Source of the DNA: Phaeosaccion multiseriatum
Lineage: Eukaryota > Protista > Ochrophyta, other classes
Assembly: GCA_965112735.1 (NCBI GenBank)
Contig: OZ218951.1
Coordinates: 1,240,001-1,304,000, forward strand
Length of the DNA stretch: 64,000 nucleotides
Direction of reading: 5' to 3'
Shown: positions 1 to 64,000 of the stretch, piece after piece
Position numbering within the stretch: the stretch's first letter is position 1
Layout of the letters: each line of letters starts with the position of its first letter
Notes under the pieces: generated by a model
Databases searched by the model: none
The model's input: only the letters and a program-made list of their open reading frames with translations
Told to the model about the DNA's origin: nothing
Position numbers and translations under genes: made by a program

Positions 1-236
1 AGGACACGCTCAGGGCCAAGGTCTTTCGCCATCTCCAGCACGTTCCGGCACATGTGTGCTTCCGACAATGCGCTGCTACGCTCATCTTCGTCACCTTCGT
101 AGAGGCCCGTGACAAGATCTGGTGGGCAGTAGGGTGGAATGTCCGTGTTCCACCCGTGCAGGTGGTGAGCGAGGTAGTCGACCACGCGAACCACCCCACT
201 GAAAGTCTCTTGCAGTATAGCAATAGTGGGGTCCAT
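1..236 (-). CDS. 5' part of a gene running off the left edge (MDPTIAILQETFSGVVRVVDYLAHHL...); product unknown
   Basis: ATG at 236, then 78 stop-free codons of normal-complexity sequence to the window edge. It is absent from the ORF track because it has no stop in the window. It is divergent from the gene at 687. Confidence 0.55.
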   Translation of the reverse strand, partial: MDPTIAILQETFSGVVRVVDYLAHHLHGWNTDIPPYCPPDLVTGLYEGDEDERSSALSEAHMCRNVLEMAKDLGPERV

Positions 237-686
237 TTGCTTTTTGCGATGGGAAAGACCTTGTTGTGTGTTCAAGTCGCGCTGCTCCAGTCGGCGGCAA
301 GCCTAGCCACGGCCGCACCAGCCCCGAAGCTCACGCACATGAATGGGGCGACAATTCTAACGATATCGCCCCACCCTGGGGTCTCTTTCGCTCTCTCCTG
401 AATATAAAAGGTCTCAAGGTCTCGAAAAAAGGAAAAAAAATGAGTGAGTAAGTCATTCACATAAAACGGAAACTTATTCACATAAAACGGAAACTGAAAC
501 TGAAACGCCATTTCCCCCCCTTCCGCCCTACAGTATTGCCTCTGATAGGGAAGCGATGGCCCTTACCGGCGGCCCAGGAGACTGTTGTGGCGACAGATCT
601 CTTGGCTGCTGCTGATAACTCAATCGGACGGAGAGGGAAGGGAGAGGCAAGCATGCAAAGAGAGCAAAAAAATAGAAGGAGATAGT
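237..686. promoter_or_regulatory. Putative bidirectional promoter containing a direct repeat (ATTCACATAAAACGGAAACT x2, 21-bp period, 455-495) followed by (GAAACT)n
   Basis: AT-richer gap between two divergent ATGs; the repeat is read directly from the sequence. Confidence 0.45.
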
Positions 687-3600
687 ATGGAGGAGCCAGC
701 GACAGAGACTCCTTTTTCGGCATTCTTGCACCATGAGGAGAGGCCGGACGGAGACCGCTCTGTGTGGATGGCCTCCCTCCAGTGGAGGCAGAAGCGGAAG
801 CTCCACAGTCGAGGAAGCGGCAAGGAGGGAGAGTACGACAGTGGCCCAGCCACTCGAGGCAGCAGCAGCAAAACACAGCCATTTCCTGCTGCAACAGCGA
901 CGAGTAAGGGGTTGCTTTCCCGTGGCTTCCAACCGCTTCCAGATTCCCACCCTACCACTCCCGCGGCCACTTGTGCCGACGCCCTCGCCTATGTGGAGTC
1001 GGCCCTGCTGGCGACGAGTTGGGGAGGGCTGGCACAAGACGACTACAAAGGCACCCTCTCAAGAAGGCCTGACCTGGCTGGCTCTGGCACGCAAACCCTG
1101 GATCTTTGCCATCATCATCAACATCAGCACCAATCTCAGCGCCAGCAGCGTCACACCCGGGGCGAGGAGGACGAGGAGGACGAGGAGGATATTGGGTCAG
1201 GTCCATCGGGGTGGGTGGACCGAGCTCGGCCGAAGACTGTCTCTTTTGCACCCTCGGACGTGATTTACCATCTCGATGATGACCTTGTGTGGGGCAGGTT
1301 TGGGAAGAAGAAGAAGAAGAAGAAGGAGAAGAAGGAAGAAGAAGGAGTGGGAGGAGGAGCAAGTGCGGACGGATTGCAGGAAGAAAGGATTGGGAAACGG
1401 GACGAAGAAGAAGCAGCGGGCAGGGGAAGGGGGAGACGAAGGAGGAGTGGTGGCCCTCCTTCGCTCACGCACAGGAGGCGGCGACCGCAAAGTTGCTTGG
1501 ATGGAGGCGCGGCCTCGGCCATACTGAGGCGATCTCAGAGCAACATGTTCGATTCACCTTACAGCCCGCCACGCTCGTCTCGTGCCTCTTCTGTCCTCGG
1601 CAGCACTAGCACCACCACCTTGAGGGGGAACAACACCCGCACATCCAGCAGTAATTCAAGTAGTTGTTGTGGTGGTGGTGGTGGTGGTGGCAGGAGCAGC
1701 AGAGAGAGGGAGAGTCGGACCGAAGCAGCAGCCGAGGACGCGGAGGCTGTCCAGCGACTGTTGCTACCCACGTTACAGTGGACCCTTGGCGCAGCATCAC
1801 CCGCTCCTGCCGCTGATGGTGGTGGGATGGCGGAAAGCAGTGGTGGTGGTGGTGGCAGAGAGGGGGGGCGGGGTGTGGAGGGGCTTGGTGGGACGAGTAG
1901 TAGCAGAGGCGGTAGTGGCAGCAGGGAAAGCAGTAGCAGCAGAAAGAGCAAGAGGAAGAGGCCGAGGTCGGCCGAACAAGTCATGCTTTGGCGCATTCGC
2001 CACGACAACGACGACGTCGAGGAGGGGAAGGAGGAGGAAGGAGAGAAGGAGGACGAGGACGCGAACGAGGATGAGGGAGAGGAAGCAGTGGCTGAGAAGG
2101 TCAAACGTCGCGCAGGAAGAGGGCGAGAAGCAGAGATAGAGCCCCCTGCGGCTGCGGGTGGAGGCACAACAGCAGCAGACGGCCCCGCCGCCGCAGCAGC
2201 AACAGCAGCAGCAGCAGTTGGTGGGACTTCGTCGTTGGAGAACAAAAGCGAGAAGAAGAGGGACCTCATGCTGCGGCCCCGATCGCGGATGCTGGGCCTG
2301 CCTCCGAGGGACCACATGGAAGACCTGCTGCAAGATCTGCACGTACGTACAGTACCGATTAGTGGGTGGGTATGGACGGGTCTGGATTATTGACTGCGCG
2401 TGGGCCATTTGACGTATATATGGAGGCGTGCACGCATGCACGTTGCCCAACAACGGAGCGATCACTCTCTACTGTTGTGCTTTCTTTTGAGGTCTACAGT
2501 CCTTCCCCCCTCCCTCTCCCTCCTCCTCTCCCTCCTCCTCTCCCTCCTCCTCTCCTTCTCCCCCTCCTTCTCCCCCTGCCTCTCCCTCTCCCTCTCCCCC
2601 TCCCTCTCCTCTCCCTCTCCATCTCCCTCTCCTCTCCCTCGCCCTCTTCTCTCTCCCTTTCCTTCTCCCTCTTCCTCTCCCTCTCCCTCTCCCTCTCCCT
2701 CTCCCTCTCCCTCTCCCTCTCCCTCTCCCCCTCCCTCTCCCTCTCCTTCTCCCCCTCCCTCTCCTCTCCCTCTCCATCTCCCTCTCCTCTCCCTCGCCCT
2801 CTTCTCTCTCCCTTTCCTTCTCCCTCTTCCTCTCCCTCTCCCTCTCCCTCTCCCTCTCCCTCTCCCTCTCCCTCTCCTTTCCCTCCCCTCTCCCCCTCAC
2901 TCACTCCCTCCCTCCCTCCCTCTCTCCCTCCCTCTCTCCCTCCCCCCATCCCCCTCTTCCTCTCTCCCCCCTCTCATACCTACTCCCCTCCCTCCCTCCC
3001 CCCATCCCCCTCTTCCTCTCTCCGTCCCTCTCTTACGTACTCCCCTCCTTCCCTCCCTCCCTCCTCGCCCAATAACTACTTTAAACCGCTACCTGGCGTC
3101 AGGACCACCGCACGGCGCTGCTGAGACCCGCAAGTGAGTGTCGCGACCGACCACGCCGGACTCTGACTGCCCCGACTAACGCCGTGCAGTGGCCAGCAGT
3201 TGGTGATACAGCAGCAGATGGCGAGCAGGACAAGAGGCAGGAAGAGGAGCCAGTGGTCTTCACCCTCAGCGCAGCATTGGAGACGATGCAGCGTCTGGAT
3301 TCGAGCGACCCCACCGCCCCTTCTCCTCTCCCGACTGGAGGACTGCCTCTCAAGGAGGAGGACTCTTTACTGCACTACCAAGGATGGAAGCGGGACGCAC
3401 GCACCCATGTGCAGCGGCAGCCCTATCCGGCGGTGGCGAGAGTGTTCACCGGTGACAAACGAAGCGCGACGGCGAATTCGAACTACCAACCGCTGCAGGA
3501 GGAAGGAGGAGCTGGGCCTAGGGGATGGGGGGGTTGGAACGGCAGAGGGGACAAGGCAGAGGGTGGAGCTGGAGGCAGAGCGGCCACTGCTGCGGCTGCT

Positions 3601-5308
3601 GTTGGTCGGCCTGAAGGCGTGTTGGTGATGGAGGCAATGCATCGCCAGACTGTGAGACTGGACAGAGAGTCGGGAGAAGCAGCGCTGGGGCAAGACATTA
3701 TCCTGGCGCTGGATGACGTGTGGGGTGTGGATCTGCCTCAAGTACGACCGATGGAGCTTCACATCCCTCACCTGCGCAAACGGGAGGATCTCATCCCTTT
3801 GATGCCTTGCCAGGTCAAGAGAGCGCAGACAAGTGGTGTGCTGGACAACCCGCGCTTCGCTGTGCCGCCTCTGCTGGACCGAAAGGCGAGCCCACTTGAG
3901 ATGTTTGCCAGGAGGAGGGGTTATGCTCCTCCTGCTGTATCACCAACTGCTACTGCTGCTAGCGGTGGTGCTCCTGACGCCCTTGACGATGAAGGCGGAA
4001 CCGGTGGCAAGAAGCGGCGTTGGCGAAGGTGCCGTTTCCTGCAGAAGGGCATCTCCACTCGGAAGATGGAGTGGTCGGCGGCGGACCAAAGCATGCTCAC
4101 CAATGTGGTGCTGTGGAGGGGCTTTCGCCTCGTGAGCAAGACTTTTGTGCTCGTCACCATCAAAGGTGGGCGGGACGGAGGAGAAGAGAGGAAAGGAATA
4201 AACAGGACAGCCTGGAAGCTTCTTCCCTCGCTTGTCTAGCGAACAGAGAGGGAACAACCCTGCGCTGTTCCAGAGCCTCCAGCAAGCAAGCAAGCAGCCA
4301 GCATCTACTGTGGCCCCTGACACCCTGCCCCTTCCCCCATATCCCGTACCCCCCCACTCCCCCCCCCATCCGCATCCACTGCCATCCACTGCCATCCATC
4401 CACCCGCACCCACATCACACTCCAATCAGGGCTGGGCATGTTCGGGCGAGTCTCTGTGGAGGGAGGAGGGCATCACCCCCGCGCCTTGCAGATCGAGGCC
4501 TACAGCGTGGAATCAAGCCGGACATACACGCTGAGGCTGGGTGTTGACTCAATTGCAGGGCTTTACCAACACCACACTGACAAGGTAGGTGGTGTACAAG
4601 GGATAAGAGGCATATGGGTGGCAGGCGGGTGAGGCGGGGAGGTCGTTTCAGTTTCAGTTTCAGTTTCCGACTCCTTTGCTCGACACACTCCCATGCCTCG
4701 ACACTCCTTCCCTCAGCCTTCCTTTTCTGACACTCCTTTCCTCCCGCTCCTTCTTCCCTCCATACTCCTTCGCTCCACACTCCGCTTACTCACTGCGACA
4801 CACCTTAGCTCAAGGCGGGACTGAAGGCGGACCTGCTCGAAGACCTGAGCCGTATGCTTGTCTTCAGCTACAAGATAAGACGCGAGGTGGCTGGATCCAG
4901 CTCCTCTGTGGCCGGAAAGGAGGAGTCCACGACAAGCATCACGAGGCGCTATTACGACAGAGAAGCCTGGACGTGCCTCAGGTATGTGGTGTACGTAAGG
5001 TTATGTATGTCTGTAAGACTATGTGGGGAAAGAGGGGGTGGGCGGGGGGTGCTGAGAAGCGAGGAAGAAAGGACATGTGGGGAGGGGGGGAGGGAGGGAG
5101 GGAGGAAGGAATGAATGAATGAAGGAAGGAAGGAAAGAGAAAGATGTTATTGGAGGCATTTTGAGACAGACGCTCATTCCCACCCCCTCCTCCCTTTTTC
5201 CTTCCCTCCCTCCTTCCCTCCCTCGCTCCATCCATCCCTCCCTCCCTCCCTCCCTCCCTCCCTCCCTCCCTCCCTCCCACCCTCCCTCTCTCCCTCCCAC
5301 CCATCTAT

Positions 5309-5342
<34 letters not shown>

Positions 5343-6935
5343 CTCCCTCCCTCTCTCCCTCCCTCCCACAGAAACCTCCGCCCGGAGGACATGGACTTCA
5401 AGTGGGAAGATTGGGACATCGGAATGGACACACTCGGCAGCGACACCGCGAGTCTGTGCGGGTCCGTCAGCTCTTCCGTCAGCGGCGGCGGTGGGAGGGG
5501 GCGTCTGACGCTAGCAGAGAAGTTGGAGAAGCAGGCGCAGATGTACGAGCAGCGAACGAAAGAGCAGCGAACGAAAGACGATTGGTCTAAGCTCGGCGAG
5601 GGGGTGGCGGAGGAAGATGAGGATATTAGTTTTGGTGAGGAGGAGGAGGATGAGGAGGAGGAGGAGGAGGAGGAGGAGGAAGAGGAGGAGGAGGAGGAGG
5701 AGGAGGAGGATGAGGAGGAGGAGGAGGGGATTGCGGAAAAAGAGGGTGAGCATTGGGCAGCGGGAGGCACGCTTGGAGGGGGGCCTCTTGCTTCAAGGAT
5801 GCCTGCTGCGGACGCCCTGAACAACAACGCGGGTGGTGTGAAGACGGGATGGGGCGACGCAGGAGGGCTCCACGGAGGGCTGGAGGGAAGAAGCAGAGGG
5901 AGGAGGGGGAAGAGGAGGAGGAGCAGGAGGAGGGGGATGAGAGGGAGGAGTCAGAATAGAGATAGAGGAGGGGTCTGTGTGTTTCTGTCCCACCTCCTCG
6001 TCACGGGCCTGAGAGTAGTGTCAGAGGGTGGCAGGGAGGGTGGTGAGGGTGGTGAGGGTGGTGAGGGTGGTGAGGGTGGTGAGGGTGGTGAAGGTGAGGT
6101 CACCTCCGTCACAGCTATTCCTCCTTCTTCGACTACTGCTACTACTGCTTCTCCTTCTTCTCCATCTCCAAGCGTGTATGTGTATGTGGTGCTTCTCTGG
6201 AGGGGGCAGTCTTGCCGCACATCCTCTGTGGCTCTTCACGACGGCACCGCTTCGTGGAGTCAAGAGGGAAGGGAGCTCTCGCTGCAAGTGCTGTATTCGG
6301 AACAAGCTCAGCAACAAGGGAATGTCGAGGTCGATATAGATGTCGATGTCGAAGAAGCGTACGACGAGGAGGAGGGGGAGGAGGAGGAGGAGGAGGAGGA
6401 GGAGGAGGGGGAAGAGGGGTGGGAGGGGGGGGAGCAAGTGTCTGATTCGAACGTGATGGATGAGGATGTGAGGGTGGAGGTGTGGGTGGACCACCAAGGT
6501 ACCGATAAAGCGGATGAAATGTGTAGCGAGGGGCACTTGGGAATGTGGGACATCGGGATAGAGCCAACACCATCGGCACCATCGGCACGATCATCACTGC
6601 TTGCACTTGGGCAGCAGGCAAGGGGAGGGGAAGGAGGAGAGCGGGGGGACGATGGCAGTGGAAGGCATGCCTTTGGCGACGCTGGGGAGGAGCAGGGGGG
6701 GGAGGAGAAGGAGAAGAAGGAAGTGCTGAAGATGGTGAACTTGTACCAGTGGACAAGAGGAGGAGGAAGGGGAGGAGTTGAGCCCGCCACCCCCGCCGAG
6801 AGGGAGAGGGCAGGTACACTCATGATGGATGTCACAGCATTGGCAGTGCCCGTAGTGACGGGAGGAGGAGGAGGAGGAGGAGGGGGGAGGGGAACGGCAG
6901 TGACGGGAGCCACCACGACGGCGTTTTCGGCGGGC

Positions 6936-6984
<49 letters not shown>

Positions 6985-9900
6985 ACGAGAGCGACGGCGC
7001 AGTGGAGGAGGGGCGGAGAAGCGTTTTCGGCGAAAAGGAAACGGACGATGGAGAGCCACTACAGACCACTCCTTGCGGTGCAGGGAGTGGCAACATCATC
7101 ATCAACAAGGACAACGATGGCGACGACAGTAATAATAGCGGAGACAGCAGGAGCAACAGTGGAGGGAGAAGAGGCACTGACGGGAGTGATGCTGACCTTG
7201 GCTCCGCTCTCACGCTTCCTCCCCTGGCTACTGCGGCCGTAGACAACCTTGTCCACCTCCAGCACCCCCACCAAGTGGACGACCGGGCCGTCTTTATCGC
7301 TCTTCGTTTGGGGATCGATCCCTCGTTGGGACTGCCCCCGGAGGGCAAGTGGCTTTCCCCTGGGGCTATTCGTATGACCGTGTTTGAGCAGAAGGTGGAA
7401 ACCTTGCGTCGGTTGAAATGGCAATTGGAGGCGGAGAGTCGGGCCAGGAGAGAGGCCTTCTTCGCCACTCCGAAGCGGCTGAGAGGGTTGGTGATGGCGA
7501 GGGGCGTCGTCATTTGTGGGTTTCACTTGGTGGCGACTGTGTATGAGGTGAGGAGCAAGCAGGAGGAGAATGAGGAGGAGGGAGGGAGGAGGGAGGGAGG
7601 AGACGGGGGGCTCGAAAACTCCCCCTTTCCACTCTTTGAATCAATCACACTCACCCCCCCTCTCCTCTTCCTCCTCTCCTCTCCTCCGCCCAACCAATTC
7701 GTCCTGCACTCGCATCCCCAATGTCATCCGCTGCCATCTACTGCCGTTCATCCACTGCCATCCCCTTCCATCCCCTGCACCTATCCACCGATGATGATCC
7801 ACTGCCATCCACTGCCGTCCACAACCACCCCCCTCCCCCCCCATCCCCCACTGTCCACAGCCTGCCGACCGTCTGGGAACCTTCAATCTGAAGCTGTACC
7901 ACCCCGGTATGGGGGGCCTGCTCACTCTCCAGATAGGGGCTCACTTAATCACGCAGGCACTGCCGCATGTTACCACAGTGTGTGCCAAGTGGACGCGTCG
8001 CCAGAAAGCCGCCTACCTGTTTGAGTTTCTCACCTCTACACGTTTGACTTGCGTGCTTACTCGCACGGAGAAGGAGGAAGAGGGGGAGGAGGAGGAGGAG
8101 GAAGAGGAGGAAGAGGAGGAAGAGGAGGAAGAGGAGGAAGAGGAGGAAGAGGAGGAAGAGGAGGAAGAGGAGGAAGAGGAGGAAGAGGAGGAAGAGGAGG
8201 AGAAGGAGGGAACGAAGGAGAGGAAGGAGGAGCAGCAGCAGCAGCAGCAAGGAGAGAGTTTCGACGTGGAGTACAGGCGATACGAAAGTAGCGGTAGCGG
8301 CAGCGGTACAAGAGGGAGGAAGCGCCGCCTCCACGAGTGGGACTTCAGCGCCCTTCAAGTCATGCGACACACACACGAGTCACGCACTGGCCCCAACTGC
8401 CCCAGAATGGCTCTCGAACCCCCAAGAATACCCACTCCCTGTAAGCGCTATCAGCTGCTCCAGCGCGACATACTGCGGCCCCGCAGTCTCTTCCGCTGGC
8501 AGGAAACGCCCGTGCCTCCTCCCGGGCACCCCGACTCGGTGTCCTCGAAGCAGCAGCAGGCGCAGAACGAGGTACGTTCGTGGGTTCTTTCCCTTGCTTC
8601 TCTCGCTATCTCTCTGTGTGTGTATGGATGTGTGTGTGTGTGTGTCTTTCCCCCCACTTCCCCCCCTCTTCGTCTCTTCATCTCTCTCCGCCGCTCTCCC
8701 TCCCTCCCTCCCTCCCTCCCTGCCTCTAGACTACCCCTGGACACGGCGACTTTCGCCAGATGCGCGACTGGCATGCCAACCCTCACGGTTACAGAAAGTT
8801 CCACCCCCGAGCCCAGCCACGGAGGAGCTGCGGTCACGGCACTCGAGTGGCTGGAGGGGTCGCATCTGTCGGTACGGAAACGTCACATTCCCGCAGGATA
8901 GGGGTGTTTTTGATGACGTTGTGCCTTTTGAGTGCTTGCTTCGCTCTTTCCAGTTTTTTATCTGTCTATGCAAGGGAGCAAGGAGGGGACGGAAGAAGGG
9001 AAGGAGACAGAGAGGAAGGAAGGAGGGAGGGAGGGAGGGAGGGAGGCGATGAAGATCTTCTCCTTGTTATTGCACTGAGCTTTTCAGGCCGCATCCCCTC
9101 ACCCCTCTCTTAACCCTTTTCTTCAACCGTTCTCACCCACCCCCTCCTCCCCCCCCACGCCACTTACCTCCATCTCCATCACCCACCCACAGGCGGCCAG
9201 AGGGGCATATTCGCGTTTTATCGCAACATATTGGCACCAGCGGCTGAGGAGTATCGGCTTGAGGTGTATGTGCCCAAAGGATTCTCTCAAGGGAGGACCG
9301 CGTCATCACCATCACCACCATCACCACCATCACCACCATCACCACCATCATCATCATCATCAGCAGCAGCAGCAGGAGGAGGAGGAGGAGGAGGAGGAGG
9401 AGGAGGAGAAGGAGTAGAAGCAGGAGCAAGAGGAGGAGGAGGAGAAGGAGTAGAAGCAGGAGCAAGAGGAGGAGGAGGAGGCGCAGGCGCAGGAGCAGGA
9501 GCAGGAGCAGGAGCAGGCTTTGTGTCCAGCTGCACCACCTTCATCCTGACGCTTCAAATGGAGGATGTAGCTCGCATAGTGGCACTCGACACAGACGGGA
9601 AGAGACGGAAGGGTACGTGGGAGCTCTTGCGCCGCGCTCTCGAGGGATGGATGGCAGCGGATGGTAATGTCAATGGCAGTGTGTGGCATCATCAGAGCGT
9701 GAGAGGAGGAGGAGGAGGAGGAGGAGGAGGAGGAGAAGGGGGTGGAGGAGGAGGAAGGACTCCTCCTGACTGGGTGTTACGGGATGATGGCTCCAGAGTG
9801 GAGGAGGAGGGAGAGGGGGCTGCTGTATCACCAACGGCTGCGGTTCTGTGGGACGAGGTGGCAAGGTCGCTGTTGGGGCACTGCTTTTGGTGCCCCGCAT

Positions 9901-11678
9901 CAGCGGCCAAAATGACTTGTCCGCCCCTTGTGGCGGAGATTAAGGAGCAGCAGCGGTTGCAGGAGGCGGTGGAGCAAGCAGCAGTAGCAGCAGCAGCGGC
10001 CGCACTTGGAGATACACTAGCAGCAGGAGGAGGAGGAGGGAATGTGCAGCAGCAAGATCAGACCGCGGCTAAGGCAGAAGGCAGTGGACGGCTCAGTGGG
10101 TCTGTGGGAGGACCTGGGGCTGATGGTGGCGGTGCCCGAGAGTGGTATGAAGCACCTTACACACCGCTCGTGTCGGCAGCGCCCATCACGAGCGTCATTC
10201 TCGGTCAAGAGGAGGAGGACGACGAAGGGGAGGAGGAGGAGGAGGAGGAGGAGGAGGAGGAGGAGGAGGAGGAGGACGAGGAGGACGAGGAGGACGAGGA
10301 GGATGAGGAGGACGAGGAGGAGGAGGATGATGATGATGAGGAGGAGGAGGAGGAGCATGATGACGAGGACGATGATGACGACAAAGAGGGAGGAGGAGGC
10401 CTACACGGGGAGGATGGCGAGGAATCAGCTCATACAAGCAGCGGCGGCGACAATGTGGCAAGTGCGCAGCATGGCGAGGAAAGAGAGCGAGAAGAGGCTA
10501 GCACGGTGATAGACGACATGGATGCTTCAGCCGTTGGTGGTTCAGCTGCTGGTGGTTCTTCAGCGCGGGTTTATACACGACGGCAAGTGGAGATGGCGTC
10601 CGTGTTACCGCCATCACCACCACGACAAGTGCCGGAGGAGGAAACGCCGGAGGGAGAGCAGTTGGTGATACGGCCGGAGGAGGAGGAGGAGGAGGAGGAG
10701 GAGGAGGAGGAGGAGGAGGAGGAGGAGGAGGAGGAGGAGGAGGAGGAGGAGGAGGAGGAGGAGGAGCAGCTGTACTTGGCAGTGGGGACGCTTGTGATGA
10801 CACGCAGGCTGAACGTGGTGTCTATCAGAAAAGGCCATCCTGCTCCCATGACTCTCATCGCCTCTGTGCACCAGTGGCACTCCAGTGTTGTGGTGTGGTT
10901 GCTCGAGCCGGAGGGGGGAAGGCAGCTCATGGCGCCTCGAGAGGACGCGTCCTTGGATCGGGCCATGATTGCGGACTTTCACACCCAAACGGCGGAGGAG
11001 GTGGAGATGCTGCTGGAGCTCAGTTTGTCCGAGTATGTGCTCTGTGATGGTGGCGATGCGGATGCTGGCGGGGGGATGAGGAAGGAGGACGAGGAGGAGG
11101 AGGAGGAGGAGGCTGCAACCGTGAACACGAGCACGGGGAAGAAGAGGAAAGATGCCAACAGGAAGAAGAAGAACAAGAAGAGCAAAGGAGGGGCAGCGGC
11201 GGCGGATTGGTCCATCAAGGTGTCGTCGGACAACGACCCCGAAATTTCAATGGAGTACGACATGGATGCCTATGAAAGGGCAGCTGAAGTGGCTCGTGAA
11301 ACGGCAACGAAGAAGGTCCGGGGCAGGCTGGAGAACAATCTTAAGGCGGGGGAGGAGGTGCGTAAAGCTCTCGCTGTGGAGCAAGAGCAACGTAAGGCCA
11401 AGGAAGAGAGGAAGAAGAAGATGGTGGAGTTGAAGCTGGTGGCAGGGGCGAAACTGGACGGGGATAGCAGTGGTCATGAAGAGGAGGAGGAGGAGGAGGA
11501 GGAGGAGAGCGAAATCGAGAGCGAGAGGGAGTGGGAGGGAGACTCGGCGGAGGAAGAAGACGACGAGGACGACGATGATGGCGATGATGACGACGACGAC
11601 GAGGATGAGGAGGAGGAGGAGGAGGAGGAGGAGGAGGAGGAGGACTCTAGCCACGATGACGAGGTAGATGAGGAATGA
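687..11678 (+). CDS. Very large multi-exon protein (~2,820 aa) with a degenerate C2-like domain, about 4 copies of an unassigned beta-rich module, and long acidic/Gly/Ala low-complexity tracts
   Basis: Exons 687-2342, 3190-4165, 4430-4584, 4809-4981, 5372-7547, 7861-8571, 8730-8871, 9193-11678. All introns are GT-AG with consistent phases; total 8,475 nt = 2,825 codons. C2-like segment: VYVVLLWRGQSCRTSSV...ASW...VRVEVWVDHQGTDKADEMCSEG. Confidence 0.75.
2510..3065 (+). repeat. Intronic polypyrimidine (CTCTCC)n tract containing a ~155-bp direct duplication (about 2601-2755 and 2756-2880)
   Basis: The non-periodic core CTCCATCTCC(C)CTCTCCTCTCCCTCGCCCTCTTCTCTCTCCCTTTCCTTC appears twice. Confidence 0.85.
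8086..8200 (+). repeat. Coding (GAGGAGGAA)n poly-Glu repeat
   Basis: Near-perfect 9-bp periodicity. Confidence 0.9.
10677..10766 (+). repeat. Coding (GAG)30 poly-Glu microsatellite
   Basis: Uninterrupted GAG run. Confidence 0.9.
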
Positions 11679-12579
11679 CTAGTGACTTATGCTTCTGCTG
11701 GTTCTTGCTACAGCGGCTGTCTCTCACGCAAGAAAAGTTCGAAGCAGGGAGGGGCGATCTGAAACTCACGCCGGTGAAAACCATTCCGTGAAGGGATCCA
11801 CAACTCCCTTGGCGGCAACGACGTGTAGGTCTATGGCAACAAAATCATCGCATGCTCTACATAAACAAAGTGGTTCCTACTTGGCTACTTGCTAAAACTA
11901 AACCATCTCTCGGGATGTTTCCAGACTGCAAGACAATCGTCAGTCCACACCCCCTCCTCGTCGCACGTCCGCCCCCCTCCACACCTTATCCTCCTCCTTC
12001 TCCTCTTTCTCATCCTTCTCTCGTAGTCAGCCTTCATCCGTGGGGATCCTGGTCAAGGGAAAGCCTTGCGTATTCCCGAGGGGGCGGGGTGAGTGAGCTC
12101 CACACGACCGGCCACGCACCACCTCCTCCTCCTCCGCCTCCCCTCCTTTCTCCTCCGCCTCCCCTCCTTCTCATCCGCCTCCGTACGTCTACGAAGCCTT
12201 GTGCTCCTCTCCTCGCAGCAAATCAATTGCCCTGTGCCATCAATCGCACACATCCAGGCCTCCTCACCGCAGCTCCACCACACCAGCCCATCAGCAGCGC
12301 CAGGATAAATCCATCGCAGCCCGCGGAGGGGAACAAGACAGCTGGGCGTGGCGGGTGACCACTACCTCACCCCCCCCCCTCCTCCTCCCCTGCCTCCTTA
12401 TCTTGCCCATCCAAGAAGCTAAGCGCCCGCGTCTTCCTTCTGCTCTGCTCATCCAAGTCGCGAAATGCCCCCGAACATACAATATTTCGACGGCCCTCCC
12501 CTCACTCCCCCCCCCCTCCACAGGTACCGCACCCTCCCCAGCGCACGCTGCTTGCCTGGGCCTGGGCCAAGCACTTCAA

Positions 12580-13938
12580 TCAGTTTGTCTTCTTGACGTC
12601 AGCAGGAGTCGCCTCTGCCCCGTTGCTTCCGCCCACCTTCCCTGCCTTCCCTCCCTTCCCCCTCTTCCCCAACAGCAGGCCCATGACAGCCCACACGAGG
12701 GAGACCCCCACGGTCGATTTGAGCAGATTCCAGGTGATGTCGGTCCACTCTTCACAATCCAAATCAGTGTAGTCGATGTCGTCGCCATTTGCCCACCTGT
12801 GGAGTTTCAGTTGTGCTCCACGTCAGTGATGTTAAGATACCAATCAAGGGAAGCAATCCATATCGATGCCATTGCCGAATGCTTCCATGGATAGCTCAAG
12901 CTGCACAATGTCGGTCAAGGGGTCCGTATATCGACATCGACTCCTCCTTCCCTGTGTGTTTCCCGGACAATCCAACTCAAACTCAAACTCAAACTCACCT
13001 TGTGTACATCTTCTCTTGGATGGTCCACCCCCGCTTGGAGCGAAGGGAATTGAAGGTATCGAGCAATGGCCAAGGCCTCTCGCGTAGGGTGTCGATATCA
13101 GAAAGAGAGTGGCCCCACTGACAAGGCAGGAAAGGAAGGAAGGAAGGAAGGAGGGAAGGAAGGAAGGAAGGAAGGAAGAAAGGAAAGGGGGAAGGGAGGG
13201 AGGGTGTGAGTGGGAGAGAAATGAGTGAGAGAGACAGGGAGAAAAGACATGGTTGGGGGGGAAAGAGCGAGAGGGTGTGAGAGAGAGAGAATGCCAGTGA
13301 GAGCCAGTGAGAGCCAAAATGAGCCAGTGTGTATGCCGGTCAAAGAAGGACCACTGGTACCACTGGTTGCGAGTCCCACATCCACCACAACCATTATTTT
13401 TCTTCCTTCCTCCTTCTTGTTCTTGTCACTAACCTGGTCCCATCTCAGCGCAAAGGTGGCCAAGCTAGGCAAGCGCAGTCTGTTGCCATCCGGCTCTCCT
13501 GCGAAGGAAATGTAGAACATGACACGCTCAGGCGCGTCCTCATCCTCGTGGCCACCCCCTCTGTGGATTGTGTTACAGTTCATGAGGGCAGCCGTGCCTG
13601 GGGGGGTAGTCGCACTCACACCACGCTCGTCGCATACGTCATCACTATAGGGTGGGTGGGTGGGGGTGAGGGCGTTGATGCAACCGTCCGACGCACCACA
13701 CACACAGACACACACACACACACATACACGAGCGCAGACGAGTCGTGTGAGCTTTGGTGTTCCACAGAGTGAGAGAAGCAAGTAGTGAAATGGTAAACCG
13801 AGGGATCGCGTGTAGTGTAGTGTGTCGTATGTGACCACCGTTAGGTTGTGTGGGGGCAGATCACAAACACGACGGCACGCGAGGCTACGTGACAAGACAG
13901 ACAGACAGGCAGACAGACAGGCAGACAGACAGACAGGC

Positions 13939-13969
<31 letters not shown>

Positions 13970-14052
13970 TAGACAGACAGACAGACAGACAGGCAGACAG
14001 ACTGGCAGACAGACAGACAGACAGACGGATAGACAAACAGACAGACAGACAT

Positions 14053-14083
<31 letters not shown>

Positions 14084-14757
14084 TACAGACAGACAGACAG
14101 ACAGACATACATACACACATACAGACAGACAGGACTGATGTAGAGGCATATGGGCACGCAGCGGCGGAGGTGACTCACTTGTCATCGACGTTATCCATGC
14201 ACCTGTGAGTGCCTGGGCACACGTCCGTGGGCCCCATGCCCTTTGTTGTCTCCTGAAGGAAGGAAGGAAGGGAGGAAGGAAGGAAAGACGGGAGGAAGGA
14301 AGGAAGGAAGAAAGAAAGAAAGGAATGAAGGAAGGAAGGAAGGAAGGAAGGAAGGAATGAAGGAAGGAACGAAGGAACGAAGGAAGGAAGGCACGAGAGG
14401 CGAGAGAGGGCAGAGCGGCCGAGGGCGGCGGAGGGCGGCGACAGCAGCATCAGCAGCAGCATCAGCAATAACGTATGATTGCCTGCATTTCTCTGTCTAC
14501 CTGTCTGTCCGTCTGTCTGATCACTCTGATCGTACCTGCAGGGGGATGAATACGGAGTACAATGGCACCACGGTGCTGGGGTCGTCGCCAGGCTCGCAGT
14601 CAGGGTGCCAGTTCTGCTGCACAGCCCCGGGCTTGGCGGTGATGGATGCCACCTTGAGTCAGGACGAGGAGGGCCATGTGGCCACAGGGGTGGCAATGGA
14701 TGGGGAGAGGGAGAGCGTATTTCAAGCGTCAGGGTCTCACCACCATCATCATCGTCG

Positions 14758-14827
<70 letters not shown>

Positions 14828-16037
14828 CGTCCTCGCCCTCCTCTTCCTCCTCCTCTTCCTCCTCCTCCTCCTCCTCCTCCTCCTCATCCCCATCATCTCC
14901 TCATCCTTGCCGGTGAAACGCATCCCTCGGGCGGGCCCCTGCCTGCAAGCGCTAACGAAGCAAGAAAAGGCATACACTTTCTCTGCTCTGCTCTGCTCGC
15001 TCAGCTCAGCTTGTAAGCTCAGCTTTGCGACCTCAAATTCTTGGCTGGAGATGGCTCTTACTTCAACAAGGGCGGCGTTCTCCCCGATCAGTCTCTCCAT
15101 GGTGGGTCGAAGGAGCTTGTGCTGGCACACTTCAATCAAAGCCTTAGTCAAGATTGGGTCGTCGTGCACCCCCAATCTGAGGTGATGCCTGAAGGTGATG
15201 GAAGGGGAGGGAGGGGGGGAGCGAGAGAGGGAGATTAGAGGCTTCCGGGGAGGGAGGGAGGGGGAGAGGGAAAAGCGTAAGAGGCTTACGTGGAGGGAGA
15301 GAGCCAGACTAGAGCTAAATGCGAGGGAGGATGAAGGAGAGAAGGAGGGAGGGAGGGCGAGAGGGAGGGACGGAGGGAGGGAGAGGGAGAGGGGAGGGAG
15401 CGAGGAAGGGAGGGAGGCAGGCCGGAAGGGAGGGAGGCAGGCCGGCAGGCAGGGAGGGAGGGCGGGAGGGCGGGAGGGATGGCAGGAGAACACACACTGC
15501 GAGAAGATGCGCTGCGCTGGATCTACTTCGGCAGAGGACTTGACCCTCTAATCGTTTTGGAGCACTCACATCCCCAGTTCCTCTTCTCCTCTCAGGCCTC
15601 TTGGAGGATTGCTGCACACACCCACACACACATCCACACACACACCTGTTCTTCCCTTTCAACACAAAGAACTCCGTCAGCTTTGCCTCGTTCTGCGCGA
15701 CCAGATATGCCCGGAGCTCCGCCGCTGTCTCCTCACTCAACGCACCCTCGAAAAAGCCAACCCCATGATGGTCCACGAGCTCAATGGCTCCCTCCACCTC
15801 GGCCGATGACGGGCTCTCTGTAGGCCGGGGTATAGTCAGCTCAGTGATGCTGGAGGTGGTGATGTTGCGCCAATCGCAGTCTGGCTCCAAGTCGTATCCC
15901 TCTGGCGTGGGGCGCCCGTAGTTGTCGGCTGGAGCAACAAGAATGTAGATCGTGAAGAGCGCACCGAAGCAGAAGATGTAGGACAGCACGAGCAGCGTTT
16001 TCACGGCCACCGAGACGGCTCTCATGATGCGAGGCAT
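12580..16037 (-). CDS. Phytanoyl-CoA dioxygenase (PhyH)-family Fe(II)/2-oxoglutarate dioxygenase, ~418 aa, with N- and C-terminal hydrophobic helices and a C-terminal KKxx
   Basis: Exons 16037-15646, 15188-15062, 14652-14536, 14252-14179, 13644-13434, 13117-12999, 12796-12580 (1,257 nt, phases close). Motifs: QQNWHPD (HxD), FIPLQ...MGPTDVCPGTH, TIHRGGGH...ERVMFYISF. Confidence 0.85.
13895..14130 (+). repeat. Intronic (CAGA)n tetranucleotide array
   Basis: About 235 bp of CAGA with a few interruptions. Confidence 0.95.
14257..14391 (+). repeat. Intronic (GAAG)n array, forming the pyrimidine tract on the minus strand
   Basis: Abuts the acceptor at 14253. Confidence 0.9.
14744..14885 (+). repeat. 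Intronic (CAT)n array followed by (CCT)n
   Basis: Read directly from the sequence. Confidence 0.9.
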
Positions 16038-16457
16038 TATGCGTCCCCTGGACGAACGGACTCGCGTTCTTGCAAGTGTGGCGGCGTGTCGAGGAAATCA
16101 GGATAGTTGACCTATCCCCGCGCTAATTCGCTGTTGCTCGTCAAGCTGAAATTTTTTCCACATCATTTGTAAATTGAACTGGAAGGCCATTTTCGGGAAA
16201 TTTGAAATTTATCAGAATTTTACGGAATGCTAAGGCACGTGGGCGCGTGCGTGGTGCCGCCCAGCCAGTGGGTAGCAGCACGCCTTCAGGCCCGCACTCC
16301 TCGGAGGGGCAGGGAGGCGGAAAAAAACAAACAAAAAAACTTCAGCCAGCACTGATCACGTGGGGCACGTCAGTGACGGGACGTCTTCCTCCTTGCTCTT
16401 AATTGTCCGATTCACTCCCAGCTCACACACTCTCTCCTCCTCATTCTCTCGATTCTC

Positions 16458-17877
16458 CTACTCACTCCCTTCGCCTTCATCCTCTTCCGCCGTCTCGTCG
16501 CTTTCATCATCATCCTCAATCTCCCTCCCAGTTCCCTTTATGGGAACTAGTCCCTCCCTCACCTCAAGCCCTTTGGGAAGGCGTGCAGGCAGTGGGTATT
16601 CCTCCCCAACCTTGAGCTGCAACAGGCCAGCAGGCAATCTGCCCAGAGGTTTGTCGTAATCTCGGCCCAGCTTGAGAGACCAGAGAGAGGAAGGGAGCTT
16701 CAGAGGGTCGGGAAAAAAGCTTCCCCACGACCACCTCCTCGATGCCACAAGGAAGCACCACCTGCTTCGTTCGCGGTCAAAAGTGAGCCTTTTCAGCGCT
16801 TCCGGGAGGACAATGGGGGTGTTGAGCCTCGAGAAAAAGGGTAAACCTTAGCTCCTCCAGTGAGCTGGGCTGAATCACCTCACAATTGAAGGCACAGCCA
16901 AATTTGATCTTCTTCAGCGAACTTGGCAGAGTCACGTTCATGTCCTGATAGAAGGCCGTGCCGATTCTGATCTTCTTGAGCGACGCAGGGGGCTCCAGAG
17001 GCCTGTTGAAACGCTCCCCGAGCTCCAGCTCCGCAAGCGAGCTCGGCAAAGTCAACTCCCCGTTGAATGTAGATCGCACGTCGAATTTGAGCTTTCTTCA
17101 GCGACGCAGGGAGGGCCAGATGTCCACAAAAATGCTCCCCCAGCGCCAGCTCCTCGAGTGAGCTCGGTAGAGTAAAACTTGATTGAATCTAGACTCAACG
17201 TGGAAGTGGATCTTCTTCAGAGAGGCAGGAAACTTCAGAGGTTTGTTGAAAAAAAACCCGAGCTCCTCCTCCTCCACACCACAAGGGAGGACCAGCTGCT
17301 GATTGAAGCCAACGCCAAAAATGATCGTCTTCAGCGAGGTAGGGAGTACAATCCGTTGGTTGAAATTCCTTCCGAACACCGCCTCCTCCACTGTGTCGGG
17401 TAGAGCCACGTTGGACTCATGGAAAGAGTGGAAGAACGAAACACGCTTGACCGATTTGGGCAACAGCGCCAAGACTTTCGCGGAGAGCACCTTACCACCG
17501 GTGCCCAGCCACAAAACGGTGACGCAATAAGTGCCCCTCTTGGAAATCTGTCCAGCCATTGTCCGAAGTCTCTTTGCATCGCTCTGCCCCCGACTGCTGC
17601 CCGCCTTCATGAGCCTTTCCCCAGGACCTTGTCTCTAAAATTGAGAAGTTTCCGCCCTCTCCTTTCAGCGCACTCAGCATGCCCAGCATACGCTGCCTCA
17701 CATCGCTAGGCATGTCTCTTCGAACACCATTGTGCGGGGCGTCACCTCATCAATCTCCTTGCACAGGCCATCGGCCCCACAGGGGCCCTGTCGGAAGTGA
17801 GGCGGGCCGCGGTCTTCAAAGCCGCGGCCTTTAAGGCCCTCAAAGCCGCGGCAGCGTTCCATATTGATGCGCTCCAT
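16458..17877 (-). pseudogene. Intronless FNIP-repeat (LRR-like) protein pseudogene, copy 1
   Basis: Repeats such as FGRNFNQRIVLPTSLKTIIF, FNKPLKFPASLKKIHF and LGERFNRPLEPPASLKKI are split over several frames (ORFs 17098-17610, 16777-17079, 16564-16761, 16458-16748). Confidence 0.85.
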
Positions 17878-17999
17878 GTCCTCTCTTCCTCTCCTTTTTC
17901 GGAAATCTCCGTGTGGTGGGGGGGGGGGGTTAGTTTTCAGTTTTCATTTCCTTTGCATCTTTCATTTCCTCTTATTTGCTTCACGGTGTGCTCAGGGCT

Positions 18000-20900
18000 A
18001 TGAGCGGGGAGCCTGAGGTCAAGCGGAGTAAGACGGCTGGGGCCGGTGGCTCCAAGCCGGTGATCAGCTTCCTCGACTACGGAGCCGGGAATGTTCGCAG
18101 CGTCCGGAACGCCTTGACCTCGTTGGGCTACACCATCAGCGACGTGACCAAGCCAGAGGACCTCGACGGCGCTCAGGTGAGAGGAAAGGACGGATTGTGA
18201 CGATATTGGCCTTCTCCCTCAGCCAGTCCCTCTCGCGCATTCCAGCGTCGACGGAGACCTTCGCTCACTTGCATGTCTCTGTTGCTCTCCTTGCTCCTCC
18301 CTTCTCCTTCCCTCCCCTCCCACCAGGTTGTGGTCTTTCCCGGCGTCGGTAGTTTTGGGAGTGCCATCAACACGCTCGACGCGCAGGGATTCACCGAGCC
18401 TTTGAGGCGGTACCTGCAGGCTGACAGGCCCTTCTTCGGCATCTGCCTGGGGATGCAGACCCTGTTTGAGGGCAGCGAGGAGTCAGTGGGACACAAGGGT
18501 CTGGGTATCATTCCAGGCACCGTCAAAGCCTTTGACAACAAGCAGGTGAGGAATTTTACATGTGGGGAGTGCCTACCATGGAGGGCGAGGCTTTTCCTTC
18601 CGATGGTTGCATATATCTCACTCCTCTCCCCACCCTCTCTTGGACCTACAACTCGAAGATCGACTCGGGTCACAGTCTTGTTACCTTCTTTTGATGTCCA
18701 ATTGCTTCGCCCCACTCTTGCTCACTCTAATCCACTCGGTGCTCCTCTATCCTGCTCTTTTCCGCTCAACTCTACCCCAATCTCCTCCCCACTCCTCTCT
18801 GCTCTTCTTTGCTGCTCTGGCCTCAGGTGACCTCCCCGCACATCGGTTGGAACGGAGTGCTGCAGCAGAAGCCGTCTACGGTGGGCGCGTGTCTGGAGGC
18901 GGATGACATGATGTACTATGTTCACAGCTACCGCGCTCTGCCCTCAGAGCAGAACAAGGACTGGGTCCTGTCCACGTGAGTTTGTGGCTCTACACGACTG
19001 CACGTGTGGAGGGTGTCGAATGCCTACTTGTGTATGCACATGTGCGCGTGTGCGGGCGTGCGTGCGTCTTTGTGTGTGTAGGTCCGCTTCCTCGCGCCCT
19101 TTTCTCTCTCTGGACTCCCTTTCTTGTTGGTGTGTGCGGCCCTCCCGAAACGTATCAGCTGCCCCCGCTTCCGTTCCAGCCCTTCGTTGCCCGCCTTTTC
19201 CCTCTAGTCTTTCTCCCCCACCGCCCCAGCCATCCGACTCCTCCTCACCCTTGCCCACTCACCACCCCCGCCCCCCACCCCCCCCCCTTCTCTCTGTCTC
19301 TCCATCAGATGCACCTACGGTGAGCCTGAGAACCCCGACTTTATCGCGGCCATCCAAAAAGGCAATGTCGTGGCCTGCCAATTCCACCCGGAGAAGAGCG
19401 GTCAGGTCGGTCTGAAACTGCTCAAGGTGTTTCTGGAGGGCCTGAGTGGAGACGGTGAGGCAGCAGCAACACCACCACCAGCACCACCAGCAGCAGCATC
19501 AGGAACAGGCAAGCGAAGAACGAGACTGGGCAAGCGTATTGTGGCGTGCCTTGACGTGCGTACAAACGACGACGGAGACCTTGTCGTGACCAAGGGCGAT
19601 CAATACGACGTCCGAGAAAGGGGGGGGGGGGGAGATGGCAATGGCGTCGTCGTCGCCAACGGGGGCACAGCAGTTGGTGATGCGGAGAAGGGGCAGGTGC
19701 GCAACCTGGGCAAGCCTGTGGAGCTGTCTGCGCGGTACTATGATGAAGGCGCGGACGAGATTTGCTTCCTCAATATCACCTCCTTTCGGGAGGGAGTGCT
19801 CGAGGACGCACCCATGCTCAAGGTGAGGGCGGTGGGAATGGGAATTTGGCAGTGAATGGGGATGGTGAGGCCAAAAGACGCGTATGTGCACGTGTGGGTG
19901 TGGGGATGATGGGGATGGAAGGCCTACTAACCAACTATGGCCGTGCGTGTGTGTGTGTGCCTTTTATTGCAGAGTCACGAACCTCTCTCACATACTCACG
20001 TACTCCCCTCCCCGTCTGCTGATTTGGTCGGTCGGCGGTGGCGTTGACAACCCAAACCCACACCCACATATTGTGTGTGGTGCCTGCCTGCCCACCAACC
20101 TACGCCCCCTTGCCCTGTTTATTGGTTCACCCAACCTGCACTGTAGGTGCTGGAGCGTGCATCAGAACGTGTGTTCGTGCCCCTCACCGTGGGCGGAGGC
20201 ATTCGCGGCTACACCGCCGCCGATGGACAAACCTACACGGCCCTTGAGGTAGCGGCGAGGTACTTTAGAGCCGGTGCGGACAAAATCTCGCTAGGCAGCG
20301 ATGCAGTCTACGCGGCTGAGACGCTGGGAGCAGGGCTGGGTGGTGGAGACAAGGACCCGGATGGCAGCAGCAGCATTGAGCAAATCAGTCATCGCTACGG
20401 CAGGCAAGCAGTGGTGGTGAGCGTTGATCCAAGGAGGGTCTATGTCAAGGCGCCTGAGGATGCCTCGACGCACAATGTGCTCCACATTCCCGATTACCCT
20501 GGGCCGAATGGGGAGCAGTATGCGTGGTACCAAGCCACTGTCAAGGGGGGGAGGGAGGGGAGGGATTTGGATGCAGTGGAGTTGGCGAGGAGATGCGAGC
20601 GGCTCGGGGCTGGGGAGCTGCTGTTGAACTGTGTCGATATGGACGGGCAGAAGAAGGTGAGGAGAGAGGAGAGGGAAGGAGGGCTATAGAGAGAGAGGCA
20701 GGGGAGGAGAGGAGGGAGGGAGGGAGGGAGGGAGGGAGGGAGGGAGGGAGGGAGGGAGGGAGAGAAAGGAGGAGGGAGGTGGAGAGAGAGGGGCATGTTG
20801 GAGCGCTAGTATATAGACCGACCCTCCCATCCTCCACACGAAAGTACAGTCTCTTTGAAACTACCTCTGCTCATGCTGTCAATCTGACCGCACGCCGCTC

Positions 20901-21883
20901 CCCCCCCCTTCCCTCCCCTTCATTCTCCTTCACTGCTGTGTGTGTGGGAGACGCAGGGCTTCGACTTGGTGCTAGTGAAGGCCATCATGTCTGCGGTCAC
21001 CATCCCGGTCGTCGCCAGCAGGTGAGTGACGGGCGTGTCATCGATATTTTGGATCGAGGAAGCGATTTATTATGGTCTAATCAACTGAAGTGAACTGAAC
21101 TCTTATCCCCTGGTATTTTGATAGCAGCCTCTGCTACGCTCTCTCTCTCTCTCTCCCCACGTTGTCAATGCTCTCTCCACTGCCCCACATCACCGATGAG
21201 GCCCTTGTGTTCCTCCTTCGCCGGCATCTTTGTTGACTTTCCGCCGCTTTGTGTATGCGTGTGTAATGTGTGTCGTGTGCGTAGTCTGATTACCGCTTCC
21301 AATATTTTACTGACACTGAAATTGAAGTATTGAAGTATTGAAGTATTTGCAACTATCCCTTCCGTTCTCCCCTCTACAGCGGCGCCGGAGCCCCCGAGCA
21401 CTTTTCGCAAGTGTTCGACGTCACCGACGTGCAGGCGGCACTCGCTGCAGGTGTGTCTACACACATGCACACACACACATACACACACGCACGCACACAC
21501 ACACACACACACACATACACACACGCACACACACGCACACATACAAACACACCGTTGAGGGGGGGTGCGGTGGGGGGGGGGCTGGTTCGAGCTGTACCTT
21601 GTATATAGCCTCTCTGCGTCTTTTTGTTCTTTGCTGACATACACGCCTCGGCCTCCCTCCAAACTTGCCCCCAATAGAGTGTGTCTGTGTCGCCACCTTA
21701 CGCCTCACCACCAGCCCCCTCCATACTCGTCTTTCTGTCTGCACCACACGTCCTTGTTCTTCTTGCTCTGCTTGTTATCATTCTCCCCCTGCGCCAGGCA
21801 TCTTCCACCGAAAGGAGGTGGCGATCAGCGAGGTCAAGTCGCACCTGAGGGAGAAGGGCATCCTGGTCCGCTCGGCAGCCTAG
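18000..21883 (+). CDS. HIS7: Bifunctional imidazole glycerol phosphate synthase (HisH glutaminase + HisF cyclase), ~596 aa
   Basis: Exons 18000-18176, 18327-18545, 18827-18975, 19309-19822, 20147-20656, 20957-21021, 21380-21450, 21798-21883 (1,791 nt). Motifs: [62 protein letters not shown]. Confidence 0.97.
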
Positions 21884-22597
21884 TACAGCTTTGCACTGTC
21901 CCGCAAAGTCCAGCACAGCGCGCCAGCAGGGTATCCCAGCACTACATGTTGTAATAGGCAGTAGGCAAGTCCTTTCAAAGTCGAAGCGGTGTGTAGCTGA
22001 CGAAGTTAGGGCTCAGGGGACCAAGTGGCAGCTTCACGTCTCGTTGGGGAGGGCGCCGGCTTATTGCATGTGCATTCGGAGTAATTATTGGCAGCGCCTC
22101 TCATTAATTTAAGACGAAAGTGTGTGGGGGGGGGGTGGAGGGAGGGGGGGGGTAACACGTTTGATTTGATTCCTGTAAGTCAATAAAAATCCCCGGGGGC
22201 CCACTCCGTTTATCAACTCGGGGGACGCTGAACACCTCAGCAGAGTCAGCAGAGAGGGAGGAGAGAAGCAGCACCGCGCGAGGTATGTTACGTGCTGGAC
22301 ATGTACAGCTTTTGCTGGATCCCCTTTCTCCCCTCTCTCCCGCTGCCCTTGGGCCTCCAACTCCTTTCGCGCCTCCTCTTGGCACGAACGTACTGGGCCT
22401 CTTTCCCCGCCCTCGTTCTTCTGTTATATTCTCACTGAACGCTGCTGTCCTAAACTCCGTCCCGCACTACTCAACCTTGTTCCAATGCAGGATCCTTCGA
22501 GATAGTCTGCTGGCTGGAGGCTGACTCACTGGAAAAAACGGCACCACGACAAGACTCCAGAGAGGAAGACGGCACAGTTACCGCGATCCATGGAGAA

Positions 22598-23155
22598 ATG
22601 ATTTCCTCGAGTTGCAGGAGAGGTATTGTCGGAGCTAGGAGAGCCCGTCTGCGGCGGGCTACTACTGGAGGAGGAGGAGGAGAGTTTTTGGAAGTGGAAG
22701 AAAGCTTCCTTGGCACGGCCGGGAGGAGAAGGAGAAAGAGCTGCAGCAGCGCTTGCCTGGGACGGGAGCCCATTCACAGCACATTGAATTGCGGTAGCCG
22801 CAACGAAAAGGTGCTGAATGGGGGAAGCGTGGAAGCAGCCGTCGTAGCGGTGGTGGGGGGAGGACAGGGGAGAGGTAGTAGCGCCACACTCACTAGAAGA
22901 CGACGGCTGGCACAGCAAGGGCCGCTGGCGATGGGGATTTCAATGCGGCTCCCGCCATATCCTCTGGACGGTAGTAAAAGTAGTCGAAGAGTTAGCAGTT
23001 CAAGTGCGCGTAGTAGTATCAGTGGTGGTAGTAGCGGTAGAAGCGTGAGCAGGACAAGCACCAGCGAGCAACAGCACGCCTACTCGAGCTCGACAAAGAA
23101 CTTGTCATCTATTGCTGTTGTGGAGGGAGTGTATCGCAGTGGCGGTAGAAGTAGT

Positions 23156-23187
<32 letters not shown>

Positions 23188-25425
23188 CACCTGTAGCAGA
23201 CGTGCAGCGCCCAGTTTCCGGAGTTTCCGGAGCTTAATGACAGTGGCGGCTTTGGCGTCGGCGGCCTGCTGCATAGCGGTGCCCTCAGCGGCCACCTGTG
23301 GTGACGGTAGCGGCGGCAGCGCGGGCTCCGTTTCCTCCCAGACACATCAGCAGCAGACGCCCGCCTCCATAGCAGCTTCAAAGGCGGCCCAAGCCGCCAC
23401 GGCCGCCACTGCAGCAGCCGCCGCAGTCTCGGCGAGTGCAGCATCGACTGCATGGGGGCTTCGGCAAAAGCTGCTTGCCGCAGGCGCGATGGCGTCGTCA
23501 TCCTCGTACGGTGGTGGTGGTGGTGGTGGTAGCAGCTTGAGCAATAGGATTAACGGCAGTGTGAGCATCAATAGCAGGATGAATAGCGACTGCTTGGAGG
23601 CCGGCGCGGACAGCACCTTCAGCTCCAACATCCCCATTTCAGCAACGTCCTTCATGGGGCGGACGGAAACGACAATGCGCCAGAGCAGCGGAGATGACAT
23701 CAGCAGTGGGGGTAGCAGCGGCAGCGGCAGCAGCAGCAGCACCAGCAGTGCTGGAGGGGGGAGCGGAAGGGCGGCCGCCACCACCGCCTCGGGGGGCAAG
23801 CACCACTCTTCCCCCGTCACGCCGCTGTTTACCAGTGCACAGGCCACAAAGGGGCATCGCTCTTACATGGAGGACGAGTTCTTTGTGGCTTTGGACGGAC
23901 GCTTCGCTGCTGTCTTTGACGGGCACGGGGGCGCGGGAGTTTCCAAGTATCTCCGTCAGAACCTGTACGCCCAGCTTCAGAGTCGCCTGCAGGCGAACAA
24001 GAGGGGTGGCAATAGTAGTACTACAAGTGAAGGGGCGGCTGAAGACAGCAGCAACAGCAGCGACGGCGGCGATAATAGCGAAAGCGAGCTGCCGCAGCAA
24101 AGCAAGGCGCAGCTGATCGAGGCCATGCGGGCGGCTTTCGCACAGGTGGATGAAGAGGTCTCGCAGGTGGGGCATTGGAGGTTCCAGGGGTCCACTGCGG
24201 TGGCCGTGGCGCTGCATCACGACCCGGAAACGGGCGAGTCGTCTCTCGTCACGGGGAACGTCGGTGACTCCCGTGCGGTGCTGAGCCGTAGGGGGAGGGC
24301 GATTGAGCTCACGCAGGACCACAAGCCCAACTCCGAATCCGAGCTGAAGCGCATCGAGGATCTGAACGGGACGGTGAGCTGGTTCGGCTTCTTGGATCCC
24401 GACACTGGGGCGCCGATTGAGGGCACGGGAGTGTATCGCATCAACGGAAACCTTGCAGGTAGGCGGGGTGCGAGGAGGCTCCCATCTACTGCCGTCATCC
24501 CCCATCCACTGCCATCACACTGACGAAGAAGAATCAAATGCTTGTACCCTGACAACCGTCGTCCTTCTTCTTGCCCCTTTTCACCGTTCTCCTCCTCCTC
24601 CTCCTCCTCCTCCTCCTCCTCCTCCTCCTCCTCCTCCACCTCCACCTCCTCCTCCTCCTCCTCCTCCTCCTCCTCCTCCTCCTCCTCCTTCTATGCTCCG
24701 ATCCATCTCTTGCACAGTCGCGAGGGCCATTGGCGACAGCAGCGAGCGGCCCTTCGTCTCTGGCGAGTGCGAAATCCGCTCCATCCCCAGTGACAGCGAA
24801 GGCGATCAATTCGTCATTGTCGCCAGCGATGGACTCTGGGACGTCATGTCCAGCGACGCTGCCGTGCAGTATGTACAAGCCGTCATGCAAGGTGCGGTGG
24901 GGGCGCTTCGAGAAGGCAACTCCTGCACGGGCAGGGGGGGCGAGGGAAGCGATCGACTGAGGCCTGTCAACATGAAGCTCAGTGACTGGACACAGCGCTA
25001 CGCCGACGATCGGGGCATGATTCGCGCCGCTATGATGTCTCGAAAGAGGAAGATGGCTCGCTACCTCACGTGAGTTAACGGCCATACGTGGAGGAAGGGG
25101 GGGAGTGATTGAGTGCAGTGATGAAAACATTTGGGAGTGAAGTGGAGTGAGTGAGTGGAGTGATGGAATGGAGGTGGGAGTGAAGTGGAGTGAGTGAGTG
25201 GAGTGGAGGTGAAGGAGGAGGGGGGCCTGGACTGGCTTGGATTTTTTTCTTTTGTATGTGGTACAACAATTATCTCTCTCATCTTCTTTCTTCCTCCCCC
25301 CTCCTCTCTGCATCTCTATTATTTTTGTCTGCTTTTGCTTCCTTTACTCTCTCTCTCTCAGGGAGGAGGCCATCAGGCGTGGAACGATGGACAATGTCAC
25401 TGTTGTCATAGTGTGGCTCTCTTGA
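22598..25425 (+). CDS. PP2C/PPM-family protein phosphatase with a long Ser-rich N-terminal extension; start uncertain (22598, 22931 or 23237)
   Basis: Exons 22598-24458, 24718-25069, 25362-25425. Motifs: GHRSYMED, VFDGHGG, GSTAV, NVGDSRAVL, LTQDHKP, LAVARAIGD, ASDGLWDV, GTMDNVTV. Confidence 0.93.
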
Positions 25426-25961
25426 ACATACCATACCATATTATATAATGGAGAAGGAGTCAAAAGGAAGTGGGGGGGGACAAGGCTTTAGTGGGGGAGA
25501 GAGAGCGCACCGGACTGGAGACCGCGGGTCCATTTCGTCTCCTGGGGCAGCAACAAGCGTTTGACGACTACAATGTACAAAGTAAAGGCAGGGCAGATCG
25601 GAGCAGGTGGTAGCTCTCGAACCTCAGGGTTAGGAGGATGCCCATCTAAATAACGGCGTAATAATTAGTTCACGGCATCATTTCCATCAATCTCTTTTGA
25701 CACGACAGCTCACACCCACCCTCACCCGGGGAGGAACCTTCGAGAAGCGAAGAGGAAAAGAGCTTCGGTGTAAAAGAGCGGACCACCCACTTCGTCCAAG
25801 GGGCCATACGGAAAGAGGATATATACACAGGTGTTAATATTAATTTTAAAAAAAATCAATGGGTTGTGTAGGCGTTCGAAGGCGACAGGCAGGCACAGAC
25901 ACGCGGGGCAGCAGCAGCAGCAGTGACACAATACAAAAAACATTCGCTGGTCTCAACAAAT

Positions 25962-27821
25962 TCAAAGAAGTCCGCTAGCACCGATGACGCCGTTTCTTCG
26001 CCTCTTTTTGGCGACGGCGTAGGCTGCCAACACACCTTGTCGCATCGCCTCCATCTGCTTCCTCTGGAGGCCCTCCCTCTCCCTCTGGAGAGAGCTCTTC
26101 CCCTTCCCACCCTCACCCTCCTCCTCGCCCTCGCCATCATCCTCCCGGGCTCGCTTAGATGCCTTACTCTTCGTCTTTCGCTGCTGCTTCTGCTTCGCGC
26201 CCCTCTTCCCCCCCCCCCCCTCCCGCTCCTCCTGCTCCTGCTGCTGCTGCTGCTGCTGCTTGAGCCGTGCCTGCTTTACCCAAGGCTTGGCAGCAAAGGC
26301 ATCCTGCTGCTCCTGTCCAGGAACGAACAACTTTTCTCCTGTGGAGCAGGTAGCAGCAGGTAGCAGCAGGCAGCAGCCGGCAGCGAGGCGAGAGTGTCGC
26401 GTAGCAAGGGCGGCAGTGTGAGTGGGCGTGGAAAAGAAAGGGCGGGGCCAAATTGCACACACCACTATCCAACTACGCATGCTCGTGTGTTGGCATGGTA
26501 TGGTATGACGAAGAGCGTCATGTACGGGAGCGTTTTCAGCCAAGTACCGTCCACACACGACCGGCCACACACGACCGGCCGTAGACAGCATCCGAACATC
26601 CGTCGATCAGTGACAAAGCACCTGAGCCAGGGATCTCAAATAGGTGCCTCGTCTAGTCACTGCGCTGCAAAACGTCCCCCCCCCCCCCCCCCCACGCACA
26701 CATCATCACTCACTCTCACTCACTCACCTCTCCTCTTTGGCAGCGAGGAAAAGACGGGTGGCCGGTGACACACCTCTCCAAAGGCAATCTCCTCTTTCTC
26801 TTGGAACTCCTTCTCTTGCCTTGGGGGGTCCGGTGACAGTTCGTCTAACCGCTTTTCCTCCTGATGCGCCGCCCAGAGACCGGACCGCTTCAGCTTCTTC
26901 TTCTCCTTCTTCTCCTTTAAAAACCTAGCAAAGGAGGGAGGTATGGTTTGAGACCGGGGTAGAGGGGGAAGGCACGCTCGTGTCAGCTCGGTGGATGGGA
27001 TTAACAGGCACAAAGACATCCCCCACACACGTCATCAAAGACCAACCGCACACTCCTCTATCTGCCATTCACCATCTCTCTCATTCTTGGCCCCCTTTCT
27101 TCTCTCTCTCTCTCTCCTCCCTATTCTCTCTGCCCCCCTTCCCCCCCCCCCCTCCCTGCTCTCTCCTCCCTCGCCCCTTTATCTCCTCACTCACGTCCTG
27201 TTCCGCGCGACTTTGGTACTGTTGGCTTTTTTGCTCTCCATCAGCAGCTTCGTAGTGTCCTGCTTTAAGCGCTTGCCGAACTGCCGAAAGCTTTCTCCTT
27301 CCTTCTTGCCCTCAATGGTGGCCTTGGCAGGCGCACTACTCCCCCCGCCTCCTCCTCCTGCGCCGCCGCCCTCCTCGCCCTCCACTCCTGCTTCCTTCCT
27401 CTCCTTCCTCTTCTCATTGATTTCTGTCTCCAGCCACTTGGGCACACGCTTCTTGAGCTTGCGCTTCGCCGGATCTGATTGGGGGAAGGGAGTAGAGAGT
27501 GGAGGTGAAGGAAAGCACCATCTTCAGTCCATCTTCGTGCACTACTGGACCCCTTGAGGGACAGCAAACAAGCGTACAGCAGGGGATATCAGAGAGAGGT
27601 TGAAAAAGTCCCCCCGTGGGCCGGTGTCCACGGTGTAGCATCTGCACCCATTTCCCTCTATTTTCCGTACCTTTGATTGTCTTCTGGGCGACATGGTTCT
27701 TGACATTGGGAGGCAGGTTGAACCTATCCTCCTCGTTCCACTCTCCGGCCTTGAGCTTCTTCTTCTTGGGTGCGAAGGGGTCCACGCTCTTGAGCTTCTT
27801 GTATCGGCGCACGCGACCCAT
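25962..27821 (-). CDS. CCDC137-like basic coiled-coil protein, ~334 aa
   Basis: Exons 27821-27671, 27474-27195, 26924-26728, 26338-25962 (1,005 nt). Motifs: MGRVRRYKKLKSVDPF, GESFRQFGKRL, IAFGEVCHRPP, MEAMRQGVLAAY. Confidence 0.75.
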
Positions 27822-28354
27822 CTCGCCTCTCCCTCCCTCTCTCTATTGCTATACCGCTCCCCTGTACCGCCCCGGCTTTCGCCGTATGCGTCCAAGGGCA
27901 GAGCACACCCGTGAAGACTCTTTCCCTTCTATCTTTCACACCTCTCTCCTCTCCCTCTTCGCCCCCAAAACGAGGTCGATGTTCCATGTCGAGCATCAAT
28001 AAACTGGAACGCGAACTGGGCGATTTGGGGAACTGAACCCGCGTCTTGCGGGTGTCAATCCCCCCCACGAGGAGATAAAAGACAAAAGAGAAAAGAGAAA
28101 AAAGGGAAGGAGAATAGATGTGGATCGCGTAGCAGCAGCTTGACGAGGGATGCTGCTCTGTAGGGAAGGAGCAGTCGGGAGCAGGAGAGACGTGTGGAGG
28201 GGAGAGGAGAATTGAAAATTGACACGGGAGAGGAGGCTGAAAGAAGTGAGATTTCGTTTGAAAACAAGGACGCGCGAAGGCCTCCACGATTGATTTGATT
28301 GCGAGAAGGAGAGCAGGGGAGACACGAGGGGAAGTGTGACTGGGGAGTGAAGCG

Positions 28355-28775
28355 ATGGCCTCCTCACATTTTCAGGCTGCTGTTTCAGCCAGCGATGGAG
28401 GCCTGGATGAGGCAGGGGGGGGTCGACACCGAGGCGACAGAGGCGGGAGCGCGTTGGAGGGAGCTTCCAATGGGACCATTGGTCTCGACCTCCCTCGTCC
28501 TGGCTCTGTCCATGCTGCGCCCATGGGTGGGGGGGGCAGTGCGGACGGGAAGGGAGTGAGACATGACGCCCACTCCAACTCGAGATCCGCGGCGGGGGAG
28601 AGGATGCCTGGAGTACCTGTGTCTGGCCCTTCGCGCGGCGGGCTGGAGGCAATGCTGATGGAGGGCGAAGACTCTGACGATCGGCAGGCGCCATTGCAGA
28701 TAGGTGCCCACGTGTCTGACAGAAACGGGGGCGGATCCCTACGACTGCCTTCTCCCCGGATTGTACCCGGTCATG

Positions 28776-28817
<42 letters not shown>

Positions 28818-31020
28818 TGCCGTATATGCAGCAGCAAAGACTGCAGGAGCAGCAACTTCGGTTGCAGGCACAGCATCAGCACCAACAGCACCCGCAGCAG
28901 CAGCCGCTAGGGCTCCAGCTGGAGCCAATGGGTCAGCAGCAGGGCGCTCACTGGGAAGGAAGAGGAGGAGGAGGAGGAGGAGGGTGGGGAGGAGGGGGAG
29001 GACAGCACCACCCCTCGGTGGGCATGGTGGGAAGCAGTGGCGGCAGCAGCGGCCACCATCAGTCGCAGCCCCCTTCTGCCAATGGGGCGATGTATGGCCC
29101 CGGTCGAGGTGGTGCCAACCACAGCAACAGTGACCACAACCCCCCCAACGCCCCACCCCTCACAGAGGCCGAGAATATGATGATATTTGACGCTCAGCCC
29201 TTCGTCCCCAGTATCCCCAAGTACGTCTTGCCTGCGGACACCCCGCCTCCACCCTTCGTGTCCAGCGCAGAGTACGAGGCTCTGTTTGTGCCCCTGGCCC
29301 TGCCGGAGGATATGGTCAATGAAGCAGCGGCAGCGGCATCGGCGGTCGGCAAGGACAAAGAGGGGAACAGTAGTAGTGCGGGCGAGAAGGGTGGTGCGGG
29401 GCCGATGGAGCAAGAGCAAGACGCAGTGGCAGGGGGTGGGGAGGACGCTGCAGCAGGGGCGGCGCAGGAGGTAAACCAGGAGAAGAAGGAGGAGGAGGAA
29501 GAGGCGGCTGCTGCTGCAGCAGAGCGGAGAAGGAGGAAGTCGAGGTGGGCCCGACTGGAGAGGATTGTGGGCAGAATCGCAGAAGCCAAGAACATTCCAA
29601 TCGGCCCTGTCGGCTGCTCCGGGGGGGCAGATCCGGCCAAGAAGACAGCAGAAGGAAGCAGCAGCGGAGCGAGTGAAGGCGCTAGTGGTGCTACGGGTAG
29701 TGATGGTGGTGGTGGTGGTGGTGGTGGTGGTGGTGTTGAGGGGGGCGGTATGGCGAGGAGAGTGAAGGCAGCGCGGGCTGCGGATCTGCTACGGGCAGCC
29801 GAAGCGGCTGCTCCTGGGCTGGGCATCTTCTCGTATCTATCCTGCGCGAGGGAGGCGGCCGAGTCCCTGCCGAGCACCAAGTGTCGCCCCCGGCGAAGAG
29901 CGCCGGCGCCACCGTCGTGCGCTGCACCAGGAGTAGGGATGGGGGAAGGCGAAGGAGGAGGAGCAGCAGCAGCAGCAGCAGCAGCAGGTGGAGGGGGACA
30001 GGGAGCAGAGGCGGCAGCAGCGCGGGACGGGCGAGAGCAAACCAAGAGTGAGCGTGCGTGTAGCGCTGTCGTTGCTCGCCTGGAGGCGCAAGTGGTTTCC
30101 GAGCGCTCGTCATGGGACGAGTGGGTCAAGGAAACCACCGCCCCCGGTGCGGCAGTGGGGGTCGCTGGCTTGCCTCTCCCGCCTCACTTCAGCCCCGCCA
30201 ATGCGCCGCGGGCGATGGCGGTCTACGCTCTCCTCCGCTCGCTGAGTCTGGTGCTGCACATCATGCCTCCGCACCCCTACGCCTTTCTCCGCTCCCTCGC
30301 GCTCAGACTCCGAAGCCCCTTGCTTGATGAAGGTAATTGTGTGTCTGTCTGTTTGTCTGTCCGTCTGTTTTTCAGTCAGTCTCTTCTGTATGTATGTGTG
30401 TGTTGAGTCACCTCCTGTAAGTGCTGTGCGGCGCAGATGGCTTTTCCTCGAACCTACCTCAACCTCTCCTCCTTTTGCCCGTCTACTTCTGCTACTTGTG
30501 CTAACAGTCAACATGGCACTCCTTCGTGTCTTGTCGGCGAGTGTGGGCATTAACGTCAAGAGCAAGGCCAGGTCAGAGAGTTTGGACTGGAAATTCCTCG
30601 ACGCCATGAACTGGCCCGCCTTCTTCACCGCGTTGGTGCAGTTCCTCGAGACAAAGAGGTGAGCAAGGAACGAAGGAAGGAAGGAAGGAAGGAAGGAGAT
30701 GTTTCGGCAGGGGCGGGTATTTAATTGCCGTTGATTGTTTTTTCCTATTTTTCATTCCGTGCGGAATGAGACACAAAGTCACGTGAGTTCTTGGCGCGTA
30801 AGTGAACCCTTGTGGTATACCCCCCGCCCTCATGCGGTCAGTTTTTTTTTCTCTTTCCTCATCTGGATAGGGGGCCTGCTTAACGATAAAATTTGTTGCC
30901 ACTCCGCTGGTGCTGATGTGCCATTGTAAGCATAGCGGGGTCCCTTGGAATAGGGGAGCACTGTGTGTGTGTGGTTGACTCGGGGCAGCAGCAGGCAGGC
31001 AGGGAATATGATTTTTTTCT

Positions 31021-31051
<31 letters not shown>

Positions 31052-34000
31052 GGTGATTGTACCTACTCCGCGAGGGCGGCTCTCCCCCTCTCGCGGTGAG
31101 GCAAGAGGGGTCAGGCTTTATAGACGGCTTCGGGTGCTGGTGGTGCGGAGAGGGCTTTGGCTTTTTATTTTTCAGTTTGAGTTTCAATGTTCTTTCGATT
31201 CACGTCAAGCTTGTCGTGTACCACACAGACTAACGGTCAGGAACGCATTGAAATTTTTCTTTTTTGCACTTGGCTAGCAACCCCCTCCCCCATCAATATT
31301 GCCTCGTCAATTACCCCCCCCCCCACACACACACACACGCACGCACGCACTCACACACGCCCCCCACCCGTCGTCCCGCCTTGAAGGTACGAGAAAGAGG
31401 CGGCAGAAGCTCTGGAGGAGGATGAGGAGGATGACGACTTCTTTCCACGGCCAGGGGGAGGAGGGAACACACCCAACAACGTCATCATGCAGGTTAGTTA
31501 GGGAGGGTAACTTGGTATGGATTGTGCTGACTATGGCAACAGTGGTACGGCTACGCTCTTTTCACACACTGTAAATGTGGCCAGTGGCCTTCATTGTTGG
31601 TGGCATGGACCTTTGCCCTACGCTCTTACTCTGTCTACCTTCGTTGACTTAAGCTAGAGAAAGCTCTATTCCGGGCGTGTGTCTGTCCGAACTCGGCTCC
31701 GGCTCCGGCTCCCGCCCGCCCAGCCTGCATGTCTACCCGTATTCCTGCGCTTTGCGCATTGGCCTCTTCCTTATGTGTCACTTGTTTTGTTTCTTCTCTC
31801 TTCCCTCCTCTTCGACCATTTGTTCCCCTCCCCCCCATCTCCCCCTCCCCTCCCCAGGCGGGCAAGCTTGTGGCTCCGAAGCGAAGGAGCCTGCTGGGCA
31901 CCAGCAGCCCCGTGGAGGCGGCGTGCGAAGGCCTTGAGCTGACAGAGTACCACCTCCTCCCCGTCGCCACGAAACTAGACATGCTGGAGTATCTACTGGA
32001 TGCAGGTAGGAGGGGGGGGGGGCAGTGAGGGAAGAGAGGAGAGGAGATGGTAAATGATGTTTTTGGGCGAGAGGGAGGAAGGAAGCAAGAAGGAGAGAGG
32101 GGCAGAGGGGAGAGAGAGAGAGAGAGAGAGGGAGAGAGGGTATGTATGCGCTGTACCTGGAACGCAGTAAACGGATACTGTTGACATAAACTGCCATCCA
32201 TCCACCCATCCCTCTGTCATTTTCTCAATACCTCTGCTCCCTCCCTCCTCACCCTCCCCACTATCCCCTTGTTGCAGCTCTGGACTGTCCTTGGCTGCTG
32301 TCGGAGATTGACCATCGCCTCAAGGTCCCGCCCAATGAGTTCGTGGTGGACGAGGATGGCAGCGTATGGGACTGCATTGTGAGTGGGTGTTGAGTCGTGA
32401 GAGTGGTTCAAGGACATTTACCTGTGTTTGTCTGACTGCTCTTGTGAGTCAGAGGATTTGAGTGTTTTCCTCTCGAGCATTCAGTCGCCGGCACTCTCCC
32501 TCTCTCTCTCTTTCTCGTGTGTGTGTGTTGAAAATGTGCGCGAGGTCTGAGAGAAAGTGGGCGTCTCGTCATCAGATGTGACTGTGCTTCCCCCCCCCCC
32601 CCCTTGTGTACATACATGGCACTGACACCGTCCTCTGCTTCCGTGTCTGCGCTTGCTGTACCACCAACTGCTGCCTTTCATGTCGAACAGATTTGCGACT
32701 CGGGCGGGAACTTGATATGCTGCGATCAGTGCCCTCGCGCCTATCACGTCAAGTGCATCGGTGGAAAGGCGGGCACGGACGATGACGACTGGGCGTGCTT
32801 TGAGTGCAGCATCGGGGACAGTAGCACAGACGGTGTACGTGTGCCCAGGGTCAAGTCGCCTATAGGTGAGTAGGGAGTAAAGTGTGTGCAGATGTGGATA
32901 CGGTGTGGTGATTGGATTGGAGGGGAGCTTCCCTCCCGCCTGTGACGAACGAACTAGCATGGCTTTATCTCTCTGGCAGGATTATTTCGTTTTTTCTTTT
33001 TCTTCTTCCACATTTCGCGCTGCCAATGTCTTGTTGCTGTGTTACCACTCCTTCTAAGACAACCCCCCCCCCCTCCCGCCCAACTCCTCTCGGTGTTTGT
33101 AGGTGTTTTATGGATCACGTGCGGCTACGTCTTCATTTTGAGGGTGCCCACGCCTCGCGACGGGGAGGAGCAGCACAAGAGGAGGAATATGGGACAGCAG
33201 AAGAAGCGTGGGGGTCATGGAAGCGACGATTCAGACGAGTACATGGATTCAGACGAAGTGGAGGACGATGAAGAGGATGAGGAGGAGGAGGAGGTGGGGG
33301 AGGAGTTCGCCCAAGGATCGATGGAGCTGCTCACCCCGCAAGAGGTCTTTGAGTTGGGCAAGAAGCTTGGACGAAAGAAGGCTCGTAGGATGCCGTACCA
33401 GGTGATTCAGTTCCCTGCGGCCTGCTTCGAGAAGGGTTTGCTGAGCCAGCCAGAGGGGGATGCAGCAGAGAAAGAAGAAGAAGAGCAGAAGAAGAAGAGG
33501 AAGGAGGAGGAGGAGGAGGAGGAAGAGGAGGAGGAAGAGGAAGAGGAGGAGGGGGCATTTGGCCTTCGAACGATGGTGATTCAAAAGAGACCGACCAAAG
33601 CGGCGCGAAGGGCCGCGGCGGCTGTTGGGGCGCGTTCGTCGCCTGCAGGCAGATCGGGGGTTGAGAGTAGAAGCAGACGAGCGACGGAGAGGAAGAGCTA
33701 CGCAGAGCTGGATGATGACGAGGAGGAGGCGCAAGAGGAGTCGTCGGCGTCGGAGGAGGAAGACGACGAGGAGGAGGAGGAGGAGGAGGAGGAAGACGAG
33801 GAGGAGGAGTACGAGGAGATTGCTGTGCCCAAGCATCAGAAGCCCAAGGCCAAGGCGGCCAACAACAAGGGCAAGGGCAAGGCCAAGAGAGGCAGGGGCA
33901 GGCCGCGCAAGAACCCGATACCCGAGTCGGAGGATGAAGAAGAAGCAGAGGCAGAGGCGAAGGAGGATGCAAATTCGGCCTTTGGAGCCAAGCGGAAGAG

Positions 34001-37000
34001 CCTGAAGCGCCCTCGACCGACGACCCCGGGCAAGACGTCAGACAAGAAGGTAGCCGCGCCGACGGCTCTGTCTCCTGGTGGTACGCCCGTGAAGAAGAGA
34101 GGACGAGGACGGCCGAGAAAGGTTGTGCCGGAGAAGGAGAAGGAGGAAGTGATGGAGGTGGAGGAGGTGAAGGATGTGGGCAACAGGGAAGCCGCAGCGG
34201 GGGGGGCGGAGCAGAGCGAGGAGGGCGCAGCGGTGGCCGAGGGGAAGGAGGAGGCGGAGAAGAAGAAGGAGGAGATGGTGGAAGGGAAGCAGATGGAAGT
34301 AGAGGAGATCATCGTCGAACAGCGAGAGGGAGCGGGGGTATCGAGCAGCGAGGGTGAAGGTGGCAGCAAGCAAAACGGGAAGAAGAACGGGGACAGGGCA
34401 AAGGAGTCCGACACAGGACAGACGACACCCGCTGCTGCTGCTGCTGCTGCTGCTGCTGCAGTGGAGGAGGTTGCGACCGCTGAGGTCTCTGCTGCTGAGG
34501 TGGAGCAGAGCCCATCATCTCAAGAGGAGGAAGGAGCGGCGGAGGAGCGTGAGCGCACTACAAAGAGGCAGAGGACAGCAGTGATTGGCGAAGAGAAGAG
34601 GGAAGGGGGCGACAAGAAGGACGGCGAGGAAGGTCGGGGAAGCACGAAAAAGGCCGAGGATGGGGGAGACAGCAGTGTACAAGAGCAGAAAGGCGAGGAC
34701 ACCATGCCCGCCCCAACCACCACCGGGGACTCGACCGCGGCAACGGCAAAGGACACGGCGACGGAGGGGGAGACGGGGTCAGTGAATACCAAAGAGGGCA
34801 AGGGGGATGAAGGGCAGGACCACGCTCCCATGGATGTGGACACAGTAGCAGCAGATGGTGCAGCCGTAGCAGCAGCAGCAGCAGAGGACATGGCGGGAGG
34901 GGCGGAGGAGAAGGCGGATGAAGCGGAGGAGAAGAAGACGGAGGCGGGGGAAGGTGACGAAGAGGCACGGCAGAGGACCCTACGCCCCGCTCAGGAGTCC
35001 GTCCTGGCCCGAGGGGAGCGGGAGAGGGAGGAGCAGGCGAGGCAGGTGCAAGAGCGCCGTCTCGCCAAGGAGACGCAGCAGCGGCTAAAGATGGAGCAGG
35101 AGGCCGAGGAGAAGAGACTCGCACTGGCCGCGCAGCAAGAGGCAGAGCGCGTACGCAAGCAGCAAGAGGAGGAAGGAGAATCCATGCATCGGGCAGGAGT
35201 GGCGGAGCTGGAGCAGCCCAGACTGCCGGCCTTGCCACGGAAGGACGTGTTTACCAACCCTTTGCTCTACAGCAACCGCTACCGCACCGCGGCACCGTAC
35301 CCGGGTATGCCGGCACCCTTGCCGGTTGTGCCCATGTCTATCAACGTGCTGGGGCGGAATGCAAGGTGGAATCCCTGCCCTTCTGCGGCCCACCTGGACC
35401 TGTCCTGCTCGACCGCGGACACCACCCTCTTCGCTCCGAGTGACATCCCGCGCAAGGCCAAGGCAGGGAGGGCGGCGGATGGCGGTGGTGGTGCTGCTGC
35501 TTCAGGTAGGTATGGAGATGGATAGAAGAGAAGAGACGAGAAACGATGGTGCGCGCATTGCATGAGACAGAGAGATGCCGCGCATATTTCATTCTTCATT
35601 GTTGTTGTGGTCCGTGTCCCATGTCCCTTCCGCGCGCGTACGGGAGAGGCATCTGGCAGAGGAGGACGTCAAGTTGCTCTTCTTCGCACTCGCCCCTCAT
35701 CCACTTCTTCGCACTCGCCCCTCATCCACTTCTTCGCACTCGCCCCTCATCCATTTCGAATCTTAACGCTTACCACGAAGCTGGAGTGCACACCGACCGA
35801 CCTGAAACTAAATTTCAATGCTCTCTTCGTCCCTCTGCCCCCCCCCCCACTCCCTCCCTGCCCCCTCCCCCCCAAACCCAACCCACTTCCGTGCGGTGTG
35901 ATGGATGGTGCAGCAGAGCCGCATCTGTCGCCTGTGTCAACCGACAAGTGGGTGCAACCCGCCTCCCTACAGACATTTGAAGAAGCGGACTTGTTCGCCG
36001 AGGAGGACGGAGCAGTTGCTCACCTCGAGCCCATTGCTTCGACTTTGCTGAATCTCGAGGCTCAGCTCTTGCCCGGCTACTTGACAGGCCCCTGGCTCAC
36101 AAGCGAGGGGGCTCGGGGCGCGTGGAGTGAGGCAGTGGTAAGTGAGAGTAGTGAGGGAGTGAGGGAGGGAGGGAGGGAGCAAGTGCGTGAGTGGGTGAGT
36201 GAGGGAGGGAGGGACGGAGGGAATGAATGAGGTTGCTCCTATTGTCTCGCTCTGACTCTTTCCCCCCCCCTGGACCTCCCTTTCCATCTCTCTCTCTCTC
36301 TTTCTGCCCCTCTCTTACTCTCTCCCTCTCCCCCTCCCTCTTCCTTCTCTCTCAATGTGTGTGTGTTGGTCTCATAACAGAGGGGGGCAAGCTCTGCCGA
36401 GGAGCTTGCACGGCTTACAGTACAGCTTGTGGACAACCTGCACCTTCGTACCCTCAGGGCCTCCTGGCACCAGCCTCACGACTACAAGGAAACAAAGGTG
36501 AGGAGGAGGAGGGGGGGGGTGGCAAGGGCGAGGGAGGGGGGCCCTCTGCTGAGTGCTCTCGGGAGGGAGGCTTGCCATTTGCGGCAGCAATTCTGCCCTC
36601 CCTCTCCCTGACTCAATCAATGATGTCGTCATTCCTCTCCCCTCTCTCTCTCTGTGTCGCAGGCCTTGACTCAGAACGAGCAAAGGCTACAACTCCGTCG
36701 CGATGAACTGAGCCTAGTGGCATCCCGCTCCCAGCTAAGAAAGCATATGAATCGCAAGGGGGTTGTTCGAGAGAGGGGAGGAGGAGGGGGCATGGAAGAC
36801 GTGGCAGCGCCCATCTTGGACAGGACTGTCTACATGGAGGGGCCGGGTGTGCAGGAGAAGATTGACCAGATGAGGAGAGAGGAGGACGAGGCAGACGCGG
36901 CAGCGAAGGTGCGAGCGGAGGAGGAAGAAAGCGAGAGGCAGAAGAAGGAGCAGCAGCAGCAGCAGCAGCAGCAGGAGGAGGCAGAGCAGTTGAGGCAGCA

Positions 37001-37719
37001 GGAAGGGCAGCAGTTGGTAGAACAGAAGCAGCACGAGCAGCAGCAGGCCACGAAGGCCGACGGTGAGGCATTGCCCCCCGATGCAGGGTCGGCTGGGTCA
37101 GAGGAGAAGGAAGGTTCTCCTACTGAGAGCCCCGAGGGCGCGAACGGGATGGATACGGAGCAGGCCGTAGCAACCGCAACAACAGTTGGTGATGCAGCAG
37201 CAGGAGCTGCTGCCAACGGGGGTGAAGAAGGCGGCGGCGGCGGTGGTGCTGCGCAGGAGCAGGAGGAGGCTGGAGTGACGACCTCCAAGCGAGGGAGGAA
37301 GAGGAAGGCGGTCTTGACGGGAGCGTATTCGGAGACTGGTGTCAACGTGGAGTACCGAGAGGACGGCGAGGGTGGGGGGAAGGGAGGGGGCGGACGAGGA
37401 GGCAGAGGTGGTGGTAGAGGAGGGGGTGGAGGGGGCAGTAGTGTTGGTACGAGTAGGGCGCGGGCAGGGGGAGGAGAGCACAATCAGATGACAGACGCCC
37501 AGTTCGAGCGGATGCTGAGCAAGATGCAGGCGGACGAGTTGGCAGAGAAGAAGGCCAAGCAGCGGTTCCCCTTCCCCACTGGTTACGTGTGGAACTTGGT
37601 CAGGACGGAGTGGAAAGCGGGCAGCCTGTCCGGAGGGTTGGAGCACAGGCCACAGGGTGGCGACGGCGACGAAAACTCCGACTTTAGTGACGATGAGGAC
37701 CAGCCCGTGCGCAATGTAC

Positions 37720-37764
<45 letters not shown>

Positions 37765-40393
37765 CGTCCTTTTTGTTGGAGGGGGTTGTTTACTTGCGTG
37801 CCCCCACTACACCCCCCCCGCCCCTCCACTCCCCTCCCCCTTGTGTCATGTTTGATTACGTTATAGGTCTTTCTTCGCTCCTCGGTACGAGCACTGATGC
37901 ATGAGCCACCCCACCCTGACCCCCCCCCCCCCCGCCTCTCTCTCTCCCTGTCTCTTCTGCTGCCTGCCCATATGCCCAAATGCCTTTCTTTGGCGGAATG
38001 CACGCACGCACCCACTCACCCACGCAGGTGCTCTCTACTCGGGGTCAGCTTCACACGCTGCAGGGCCGGCGCCTCTTTTCCCCTGCGCACCAGATCACGC
38101 TCCCCCGCACATTGCTTCACAAGTCCGCGAGATTGGGGTCCCACCGCTTTATACCCACTCTCGGGTATTGGAAGAGTCACTTTACCGGGCCGGCGGAGGC
38201 TGTGGCTGTGAAGATCCCCCCCAACCTCATCTGGCGCCAGCAGGTACGCGAGAGGGAGAGAGAGGGGTGGGAGGGGCGGGGGGGGATAGGAGAGAGGAGG
38301 CGAGATCGATGCGTACTTGCGTCTGTATCGCATTCGTCCCTTGTCTTTCCGTGTTAAGGTGTGATACTGTACTGTATTTACATCCATTATATATCACAAA
38401 GAGAGAGAGGCGTGCTGACAAGGCTCGTGCCCTGCCCCTTTCGTTGTCAGCCCTCACGCACGCCTTGCAGGCCTCAAGCACACGTAGAACATTGAACACG
38501 AACGAGCAATTACCCCCCCGTTTCCCCTCGTTACCACGACGTTTAACACGACCCCCCTCGCCCACCCCTCCCTCCCTCACTCACTCGCTCACTCACTCAC
38601 TCGCTCACTCACTCACACACTCACTCACTCACTCACTCAATCACTCACTCACTCACTCACTCACTCGCTCACTCACTCACACACTCACTCAATCACTCAC
38701 TCACTCACTCACTCACTCACCCACTCAGGTGCTGCGCTGCAAGAGCTCCGCGGTGCTGTCGCTGCACCTCCGTACGCTTGACTACATGATCGATTGGGAC
38801 GCAGTGGCTTCGGGAAAGCGAAGAGCAGACTCTTGCGTAGAGGCTTCTTCCACTGGCGCCAGCAGCAGCGGTGGCACGGCGGGAGACGGTCAGGTGGTGC
38901 GTTGGAATGCTCAGCAGGCGCAAGTCGAGTGGTTGGTGCGTGTGCCGGGTGGGGCTGCGGGTGCGGATGCTTCGATGCTCACAGATGACATGGATGATGA
39001 CGAGTACTTTGCAAGGCTCGAGGCAGAGGACACCGAGGCGTGGGTCGGGGAAGACAAGGTCGACATGAAGGTGATTTGGGACCACTTCAAGAAGCGCCGA
39101 ATCGCTGCCGAGAGGAGGTGGGAGGCGGATCGTAAGGCCAGGGCTGGGCATTTGATGACCAAGGCCCAGCTGGAGACGGAGAGGCGGGAGCAGCAAGTTG
39201 CAATCTACGCGGAGGAGATTGAGCGAGAGAAGACGGGCTACTTTGATCATCTGGTCAAGTACAAAGCGGATCTCATGGTGTTGCTAAAGGACGCTGAGCA
39301 GAGTCGGAAGCCTGTGGTAGTGGAGAGCACGCTGGCGGCGCTGAGGGAGGAGCTATTGCACAAGTTGAGCAACTCCTTCGCCAAGCAGAGAGTGCTCGAG
39401 ATGTACAGGAACTACTTTATCGCACACAGTCGATACGTGGCGCAGCAACGGCAGCGACACCCGCACCACCGCAGGAGGCAGCAGCAGAGGCAGAGATCAG
39501 GGCCGGAGGCGGTGGAAATACCGGACTACTCTTGGAACATGCTGCGAGAGGAGGTGCTGTCGACGTGCCAAAGCTCTGTGACTGATCTTGAGGAGAGGGT
39601 GCATCGCATGTACGCGGACGCGGTGCGAGCCAGGTGGGGCTCCTTTGCCCAGCAGCGGCGGCTGCACGAGCGGGCCAGGCTAGTGGAGGAGAAGCGGCTG
39701 TTGAAGGAGAAGGAGAAGGCGGAGAAGCGAGCGCAGAAGGAGGTGCTGCGCGCTGCCAAGCAGGCGGACCGCGAGAGGGCGAGCAGGGAGATGCGTCTGA
39801 TGCGAGAGGAGGACTCTCGTTGGGTGGTGCACAGGCAGAAGGAGAGGGCCAGTGCCAAACAGGCCAAGAAGAAGGAGCTGGCAGAGATGCCCATTGGGCG
39901 CAAGATTGAGGAGAAGCAGAGGACGCTTCGCCACATCAGCGTGCAGAGGCTGGCGGCGGAGGAAACCAAGCAGAGGGTGGAGCAGCAGATGGCCAAGGAG
40001 AGGCAGAGTATACAAAACATGAAAGGCAATGGGTATGGGATGCAGGCGCTGAGTGCTGGACAGCAGGAGCAAATGGCAGCGTTGGAGCAGAAGGTGCTGG
40101 GCCTGACGGAGCAGATTGCGGCAGAGGAGAAGAAGATTGCCAAGTCCCATCGCCAGCAGGCCAAGCATGCGGAGCTGTATCACCAATTGCGCATGGAGCA
40201 GTTTGGCAATCAGGCCAGTTTGAAGGAGGAGGCGGAGGCGATGTCCCAGAGCAGACTCAAGATCCTGGGAAGGCAGTTCATGGGGCAGTGGGGGCGACCA
40301 ATGACGTCTGAGGAGGCTACAGCTGAGTTCAATCGTGGTATGGAGGAGTGCGTGGTTGCTTTCCAGCAGCGGCAAGCGGGCATGACGGCCCAG

Positions 40394-40457
<64 letters not shown>

Positions 40458-43400
40458 TGATACAGCAGCAACACTTGCAGCAGCTGCAGCAGCAACTGCT
40501 GTTGCATCAGCAGCGCGAGAAGCAGCAGCAAGAGGAGCGCCAACGCCAAATGGAAGCCGCGCATGCTTCGGCCCAGCAGCAGTACCAGCAGATCCAGCAG
40601 CAGCAGGAGAGAGCCCAGCAGCAGCTGGAGTGGCAGCAGCAGCAACAGCAAGAGGACCTTGCAAAGCAGATTGCAGCCCTCCAGCAGCAGATGATGCAGG
40701 CAGGGGGGGGGCTGAACGGCTTCCAGCAGCAGCAACAGCAGCAGCAGCCCACGTCTCATGGCCATCAGCCGTACCCGTCAATGCCTCTGGAGCAGGCTGG
40801 AGGAGCGGGGGGAGGGGGGGGTTCCTCCTCCGGGCGGGGGGGCAACGACGCACCTTTGTACCGCCACGCGAACCATGTGGGGGCTGTTGGTGGTGGCAGT
40901 GGTCAGCAAGGACCAGGCCAAGGAGGAAACCGTGGGGGCTGGGGAGGGGCAACAGGAGATGGGAGAGGTGGAAGAGGAGGGAGAGGCCATGGCCGAGGAG
41001 GAGGAGGGGGAGGAAACATGGCTGACGGCTTTGGAGGGGGGGGGCAGCACGGTGCTTCCTCAGCTGGAGAGGGGCGGCAAGGGTACCTCAACGCGGAAAC
41101 CCAAACCCCACCACCACCGCCCTACGGCTGCGCAGGAAGAGGAGGAGGAGGCGTCAGCTTGTCTGAGGGGATGCAAAGAGGAATGGAGGGAGGGGGAGGA
41201 GGAGACGGCGGTTCCTGGTTGCAGGGAGACGACAGCAGCTACTTGCCCGGACAATTGCTGGACACACTGGTGACTAACAGCTCGGCGCCTTCTGACAAGT
41301 CAGGAAAGTCTAGCAGGGGAGGCAGGGGTGGTGGGAGGGGCAGCAGGGGAGGAAGCAGGGGTGGGAGGGGTGGCAGAGGAGGCAGGGGAGGAAGGGGCAG
41401 GGGGAGGCCCCCCGGCAGGAGTGCCGCAGCCAAGGCCAATGGGAGGAGCTACGCCTTCTCTGATGATGGCTTCTCTAGTGAGGAGGAGGAGATTGAGGTC
41501 AGATCGCCATCCAAGGGACCCAAGTCGGCCAAAGCACAGGAAGACAGCGCCACCAAACGCAAGAAGGGGTGAGTGAGTGAGTGAGGGAGGAAGGAGGGAG
41601 GGAGGGAGGGATGGCAGTGAGTGAGGGGGTGGATGGGGAAGTGGGAATGAGGGAGTGAGGACACAAAGGGGATTGTGCGACGGGCCTCACGTAAGGTTCA
41701 CGGTTGACTTCCTGTGCTGTTCGCTGACGTATGTATGCTTCGCGCTTCCCCTCTTCCTCCCGCCCCCTTCACCCCCTTCTGTCCTGTGTGTGTGTACGCA
41801 TGCGTGTGCGTGTCTTTTCGAACGCCCACTACTGTGATGGTTGCGTGTCTTTTCGAACGCCCACTACTGTGATGGCTGCGCTGCTCCGCCCGCCCGCCCC
41901 TTCCATATTAAAAAACGCCACCATACAGAGCCCAAGCCAGGAGTAAGACACCCAAGCCGAAAGCCAAGCCGGCGCTCGTGTGCGGCGTGTGCCAAACGGA
42001 GGTGAACGGAGCATTGAACGTGACGGAGTGTTGCGTATGTCGAGGCCCCTTCCACTTCGAGTGCGTGGGCCTGGAGGAGGGGAACCCCCTTCGCCGAGGG
42101 GCCTACGCGTGTGAGGCGTGCTGTGTCGCGGCGGCCGCGGAGGGCAAGGAAGGGGTGGAGCCGGGGGCTCCTGTGAACTCGGTCATCGCTGCCGTGGACC
42201 GGTCGTGGTTGGTCAAGAGCATGGTCCCCACCAAGAAGAAGGGCGGAGGAGCATTGGCAAAGGATGCCGCCGCTGCTGCCATAGCGGAAGCGATCAATAC
42301 CTTTGTGCCCCAGCAGGGCGATTTTGTGTTTTACTTCCCTGAGGGGCACAGGAAGGTATTGGAAGTATTCCCCGAACCACGGGCTGTGCACTTGGCCGAG
42401 CGCCGACCGCTGTGGCTGGCGGCCAAGAATCGCAAGCGTTCCGTCGAACCCAGCCTCTTGTGCAGGGTCAAGGCGGTGTCCTATGAGTTCCCCACTGCGG
42501 GGGATGCATACACGCTCTTCGACCACTCGGCCATTACAATGGTGATGCAGTTGGACCCTGTGCATCCTCCGTCCGGGGCGGCAGCGGCTGCAGCGGCGGC
42601 GGCAGCAGCAGGAGTGAGCTTGGAAGGAGGGGCAGGGGCAGGAGGGCACGGAAGAGGGGGCAGAACCAAACCCTTCACCGTTTCTCTGCGCCCGATTAGC
42701 ATGGCAGAGTTTGTGGTGCCTGTGGAGAGGGTGAGCAAGGCAAAGGAGCAGGACTACAGGTCCGGAGACCGCATCGGGATGGAGTTTGCAGACACGGGCA
42801 TGTTCGAAGGGACCGTCGAGGGAGACCCTGTGGGCGACCCGAGGTTCGGTACTCCCGTTTGGGACGGTTTGCTGGTCAAGTGGGCGGATAACGACGTCAA
42901 TGCGGTCAATGCGTGGGAGGTAGAGCGGCTCTCCTCGACGGCAGGCAGCAGCAGCAGCAGCAGCAGTAGCAGCAGCAGCAAGAAGAAGAGCCCTCGAAAG
43001 GGGAAAGGCAAGGCGAAGGGGACGAAAGGGGCGAGTAATGTGGCCCCTGAGCTGTCTGCCGAGGCGCAGCACGGAGCAATGCTGCTGGCCTGGGCTCTCA
43101 TTCGCGACCGGACAGAGCGACTCACGCAGGTGCGTAGGGAGTGGGTACAAGGGATAGGGTTGTGTATGTGTGAGTGTGGGTGTCGACCCTCTGCCGCCCC
43201 TCCGCTGATCTTCACTTCCTTCGAGCCGACACCGCCCTTCCCTGTCTTCCAACTCACCCACCCCTCCCTTCCCCTCCGCCGCACGCCCCTCTCTGCCTTC
43301 CCCTGCCTTGTTCATCTCAACATCCCCTCTCCCTTCCTCAGGCCCAATGTGCAGCCGCAGATGAGGCGCTGCAAAACCTCTCCGAGAGAGAGGCAAACGA

Positions 43401-44079
43401 GCTGTCCATGTTCTTTCCTCCTGTGACGGACCAAGTCGCCCCTGGCTACAGCAGCGAAATCGCCCTACCCATGTGTGTCGACATCATTGTGGAGCGCCTC
43501 AGGAGCAGCTACTACCGCTGGCCGCAGGCGGTGATGAGCGACTTGCAGCTCATTGTTCGCAACGCCGAGGCGTACAATGGAGTCGACAGTGGTATTGCTC
43601 AGATGGCCAGAGCCGCGATGCGGACGGCAGAGGCGATCATCAAGAAGGCTTTTGCAGGTGCAAAGGGCAAGGATCCCCCAGCTTCAGCAGCCCCCCCAGC
43701 GGAAGAGGGAGATGAAATCGAAGAGGCAGAGGAGGAAGAAGTAGCAGCGCCTGTTACGCCTCCTTCCACTGCAGGAGGAGGACGGGGAGGGAAGTCGAGA
43801 AAGGCAGGGAAGGGGAAAGGAGGCAGGGCAGAAGCAGAAGCAACAGCAACAGCAGCAGCAGTGGTGACGCCCTCCTCAGCGGCAAAAGGAGGGGGAAGAG
43901 GAGGAGGAAGGGCGAAAAATGCTGGCAAGGGCGGAGGTGTTGAAGCAGCATCAGTGACTCCGTCCTCAGGAGGGAGAGGAGGAGGAGGGAAAGTGAAAAA
44001 GGCAGGCAAACGGGGAGAAGGAGGTGGGACGGAGGACGCAGGGGTGGGGCGAGGGAGCCGCCGGAGTGGGAAGAAATAG
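28355..44079 (+). CDS. Giant chromatin-reader protein (~3,815 aa): DDT, WHIM1-like, PHD, AT-hooks, BPTF/DDT-PHD-type conserved blocks, coiled-coil/polyQ, second PHD, BRWD/PHIP-type ancillary domain, bromodomain
   Basis: 14 phase-consistent exons: 28355-30332, 30508-30658, 31387-31492, 31858-32005, 32278-32378, 32691-32865, 33103-35505, 35917-36137, 36381-36497, 36663-37715, 38028-38243, 38729-41568, 41929-43129, 43342-44079 (11,448 nt). Motifs: VYALLRSLS...LDAMNWP, CIICDSGGNLICCDQCPRAYHVKC, KRGRGRPRK x2, CGVC...CCVC...FHFEC...CEAC, FVPQQGDFVFYFPEGH, APGYSSEIALPM...NAEAYN. Confidence 0.85.
35681..35755 (+). repeat. Intronic 25-bp minisatellite x3 (TCTTCGCACTCGCCCCTCATCCACT)
   Basis: Three head-to-tail copies with no spacers. 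Confidence 0.95.
38575..38720 (+). repeat. Intronic (CACT)n array next to the acceptor at 38728
   Basis: Read directly from the sequence. Confidence 0.9.
41807..41875 (+). repeat. Intronic tandem duplication, 35-bp period (TGCGTGTCTTTTCGAACGCCCACTACTGTGATGG x2)
   Basis: Two exact 34-nt copies separated by one T. Confidence 0.95.
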
Positions 44080-44529
44080 CCCACAGCAGCACAGCAGCAG
44101 CAGCAGCAGCAGTGGGGGTAGCAGTAGTAGTAGTAGTAGTAGGAGGAGGAGGAGGAGTAGGAGTACGAGGAGGAGCAGCAGCAGGAGGGAGAGGAAGAGC
44201 GGGGGGAGATGGCGGGGGGGGAGGGGGAGGAGATGGCGGGGGAGGAGTTGGAGGAGAAGGTGGCGGTGGAGGGAGAGGCGAGAATGTGGAGCGATGACAC
44301 CAGAAGAGGCATGGGTTGAGCGGGGTCAACAAGGGACTTGAATCTCGCCAGGGGGGGTGCGACTACCCTTGTATACGCCCCTCGACACACACACACGCAC
44401 ATATGACTTGGTCAGTTGGTTGGTTTGTTGACTATCAATATACGCAGATTTGTACAGTCCGTAAGCAGCAGTAACGTTTTTGTCGTGCTTCGAGTTCAGA
44501 CTCCCTTCGGCGGGCTTCGTAAGATGACA

Positions 44530-44569
<40 letters not shown>

Positions 44570-44572
44570 TGC

Positions 44573-44633
44573 ACTTGTAAGATGGCCTTGTTTAGTGTGA
44601 GATATACTTGTAAGATGGCCTTTTGTTTAGTGT
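44573..44633 (+). repeat. ~34-bp imperfect tandem duplication (ACTTGTAAGATGGCCTT..GTTTAGTGT) between convergent 3' ends
   Basis: Read directly from the sequence. Confidence 0.85.
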
Positions 44634-44658
44634 TACAAGTCATGTCTGTCTGCCAAAC

Positions 44659-44740
44659 TCATTGAGTTACTCCTCCAGCCGCCGCCCCCGCCGCCGCCGC
44701 TCTCTCCGCCTCCTCTTCCTCCTCCTCCTCCTCCTGCTGC

Positions 44741-44775
<35 letters not shown>

Positions 44776-47700
44776 TATCACCAACTGCTGCTGCTGCTCC
44801 TCTTCGAGCTCCTGGAGCTTGAGCTTCTTGCTAATCTTTTGCAGCTTCGCACAGAGTGTGGCAGGGGCTGAAGTACTGAGCTTGTTCATGATCGGGGCCG
44901 GTAAGCTTCCCCTGAGGTCAGTGTGGACGATCATGGTCAGCAGGCACCCCCCAGTGGATACAGGCACCATGAGGAAGCCACAGAGCATGACGTCACCCCT
45001 GACGTAGCCATTGACCTTGAGGGGGCGCGGCAGGCAGAAGGGGGAGAGAGGGGGGGGGGATGGAGGGAGCGGGGGGGAAGTGAGCGAGAGTGGAAGCGAG
45101 AGAGAGAGAAGGGAGAGAGAGGGGGGGGGGATAGAGGGAGAGAGAGCGAGAGAGAGAGGGAGAGAGAGACAGAGAGAGAGAGAGAGGAGAGACAAGAGAG
45201 CGAGCGAGAGAGAGAGAGAGAGCCTCCGTTTAAACCCACCATGGGCATTCGTTCGTGGACGGTGGAGCGGTTGCAAAGGTATGTAGTGCCGTCCTCCAAG
45301 CCACCCCACACGGAGAGAAGAGTGAAGTCGCGAGGTGCGGTGGGCCAGATTGGCTTGTAACGGGTGCGCTTGAAGGCTGCTTGGTGACCTGGCACTGCCT
45401 CGATCACCTGTGAAGTCACGGTGGAGTGGGGTGGGGTGGAGTGGGGTGGGGTGGGGTGGAGGGAGGGAGTGAATGGGTGAGTGAATTGGTGAATCAGTGT
45501 AGCGGAGGGGAGTGGAGTGGAGTGGAGTGGAGCGGAGAGGGGTGGAATGAATGAAGTGAATTGGATCGGAGGGAGGGAGTTGGCGAGTTGGGGGTGAGTG
45601 AGAGTGAATGGGTGGGGGAGTGGACCACGGGCGCACAGACTGTCACAGACCGGGGGTGGGGTGAGTGGACAGATGTATGGATGGATGGAGATGGACGGGT
45701 GGAACAGAAACACTCATGACACGACACAGCCACCCTCCCTCGCCCCTCCCGGCGTCCCTCCCCCCGTCCCTCCCTCCCTCCCTCCTCTCCCTCCTTCCCT
45801 CCCTCCCTCCCTCCCTCCCTCCCTTTCCTTTCTCCCTCCCTCCCTCCCCTCCCTCCCCCATTCCTTCCTTCCCTCCCTCCCTCCCTCCCTCCCTCCCTCC
45901 CGTCCCTCCTCCCTCCCTCCCTTCCTCCTCTCTCACCTCAATGCAGTCGAAGAGGTCATCGTACTCCCCAATGCGCGAGTCGTCAAGCAAAAAGTCAAGC
46001 ATGGTGGCAGGGTTTGCTTCCAGAGGCACGCGCACGCGAATCATGTTCCAGATGGTGCCAGGGACCACGGCCTTCCACAGCCGCACGCCGCTCTCTCCAC
46101 CGTCCCTGGCCAGGGCCCAGTTCACCTTTTTCAGTTTCGGATTCGGTTTCAGTGTCAGTGTCGACAAATCAAATCGATCATAGACACACTACATATATAC
46201 ATCAATACCAATCACATAGAAACCAGCATCGATCACGTGGACATCAATAAATCGATATCGATATCGAGCTCACCTGCGGCCCGTCCATGCACTCTCCGTC
46301 GCTCGCCAAGGCCAACATGTCTCTCAGGGCCGCCTCTCTCCGTTGCTGCACCTTTAAGCGCATTGCCTCGGCAGGTTCCAGCAAGAACGACGAGCGGCGA
46401 GTGTGCCCTGTGCCGGCGCCACCACCCACTGTCACCCCCTCTCCTCCCATTCCAGCCCCCCCCTCGGCCCCTTCTCCTCCCTTTGCCACCGCGGCTGCTG
46501 CAAAGGCTGCAGCTTCCGCTTCCTCCCTCTCAATGTCCTCTTCCTCTGCAGACAGTTCCGAGAGCGTGTCCTCGTCGCCCACTGCCATCCCCCTCCCATC
46601 CTCCTCCGCCCCCTCCTCCCCCTCCCCTCCCTCCTGCTCCTCCTCCCTCTTCCCCTCCTCCCCAGACGCGTTGCAGAGACTCGCAATGTCCGCGATACTA
46701 TCCTGAGCGTCACCACTGCGAGCCCCCATTCCCATTTGACTGTGACCATGGTTGTGGATGAGTTGACGCGCATCTGCCCCCTCCAAAGTCTGCTCCACCA
46801 CCCACTTGAGCTCTTGCAGGATATGAATAGGCCCTATGAAGTGACTGCAAGCCTCAAGCTCCTCGAAGGCGGGCAGGAACTCCGAAAAGCAAAGCTGCGT
46901 GAAGAAGGTAACTTCGCTTTGCTGCTGTATCACCAACTGCTGCTGCTGCCGCTGCCGTTGCCGCTGCCGTCGCCGCACCTTCTCTTCGTCCTCGCCGTCG
47001 TCGCCCTCCTCCTTCTCTTCTTCGGTCAGTGCTCCCCAGAACCTCCTCCCCACCCTCCTCCCTTGTTGCCACAGCTGCCGCCGCTGCTGCATACCCCATG
47101 AGAAAGCACCTCCTTCCTGATCCTCCTCCTCCCGCTCCTCCTCACCATCCTCCTCCTCCTCTGCCACCTGCACCTCTCTCTTGGGCACGATAACAAACCC
47201 CGAAGTACCCAGTCTCCCCCTTACGTACTCAGCACAGGGGGGCAGGGCAGGGTGCTCTACCGAAGCATAGGCAATGATGCCGCCCCCCCCGGGCAAAGCA
47301 TGGAAGATCCTTAAAATAACAAAATCGCGCTTGATGCGCTGGCGGCGGTGGGTGCAGGTGAACCAGTAAATAGCGGTGTCGTCGGCGGCACCCTCGCCCT
47401 CTTCTGCTCCTCCCCCTGCTGCTGCTGCTGCTCCTTCTCCTACTCCTGCTCCTCTGCCCCCGGCTGCTGCTCCTCCTCCTCCTCCTCCTCCTCCTCCTCC
47501 TCCTCCTCCTCCTCCACCACCCGAATAAGAGGCGGCGTCATCAGAAAGGGCAGCCGCGCCCACCGCCGTCGCCGCCGCCGCCGCCGCCGCCACAGCTGCC
47601 GTACCACCAACAGCAGCACCAGAAGGAGCAGAGGAGGGGCGGGGGGATTGGGAGTTGGAGTTGAGCGTTTCTATGACTACCTGCCGATCGACCACATAGT

Positions 47701-48024
47701 CTGGGCCAAGCATTGCCGCACTCTCCAGCAAGATGCCGGAGAGCTCGTCGGCACTTGCTCGTACTGTTGTGCTGGCCCCCAGCCGGATCTGTGCATGTGT
47801 TGACAGATGACAGACAGCCAGCAGTGGTTGGTCATACAGAACAAGTTACAGCAGTACAGTTAAGAGTACAGCAGTTGGGTGATATAGCGGCAGAGCCAAA
47901 TAGGCAGGAAGAGGAGGAAAGAGGAGGATGAGGGGGAGAGAGAGAACGAGTGAGAACAGAGACTCACTCATACACTCACACATCGAGAGAGAGAGAGATG
48001 GAGAGAGAGAAAGAGCGACACACA

Positions 48025-48078
<54 letters not shown>

Positions 48079-48454
48079 ACGGACTGCTTAGGCCTGGGCT
48101 CGGGGGCTCAGGGCCGTTCCCCGCACCTTCTTGGTACCCGGGATCGGGCACTTGTAGAGCGCCATGTCCGCTGCTTGCGCTGGCGGTGGAGGCGCGTGCG
48201 TGGAGGAGCTGGTGTCAGGACCGCTACCGCTGCCCATATGACTACCGCTGCTGTTGCCGTGCCTCAATTGCACCCATTCAATGGAGGCGTCACTGGCCAA
48301 GCGCTGCACGGACCCCATGATGGAGCGAGCTTCCGACAAGGCATACGTACGACTGATCCTCGGCAGCGGCGCCCGCTCGTCCGCCAGGTCCACAAGAGAG
48401 GCACAGGAGGAAGCGCGGCTGTGCGAGCCCCACCCAGTGCCGTGGATGCTGCCG

Positions 48455-48491
<37 letters not shown>

Positions 48492-48599
48492 GGTTATTGT
48501 TGTTGCCACCGCCGAGCAGAGGCTGACCGTCTCTGCTCTCATCGTCGTCTCGCCTCTGCCTTTGCCCCGCCCCCCATCCCCACCCGCCTCCTCCTCCTC

Positions 48600-48645
<46 letters not shown>

Positions 48646-51600
48646 TGTTGCTGGTGCTGCCTCTGCGATGCCGCCGCTGCTCGTACTGCGTATGATAGGG
48701 CCCGACGTTGTCCGCGAGCGGCGGCGAAGTGGACCCCTTCCCCTTCCCATGCCCACACCAACACCCCCTCCCCCACCCGTCCTCCCTTCGCCTCCTCCTT
48801 CCTGTGCGCGTTCGTCCTCACCTTCCTCATCGAAAAGCAACGCTTGCCCTGCATCCGATGTGTTGCTGATGAACGAGCTGTTGTGTATCAAGCCTCCTCC
48901 TCCTCCTCCTCCTCCTCCTCCTCCTCCTGTGGCGTCCGACATACTCCGCTGCTCTTGTATCACCAACTGCTGCTGTTGCTGCTGCTGCTGCCCACGCCCC
49001 AACAGCGTCCCCCTTAGCACCATCCTCTGTATCTTTCGCATGAGTCGATAGGAAGGTTTCTTGGAGAGTCGATTGATGACCGTCGCCGGCAGGGCACCCC
49101 CCAGGTCCACATGACTATACATGAGCACTTCACTCCCCGCCACAAGCTCATCCTGCGCCCGGAAACCTCCCCCCCGGGGGTGGTGCTGCACGAGGGAAGC
49201 CTGGTCCAGCCCGTTCAGGGTCAGCACTGAGTGGGCGTGGGCGTGTGGGTGTGCGTTTGCGTGCCCTGCTACAGGGGTAGGAGCACCACCACCGGGCGTG
49301 CCACCACCGCCGCCACTACCACCACCACCACCACCACCACCACCACCGCCCTGACCTCCACCTTCCCCGCCCGCGCCTCCGCTGCCTCTCCCTCCTCCTC
49401 TTGCACCACCACCACTGCTGCTATCCTCCTCCATCCTCCCACCCCCGCCCACTCCGCTCTCACCACCACCACCTGCTCCTCCTCCTCCTCCTCCTCCTCC
49501 TCCTGCTCCTACTCCCCCTCCTCCCCCACGACAGGCCGCAGCGGCAGAAACTGCGGCTGAAGCGGCAGCAGCGGCGGCTGCACTATCGCCCACAACTTTC
49601 CGGAGCTGAAAGGGCGACACCAGCGCAGGCGTAATTACCCACCCACACGACACAATACTCCCCCTCACGTACTTGGGCGTCTCGGGAAAGTTGGGGTGCT
49701 GCACTGATTTCGTGGCAATCACCACCGTCCCATCCGCAAATTCCTCCCACGTAGACTTAATAACAAAGTCCCTCGGTCGCGTCGGCCACACCGCTTTGTA
49801 GGAGCTCCATCGTATGCTGGTGCGGTCGTTGACTCTCTCCACGTGGCGAATGCTATCGAACATGCCGTCATACTCGGCGATTCTTGAGTCGTCAATAAGC
49901 AGGCTAAGAAGCTGCGCCGGCGTGGCCTCACAGTGCATCGACGCTCGGATTCTACCGAGTGAAGCACCGCGCACTTGACTCGTGGCCACCCGTATTCCTC
50001 TCCGATCTCGCACGACAAACCAGGGGCTCGTGCCCGGCCTCGGTGCGTCGGCCACAGCCGACAGAAGGTCTGACACCATAAGATGTTCGTCGGACTGGAA
50101 ACCCATGTTGCTGGAGCGGCGTTGGAGCTGCGATTGCGCCTCCAGAATGGCCGAGTGAGGGTCCTCATGCACGTGTGCTGCTGCTGTAACACCAACTGGT
50201 GCTCCTGCTGGTGCTTGCCCTCCTCCTCCTCCTCCTCCTCCTCCGCCTCCTCCTCCCCCGGCCCTTTCCTCCTCTCTCTCTATCTCCCTCTCGCTGTCGT
50301 ATTCGTCCTCTCCGTCTCCGATCAGCCACTCCTCTCCTCCCTCTAACAGTCCCTCAATCTCCGGCTGAAACGTCCCCTCTTCCGCACCGCCATCCCCAGC
50401 AGCAGCAGCCGCAGCCGCAGCCGTAGCAGCTCCTAGCGCTACCGCGGCGGACACAGACACAGGCCTCCCCGGTCTCCCACTTGCTGCTGCCGCTCCCTCT
50501 GCTATCGCTGCCACTGCTGCTGCCTCTGCCGCGTCCCCCTGCCTCTGCTGTACCACCAATTGCCGTTGTTGTCGCTCCTCCAGCCGTGCTTTCTCCCCCT
50601 GGTGCTCTTCTCTCAGCAGGCGCAATGCCTCTTGCTGCTTCCACAGCAGCTCCTCTCGCTCGCTTTGATGTACTTGCTTCAGTTGCTCAGGTAGAAGAGA
50701 CTTGGCTACCTCCTCTTCCTCCTCCTGCCTTTGTCTCCCCTCACTTCCAGCGATCAAGCCTGACCAGGGTGAGATGCGCCCTGCTCCGAGCAGCTCAGTG
50801 AGCCGACCCAGCCGGCCCGTCGCGACCATTGGTGTTGTGGCAGAGCTCTGACGGTTCTCTGGCGCTCCATGTTCGGACGTGCTTCCTCCCCCCCACAGCA
50901 ACGAGAGACCCCCTGCTGCCCTTGCTGCCCCCTCCTCTGCTCCTCCCTCCCCTCCCGCCGCACCACCACCAACACCACCAGCAGCAGCAGCATTGGCTGC
51001 CATCCCGTGGCAGAGCGCATCCCCACTGCTGTTGCGTCTGAGCGCTTTGCCAGTGTGCAAGGACGGGGACGAAAGCCGATCTGTGCTCTGCGCGCGCTGC
51101 CCCATCCATAGGCTGTTCCATAGCCCAGTGGTTACTCTATTGGCTGAAGGGTTGCCTTCGGCGGAGTCCCACGTACCTTGATAGGCACTCCGGATGCTGC
51201 TTCCAACCATGGATGACAGCGCCAATGGTCCAAGGCGTGCCGAGGAGGGTATCGTAGCATCGACGAGAGCCGCACCAGCACCAGCACCTGCACCGACAGC
51301 TGGCGATGGAGCAGTCACGGCGTCAGGAGCAGAGGAGGCTGACACTGCAGCAGAGGGGGGAGCTTCCTCCTCTTCTTCGCCCCCAGAGGCACTGCGGCTT
51401 TGTTCCACGTCTTCCCTATCTACTAACCCACGACGCTGCTCACGATGCTGCACACCCGTGGTACTCGTACGCGTAGCCTCCTCTCTCTCCTCTTCGTCCT
51501 CTTGCTCCTGCTCCTCCTCCTGCTCCTTCTCCCCCTCCGCCTCCTCCTCCTCCTCCTCCTCCTCCTCCTCCTCTTCCTCTTCTTCTTCCTTCTCCTTCGC

Positions 51601-52264
51601 CTGCTGCTGTTGATGATGTCCGACGCTTACATCCGCCCGCTCTAGACTCAAGTTGCTTGCTGCTATGCGGCGGAGACGAGTTTGACAAGGGGAGGGAGGA
51701 CCACGCGAGTCAGTGGGCATCAACGGGGTGGATGTGCCTGGCTTTATGGACTAGAAGAGCGGGTGCAGTGGCGTACGGGGGGAGAAAAGAGATGGCATCT
51801 TCAAACAGCACCCCACCTGACTGCTCTCATCGTCTCTGCTTACCCTGTGTGGTCCCACTTCCCCTCTCTGCTGCTTCTGCTTCTGCTTCCCTCGCCGCCG
51901 TCGCCTCTCCACCCTCGTGGGTTGCGCCTTGTCGCCCCTCCCACGTCCCTCTGCCCTCTTCTCCCCAGGAGCTTCCATTCTGCTGCAGACGCCAGTCCAG
52001 TAGAGCAACGAAGCCCAGGTTACATCCCACCCACAAGACAAAGTACGCGACTGAACCAGCGCTCCAGAAAGTAATCCAGCTCAGACCCACCACCGACACC
52101 ACCACACAGCGCCCTCGAGTAGACACAGACTCTTCGAAGTACTGTATGACAGCATTGTCTGCGGCACGCACCCCGCGCCCTCGCTTCTTTCCTCGGATGC
52201 CCTTCCTAGCCTCTCTTGTTCTACCATCCACGGGCGTTCCAGGCGCCGCCGCTTCCGATGGCAT
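44659..52264 (-). CDS. Membrane-anchored protein (~2,060 aa) with three START lipid-binding domains
   Basis: Exons 52264-51844, 51662-48127, 47788-46274, 46125-45937, 45407-45240, 45015-44659 (6,186 nt). START motifs: YKAVWPTRPRDFV...SVQHPNFPETPKYVRG; IKRDFVIL...SVEHPALPPCAEYVRG; YKPIWPTAPRDFT...NGYVRG...HTDLRGSLP. N-terminal hydrophobic hairpin. Confidence 0.88.
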
Positions 52265-52665
52265 AGCGTAGAGAGAGAAGAGCCTCTTCTGCCGAGGGCG
52301 GGAAAGAGCTCGTGCTCCTGTCGATTGAGCTTGCGTGCGTTGGCATCTAGAGACGAGTTTGGCCGATGGTAGTTTGAATCGAATATGCTGTGGGTTACGA
52401 AGAAAGGAGCGCACCGACGGGAGCGACACTACACTCCGTCAGTAGCACCACGATCAGTAGATGTTCGAGTCCAAAGCGACAGAGCTCATGGATATGGATT
52501 AATATACTTAAGAGGGAGGGAGGGACTGAAAAGGAATCTTCCCAGCTGAAACTAAAACTTTTCGGATTTATCGTCTCCGGTCTCCGGGGGCGTCCAGAAT
52601 GTATTCCATAATTATGAAGCCGGGGTACTCCCCCCTGTTCAAAGGGGCTGGTAAGAGAGGGGCGT

Positions 52666-53856
52666 GGAGGGCACCAATATGGAATCAGCTTCTGCTGAAG
52701 CAGCGGCGGCTTTGAAGACCGCGGCCCGCCTCATTTCCGACAGCGCCCTGTGGGCTGTGCAAGGAGATTGATGAAGTGACGCCCCGCACCATGATGTTCA
52801 AAGCTGGCGTGCCTAGCAATGTGAGCCGATCAACGGCCGGAGCCCTCGCCCGCGGGGGGGGCAACCAAGCGGGGTATGCTGGGCATGCTGAATGCGCTGA
52901 AGGAGAGGGCGGAATCTTCTCCCTCTCAGGGACAAGGTCCTGGGGAGGGGCTCATCATTAAGACGGGGAGAGGGCAGGGGCAGAGCGATGACTGCGCACA
53001 AAGGCTGGACAGATTTCCAAGAGGGGCACTTATTGCGTTATCGTTGTGCGGCTGGGCCCCGGTGGTAAGGGGCTCACCGCGAAAGTCTTGGCGCAGGTGC
53101 CCAAGTCGGTCAAGCGTGTTGCGTTCTTCCACTCTTTCAATGAGTCCAATGTGACTCTACCCGACACAGTGGAGGAGGTGGTGCTCGGAAGGGATTTCAA
53201 CGAACCGATTGCACTCCCTACCTCGCTGAAGAAGCTCACATTCGACGCGCAATCTACATTCAACAGGGAGTTGACTTTGCCAAGCTCGCTTGAGGAGCTG
53301 GAGCTCGGGGAGCGTTTCAACAGGCCTCTGGAGCTCCCTGCGTCGCTCAAGAAGATCAGAATCGGCACGGCCTTCTATCAGGACATGAACGTGACTCTGC
53401 CAAGTTCGCTTAAGAAGATCCGATCAAATTTGGCTTTGCCTTCAATCATGAGGTGATTCTGCCCACAGTTCACTGGAGGAGCTAAGGTTTACCCGTTCCT
53501 CGAGATTCAACACCCCCATTGATCTCCCGGCTGCGCTGAAAAGGTCGCTTTTGGCCACAAATTCACGAAGCAGGTGGTCCTGCCTTGTGGCATCGAGGAG
53601 GTGGTCGTGGGGAAGCTTTTTTTCCGACCCTCTGAAGCTGGGCCGAGATTATGACAAACCTCTGGGCAGATTGCCTGCTGGCCTGTTGCAGCTCAAGGTT
53701 GGGGAGGAATACCCACTGCCTGCACGCCTTCCCAAAGGGCTTGAGGTGAGGGAATATGCTCCCATTCCCCTGATCTGGGCGACGGTCTTTTGTCGCGAGA
53801 GTGATGATGAAAGCGACGAGATGGCGGAAGAGGATGAAGGCGGGGAGAGTGAGTAG
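52666..53856 (+). pseudogene. Intronless FNIP-repeat protein pseudogene, copy 2 (inverted paralog of 16458-17877)
   Basis: Nucleotide-level match to the reverse complement of copy 1, including flanks (e.g. GCTTTGAAGACCGCGGCCCGCCTCA). Frameshifted across ORFs 52876, 53046 and 53551. Confidence 0.88.
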
Positions 53857-54202
53857 GAGAATCGAGAGAATGAGGAGGAGGGAGTGCGTGAGCTGGGAGT
53901 GAATCAGACAATCAAGACCAAAGTAGGAGGTGTGCAGGCACGTCATTCAGGAGAGCTCATTCGACCCCCACCGGGTGATCGCGAAGGGTTTCCCCTTGAC
54001 TGATGCAAGTGCCGCTCGGGATCAGCGAGGGGGGGCGGAGGAGAAAGGACCAAGCTTTAGTCTTTGTATGTAGTCATTTCGGGATGAAGGGAAACGCACA
54101 TCCACAACCCCTCTTCCTCTCCCTCCTCCTCAACAGTATAGGAAGGTAAGGTGTTCCGCAGCGCTGGTTTCACTCGCTTTTAAAAACTGAACTTAACTGA
54201 AC

Positions 54203-54307
54203 TGACGTTGCGAGCATTCCCGGTTCCGTGGTCGAGGAAGCTGATCACCGGCTTGGAGCCGCCGGCCCCAGCCGTCTTACTCCGTTGACCTCAGGTTCCC
54301 CCCGCAT
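54203..54307 (-). pseudogene. Decayed duplicate of the first ~105 nt of HIS7 exon 1
   Basis: Reverse complement reads ...CCTGAGGTCAA-CGGAGTAAGACGGCTGGGGCCGGCGGCTCCAAGCCGGTGATCAGCTTCCTCGACCACGGAACCGGGAATG, matching 18000-18105 with a frameshift. Confidence 0.93.
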
Positions 54308-54643
54308 CCAGCCGAGGTTGCCCAATATTTTCTTATTTGTTGTCAGAATTAATTTAATTTAAGAATTTCATTAGACATTCAATTTGTTATTAAAAAGAAC
54401 AAAAAAACAAGCGCTGAACAAAGACTTTTGGTAGGTCCGAAAACTGTCCGCTCTCTCTTTCATGATCCTCTTCCCTATACACACACATCCATACACACAC
54501 TGAGCTTGTGACTGATCAGTGCCATCCCAACTCACTAAGGATGGCATCCGCCCGTCACCACCAGTGCAAAAATACCACTTTGACATTGACTCTCCAACCC
54601 CCCCCCCCCCACTACCCTTACGTACTACCCCCCCACGTCTGCC

Positions 54644-55044
54644 TCATTCCCTGGGTGCCTGAAATACTGCCCTTCTTCCGCGGTAAAGAGAAGCAGCAGA
54701 GGCCTCTTCCTCAGAAGGATAAATAAAGATAGCAGAGCCTTCTTGTTGTTGAGCAGCAGACGCGTGTTCAACGCCGCTGTATTCTTGTGCTACCGACGCT
54801 CCTGCTGGTGTTGGTGCTGGTGCTGGTGCTGGTGCTGTTGTTGTTGTTGTTGTTGATGATGCTGATGTTGTTGTCCGCCCACGAGCCGCCGCCTTGGCTT
54901 GGCATTCCTCCCATGAAATTCCTCCTCCTCCTTCTCCTCCTCCTCCTCCTTCTCCTCCCCCTCCTCCTCCTCCTCCTCCTCCTCCTCCTCCTTCTTCTTC
55001 TTCTCCTCCTTCCCCTCCTCCTCCTGCCCCTTCTCCTTCTCCTC

Positions 55045-55075
<31 letters not shown>

Positions 55076-57602
55076 TCCACCCCCCCCACCAAGTACACCA
55101 TCGCTTATCTTCCGATCATCATCCGTCGGCGAAACGCCTGGCGGCGACACAAACGGACGCGGGGGCGTACCCAACGGAAAGTCCGCCCTGCGAGTGCGCA
55201 GCGGCGTCGAAGGCGTCAAACACAAAGCCCCAGTAGGAGAGGGCGAAGACGGCGGTGGCATGAGCTGGATGTTAGCCTTGCGCTCCTCCGCTCTGGCCCT
55301 GCCCTTGGCCGCCGCTGCTACCGCGATTGCCGTCACTGCTGCTGGAAGTGGAGACGTTGTCGTGGTCGGTCCGCTCCTCGTCCTCGTCCCTCTCGCCACG
55401 CCAGGGCCGATCGCTCCAGCAGCAACAGCCGCTTGCGCCGTGGTGCCCATAAAGTACGACAAGGAGAGTCTCCTCCCCTTTGCGATACCGAGATTGGACG
55501 AGGTCGTGGAGGAGAAGGGAAAGTCGATGGACGAGAGTGGGGAGGAGAGCGTTTCCGAGTACACGAAGGGGTCCACTTCCGAGCCTGCCGGGCTGTAAAT
55601 GTCGGTGTCTCCCCTCGCGACTGCCGCGTCTCGTGCCTCCTTTTGTCGCGCCTTCTCTCTCGCCCGGTCCAATGCCTGCTGCTCCCTCGCGTGCTTAATG
55701 TCGAGCCTGAGCTTCCGCTGCCTCCAATACTCTTCCTTTTGCCTCTGCCGCATCGCCTCCTGTCGTTGCAGGTGCTCTTGCAATTGTCGCGTCTTTTGCC
55801 TCGTCGCTATCTGCGACTGCAGCTCCTGTCCGATCTGTTGCTGTGTTTCCACCTTCACCCGGTCCACCCCAGCCCCCCCCCCACCCGAGGTTGCTCCTGC
55901 TGGTGCTGCCCCCCCTGCCCCTGCTGGTCCGCCTCCTCCTCCTATTGCTAGTCGTGATGCTGTTGCTGCTGCCGGTGCCACTGGTGCTGCAGCTGCTACT
56001 GCTACTGCTGCTGCTGGTGGTGGTGCCGCAGGTGCTGCCGTTGCTGTGTCTACGGCCCCTGCCCCAGCGGGTGGTGACGGTGCTGTTTCGTCAACTGCTG
56101 CGGATGCTGCTGCTGCTGCTGCTAGCGCTTCTGCCAGTGCTGTTGGTGCCGCCTCTTTCACAGTGGTGCTGCGGACGTTGCTGTTGCCGGTGGCAGCAAC
56201 AAGCACATCTCCCTCTGCCTCTCCTGCTCCTCCTGGCGGCCTTGCAACAAGCCCCTCCACCGCCGGCGACGTCGCCCCATGTCGTGAAGAAGAAGTCGCG
56301 CTCCCACCACTCCCGTTGCGGGAGTGGGGCCTGGACCCGCTCCGACTCCTCTCCCCCTGTGCCACCACTATGCTCACCACCTCTTCCGTCGTTAAGCCAT
56401 CGAAAGAGCCATTAAAGGACTGTGGCATGCCCTCCAAGGATTGCGATCTCCCCCTGTTCCGGTCCACCTCCCTCTCCCTCTCCCTCTCGGAGGACGCGGC
56501 AACACGAGGGAGGGAGCTAGGTCTAATTTGAGTTGACGACTGTCCACCACCTCCACCCCCACCTCCGCTCCCCGTCGCCATCCCCCCACCCACCCTTCCT
56601 CTTGAGCGACTCTTCTCCCTCTCCGCTGCGATCACTTCTGCTGCGGTCATCCTGCTGCTTCCCCCCGACCCCGTCGATCCGATCGTCCCGACGGACTTCG
56701 CTCGCGCTCCTCTACTGCCATCCCTGCTGTCTTGCATGTACGCCACTCCTCTTCCCCCTCCTCCTCCTACTCCTCCTGCTGATGCTGCCACCCCTCCTCC
56801 TCCTCCTCCTGCGCCGCCTCCTCCTCCTCCTCCTCCTCCTCCTCTCCCGCCTCCTGCTCCTCCTCCTCCAGCTCCTCCCGTCGGCACAACTGGGCCTACA
56901 ACAGGGGATAGTTCCTGTGCGGGGGAGCCTGACGAAGACACCGGTGCTGTTGTCAATAAGCGTGCTCCTCCTCCTCCTCCTGCTGCTGCTGCTGCTGCTG
57001 CTGCGGCTGCTAAAGCTGCAGATGCTGCAGATGCTGCTGGTGGCTGTGCCCTTGACCCAGGCAATGCTACCCCTTCCGCCTCGCTTCTTCCGTACGGTGG
57101 AGGTGGCGGCAGTGGTGCGCGTCGCGGGCGCGGTACGCCGCTGCTGTGGTTGGGATCCCTGAGCGGCGACACGGACACATCTGACTGGGCTGATGGCGCC
57201 ATCGGCAGACGGCCTATACGTACTCGAGAGGAGGCTAAGTTGTTCACTCCAAAGAGGCCTGCGCGTGGGTTGGTCAGGTCCGTAGGGTTGGTTGGGTGGT
57301 TTGTTGGTTTGGTTGAGTTGGTTAGTTAATTTGGTAGGTAGGTAGGTGGAAGGATGGTTGGTTGGCTGGTTGGTGGTTGGCTGGTTGGTTGGTTGGTTGG
57401 TTGCCCCCCTCTTTTCCCACCCTCCGCTCCCGTCCCCCCTCTCTCCGTTACACACACATACACGCACACACCTCGCTTTGCGCTGTCCACCATATTGGCC
57501 CAATTCTTCCTGAACATGATGGCCCAATAAGCTTTCCACACCTTGCCCTTTCTCTCTCTAAGGGGCAGGTGAGACAAGCACCAAAGCCGGATTGATACAG
57601 AT

Positions 57603-57648
<46 letters not shown>

Positions 57649-60600
57649 CGGAGAGAAGCAGATGTGGTTGGTCAGAGAGGGTAATACAGGGGGGCGTCAG
57701 AGGCGTCAGTACTATAGAGAGGGGTTTGCAGGGGTGTAATAGAGTTTTACGAGTATAATGGTGCCTTCTCCAAACAAAAAACACCTCTACAAAATTAGGT
57801 ACTTTGAAGCACGGGGTAACAGAGTGGCGTATTCCCTCCCTCCCACGCCCCCTCCCGACTTACCTCAGGAATTTGAGTTCCTCCTCACTCCAACCCTCGT
57901 CATCATCATCACCAGCAGCAGCAGCAGCGGCAGCAGCCGCCGCCGCCGCCGCCGCCGCAGCAGCCGCAGAAGATCCTCCGAGCGAATTTGTCCCCTTGTC
58001 CATACCAAACCCATCCTCGTCGCTGCTGTCACCGTAGCGAATGGTGCGCTTGCCACTGCTGCTGCTGCTGCTGCTCTTGTCATCGCCAAAGCCTGTGGAC
58101 GTCATGGCCGTTGTGTGCTTCTCTCCAGGCAGAGTGACCTCTGTGTCGCTGTCGTTGGACCCGTTGGACGACAGGGATCTTCTTCTCTCCCTCTCTCGCC
58201 TGCTCTCGCTACCCGCACCCCTCTCAACAGCGTCACCATCCCCCCCCCTCCTCCCTCCCTCCTTGCCCTCTCCCTCCACCTCCTGCCACCCCTCCTCCTC
58301 GTGTAAAGGGTCCCCCTCGCGTTGGTTGTCCTCCCTCCCCCTCCCCCTCCCCTCAGCAGCGGCGTCAGCAACAGCAGCATAGGAGGGAGCGGATACCTTC
58401 CCGCCACAACACCGCCTTCGGATCGCTGAGGAGGCCTGGAGAACGGCCTCCACGTATATAGGCAGGGAGAGGGCGCACAGAAGCGCAAACTGAAGTGTAG
58501 TGAATCGTGGACATGCGGTAGGGCGGGCGGGGGGTGGGGGGCAATGGTGGGGCAGGGCGTCAGGGACAGGGCGAACCCGCTAAAGCAACACAATCGCCGG
58601 TCGGCCACTTGCGTCATACTTCAAAGAGTACGTAAGAGTATTAAAAGGAGTACGTGCATACATACCTGCAGCCAAGTGACCCATCTGTAGTACTCCCTGT
58701 TGCCGCCCCGAGCAAGCTCCTCACCCCCTTCCTCCTCCTCTCCCTCTCCCTCTCCCTCTGAGTCTGACCCCTTGAAGGCGGCCCTCGTCATGACTGCGAG
58801 GGTAGCCACATTGGATATGGCCACAAGCCCTAGTGATGAATTGGTATGTCAATGGGTGTGTGTGTGTGGGAGGGGGGGGGGGGGGGGGTGGGGTTAAGCG
58901 ATGAGAAAAGGAGGGAGAAGTGCGTACTGTAGTAACTATCGTAGACTCCTCCCTCTGCCCCTCGTACAACTACTTGTGCTGCTGCTACAACTGTTTTTGC
59001 TGCGGCCGCAGTACCAACTGCTGCACTGGCGCTCCACATGCTACCTCACTCACCAGCTGCAACGTCAGCAGTCCTGTTCGCAAAGGGCGCGGTGCCCACG
59101 AAGACCATCTCAGTGAAGGCCGAGCATAGGAAAGTCAAACTCTGTACAACGCCGCTATCAACGAGACCTGCGGTGAACAGAAGAGCATCAACGGACCACA
59201 CCAACGACCACATGTCAGACACGTCTATCATGGACATGGATTGGGTTAAGACAGCCAAACAAAGACGCAGGCTCGGCAGCACACACACACACACACACAC
59301 ATAAACACATACAAGGACTCACACACAGACACACGCCCAACCCATACACGCACACATACGCACCCGCAACAGCCGCCAGCCCAGCCCGCATGGCCAGAGA
59401 CCACGGAAGGAAGAGGGCACCGGTGCCTGTAAAGTCCGCGTAGAGAGGCGCCGACCCCACCCTCAGCAGCTCAGTTCGCTGCTCCTCCTCGTCAAAGTAG
59501 TAGCCGTCCTTGCCGCCGGGAGGGCCGCGGGGCTTGCCGAGAGGGACCACGGCGCCCTCCACACCGCCGCTTGAGTTGTGGAAGTACTGGAGTAGGGTCG
59601 AGTGGACGGGATGGAGTAGTGCGGTGGTGTTTGCGTGTGTGCGTGTGTGTGTGTGCGTGCGCGTGCGCAGCGGACGGAGGAAAGGGGGAGAGAGGTGGAG
59701 GCGGGGGAGGAGAGGGGAGGAGAGGGAGGGGCAGAGGAGAGCCAGGAGAAAGCAGTAGGAAGTACAGTAGGAAGTACAGTAGGAAGTGAGTGACAGGAAC
59801 CCGAGCTGGCGGCGGTCAGACAAGAGAAATGTTTCATCGACAGGAGAGAGCAGAGCACATGACATATCACATGACATATCACACATAATAATCGTCCCTT
59901 GTCACTCACCGGCAGAGAGGCCACGGGGGAGGTCACCGCCGGTCGCGGCACCGACATGGAGGAGGACGACGACACAAAGATGGGAGGCGAAGAGCGACCC
60001 GAGCGGCTCACTCGATCACCACCGCCACCGCCGCCACCGCCGCCACCACCGAAACCATGCTGCCCTCCCTGGGTGGAAGACGAAGCGGTGTTGTGGGAAG
60101 AAGAGGCGACTCTGTGGACGGGCGAAGGGGAGGCGAAACGGCGCGGTAACTCCCGCTGTCGCCGCTGCTGCATCACCAGCTGCTGTTGTATCACTAACTG
60201 CTGCTGCTGGCGATGCTCCTGGGCCCCCAGGCTCTGGTCTTGTGAAGAGGAGAGGGAAGAGAGGGGGTAGCCAAAGTAGCCTCGGGAAGCTCGCCGAGCC
60301 ATGCGAGCTCGCTGGTCTGTAGCGCGCACACACACAGATGCGAGAGAGAGAGAGAGGTCAGAGAGAAAGAGAGAGAGAGAGGGGGGAGGGGGGGAAGGGG
60401 ACGAGGAAACGTCAGATTCTGTTGTGATGTTTTGTAAAAGACGTTGAGACGGCCTGCGATGAATGAGTGTCATGTCGACTTACAGAGGTACTTGGACTGC
60501 CAAATGCCCTTGTCGAAACGGCTTAGGCATCTCTCTCCCTCCCAGCCCGACGAGGGGGTGCACCTGATCATGGAGGGGAGGAAGGGAGGAAGGGGGGGGA

Positions 60601-61066
60601 CAGACGGCTGTGTCAATTACAAGCCTTGACAGGCAGGCAGGCAGGCAGACAGGCAGGCAGGATGGAGCGAAGGACGCCATCTGGCATTCCATGTACGTAA
60701 GCAAAGCATCCCAATGACCCAATGACACTTCACTTCGCTTTTAGCTTCCGTACGTAATGTGTTATGTAACATTAAGGCCTCCCATGACAAACAGCACTAA
60801 TACTTGCTTTGGCTCACTCACATCTTGGCCCAAAAGCCCTTTCCGGGCCTATCGCTGTTGGTGCTACGGCCACGGCCGCCGCTCTTGTTGCTGTCCGCCT
60901 CATCCTCGCCGTCGTCATCCTTGGTAAAGTGCACAAACACGAGACCCGCGTTGTCCCTACACAGATAGCGGCGATGGAACACCACCGCGAAGAGGAGGGT
61001 GGACAGGGTGAAGAACACAAGCAGCAGCGCGGAGGGGATCACCACTCGAGCGCACTTGGCCCTGAG

Positions 61067-61106
<40 letters not shown>

Positions 61107-61579
61107 GCATGCGGCGGGGGGGGGGGGGGGTGGACGGCGTAAAAGCAAGACTTGGGAATGTGGGGAACCAAAGAGAGAGAGATGAGGACTCTGACTGAGA
61201 AGCGTGCCCTTGCTGCTTGACACGGTCCTATGCAGAGAGGACGCTGCTTGACATTGACATAGCCCTATACACATACACACACACACACAGAGAGAGAGAG
61301 AGAGGGAGAGAGAGGGAGCGCGCCAGGATACGACGCACCTTAGCGCCCAGAAACAGGCGGTGGACATGCCCGTGTACACAAAGAAGAGAAAGAGGAGCTC
61401 CACATACGGCGAGTACGTTGCGAAGTGCTGTTGTAGGTAGAGAGAGAGAGGACAAAGGGGCGAGGGTGAGAGGAAGAGGCACAGCCGACCGTCGATAACG
61501 CGGCTTGGTGGTGACCCAACGGCGGAAGAGTGGACAGACAAGACGGCCCGTCTCAAGTCCATGCAAGCGAAAGGAGCAC

Positions 61580-61626
<47 letters not shown>

Positions 61627-63907
61627 TGGGAGGCACGCTTGCATTTGCACTCACTCACCGAAGGCGCTTGCAGCATAAACTCACTGGGGAACCGCAGTCC
61701 AACAAGCCCGGAGACAGACAAGAGAGTAGGGGAGGAAGGGGAAGGGAAAGGGCAAAGCAAGGGGGGACACACACAGACAAGATAAGGGAGGAAAGGCAAG
61801 AAGAAGGGGAAGGCCAAGGGGTGGGTGGGGAGGGGGGGTTGAGGGGGGAGCAGAGAATTGAACACACATAAAATGCCCTGGACCCACCCCGTACTCTACT
61901 CCTCTCTGGAGCTCTTGGGACAAACGCGTTTCACCCTCCCCACCCGTTCCTTGTTCACCCCGCTATTCACAGCTGGCAATTCACCTGAGTGTAGCCCTCA
62001 TGCCTTGCTCGAATCTCCGCGCCTTGCCTCGATCCAGCCTCCTTGTGGGAGCGGCCAAGGCCACTACCGACGACGGCAACTGGGGTGCTCCTCCCCCGTA
62101 CCACCCTCCTCCTCCTCTCCCTCCTTCTCCCCCTCCGCCTCCACCTCCCCCTGGTCCCCCTCTTCCCCCCCCCCCTCCTCCTCCTCCTGCTCCTGCAGCG
62201 GCTTGGTCGTTGCAGTTGATGAGCCTGTGCACAGCAACAATGGGGCGCTCCTTCTCGCGTACATTGAGCCCAATGGTGCTGCTCCTATGTAAGTCATCGA
62301 GCCCTAGGGAGCTCCTGCCGCTGCCCTTGAAGGCTCGAATGATGCGAGCCTCCCTCTCTGCTCCGTGCTCTGCCAGCCAGCGGGATTCCAGTACTTTTTG
62401 TTGTAGCGAGTGAAGGAAGGAAGGAAGCGGGCAAGAAAATACGGCGGTTAGGTGAAGGTGAAGGCATTCTCGTCTTCGGTCCCCGCATCCACTACCATTC
62501 CCAACTGCACCTCCTTGTCCTCACCCACCTACCCTCCCGCTCGCCTTGTTCTCTACACACGCACACACGCATGCACGCACATACCCACACCCACACGCAC
62601 CCACACACTCACGCACCCGCATTGATCACCAGGTGTGCCAGCACGAGCAGCAGGAAGCCGCCCACCGCCAGGAGAGCCGTCCCGGACAGCAGAGACGCCC
62701 CGTCCGAGAGGCATTGACCCCGCTCCGCCTCCCTCAGGGCCCTCCCCCCCCCCCCCTCCATCTCCTCCATCATCCCCTCCGATCCCTCCACAGCCAGGCT
62801 GCCCTCACTGCCATCACCGCCTTCATCGTTGTCCTCTTGCTGGCCCGTCCCGAACATCGTGTGGTGGTGGTCGCGACCGCCGAACAGTCTGGCGACGCTC
62901 GGGCTGTACCACAAGTTGGACCACTTCAGCTCGCCTGTGTGTGGTGCGTATGTGCGTGTGTGTATGTGAAGGAAGTGTGGTCAGCACGCTACGCTGTACA
63001 AAACACCACCACCACCACCACCACCACCACCACCACCACCACCAGCAACAACAACAAGAACACCCCCACTCGTCCTCCTCCTTGCCTGTGAACGCCGCAA
63101 ACTGGCTTGATTGCTCTGCGACGGCCACGAAGGCCAGAAGTGCCACATACTGCATCTGCGCCAGGAGGAGGGTCGCCAAGGTAGCGGATGGACTCCGTTT
63201 GGTACCCGCAAAGAGGGAGGAGGAGCGGCCCCCGGGCACGTTACGTGCGCTGGCGATACCCATGGCGAGGGCCAAGAGAACCGCTCCGGCTCCGACAACC
63301 ATGGCCACCTGGGGGGGCGGGGGTGGGAGGCAGGGTGGTGTTGGCTCTCTCGCTGTCCTCTCTCCCATTCTTGTAGAGCTACCAAGGTGGGTGTGTGTGT
63401 GTGTGGCGTGACTACTGGGCCTGTAACAACCAAAAGAGCTGAGGTATGGCAGTGCTCTAGGAACTTACCTTGCCCAGGAAGCTCCACCGCTCGTCGGGCA
63501 CGTAGTCTGACAAATCGGAAAAAAGCGCCCTCCTCCCCTCATGCAACGGCTCCGCTTCCGCCGTCATGGTGGCATCGCAGTGAGCTGTTTGGTCTGTAGC
63601 GACGACCAGCACAAAGGATCAGGTGCACACCCGCACATCAGATGCGGAAAGGACGGCAAAAAGTTCAAAGTTGGTCTAAGACGTGATAGGCCCAACACCA
63701 CCACTGGCAGTAGCAACAACACAACAAAGAAACCAGGAAGGCGTGCAGACGAGACTATCCGAAAGGGAACGAGACGCGCTCCGCCCCCCCCCCCTACCCA
63801 GCCCCCTCTCTCCGACCCCCCGTCCCCCACCCTACCCCCGCACCTGAGAGCAGCAACAACAGCAACGCCAAGACGCCACCCCCGCTCATCATCCCATGCA
63901 GGCCCAT
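54644..63907 (-). CDS. Multi-exon multipass membrane protein, TRP/FLC-like membrane domain, with a long low-complexity C-terminal tail; 5' end may lie beyond the window
   Basis: Hydrophobic exons: LLAQMQYVALL...FAAFTG|ELKWSNLW, LLLVLAHL, GLRFPSEFMLQ, VVIPSALLLVFF, GSAPLYADFTG, TAPFANRTAD. Last exon about 57258-54644. Internal exon structure is only partly resolved, and it could be two genes. Confidence 0.55.
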
Positions 63908-64000
63908 CCCTGACCCGCCTCGTCTGGCCGCTCCTGGCTTCACACAGTCGCCCACACTTTGTGCCTAGCGTACAACTGCGATGGCCCGCCGTTCATGCCG

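Follow-up and report, generated by a model that had tools for sequence, protein, structure and literature searches.

In Eimeria, the homopolymeric amino-acid repeats (HAARs) are CAG-based: the tracts are found preferentially in coding sequence, where Gln and Ala are the main readings, Ser is less common, and Leu and Cys are rare. They occupy loops and tails of proteins that are conserved otherwise, and the authors suggest a cause at the level of the DNA rather than the protein (Reid et al. 2014, PMC4199364, in the available parts of the report). The CAG tracts in the window (the whole 64-kb stretch of DNA analysed here) share the frame spectrum and the loop and tail locations described there. 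Unlike the Eimeria tracts, which the same parts describe as pure CAG runs with a separate telomere-like repeat (PMC4199364), they contain a complex 9-bp interruption that recurs across genes. The host also differs, being an ochrophyte stramenopile and not an apicomplexan.

The known interruptions of CAG repeats form in place at each locus, by a single mutational step from CAG: in human polyQ genes, CAA or CAT codons are interruptions that stabilise the repeat. Conversion can also move the variant units of minisatellites. As in the polyQ genes, the non-CAG unit here lies in phase inside a CAG tract, and CAA is the commonest single-codon CAG interruption in the window. With 7 of 9 bases changed relative to CAG-CAG-CAG, however, the recurrent unit TTG-GTG-ATA is, unlike CAA or CAT, beyond the reach of recurrent point mutation.

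Microsatellite-associated DNA families have a shared flank that runs well past the microsatellite. Such flanks are carried by mobile elements, for example RTE retrotransposons in Lepidoptera (PMC2887409, in the accessible portion of the article). Here too a non-repeat sequence recurs beside one microsatellite type at many unlinked loci; in contrast with such families, nothing is common beyond ~21–24 bp, and the copies are exonic with their reading frames kept. The short, dispersed copies, some of them between short direct repeats, also resemble MITEs or DNA-transposon footprints, but neither terminal inverted repeats nor a fixed-length target duplication is found at them, and 15–21 bp is, to our knowledge, far below the size of any known mobile element. 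Templated insertions at repaired breaks (polymerase-theta end joining, microhomology-mediated template switching) are comparable in their 10–30 bp size, their microhomology junctions and the absence of an element-encoded enzyme. They usually copy nearby, locus-specific sequence, and we know of no genome-wide reuse of one identical template.

The repeat and its copies

The repeat unit spans ~21 bp, (CAG)2-TTGGTGATA-(CAG)2, with the core spelled TTG GTG ATA, and is present, mostly in exons of unrelated genes, in ~20 copies per 64 kb of the window when indel and 3-mismatch variants are counted. All copies and coordinates listed in the first-pass annotation hold; it had missed 40175(-), and 40451, 47825 and 47869 are further copies.

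3197..3211 (+): exact copy, read AVGDT, in ORF 3085-4236(+)
3935..3949 (-): exact copy, antisense, read AVSPT, in the same ORF 3085-4236(+)
9823..9837 (-): one mismatch (synonymous), antisense, AVSPT, flanked by direct repeat GCAGCC, in ORF 9114-11675(+)
10531..10545 (+): possible degenerate copy CCGTTGGTGGTTCAG, three mismatches, with a second similar unit after it; uncertain
10659..10673 (+): one mismatch, QLVIR, outside a CAG tract, flanked by direct repeat GCCGGAGG, in ORF 9114-11675(+)
19671..19685 (+): two mismatches, AVGDA, in HIS7 (imidazole glycerol phosphate synthase hisHF)
32656..32670 (-): one mismatch, no long ORF, probably non-coding
37011..37025 (+): three mismatches, QLVEQ, left half CAGCAGTTGGT intact, in ORF 36624-37901(+)
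37183..37197 (+): one mismatch, TVGDA, in ORF 36624-37901(+)
40175..40189 (-): one mismatch (synonymous), antisense, LYHQL, no CAG tract around it, in coiled-coil ORF 37898-41569(+)
40451..40468 (+): deletion variant CAGCAGTTGATACAGCAG, GTG lost, QQLIQQ, within a long polyQ tract of ORF 37898-41569(+)
44773..44787 (-): exact copy, QLVIQ, in the CAG/GAG C-terminal extension of the 3xSTART gene
46925..46939 (-): exact copy, QLVIQ, in the loop of the second START domain of the 3xSTART gene
47599..47613 (-): three mismatches (two synonymous), AVGGT, in exon 46247-47845(-)
47825..47890 (+): degenerate copies 47825-47839 (three mismatches) and 47869-47890 (one-base insertion), in an intron, antisense to the 3xSTART gene
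48955..48969 (-): one mismatch (synonymous CAA), QLVIQ after (Q)8, in ORF 48091-51750(-)
50184..50198 (-): one mismatch, PVGVT, in ORF 48091-51750(-)
50548..50562 (-): two mismatches, QLVVQ, in ORF 48091-51750(-)
60168..60200 (-): tandem pair (60186, 60168), two mismatches each, QQLVIQ QQLVMQ, in ORF 59466-60479(-)

The recurrence is real and far beyond chance, with all copy statistics drawn from one 64-kb window. Against an order-5 Markov null trained on that window itself, the 15-mer is counted 4, 11, 15 and 24 times at up to 0, 1, 2 and 3 mismatches, with 0.01, 0.01, 0.22 and 2.6 expected; for the exact 15-mer, 100 dinucleotide shuffles give an expectation of 0 versus the 4 observed. The core TTGGTGATA, previously reported at least seven times in the motif context, occurs eight times (0.14 expected), always within the 15-bp motif. 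Among the 82 CAG-N9-CAG sites in the window, it is the sole recurring 9-mer (4 exact and 4 variants of 1–2 bases); no second complex 9-mer turns up at separate loci, and the other 9-mers with two occurrences are a dispersed pair, at chance level, and a local pair in tandem. Ranked by over-representation, the motif comes first among the window's non-simple k-mers of 11 to 15 bases, TTGGTG ranks third among hexamers following CAGCAG, and no other complex interruption of CAG tracts recurs in the window. The conserved part reaches just one or two CAGs per side. A longer source element, as the annotation had envisaged, is not seen in the window: nothing is shared beyond ~21–24 bp, and neither a transposon-like body nor a donor array or source gene is present. 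The copies show no significant clustering and hence no hint that they spread preferentially to nearby sites. About half of them (3197, 9823, 10659, 19671, 32656, 40175) lie outside long CAG tracts.

Reading frame, codon use and decay

The motif is a DNA-level repeat with a defined extent and frame use. Copies are read in the Q frame (8), as GCA-Ala (5), as antisense GCT-Ala (2) and as Leu (1), with none in the Ser frame and one non-coding; the 67 (CAG)≥3 tracts in the window are read as Q (27), Ala (19), antisense Ala (9), Ser (5), Cys (3) and Leu (1). By frame and orientation use, the motif behaves as a passenger of CAG tracts. No copy is read in the TGA frame, and in the 32656 copy an A>G change abolishes the TGA of the closed frame. 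Two frames are used within ORF 36624-37901(+), where the 37011 copy is in the Q frame and the 37183 copy in another (TVGDA), and within ORF 48091-51750(-), where 48955 and 50548 are in the Q frame and 50184 in another (PVGVT). Relative to transcription, copies are found in both orientations: at least three exonic and two intronic ones are antisense. Occurrence in every frame that stays open indicates copying as DNA rather than retention as a protein motif, as the first-pass annotation had proposed in calling the motif independent of frame and strand. Its mention of intronic copies applies only to the degenerate 47825 and 47869, in the intron that runs from the exon end at 48091 to the exon start at 47845; 32656 is probably the one other non-coding copy.

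The motif codons are rare (TTG 17%, ATA 18%, GTT 11%). The chance of spelling LVI as TTG-GTG-ATA is ~0.018 per instance, and 4 of the 5 LVI copies have exactly this spelling. Two paralogous START domains carry an identical (CAG)3TTGGTGATA though their shared codons are saturated at synonymous sites. Given the rare codons, the two frames in one ORF and this identity, the conservation of nucleotides cannot be driven by the protein, and the earlier claim that protein function does not maintain the motif stands.

Transitions account for 13 of the 15 changes among the copies, and A>G for 7; the core has 33% GC within a 60%-GC genome, and transition variation touches nearly every A and G of the motif. 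In the frame in use, 8 changes are synonymous and 6 non-synonymous (~32% synonymous expected), including 3 synonymous changes of 4 in the tandem pair. The exonic copies leave ORFs of 215–1224 aa open (384–1224 aa excluding HIS7). The decay looks neutral or mutational. Locus-specific direct repeats of 5–8 bp (GCAGCC, GCCGGAGG, GGGGCA, GCTCC) lie beside several copies; the median for the longest flank repeat is 6 versus 4 in controls (p = 8e-5), an excess that is mostly CAGCAG on both sides.

Host genes and relatives

Comparison with homologous sequences indicates that the copies in HIS7 and the 3xSTART gene lie in lineage-specific insertions or extensions, absent from orthologous sites (HIS7 homologues; P0135/P0281 for the 3xSTART gene). 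In HIS7, the loop joining DQYDVRE to VRNLGKP has expanded to 27 aa (3–13 aa in 10 homologues), and the copy lies within this expansion. The 44773 copy is in a C-terminal extension past the end point of P0135. The 46925 copy lies inside a 14-aa insertion (QRQRQRQQQQLVIQ) that the orthologue lacks, and the 48955 copy is ~40 aa past the first START domain, where the orthologue has an unrelated stretch of equal length. The 44773 and 48955 copies occupy homologous positions of paralogous START domains and are thus not fully independent. The host genes had been described as five unrelated ones, which is overstated; the START copies belong to one three-START-domain gene, and the C2 and TRP-like identities are not confirmed by Pfam.

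No copy with up to 2 mismatches was found in ~111 kb from the nearest relatives examined, including L001 with its 49 CAG tracts. As first suspected, the motif is not a described element: it matches no Rfam family and has no description in the searched literature. It has no unusual DNA fold. The 21-mer has a single match in 596 Gb of prokaryotic assembly sequence, and the 19-mer is found in metagenomes and viral contigs at chance level only, in unrelated contexts.

Origin of the copies

The earlier interpretation, which offered conversion or templated repair on the one hand and a binding site on the other, is partly supported: conversion fits better, and the distinction is not decisive. We infer, tentatively, a lineage-specific, very short dispersed repeat that is copied between CAG.CTG trinucleotide tracts at the DNA level and later decays. 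The likeliest route would be non-allelic templated repair, by short-tract ectopic gene conversion or replication/repair template switching, with flanking CAG units providing homology or microhomology. The 9-bp interruption would land in the frame and orientation of the recipient tract and, because of its length, would keep the reading frame; selection would remove copies only where TGA falls in frame. Each copy would afterwards decay, with transitions towards GC predominating, while the usual weak purifying selection on the protein acts on it. The CAG-tract-like distribution, the GC-ward decay, the absence from relatives and the exonic rather than promoter location are counted in favour. Ectopic conversion is also plausible in this genome, where a pair of FNIP-repeat genes 35 kb apart has a mosaic identity of 86–98%. 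Against this, the copies outside long CAG tracts, about half of the total, are not predicted by simple tract-to-tract conversion and offer it just 3–6 bp of homology; no conversion event or donor is seen in the window, and this reading does not account for the rise of this one interruption and no other.

Those same copies still have one or two CAGs per side, as they would if an 18–21 bp unit were pasted into breaks from one abundant donor (a satellite of 18-bp unit CAGCAGCAGTTGGTGATA, a multicopy gene or an RNA repair template). Such a unit would bring its own CAGs, and later slippage would seed tracts rather than the motif riding on existing ones. The 18-bp period of the tandem pair at 60168/60186, the single clean 14-aa insertion formed at 46925 by the motif together with a CAG/CGG tract, and a 4/7/4 distribution of copies with 0, 1 and 2 mismatches, compatible with one master sequence, point this way. 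The flanking direct repeats resemble microhomology junctions or short target duplications and fit microhomology insertion at least as well as conversion; however, their excess is mostly CAGCAG, and neither their lengths nor their distances are constant, as those of a transposase footprint would be. With ~85% of the CAG tracts in the window motif-free and the donor absent from it, we regard this origin as rather unlikely. A functional cis-element in exons, a putative site for a sequence-specific DNA- or RNA-binding protein kept by nucleotide-level selection, is more doubtful still. The identity of 15–21 nt at synonymous sites of old, saturated paralogues would follow equally from such selection, the density is high and fairly even over many genes, 6 of 15 positions are invariant in 15 copies (partly through ascertainment), and CAGTTG fits the Myb core CNGTTR. 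The copies, however, lie almost all in coding low-complexity segments and not in promoters, and follow the frames and orientations of CAG tracts; occurrence on both strands argues against an RNA element, and decay is not limited to a few degenerate positions. Orthologous sites, the ~111 kb of relatives, Rfam and DNA fold likewise speak against it.

An artefact could consist of adapter or primer remnants, of sequence hallucinated by the basecaller in CAG repeats, or of one locus's interruption copied by polishing into other CAG tracts, but it is very improbable. A loose resemblance of GTTGGTG..ATA to a nanopore PCR primer counts for it; the independent substitutions with their synonymous excess, the open ORFs, the copies in unique non-CAG sequence (HIS7, the coiled-coil ORF) and the near-absence of the 21-mer from prokaryotic assemblies, unlike a common adapter or vector, count against. 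Frame use and codon spelling effectively refute a protein motif QLVIQ of glutamine-rich regions with the other frames coincidental: QLV[IVM]Q is read in 8 of 16 exonic copies, with changes mostly synonymous or conservative, but the other eight read AVGDT, AVSPT or LYHQL, sometimes in the same ORF, and no such peptide is present in the orthologues or in 8 START homologues.

Copy number and enrichment

The exact 15-mer, CAGTTGGTGATACAG, is present at four sites in the window, 3197(+), 3935(-), 44773(-) and 46925(-), where copies are named by start coordinate and strand. Its 9-bp core, TTGGTGATA, has eight exact occurrences, all of them inside the motif, against 0.14 expected from dinucleotide shuffles. 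A mismatch search of the window bears out the copy list of the first-pass annotation, mismatches included, and adds a one-mismatch copy that was absent from it, 40175(-). With up to 0, 1, 2 and 3 mismatches, 4, 11, 15 and 24 copies are found, where an order-5 Markov model predicts 0.01, 0.01, 0.22 and 2.6; this background was trained on the window itself, and is conservative because the training sequence includes the copies. Profile and indel-tolerant searches recover three further copies (40451, from which GTG is missing; 47869, with one base added; 47825, with three mismatches) and several left-half fragments of the motif. The total is about 20 copies in the 64-kb window, or approximately one per 3 kb.

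Among non-simple k-mers of 11 to 15 bases, the motif ranks first in the window. Among the 82 CAG-N9-CAG sites, its core is the sole complex interruption to recur at separate loci; the only other 9-mers seen twice are one dispersed pair, at chance level, and one local tandem pair. Of the hexamers that follow CAGCAG, TTGGTG is the third commonest, behind CAACAG and GAGGAG. The copies are not clustered when compared with a null based on the positions of CAG tracts (median nearest-neighbour distance 836 bp vs 1426 bp, p = 0.17). If the density of this one 64-kb window holds elsewhere, an extrapolation to the whole genome would give thousands of copies.

Anatomy of the unit

The extent of the unit can be read from an alignment of the 15 copies with no more than two mismatches, in which positions outside the 15-mer played no part in copy selection. 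Positions -3 to -1 are CAG in 12-13 of the 15 copies and positions +15 to +20 are CAG-CAG in 9-13 of them; farther out there is just a fading CAG periodicity, and information content reaches background past -9 upstream and +23 downstream of the first base of the 15-mer. The shared flank is thus at most about three CAG units per side, and the conservation of CAG just outside the 15-mer argues for a unit of ∼21-24 bp, (CAG)2 TTG GTG ATA (CAG)2. The aligned copies have no longer common body and no inverted termini, the motif is not palindromic, and no k-mer family connects the flanks of copies in the window. Copies stand in tandem only at 60168/60186, where the period is 18 bp, and doubtfully at 10531; the remaining copies are solitary. 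Direct repeats of 4 to 14 nt occur in the flanks at variable distance and are mostly CAGCAG. At several copies outside long tracts, locus-specific direct repeats of 5-8 bp surround the unit.

Direct repeats flanking individual copies
Copy 9823: GCAGCC
Copy 10659: GCCGGAGG
Copy 19671: GGGGCA
Copy 40175: GCTCC

Two structural candidates were considered and set aside. Folding of five copies with their flanks yields no common DNA fold (z-scores from -0.01 to -1.9) and lends no support to a hairpin formed by CAG units around a loop made of the core. A micro-intron bounded by GT and AG within GTGATACAG was dropped, since its 9 nt fall below the length needed for splicing.

Reading frames and codon usage

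Each copy was assigned to the longest open reading frame (ORF) that spans it.

Translation of the motif copies
QLV[IVM]Q-like: 8 copies
AVGDT-like: 5 copies
AVSPT, antisense: 2 copies
LYHQL, antisense: 1 copy
Without a long ORF: 1 copy

Four of the five open frames are used, on both strands, and the one frame never used is the frame that contains TGA. Single ORFs can hold several readings: QLVVQ, PVGVT and QLVIQ are all read within ORF 48091-51750, and ORFs 3085-4236 and 9114-11675 each carry one sense and one antisense copy. Three antisense copies are exonic (3935, 9823 and 40175) and two are intronic. This frame spectrum parallels that of all 67 (CAG)≥3 tracts in the window, which are read as Gln (27), GCA-Ala (19), antisense GCT-Ala (9), Ser (5), Cys (3) or Leu (1), with three lacking an ORF.

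The motif is spelled in rare codons, TTG making up 17% of Leu codons, ATA 18% of Ile, GTT 11% of Val and GGT 19% of Gly, and selection on amino acids would therefore be unable to yield the same spelling repeatedly. A protein motif is effectively refuted by the several frames and the rare-codon spelling. Mixed frames within single ORFs, together with this spelling, bear out the earlier proposal that protein function does not maintain the motif; restriction to one frame, which had been named as evidence against that proposal, is not what the window shows. The gene names C2 and TRP-like, given to two of the carriers at first pass, are unconfirmed by Pfam.

Decay of the copies

The copies with no more than two mismatches contain 15 changes, 13 transitions and two transversions. 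Counted on the motif strand (in most cases the sense strand), A>G is seen seven times and T>C once, a small-number asymmetry that may reflect transcription-associated mutation bias or selection. In the frame used, eight changes are synonymous and six non-synonymous, where ∼32% synonymous would be expected (P ∼0.03-0.08). The divergence and the synonymous excess indicate real copies that are translated and have had time to diverge. Judged from these changes, the copies appear to evolve as weakly constrained coding DNA, drifting toward the G+C content of the genome.

Copies in the START gene and HIS7

Three minus-strand ORFs, which at first sight look like tandem START paralogues, can be compared with a 1169-aa metagenomic protein with three START domains (P0135/P0281), found by exhaustive protein search.

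ORFs collinear with the metagenomic three-START protein
51750-48091, minus strand
47845-46247, minus strand
45642-44662, minus strand

This collinearity implies that the three (44662-51750) are probably a single 3xSTART gene with introns. The best named relatives of a START-domain ORF are the ochrophytes Scytosiphon, Chrysoparadoxa and Phaeothamnion (55-71% identity). Over BLASTP-aligned regions, the START and HIS7 searches reach no more than 56-71% identity. The window gene is enlarged by Gly, Glu, Gln and Asn runs.

Three of its motif copies differ in their relation to the orthologue. Copy 46925 sits in a 14-residue insertion (QRQRQRQQQQLVIQ) that matches an alignment gap against the metagenomic protein, and copy 44773 in a CAG/GAG extension past the C-terminal end of the orthologue; at the place of copy 48955 and its (Q)8, the orthologue has an unrelated stretch of equal length. 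Copies 44773 and 48955 occupy homologous positions relative to two paralogous START domains, each ∼40 residues past the final helix of its domain. Although the codons of these paralogues are saturated at synonymous sites (e.g. CTG/TTA or TCC/AGT for one residue), the two share an identical (CAG)3TTGGTGATA. The motif must therefore postdate the duplication, have been homogenised, or be under constraint as DNA.

The HIS7 gene, with at least three exons in the window and protein matches that include the chrysophytes Chromulina and Dinobryon, carries a copy encoding TAVGDAE in the loop between the invariant DQYDVRE and VRNLGKP. This loop has 27 residues here and 3-13 in ten homologues. By these protein comparisons, the HIS7 copy and the three START-gene copies are lineage-specific additions.

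Searches outside the window

The 7-kb contig that encodes the START orthologue has one CAG tract and zero motif copies. The protein searches and an exact look-up of one window ORF returned neither a close relative nor the window's own proteins, and the comparison covers the window and distant relatives. The nearest available relatives, represented by ∼111 kb in eight loci, have no copies with up to two mismatches; one of these loci holds 49 CAG tracts in 24 kb. The four loci examined for an analogous recurrent motif of the relatives' own (L001 and L025-L027) contain none. A 19-mer version matches 20 metagenome loci and three viral loci, in about a dozen distinct contexts; none has a CAG-tract setting like that of the window, and the matches are at chance level. 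The 21-mer has one match in 596 Gb of prokaryotic assemblies. One exact 19-mer lies at 3721-3739 of metagenome contig JACLAD010007979.1 (49% G+C), where it falls in the C-terminal tail encoded by a glycerol-kinase-like ORF and is read as AVGDT followed by GCA/ACA codons; this match is probably a chance coincidence. Literature searches with the motif sequence returned unrelated primers only, and a broader one, on interrupted microsatellites and conversion, returned nothing relevant.

Possible routes of spread

The explanation ranked first, at somewhat less than an even chance, is that the motif is a passenger of CAG tracts: templated repair would copy the unit between unlinked tracts, with the CAG shoulders acting as homology. 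This was also the first idea of the first-pass annotation; the data fit it, with the reservation that about half of the copies are outside long CAG tracts. Non-allelic exchange is plausible in this genome on the evidence of the window's FNIP-repeat gene, an inverted duplicate (16373-17570 and 52990-53941, ∼35 kb apart) whose blocks are 86%, 89%, 96% and 98% complementary, a mosaic that suggests gene conversion between the copies. In an unlikely alternative, a single abundant donor would supply an 18-21-bp unit that is inserted at breaks and later gives rise to CAG tracts; the copies outside long tracts, the 5-8-bp locus-specific repeats and the clean insertion at 46925 are in its favour. A further, equally unlikely reading would make the unit a geneless micro-element of 18-21 bp that propagates itself, multiplying genome-wide by co-opting the repair of breaks, or template switching, at CAG tracts. 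Such an element, if true, could carry a transmission bias and could be a source of new coding CAG tracts, and disordered regions of the proteome would be continuously remodelled in all frames.

Selection on a binding site would be expected to produce nucleotide identity between old paralogues, as in the START gene, but is improbable given that the copies are exonic, use both strands, follow a frame usage that merely tracks CAG tracts, decay as described and are absent from relatives' loci. An artefact such as an adapter or vector contamination is very improbable: the copies have diverged with frames preserved and synonymous changes in excess, some lie in unique sequence, the 21-mer is nearly absent from prokaryotic assemblies and the 19-mer is at chance level in metagenomes. 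The adapter identity raised at first pass was pursued through recurrence in unrelated assemblies and through identical copies, and neither feature was found. Terminal inverted repeats of an element were another candidate reading, for the inverted pairs 3197/3935 and 9823/10659; it was rejected because the two pairs are oppositely oriented and lack target duplications.

Comparison with known systems

A short repeat dispersed through a genome is normally the footprint of a mobile element or a selected binding site, and both kinds are mostly kept out of exons. Here, one complex interruption with CAG shoulders lies inside the coding sequence of many genes, the housekeeping gene HIS7 included.

As far as the available description of Eimeria HAARs goes, their CAG tracts favour coding sequence, where they encode mostly Gln or Ala and rarely Leu or Cys (PMC4199364), and the CAG tracts of the window have the same frame preferences. 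A further likeness to the HAARs so described is that conserved proteins of the window carry the repeats as insertions in their loops or tails, as in the HIS7 loop and the START insertion and extension. Unlike the HAARs of that description (PMC4199364), which are pure homopolymer-coding runs, the window motif has a recurrent 9-bp non-CAG core with eight exact occurrences. A family of the HAAR type explains the carrier tracts, not the motif. The idea of a common flank is shared with microsatellite-associated families carried by retrotransposons, in the outline given for these (PMC2887409); unlike transposon-borne families of that outline, the motif has no sequence extending into a mobile-element body.

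Unlike a MITE or DNA transposon, the motif lacks terminal inverted repeats and any fixed-length target-site duplication; unlike a minisatellite, its copies do not stand head to tail, apart from 60168/60186 and the doubtful 10531; and unlike a small-RNA target or RNA-protein element, it is mixed in orientation to transcription and has no complementary RNA gene in the window, where Rfam and tRNA scans found no gene. Its exact sequence is absent from the literature searched, and the motif is classed as a microsatellite-associated dispersed repeat, unusual in its ∼21 bp size, exonic location and use of four of the five open frames. At about one copy per 3 kb genome-wide, if that density holds, it would be a natural system for studying sequence exchange between unlinked microsatellite loci and the birth of low-complexity protein segments. 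It would also test whether sequence can spread by host repair enzymes alone, and be relevant to the unexplained way in which coding CAG repeats have spread, for example in Eimeria.

Setting of the window and other repeats

The window is ∼60% G+C and extremely rich in microsatellites, and its long ORFs are broken by introns. Long tetra- and hexanucleotide microsatellites are dense, among them (CCCTCT)88, (AGAC)59, (CTCA)40 and (CCCT)48; these repeats are found away from long ORFs or else in alternative frames, and trinucleotide repeats (GAG, GGA, CAG) lie inside ORFs. The gene at 41912-44076 (+) has a clear bromodomain and weak, sub-threshold matches to a PHD finger and ancillary domains (ARF_AD/BRWD_AD); these domains mark it as a chromatin reader, and it contains no motif copy. 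Also dispersed in the window is a second short motif with a 10-bp unit, GATGGCAGTG (GATGGCAGTGGAT), present as single units or as short tandem runs.

Other repeats in the window
2506-3064, 13895-14132, 38568-38727, 45733-45928 and many others: long microsatellites
4374-4396, 7726-7819, 24484-24516 and ∼12 weaker sites: 10-bp unit GATGGCAGTG, G-rich, apparently non-coding
35679-35757: near-perfect tandem duplication, 25-bp unit x3.2, non-coding
41807-41880: near-perfect tandem duplication, 35-bp unit x2.1, non-coding

Follow-up and report, generated by a model that had tools for sequence, protein, structure and literature searches.

A 64,000-nt window of the Phaeosaccion multiseriatum genome (OZ218951.1, 1,240,001-1,304,000; the whole stretch of DNA analyzed here) probably records an old, fixed inversion of ~34.5 kb, running from HIS7 to a START gene, in which a single event would have duplicated both cut ends. 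This reading comes from the arrangement of the sequence. Two segments, a FNIP-repeat gene (p) and the start of HIS7 (q), are each present as an inverted pair, and the four copies are arranged as p q' ... p' q. The two pairs are of equal age, neither piece has a further copy in the genome, and three of the four copies have decayed. From these flanking duplicates we infer the inversion, its polarity, and the mechanism of breakage.

Layout of the locus

Self-blastn and MAFFT alignment were used to order the features of the window, and 67 Mb of genome sequence was searched for further copies. The features are as follows.

15315-16037, minus strand: first large ORF of the left-flank gene (flank L), from the ORF list; single, without a duplicate
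16373-17888, minus strand: p, the left FNIP-repeat copy, a pseudogene (Pfam FNIP PF05725 and alignment to the right copy)
17889-17999, no strand: u, the left-joint spacer of 110 bp and present 5' flank of HIS7, without a partner at the right end
18000-18107, plus strand: q', the live HIS7 start (ATG at 18001, codons 1-36), which runs on into the rest of exon 1
18001-21900, plus strand: HIS7 (Pfam GATase and His_biosynth; exon matches to the HIS7 of a relative)
18108-52652, no strand: M', the 34.5-kb block, presumed inverted from its flanking duplicates
22598-24523, plus strand: PP2C gene inside M' (Pfam)
about 41978-43426, plus strand: PHD-domain gene inside M' (Pfam)
about 44830-51723, minus strand: multi-START gene inside M' (Pfam; collinear START matches to relatives)
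52653-53941, plus strand: p', the right FNIP-repeat copy, a pseudogene (Pfam FNIP; ATG at 52679, stop at 53854-53856)
53942-54203, no strand: right-joint spacer of 262 bp between p' and q, unmatched
54204-54307, minus strand: q, the dead HIS7 start (alignment to the live copy)
54308-57247, minus strand: flank R, with an AT-rich spacer of 336 bp and then the 867-aa ORF of the right-flank gene (ORF list)

The coordinates and strands place one FNIP copy and one HIS7-start copy at each joint, and 34.5 kb separates the paired copies in cis. At the right end, the reverse complement of FNIP is followed by the reverse complement of the HIS7 start, which is permuted compared to a simple inverted duplication. 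The original prediction had described this permuted order, with FNIP on the minus and the HIS7 start on the plus strand at the left and the opposite strands at the right; the order was confirmed by both alignment methods, and the predicted coordinates were right within ~20 bp. The labels 'PhyH' and 'TRP-like' that it gave to the flank genes are without Pfam support on the ORF pieces. The left-flank ORF (15315-16037) returned zero Pfam matches even at E = 5, and the 867-aa right-flank ORF returned zero Pfam matches. No homology was detected between the left and right flanks, and no tRNA or other RNA genes were found at the breakpoints. The flank-R spacer is unique in a search of the organism's own genome, and a repeat search of the window shows that the region is rich in simple repeats.

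Divergence and decay of the duplicated segments

Self-blastn aligned the FNIP pair in inverted orientation as 16393-17173 with 53921-53154 (83.5%, E = 0) and 17209-17828 with 53357-52703 (75.8%, E = 1.7e-142), and the HIS7-start pair as 18000-18104 with 54307-54204 (91.4%, E = 4e-36). A repeat search returned the same inverted arms for both pairs. The extent of FNIP homology was set by global MAFFT alignment, which runs from 52653 to ~53915-53941 in the right copy and from 17888 to ~16373 in the left copy. The FNIP copies are identical at 1062 of 1196 aligned columns (88.8%); the lower BLAST identities reflect FNIP repeat units that aligned out of register. The left span extends from ~26 nt upstream of the ATG (17862) to ~85 nt beyond the stop (16458). 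Pfam recognizes FNIP repeats in ORF pieces of the left copy (E = 4e-12 to 1e-15) and in the right copy (E = 5.6e-19). More than 200 FNIP matches are found genome-wide, and the two copies at this locus are each other's nearest relatives. The remaining matches cover repeat units only, at no more than ~72% identity over comparable lengths, and in the genome search the non-repeat ends occur in this pair only.

The left FNIP copy is a pseudogene, as had been predicted, but the right copy is frame-broken too. The left copy contains in-frame stops at 17098 and 16777, after frameshifts, and has 234 bp more repeat units at ~17095-17328. In the right copy, a TGA at ~52988 is produced by a 7-bp deletion, a stop at 53454 results from insertions of +5 and +2 at 53417 and 53464, and exon 1 carries deletions of 7 bp and 10 bp. 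The disabling lesions of the two copies are not the same, and dN/dS is ~1.15. These data indicate that an intact gene was copied by a DNA route and that both copies then drifted. A shared disabling frameshift at the T-run near ~53620 / 16715 was considered and rejected; it is an ancestral compensated pair, and the frame stays open.

HIS7 encodes a fused glutamine amidotransferase/cyclase (imidazole glycerol phosphate synthase) in ~10 exons. The gene is single-copy, since a genome search with the 180-aa hisF exon gave a single match, and the HIS7-start piece occurs exactly twice in the 67-Mb genome. The duplicated piece extends from 1 nt (possibly 12 nt) before the ATG to +107. The live HIS7 start retains DYGAGN, a conserved motif in its amidotransferase domain; in the right copy, 1 bp is deleted and four conserved residues are replaced. 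HIS7 stands head-to-head with the left FNIP relic, with 136 bp from ATG to ATG.

The divergence of the two pairs was compared. The FNIP pair differs at 134/1196 positions (11.2%) and the HIS7 pair at 10/107 (9.3%; Fisher p = 0.63), a comparison of low power because the HIS7 piece is short. For the FNIP pair, the K2P distance is 0.122, the synonymous-site value is 0.069, and the 3'UTR value is 0.073. The FNIP divergence is uneven: it is 6% in the repeats but 20-27% in two places, the 5' end and a C-terminal patch. This unevenness weakens the dating. Tracts of 96-98% identity lie inside the pair. At the level of sequence, these results support duplicate pairs that are statistically indistinguishable in divergence, as a single origin would predict.

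Origin of the permuted order

The inversion would start from the ancestral order left-flank gene (minus), FNIP (minus), START (plus) ... HIS7 (minus), right-flank gene (minus). Two pairs of offset breaks are proposed, one around the whole FNIP gene, ~1.5 kb apart, and the other around the HIS7 start, spanning ~107 nt of coding sequence. The interior would then be rejoined in reverse and the offsets filled in, giving p q' [inverted block] p' q; a replication template-switch event would be an alternative route to the same product. Both FNIP copies would later decay independently, and the stranded HIS7 fragment would decay too. Under the inversion model, the 336-bp AT-rich spacer of flank R would have been the original 5' flank of HIS7, and HIS7 would now have to be transcribed from a new 5' flank, which implies a change of promoter.

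Several lines of evidence favor the inversion. The copies are arranged and oriented precisely as p q' ... p' q, the duplicate pairs are equally old, the HIS7 piece has only two copies and the FNIP copies are mutually closest, and the paired copies are in cis at a distance of 34.5 kb, which an inversion demands. The distinct lesions of the two FNIP copies and a window free of N and assembly gaps are counted on this side as well. The staggered-break inversion was the reading put forward in the original prediction, and it is supported by the order, the equal divergence, the HIS7 copy number, and the kinship of the FNIP copies. The similar divergence of the duplicated segments that it anticipated was also observed. 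It had named many FNIP copies carrying the HIS7 fragment as an observation that would count against the inversion, and this possibility is rejected by the two genomic occurrences of that fragment.

Several features weaken the inversion. Both joints contain unmatched DNA, 110 bp and 262 bp, between the copies. Local alignments of 17889-17999 with 52300-52652 and 54308-54643 were without significance. When this left spacer was aligned to all segments of the window, none matched significantly, and the syntenic one came only in the top 4-5%. For the right spacer (53942-54203), alignments with the left flank, with exon 1 and intron 1 of HIS7, and with every window segment also lacked significance. 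Both spacers are unique in searches of the organism's own genome. They could be junction filler or later indels, the latter because indels of 43 bp and 234 bp occur within the FNIP pair. Simple end-joining usually adds less than 110 or 262 bp. The inversion is also weakened by a break within ~12 bp of the ATG of single-copy HIS7, which would have been parted from its former 5' flank; cutting a gene off its 5' flank is usually expected to be harmful. The finding that both FNIP copies are broken, the right as well as the left, is counted on the same side, as is the fact that insertion of a permuted copy yields an identical present-day map.

Gene order in relatives was compared by searching with the 180-aa hisF exon and the START region, which gave five loci (including metagenome, Logan, Chrysoparadoxa, and Scytosiphon sequences). 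Protein identity to the nearest relatives is 71% for HIS7 and 55-62% for START. Matches between these five loci and the window in tblastn and tblastx searches were confined to HIS7 or START themselves, and the relatives' HIS7 and START loci share zero neighboring genes with the window. None of them shows the un-inverted order, which counts against the inversion. A PH-like neighbor gene of a relative was not found in this genome, and its other neighbors sit elsewhere here (HSP33 on contig 8 and gelsolin on contigs 12 and 14). BLASTP of a relative's upstream gene against the right-flank ORF returned nothing, and a codon-degenerate HIS7 exon-1 pattern had zero matches in the metagenome contigs.

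The insertion of a permuted copy, with nothing inverted, is a less likely alternative; the original prediction had named reintegration of a circularised FNIP and HIS7 fragment as its own alternative. Here the left order of left-flank gene, FNIP (minus), and HIS7 (plus) would be ancestral, and a ~1.7-kb piece comprising FNIP and the HIS7 start would have been copied through circular DNA, a tandem-duplication joint, or template switches. The copy, opened in the FNIP-HIS7 spacer, would then have integrated in the opposite orientation, with the upstream region of START on one side and the right-flank gene on the other. HIS7 would keep its own promoter, leaving no harmful change to be fixed. What the copy lacks is precisely the 110 bp that separate the two start codons, and a circle could be cut at such an open-chromatin-like site. 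Relative to the left-hand unit, the right-hand one is circularly permuted, and equal divergence of both pieces is likewise expected; the permutation fits the inversion as well and does not discriminate. Translocation through circular intermediates is documented in cattle (Cs29/Cs6, PMC12235870). However, insertion requires three new joints compared to two, the 110-bp spacer must vanish from both ends of the opened circle, and the 262-bp filler at the circle joint is still unexplained. A free fragment is unlikely to land 34.5 kb from its source in 67 Mb unless reinsertion is strongly local; we estimate the chance of random reinsertion that close as ~0.15% (100 kb / 67 Mb). This route is also much less often documented than inversions with paired duplications. 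The specific proposal that a small extrachromosomal circle of FNIP and the HIS7 start was cut in the promoter gap and reinserted in the germline as the right-hand unit is quite unlikely. If true, it would be a natural, fixed case of circle-mediated gene-fragment transposition in a stramenopile alga.

An origin in several steps appears improbable. Two independent inverted segmental duplications could have landed reciprocally, or a FNIP insertion could have been followed by recombination; in this second form, an inverted FNIP copy is placed beside HIS7 with a 107-bp target duplication, and recombination between the FNIP copies flips the interior. In this genome FNIP genes form a large family with fast turnover, the 96-98% tracts fit an exchange that took place later between the inverted FNIP copies, and the unmatched spacers suggest later events at both joints. 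Against these points, the outcome of at least two rare events would have to look like that of a single step, the pairs would be equally old only by coincidence, and the intermediate stage is not marked by any additional genomic copy of either piece. An assembly artefact, with the interior block or one end mis-oriented or mis-joined, is very improbable, since the ~10% difference and many private indels exclude one locus assembled twice, the window has no N or gap, and the joint sequences are unique in the genome, although the junctions are those of the assembly and simple repeats are abundant in the region.

Two other candidates were rejected. A gene-capturing mobile element of the Pack-MULE or Helitron-like type does not fit a HIS7 piece with just two copies, unique flanks and spacers, and unrelated flanks. 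A chimeric retrocopy does not fit FNIP copies that lack a following A-run and a HIS7 piece that is antisense to FNIP and on its 3' side.

The locus is probably a tidy but ordinary case of a known inversion route, and no new mechanism or system is implied. If the inversion is true, the signature used to polarize inversions in Drosophila, human, and Chlamydomonas works in brown-alga-related stramenopiles too, and the breakpoint duplicates of a single genome reveal rearrangement history without an outgroup. The locus would also be a natural case of a single-copy HIS7 cut near its start codon and surviving on a foreign 5' flank, and promoter flexibility in the lineage would become testable through the HIS7 transcription start. 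Elsewhere in the same genome, a 3.6-kb inverted duplication with 90% identity was confirmed. It is possible, though unlikely, that several candidate scars of this kind, ~90% identical inverted duplications, mark a burst of one repair pathway.

Comparison with known rearrangements

Ectopic recombination between inverted repeats or transposons resembles the locus in that inverted FNIP copies bracket the block, but it does not make a second, permuted HIS7 pair. Unlike the repeats of transposon-driven inversions, the repeats here are not a dispersed, near-identical element. The right-hand unit resembles the cattle Cs29/Cs6 colour-sidedness alleles (PMC12235870) as a circularly permuted copy of a contiguous segment. 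The cattle events involve hundreds of kb moved between chromosomes, whereas the unit here measures 1.7 kb and lies in inverted orientation 34.5 kb from its counterpart, within one chromosome.

The human equivalent of the inversion is named dupINVdup in PMC5338099, which cites Brand et al. 2015. It shares the architecture A C' B' A' C with the present locus. A dupINVdup also arose in a laboratory strain of Chlamydomonas, on chromosome 16 of CC-503, with flanks of 2.3-3.7 kb and genes partly duplicated (bioRxiv 10.1101/2022.06.16.496473). These dupINVdup cases are recent or de novo, resolved by reads, and usually ascribed to replication-based template switching. In contrast, the present locus is old (~10% divergence) and fixed, and its mechanism is no longer legible from the joints.

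The Drosophila inversions are the closest comparison. In the derivation of Ranz et al. 2007 (PMC1885836), staggered breaks in two pairs produce the order p q' ... p' q. Such duplicates accompany 17 of 29 Drosophila inversions, six of them at both ends, and in the Drosophila melanogaster group they range from 46 bp to 1.9 kb with a mean identity of 88 +/- 5% (PMC1885836). The sizes of 1.5 kb and 107 bp and the identities of 89-91% at this locus fall within the Drosophila range. As in Drosophila, two ancestrally unique sequences each appear twice in inverted orientation, one copy per breakpoint, and most copies are decayed partial or whole gene copies. The present case differs in its organism, a stramenopile alga, its small 34.5-kb block, a polarity read without an outgroup, the 110-262 bp of unmatched DNA at the joints, and a break within ~12 bp of the start codon of a single-copy biosynthetic gene.

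Inverted duplicates around the HIS7–START block

Comparison of the window with itself by blastn gave three inverted matches and nothing else of note.

Inverted matches from blastn of the window against itself
16393-17173 versus 53921-53154, inverted, FNIP-repeat gene, first match
17209-17828 versus 53357-52703, inverted, FNIP-repeat gene, second match
18000-18104 versus 54307-54204, inverted, start of HIS7 (91.4% identity, E = 4e-36)

A global alignment merges the two FNIP matches into one block. Its right copy extends from 52653 to about 53941 and its left copy from 17888 to about 16373; they are 88.8% identical across 1196 aligned columns, and many indels interrupt the alignment. This long block is an FNIP-repeat gene (Pfam PF05725, E down to 5.6e-19; left copy p, right copy p'). 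The short block represents the beginning of HIS7, which encodes the fused glutamine amidotransferase/cyclase of histidine synthesis (left copy q', right copy q). At the right end the reverse complement of FNIP comes first and that of the HIS7 start second. This gives the map p q' ... p' q, whereas a plain inverted duplication would read q p. The self-comparison and the global alignment confirm that the inverted duplicates in this permuted order, as claimed in the original prediction, are real.

Pfam identifies GATase and His_biosynth domains in HIS7, which has about 10 exons and is collinear with a relative's gene. The start codon lies at 18001 and the GTGAG donor that closes exon 1 at 18177; the duplication takes in 1-12 nt upstream of the ATG and the coding sequence to +107. 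The left HIS7, the genome's only one, is intact. The right piece is a dead fragment: it has a 1-bp deletion, and four conserved residues are replaced (DYGAGNVRS to DHGTGNARN). The 180-aa hisF exon (20147-20689) has the same ORF length as its counterpart in a 71%-identical metagenomic relative (L018:10001-10543), so exon boundaries look conserved; intron 1 (18177-18326) is missing in that relative.

Decay, age, and copy number

Both FNIP copies are broken, and their lesions differ. In the right copy a TGA near 52988 stems from a 7-bp deletion, a stop at 53454 follows from 5-bp and 2-bp insertions at 53417 and 53464, and exon 1 lacks 7 and 10 bp. In the left copy a +1 insertion at 16838 leads to a stop at 16777, and a frameshift pair gives a stop at 17098 within 234 bp (17095-17328, about 3.5 repeat units) that are missing from the right copy. 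A 189-nt tract beside this extra segment is 96% identical between the copies. These features indicate gain or loss of repeat units, and the tract possibly reflects gene conversion between the inverted copies. The copies also have in common a 17-25-codon stretch (about 53544-53620 and 16771-16715) that is shifted from the frame in which the repeat is normally read; the canonical 'VVLPCGIEEVVVG' reading is found in a different frame, and two compensating frameshifts flank the stretch. It is an ancestral compensated frameshift that predates the duplication, keeps the ORF open, and is not disabling. Between the copies, 24 replacement and 7 silent changes give a dN/dS of about 1.15, so both have drifted since the event. 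A cluster of short palindromes (CACGTG, CGTCAGTGACG, GACGTC) lies at 16355-16385, where the FNIP homology has its left edge, and might have had a part in the break.

The FNIP pair differs by 11.2% raw (K2P 0.122; synonymous sites 0.069; 3'UTR 0.073) and the HIS7-start pair by 9.3%, consistent with the equal age expected of segments duplicated together, in a test of low power (Fisher p = 0.63). Along FNIP the divergence varies between 6% and 27%; exchange between the inverted copies may be the cause, or else local hypervariability.

A HIS7 fragment attached to many FNIP copies would have pointed to a gene-capturing mobile element. Such an element is excluded, because the HIS7 piece occurs exactly twice in the genome and the FNIP copies of the window are each other's best match; the rest of the more than 200 genomic matches to the FNIP query are repeat-unit matches of lower identity.

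Genomic setting and gene order in relatives

The source assembly comprises 67 Mb in 22 contigs, and the window covers positions 1,240,001-1,304,000 of contig 2. The window is eukaryotic, intron-rich, and about 59% G+C, with many trinucleotide and tetranucleotide runs. Long (GAG)n/(CTC)n and related coding microsatellites (5600-5730, 8070-8210, 10210-10390, 14740-14900, 24590-24690, and 54920-55090) dominate its repeat search and yield spurious long 'inverted repeats' between distant genes; spacers hold runs of (GGAA)n and (CCCT)n, among them those at 2500-3000, 5200-5300, and 14250-14400. The names 'PhyH' and 'TRP-like' proposed for the flanking genes are unconfirmed: ORF pieces of the left (13098-16037, minus strand) and right (54644-57247, minus strand) genes gave no Pfam match even at E = 5.

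A single long gene with three START-domain regions occupies 44830-51723 on the minus strand. Its closest relatives are 55-62% identical, the nearest named ones being the brown alga Scytosiphon and Chrysoparadoxa (55-59%). The START loci of both, and of two further relatives, are collinear with it. The Scytosiphon annotation divides the stretch between neighboring genes of 985 aa and 387 aa; one of the two annotations may split or fuse the gene. HIS7 relatives were sought exon by exon, and the closest in the protein collection is 71% identical. In five relatives' loci the query gene alone is in common with the window, and the genes neighboring HIS7 or START there are missing from the window or located elsewhere in the genome. 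The degenerate HIS7 exon-1 pattern had no match in metagenome contigs.

A probable inversion and its alternatives

Flipping of the 34.5-kb block 18108-52652, with duplication of both cut ends, is the most economical account and probably the right one. It passed all tests run, with order, copy number, and divergence as the original prediction had them, and remains an inference. The joints are not seamless. Neither the left spacer (17889-17999, 110 bp, the present HIS7 5' flank) nor the right spacer (53942-54203, 262 bp) matched its expected partners, the rest of the window, or the genome, and neither fits the model cleanly. They may be later indels, as the FNIP pair itself has indels of 43 bp and 234 bp, or else junction filler. 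Nor does it fit cleanly that the inversion would have broken HIS7 no more than about 12 bp from its ATG and placed it head-to-head with the FNIP relic, the two start codons 136 bp apart. A single-copy gene that is indispensable would have needed a new flank to drive it immediately.

HIS7 would be undisturbed if the left unit had instead been copied in circularly permuted form, by way of a circle, the joint of a tandem duplication, or template switching, and the copy had entered the interval between START and the right-flank gene in reverse orientation. The identical map would then result with no inversion. This route requires three new joints, loss of the 110-bp spacer, and reinsertion only 34.5 kb from the source, and it still leaves the 262-bp filler unexplained; we consider it unlikely. 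A multi-step history is more doubtful still. An assembly artefact is highly improbable, as the copies are about 10% different with private indels, the window contains no N, and the joint sequences are unique in the genome.

Contig 2 also carries a 3.6-kb inverted duplication (3,260,515-3,264,089 and 3,272,148-3,275,785; 90.1% identity, about 8 kb between arms) of similar age to the FNIP/HIS7 scar. Just one sequence is duplicated there, making it weaker evidence of inversion; either a one-sided staggered inversion or a simple inverted duplication could have produced it.

The inversion favored here would be another example of an already known type. Human structural variants with its p q' ... p' q architecture form the dupINVdup class (PMC5338099), and the architecture has been seen arising in a Chlamydomonas laboratory strain (bioRxiv 10.1101/2022.06.16.496473). 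In Drosophila the product is explained by two pairs of staggered breaks; 17 of 29 inversions have such duplicates, 6 of them at both ends, and inverted duplicates at breakpoints have been argued to polarize the change (Ranz et al., PMC1885836). The Drosophila duplicates measure 46 bp to 1.9 kb with a mean identity of 88% (Ranz et al., PMC1885836), and the FNIP and HIS7-start duplicates fall within the described ranges.
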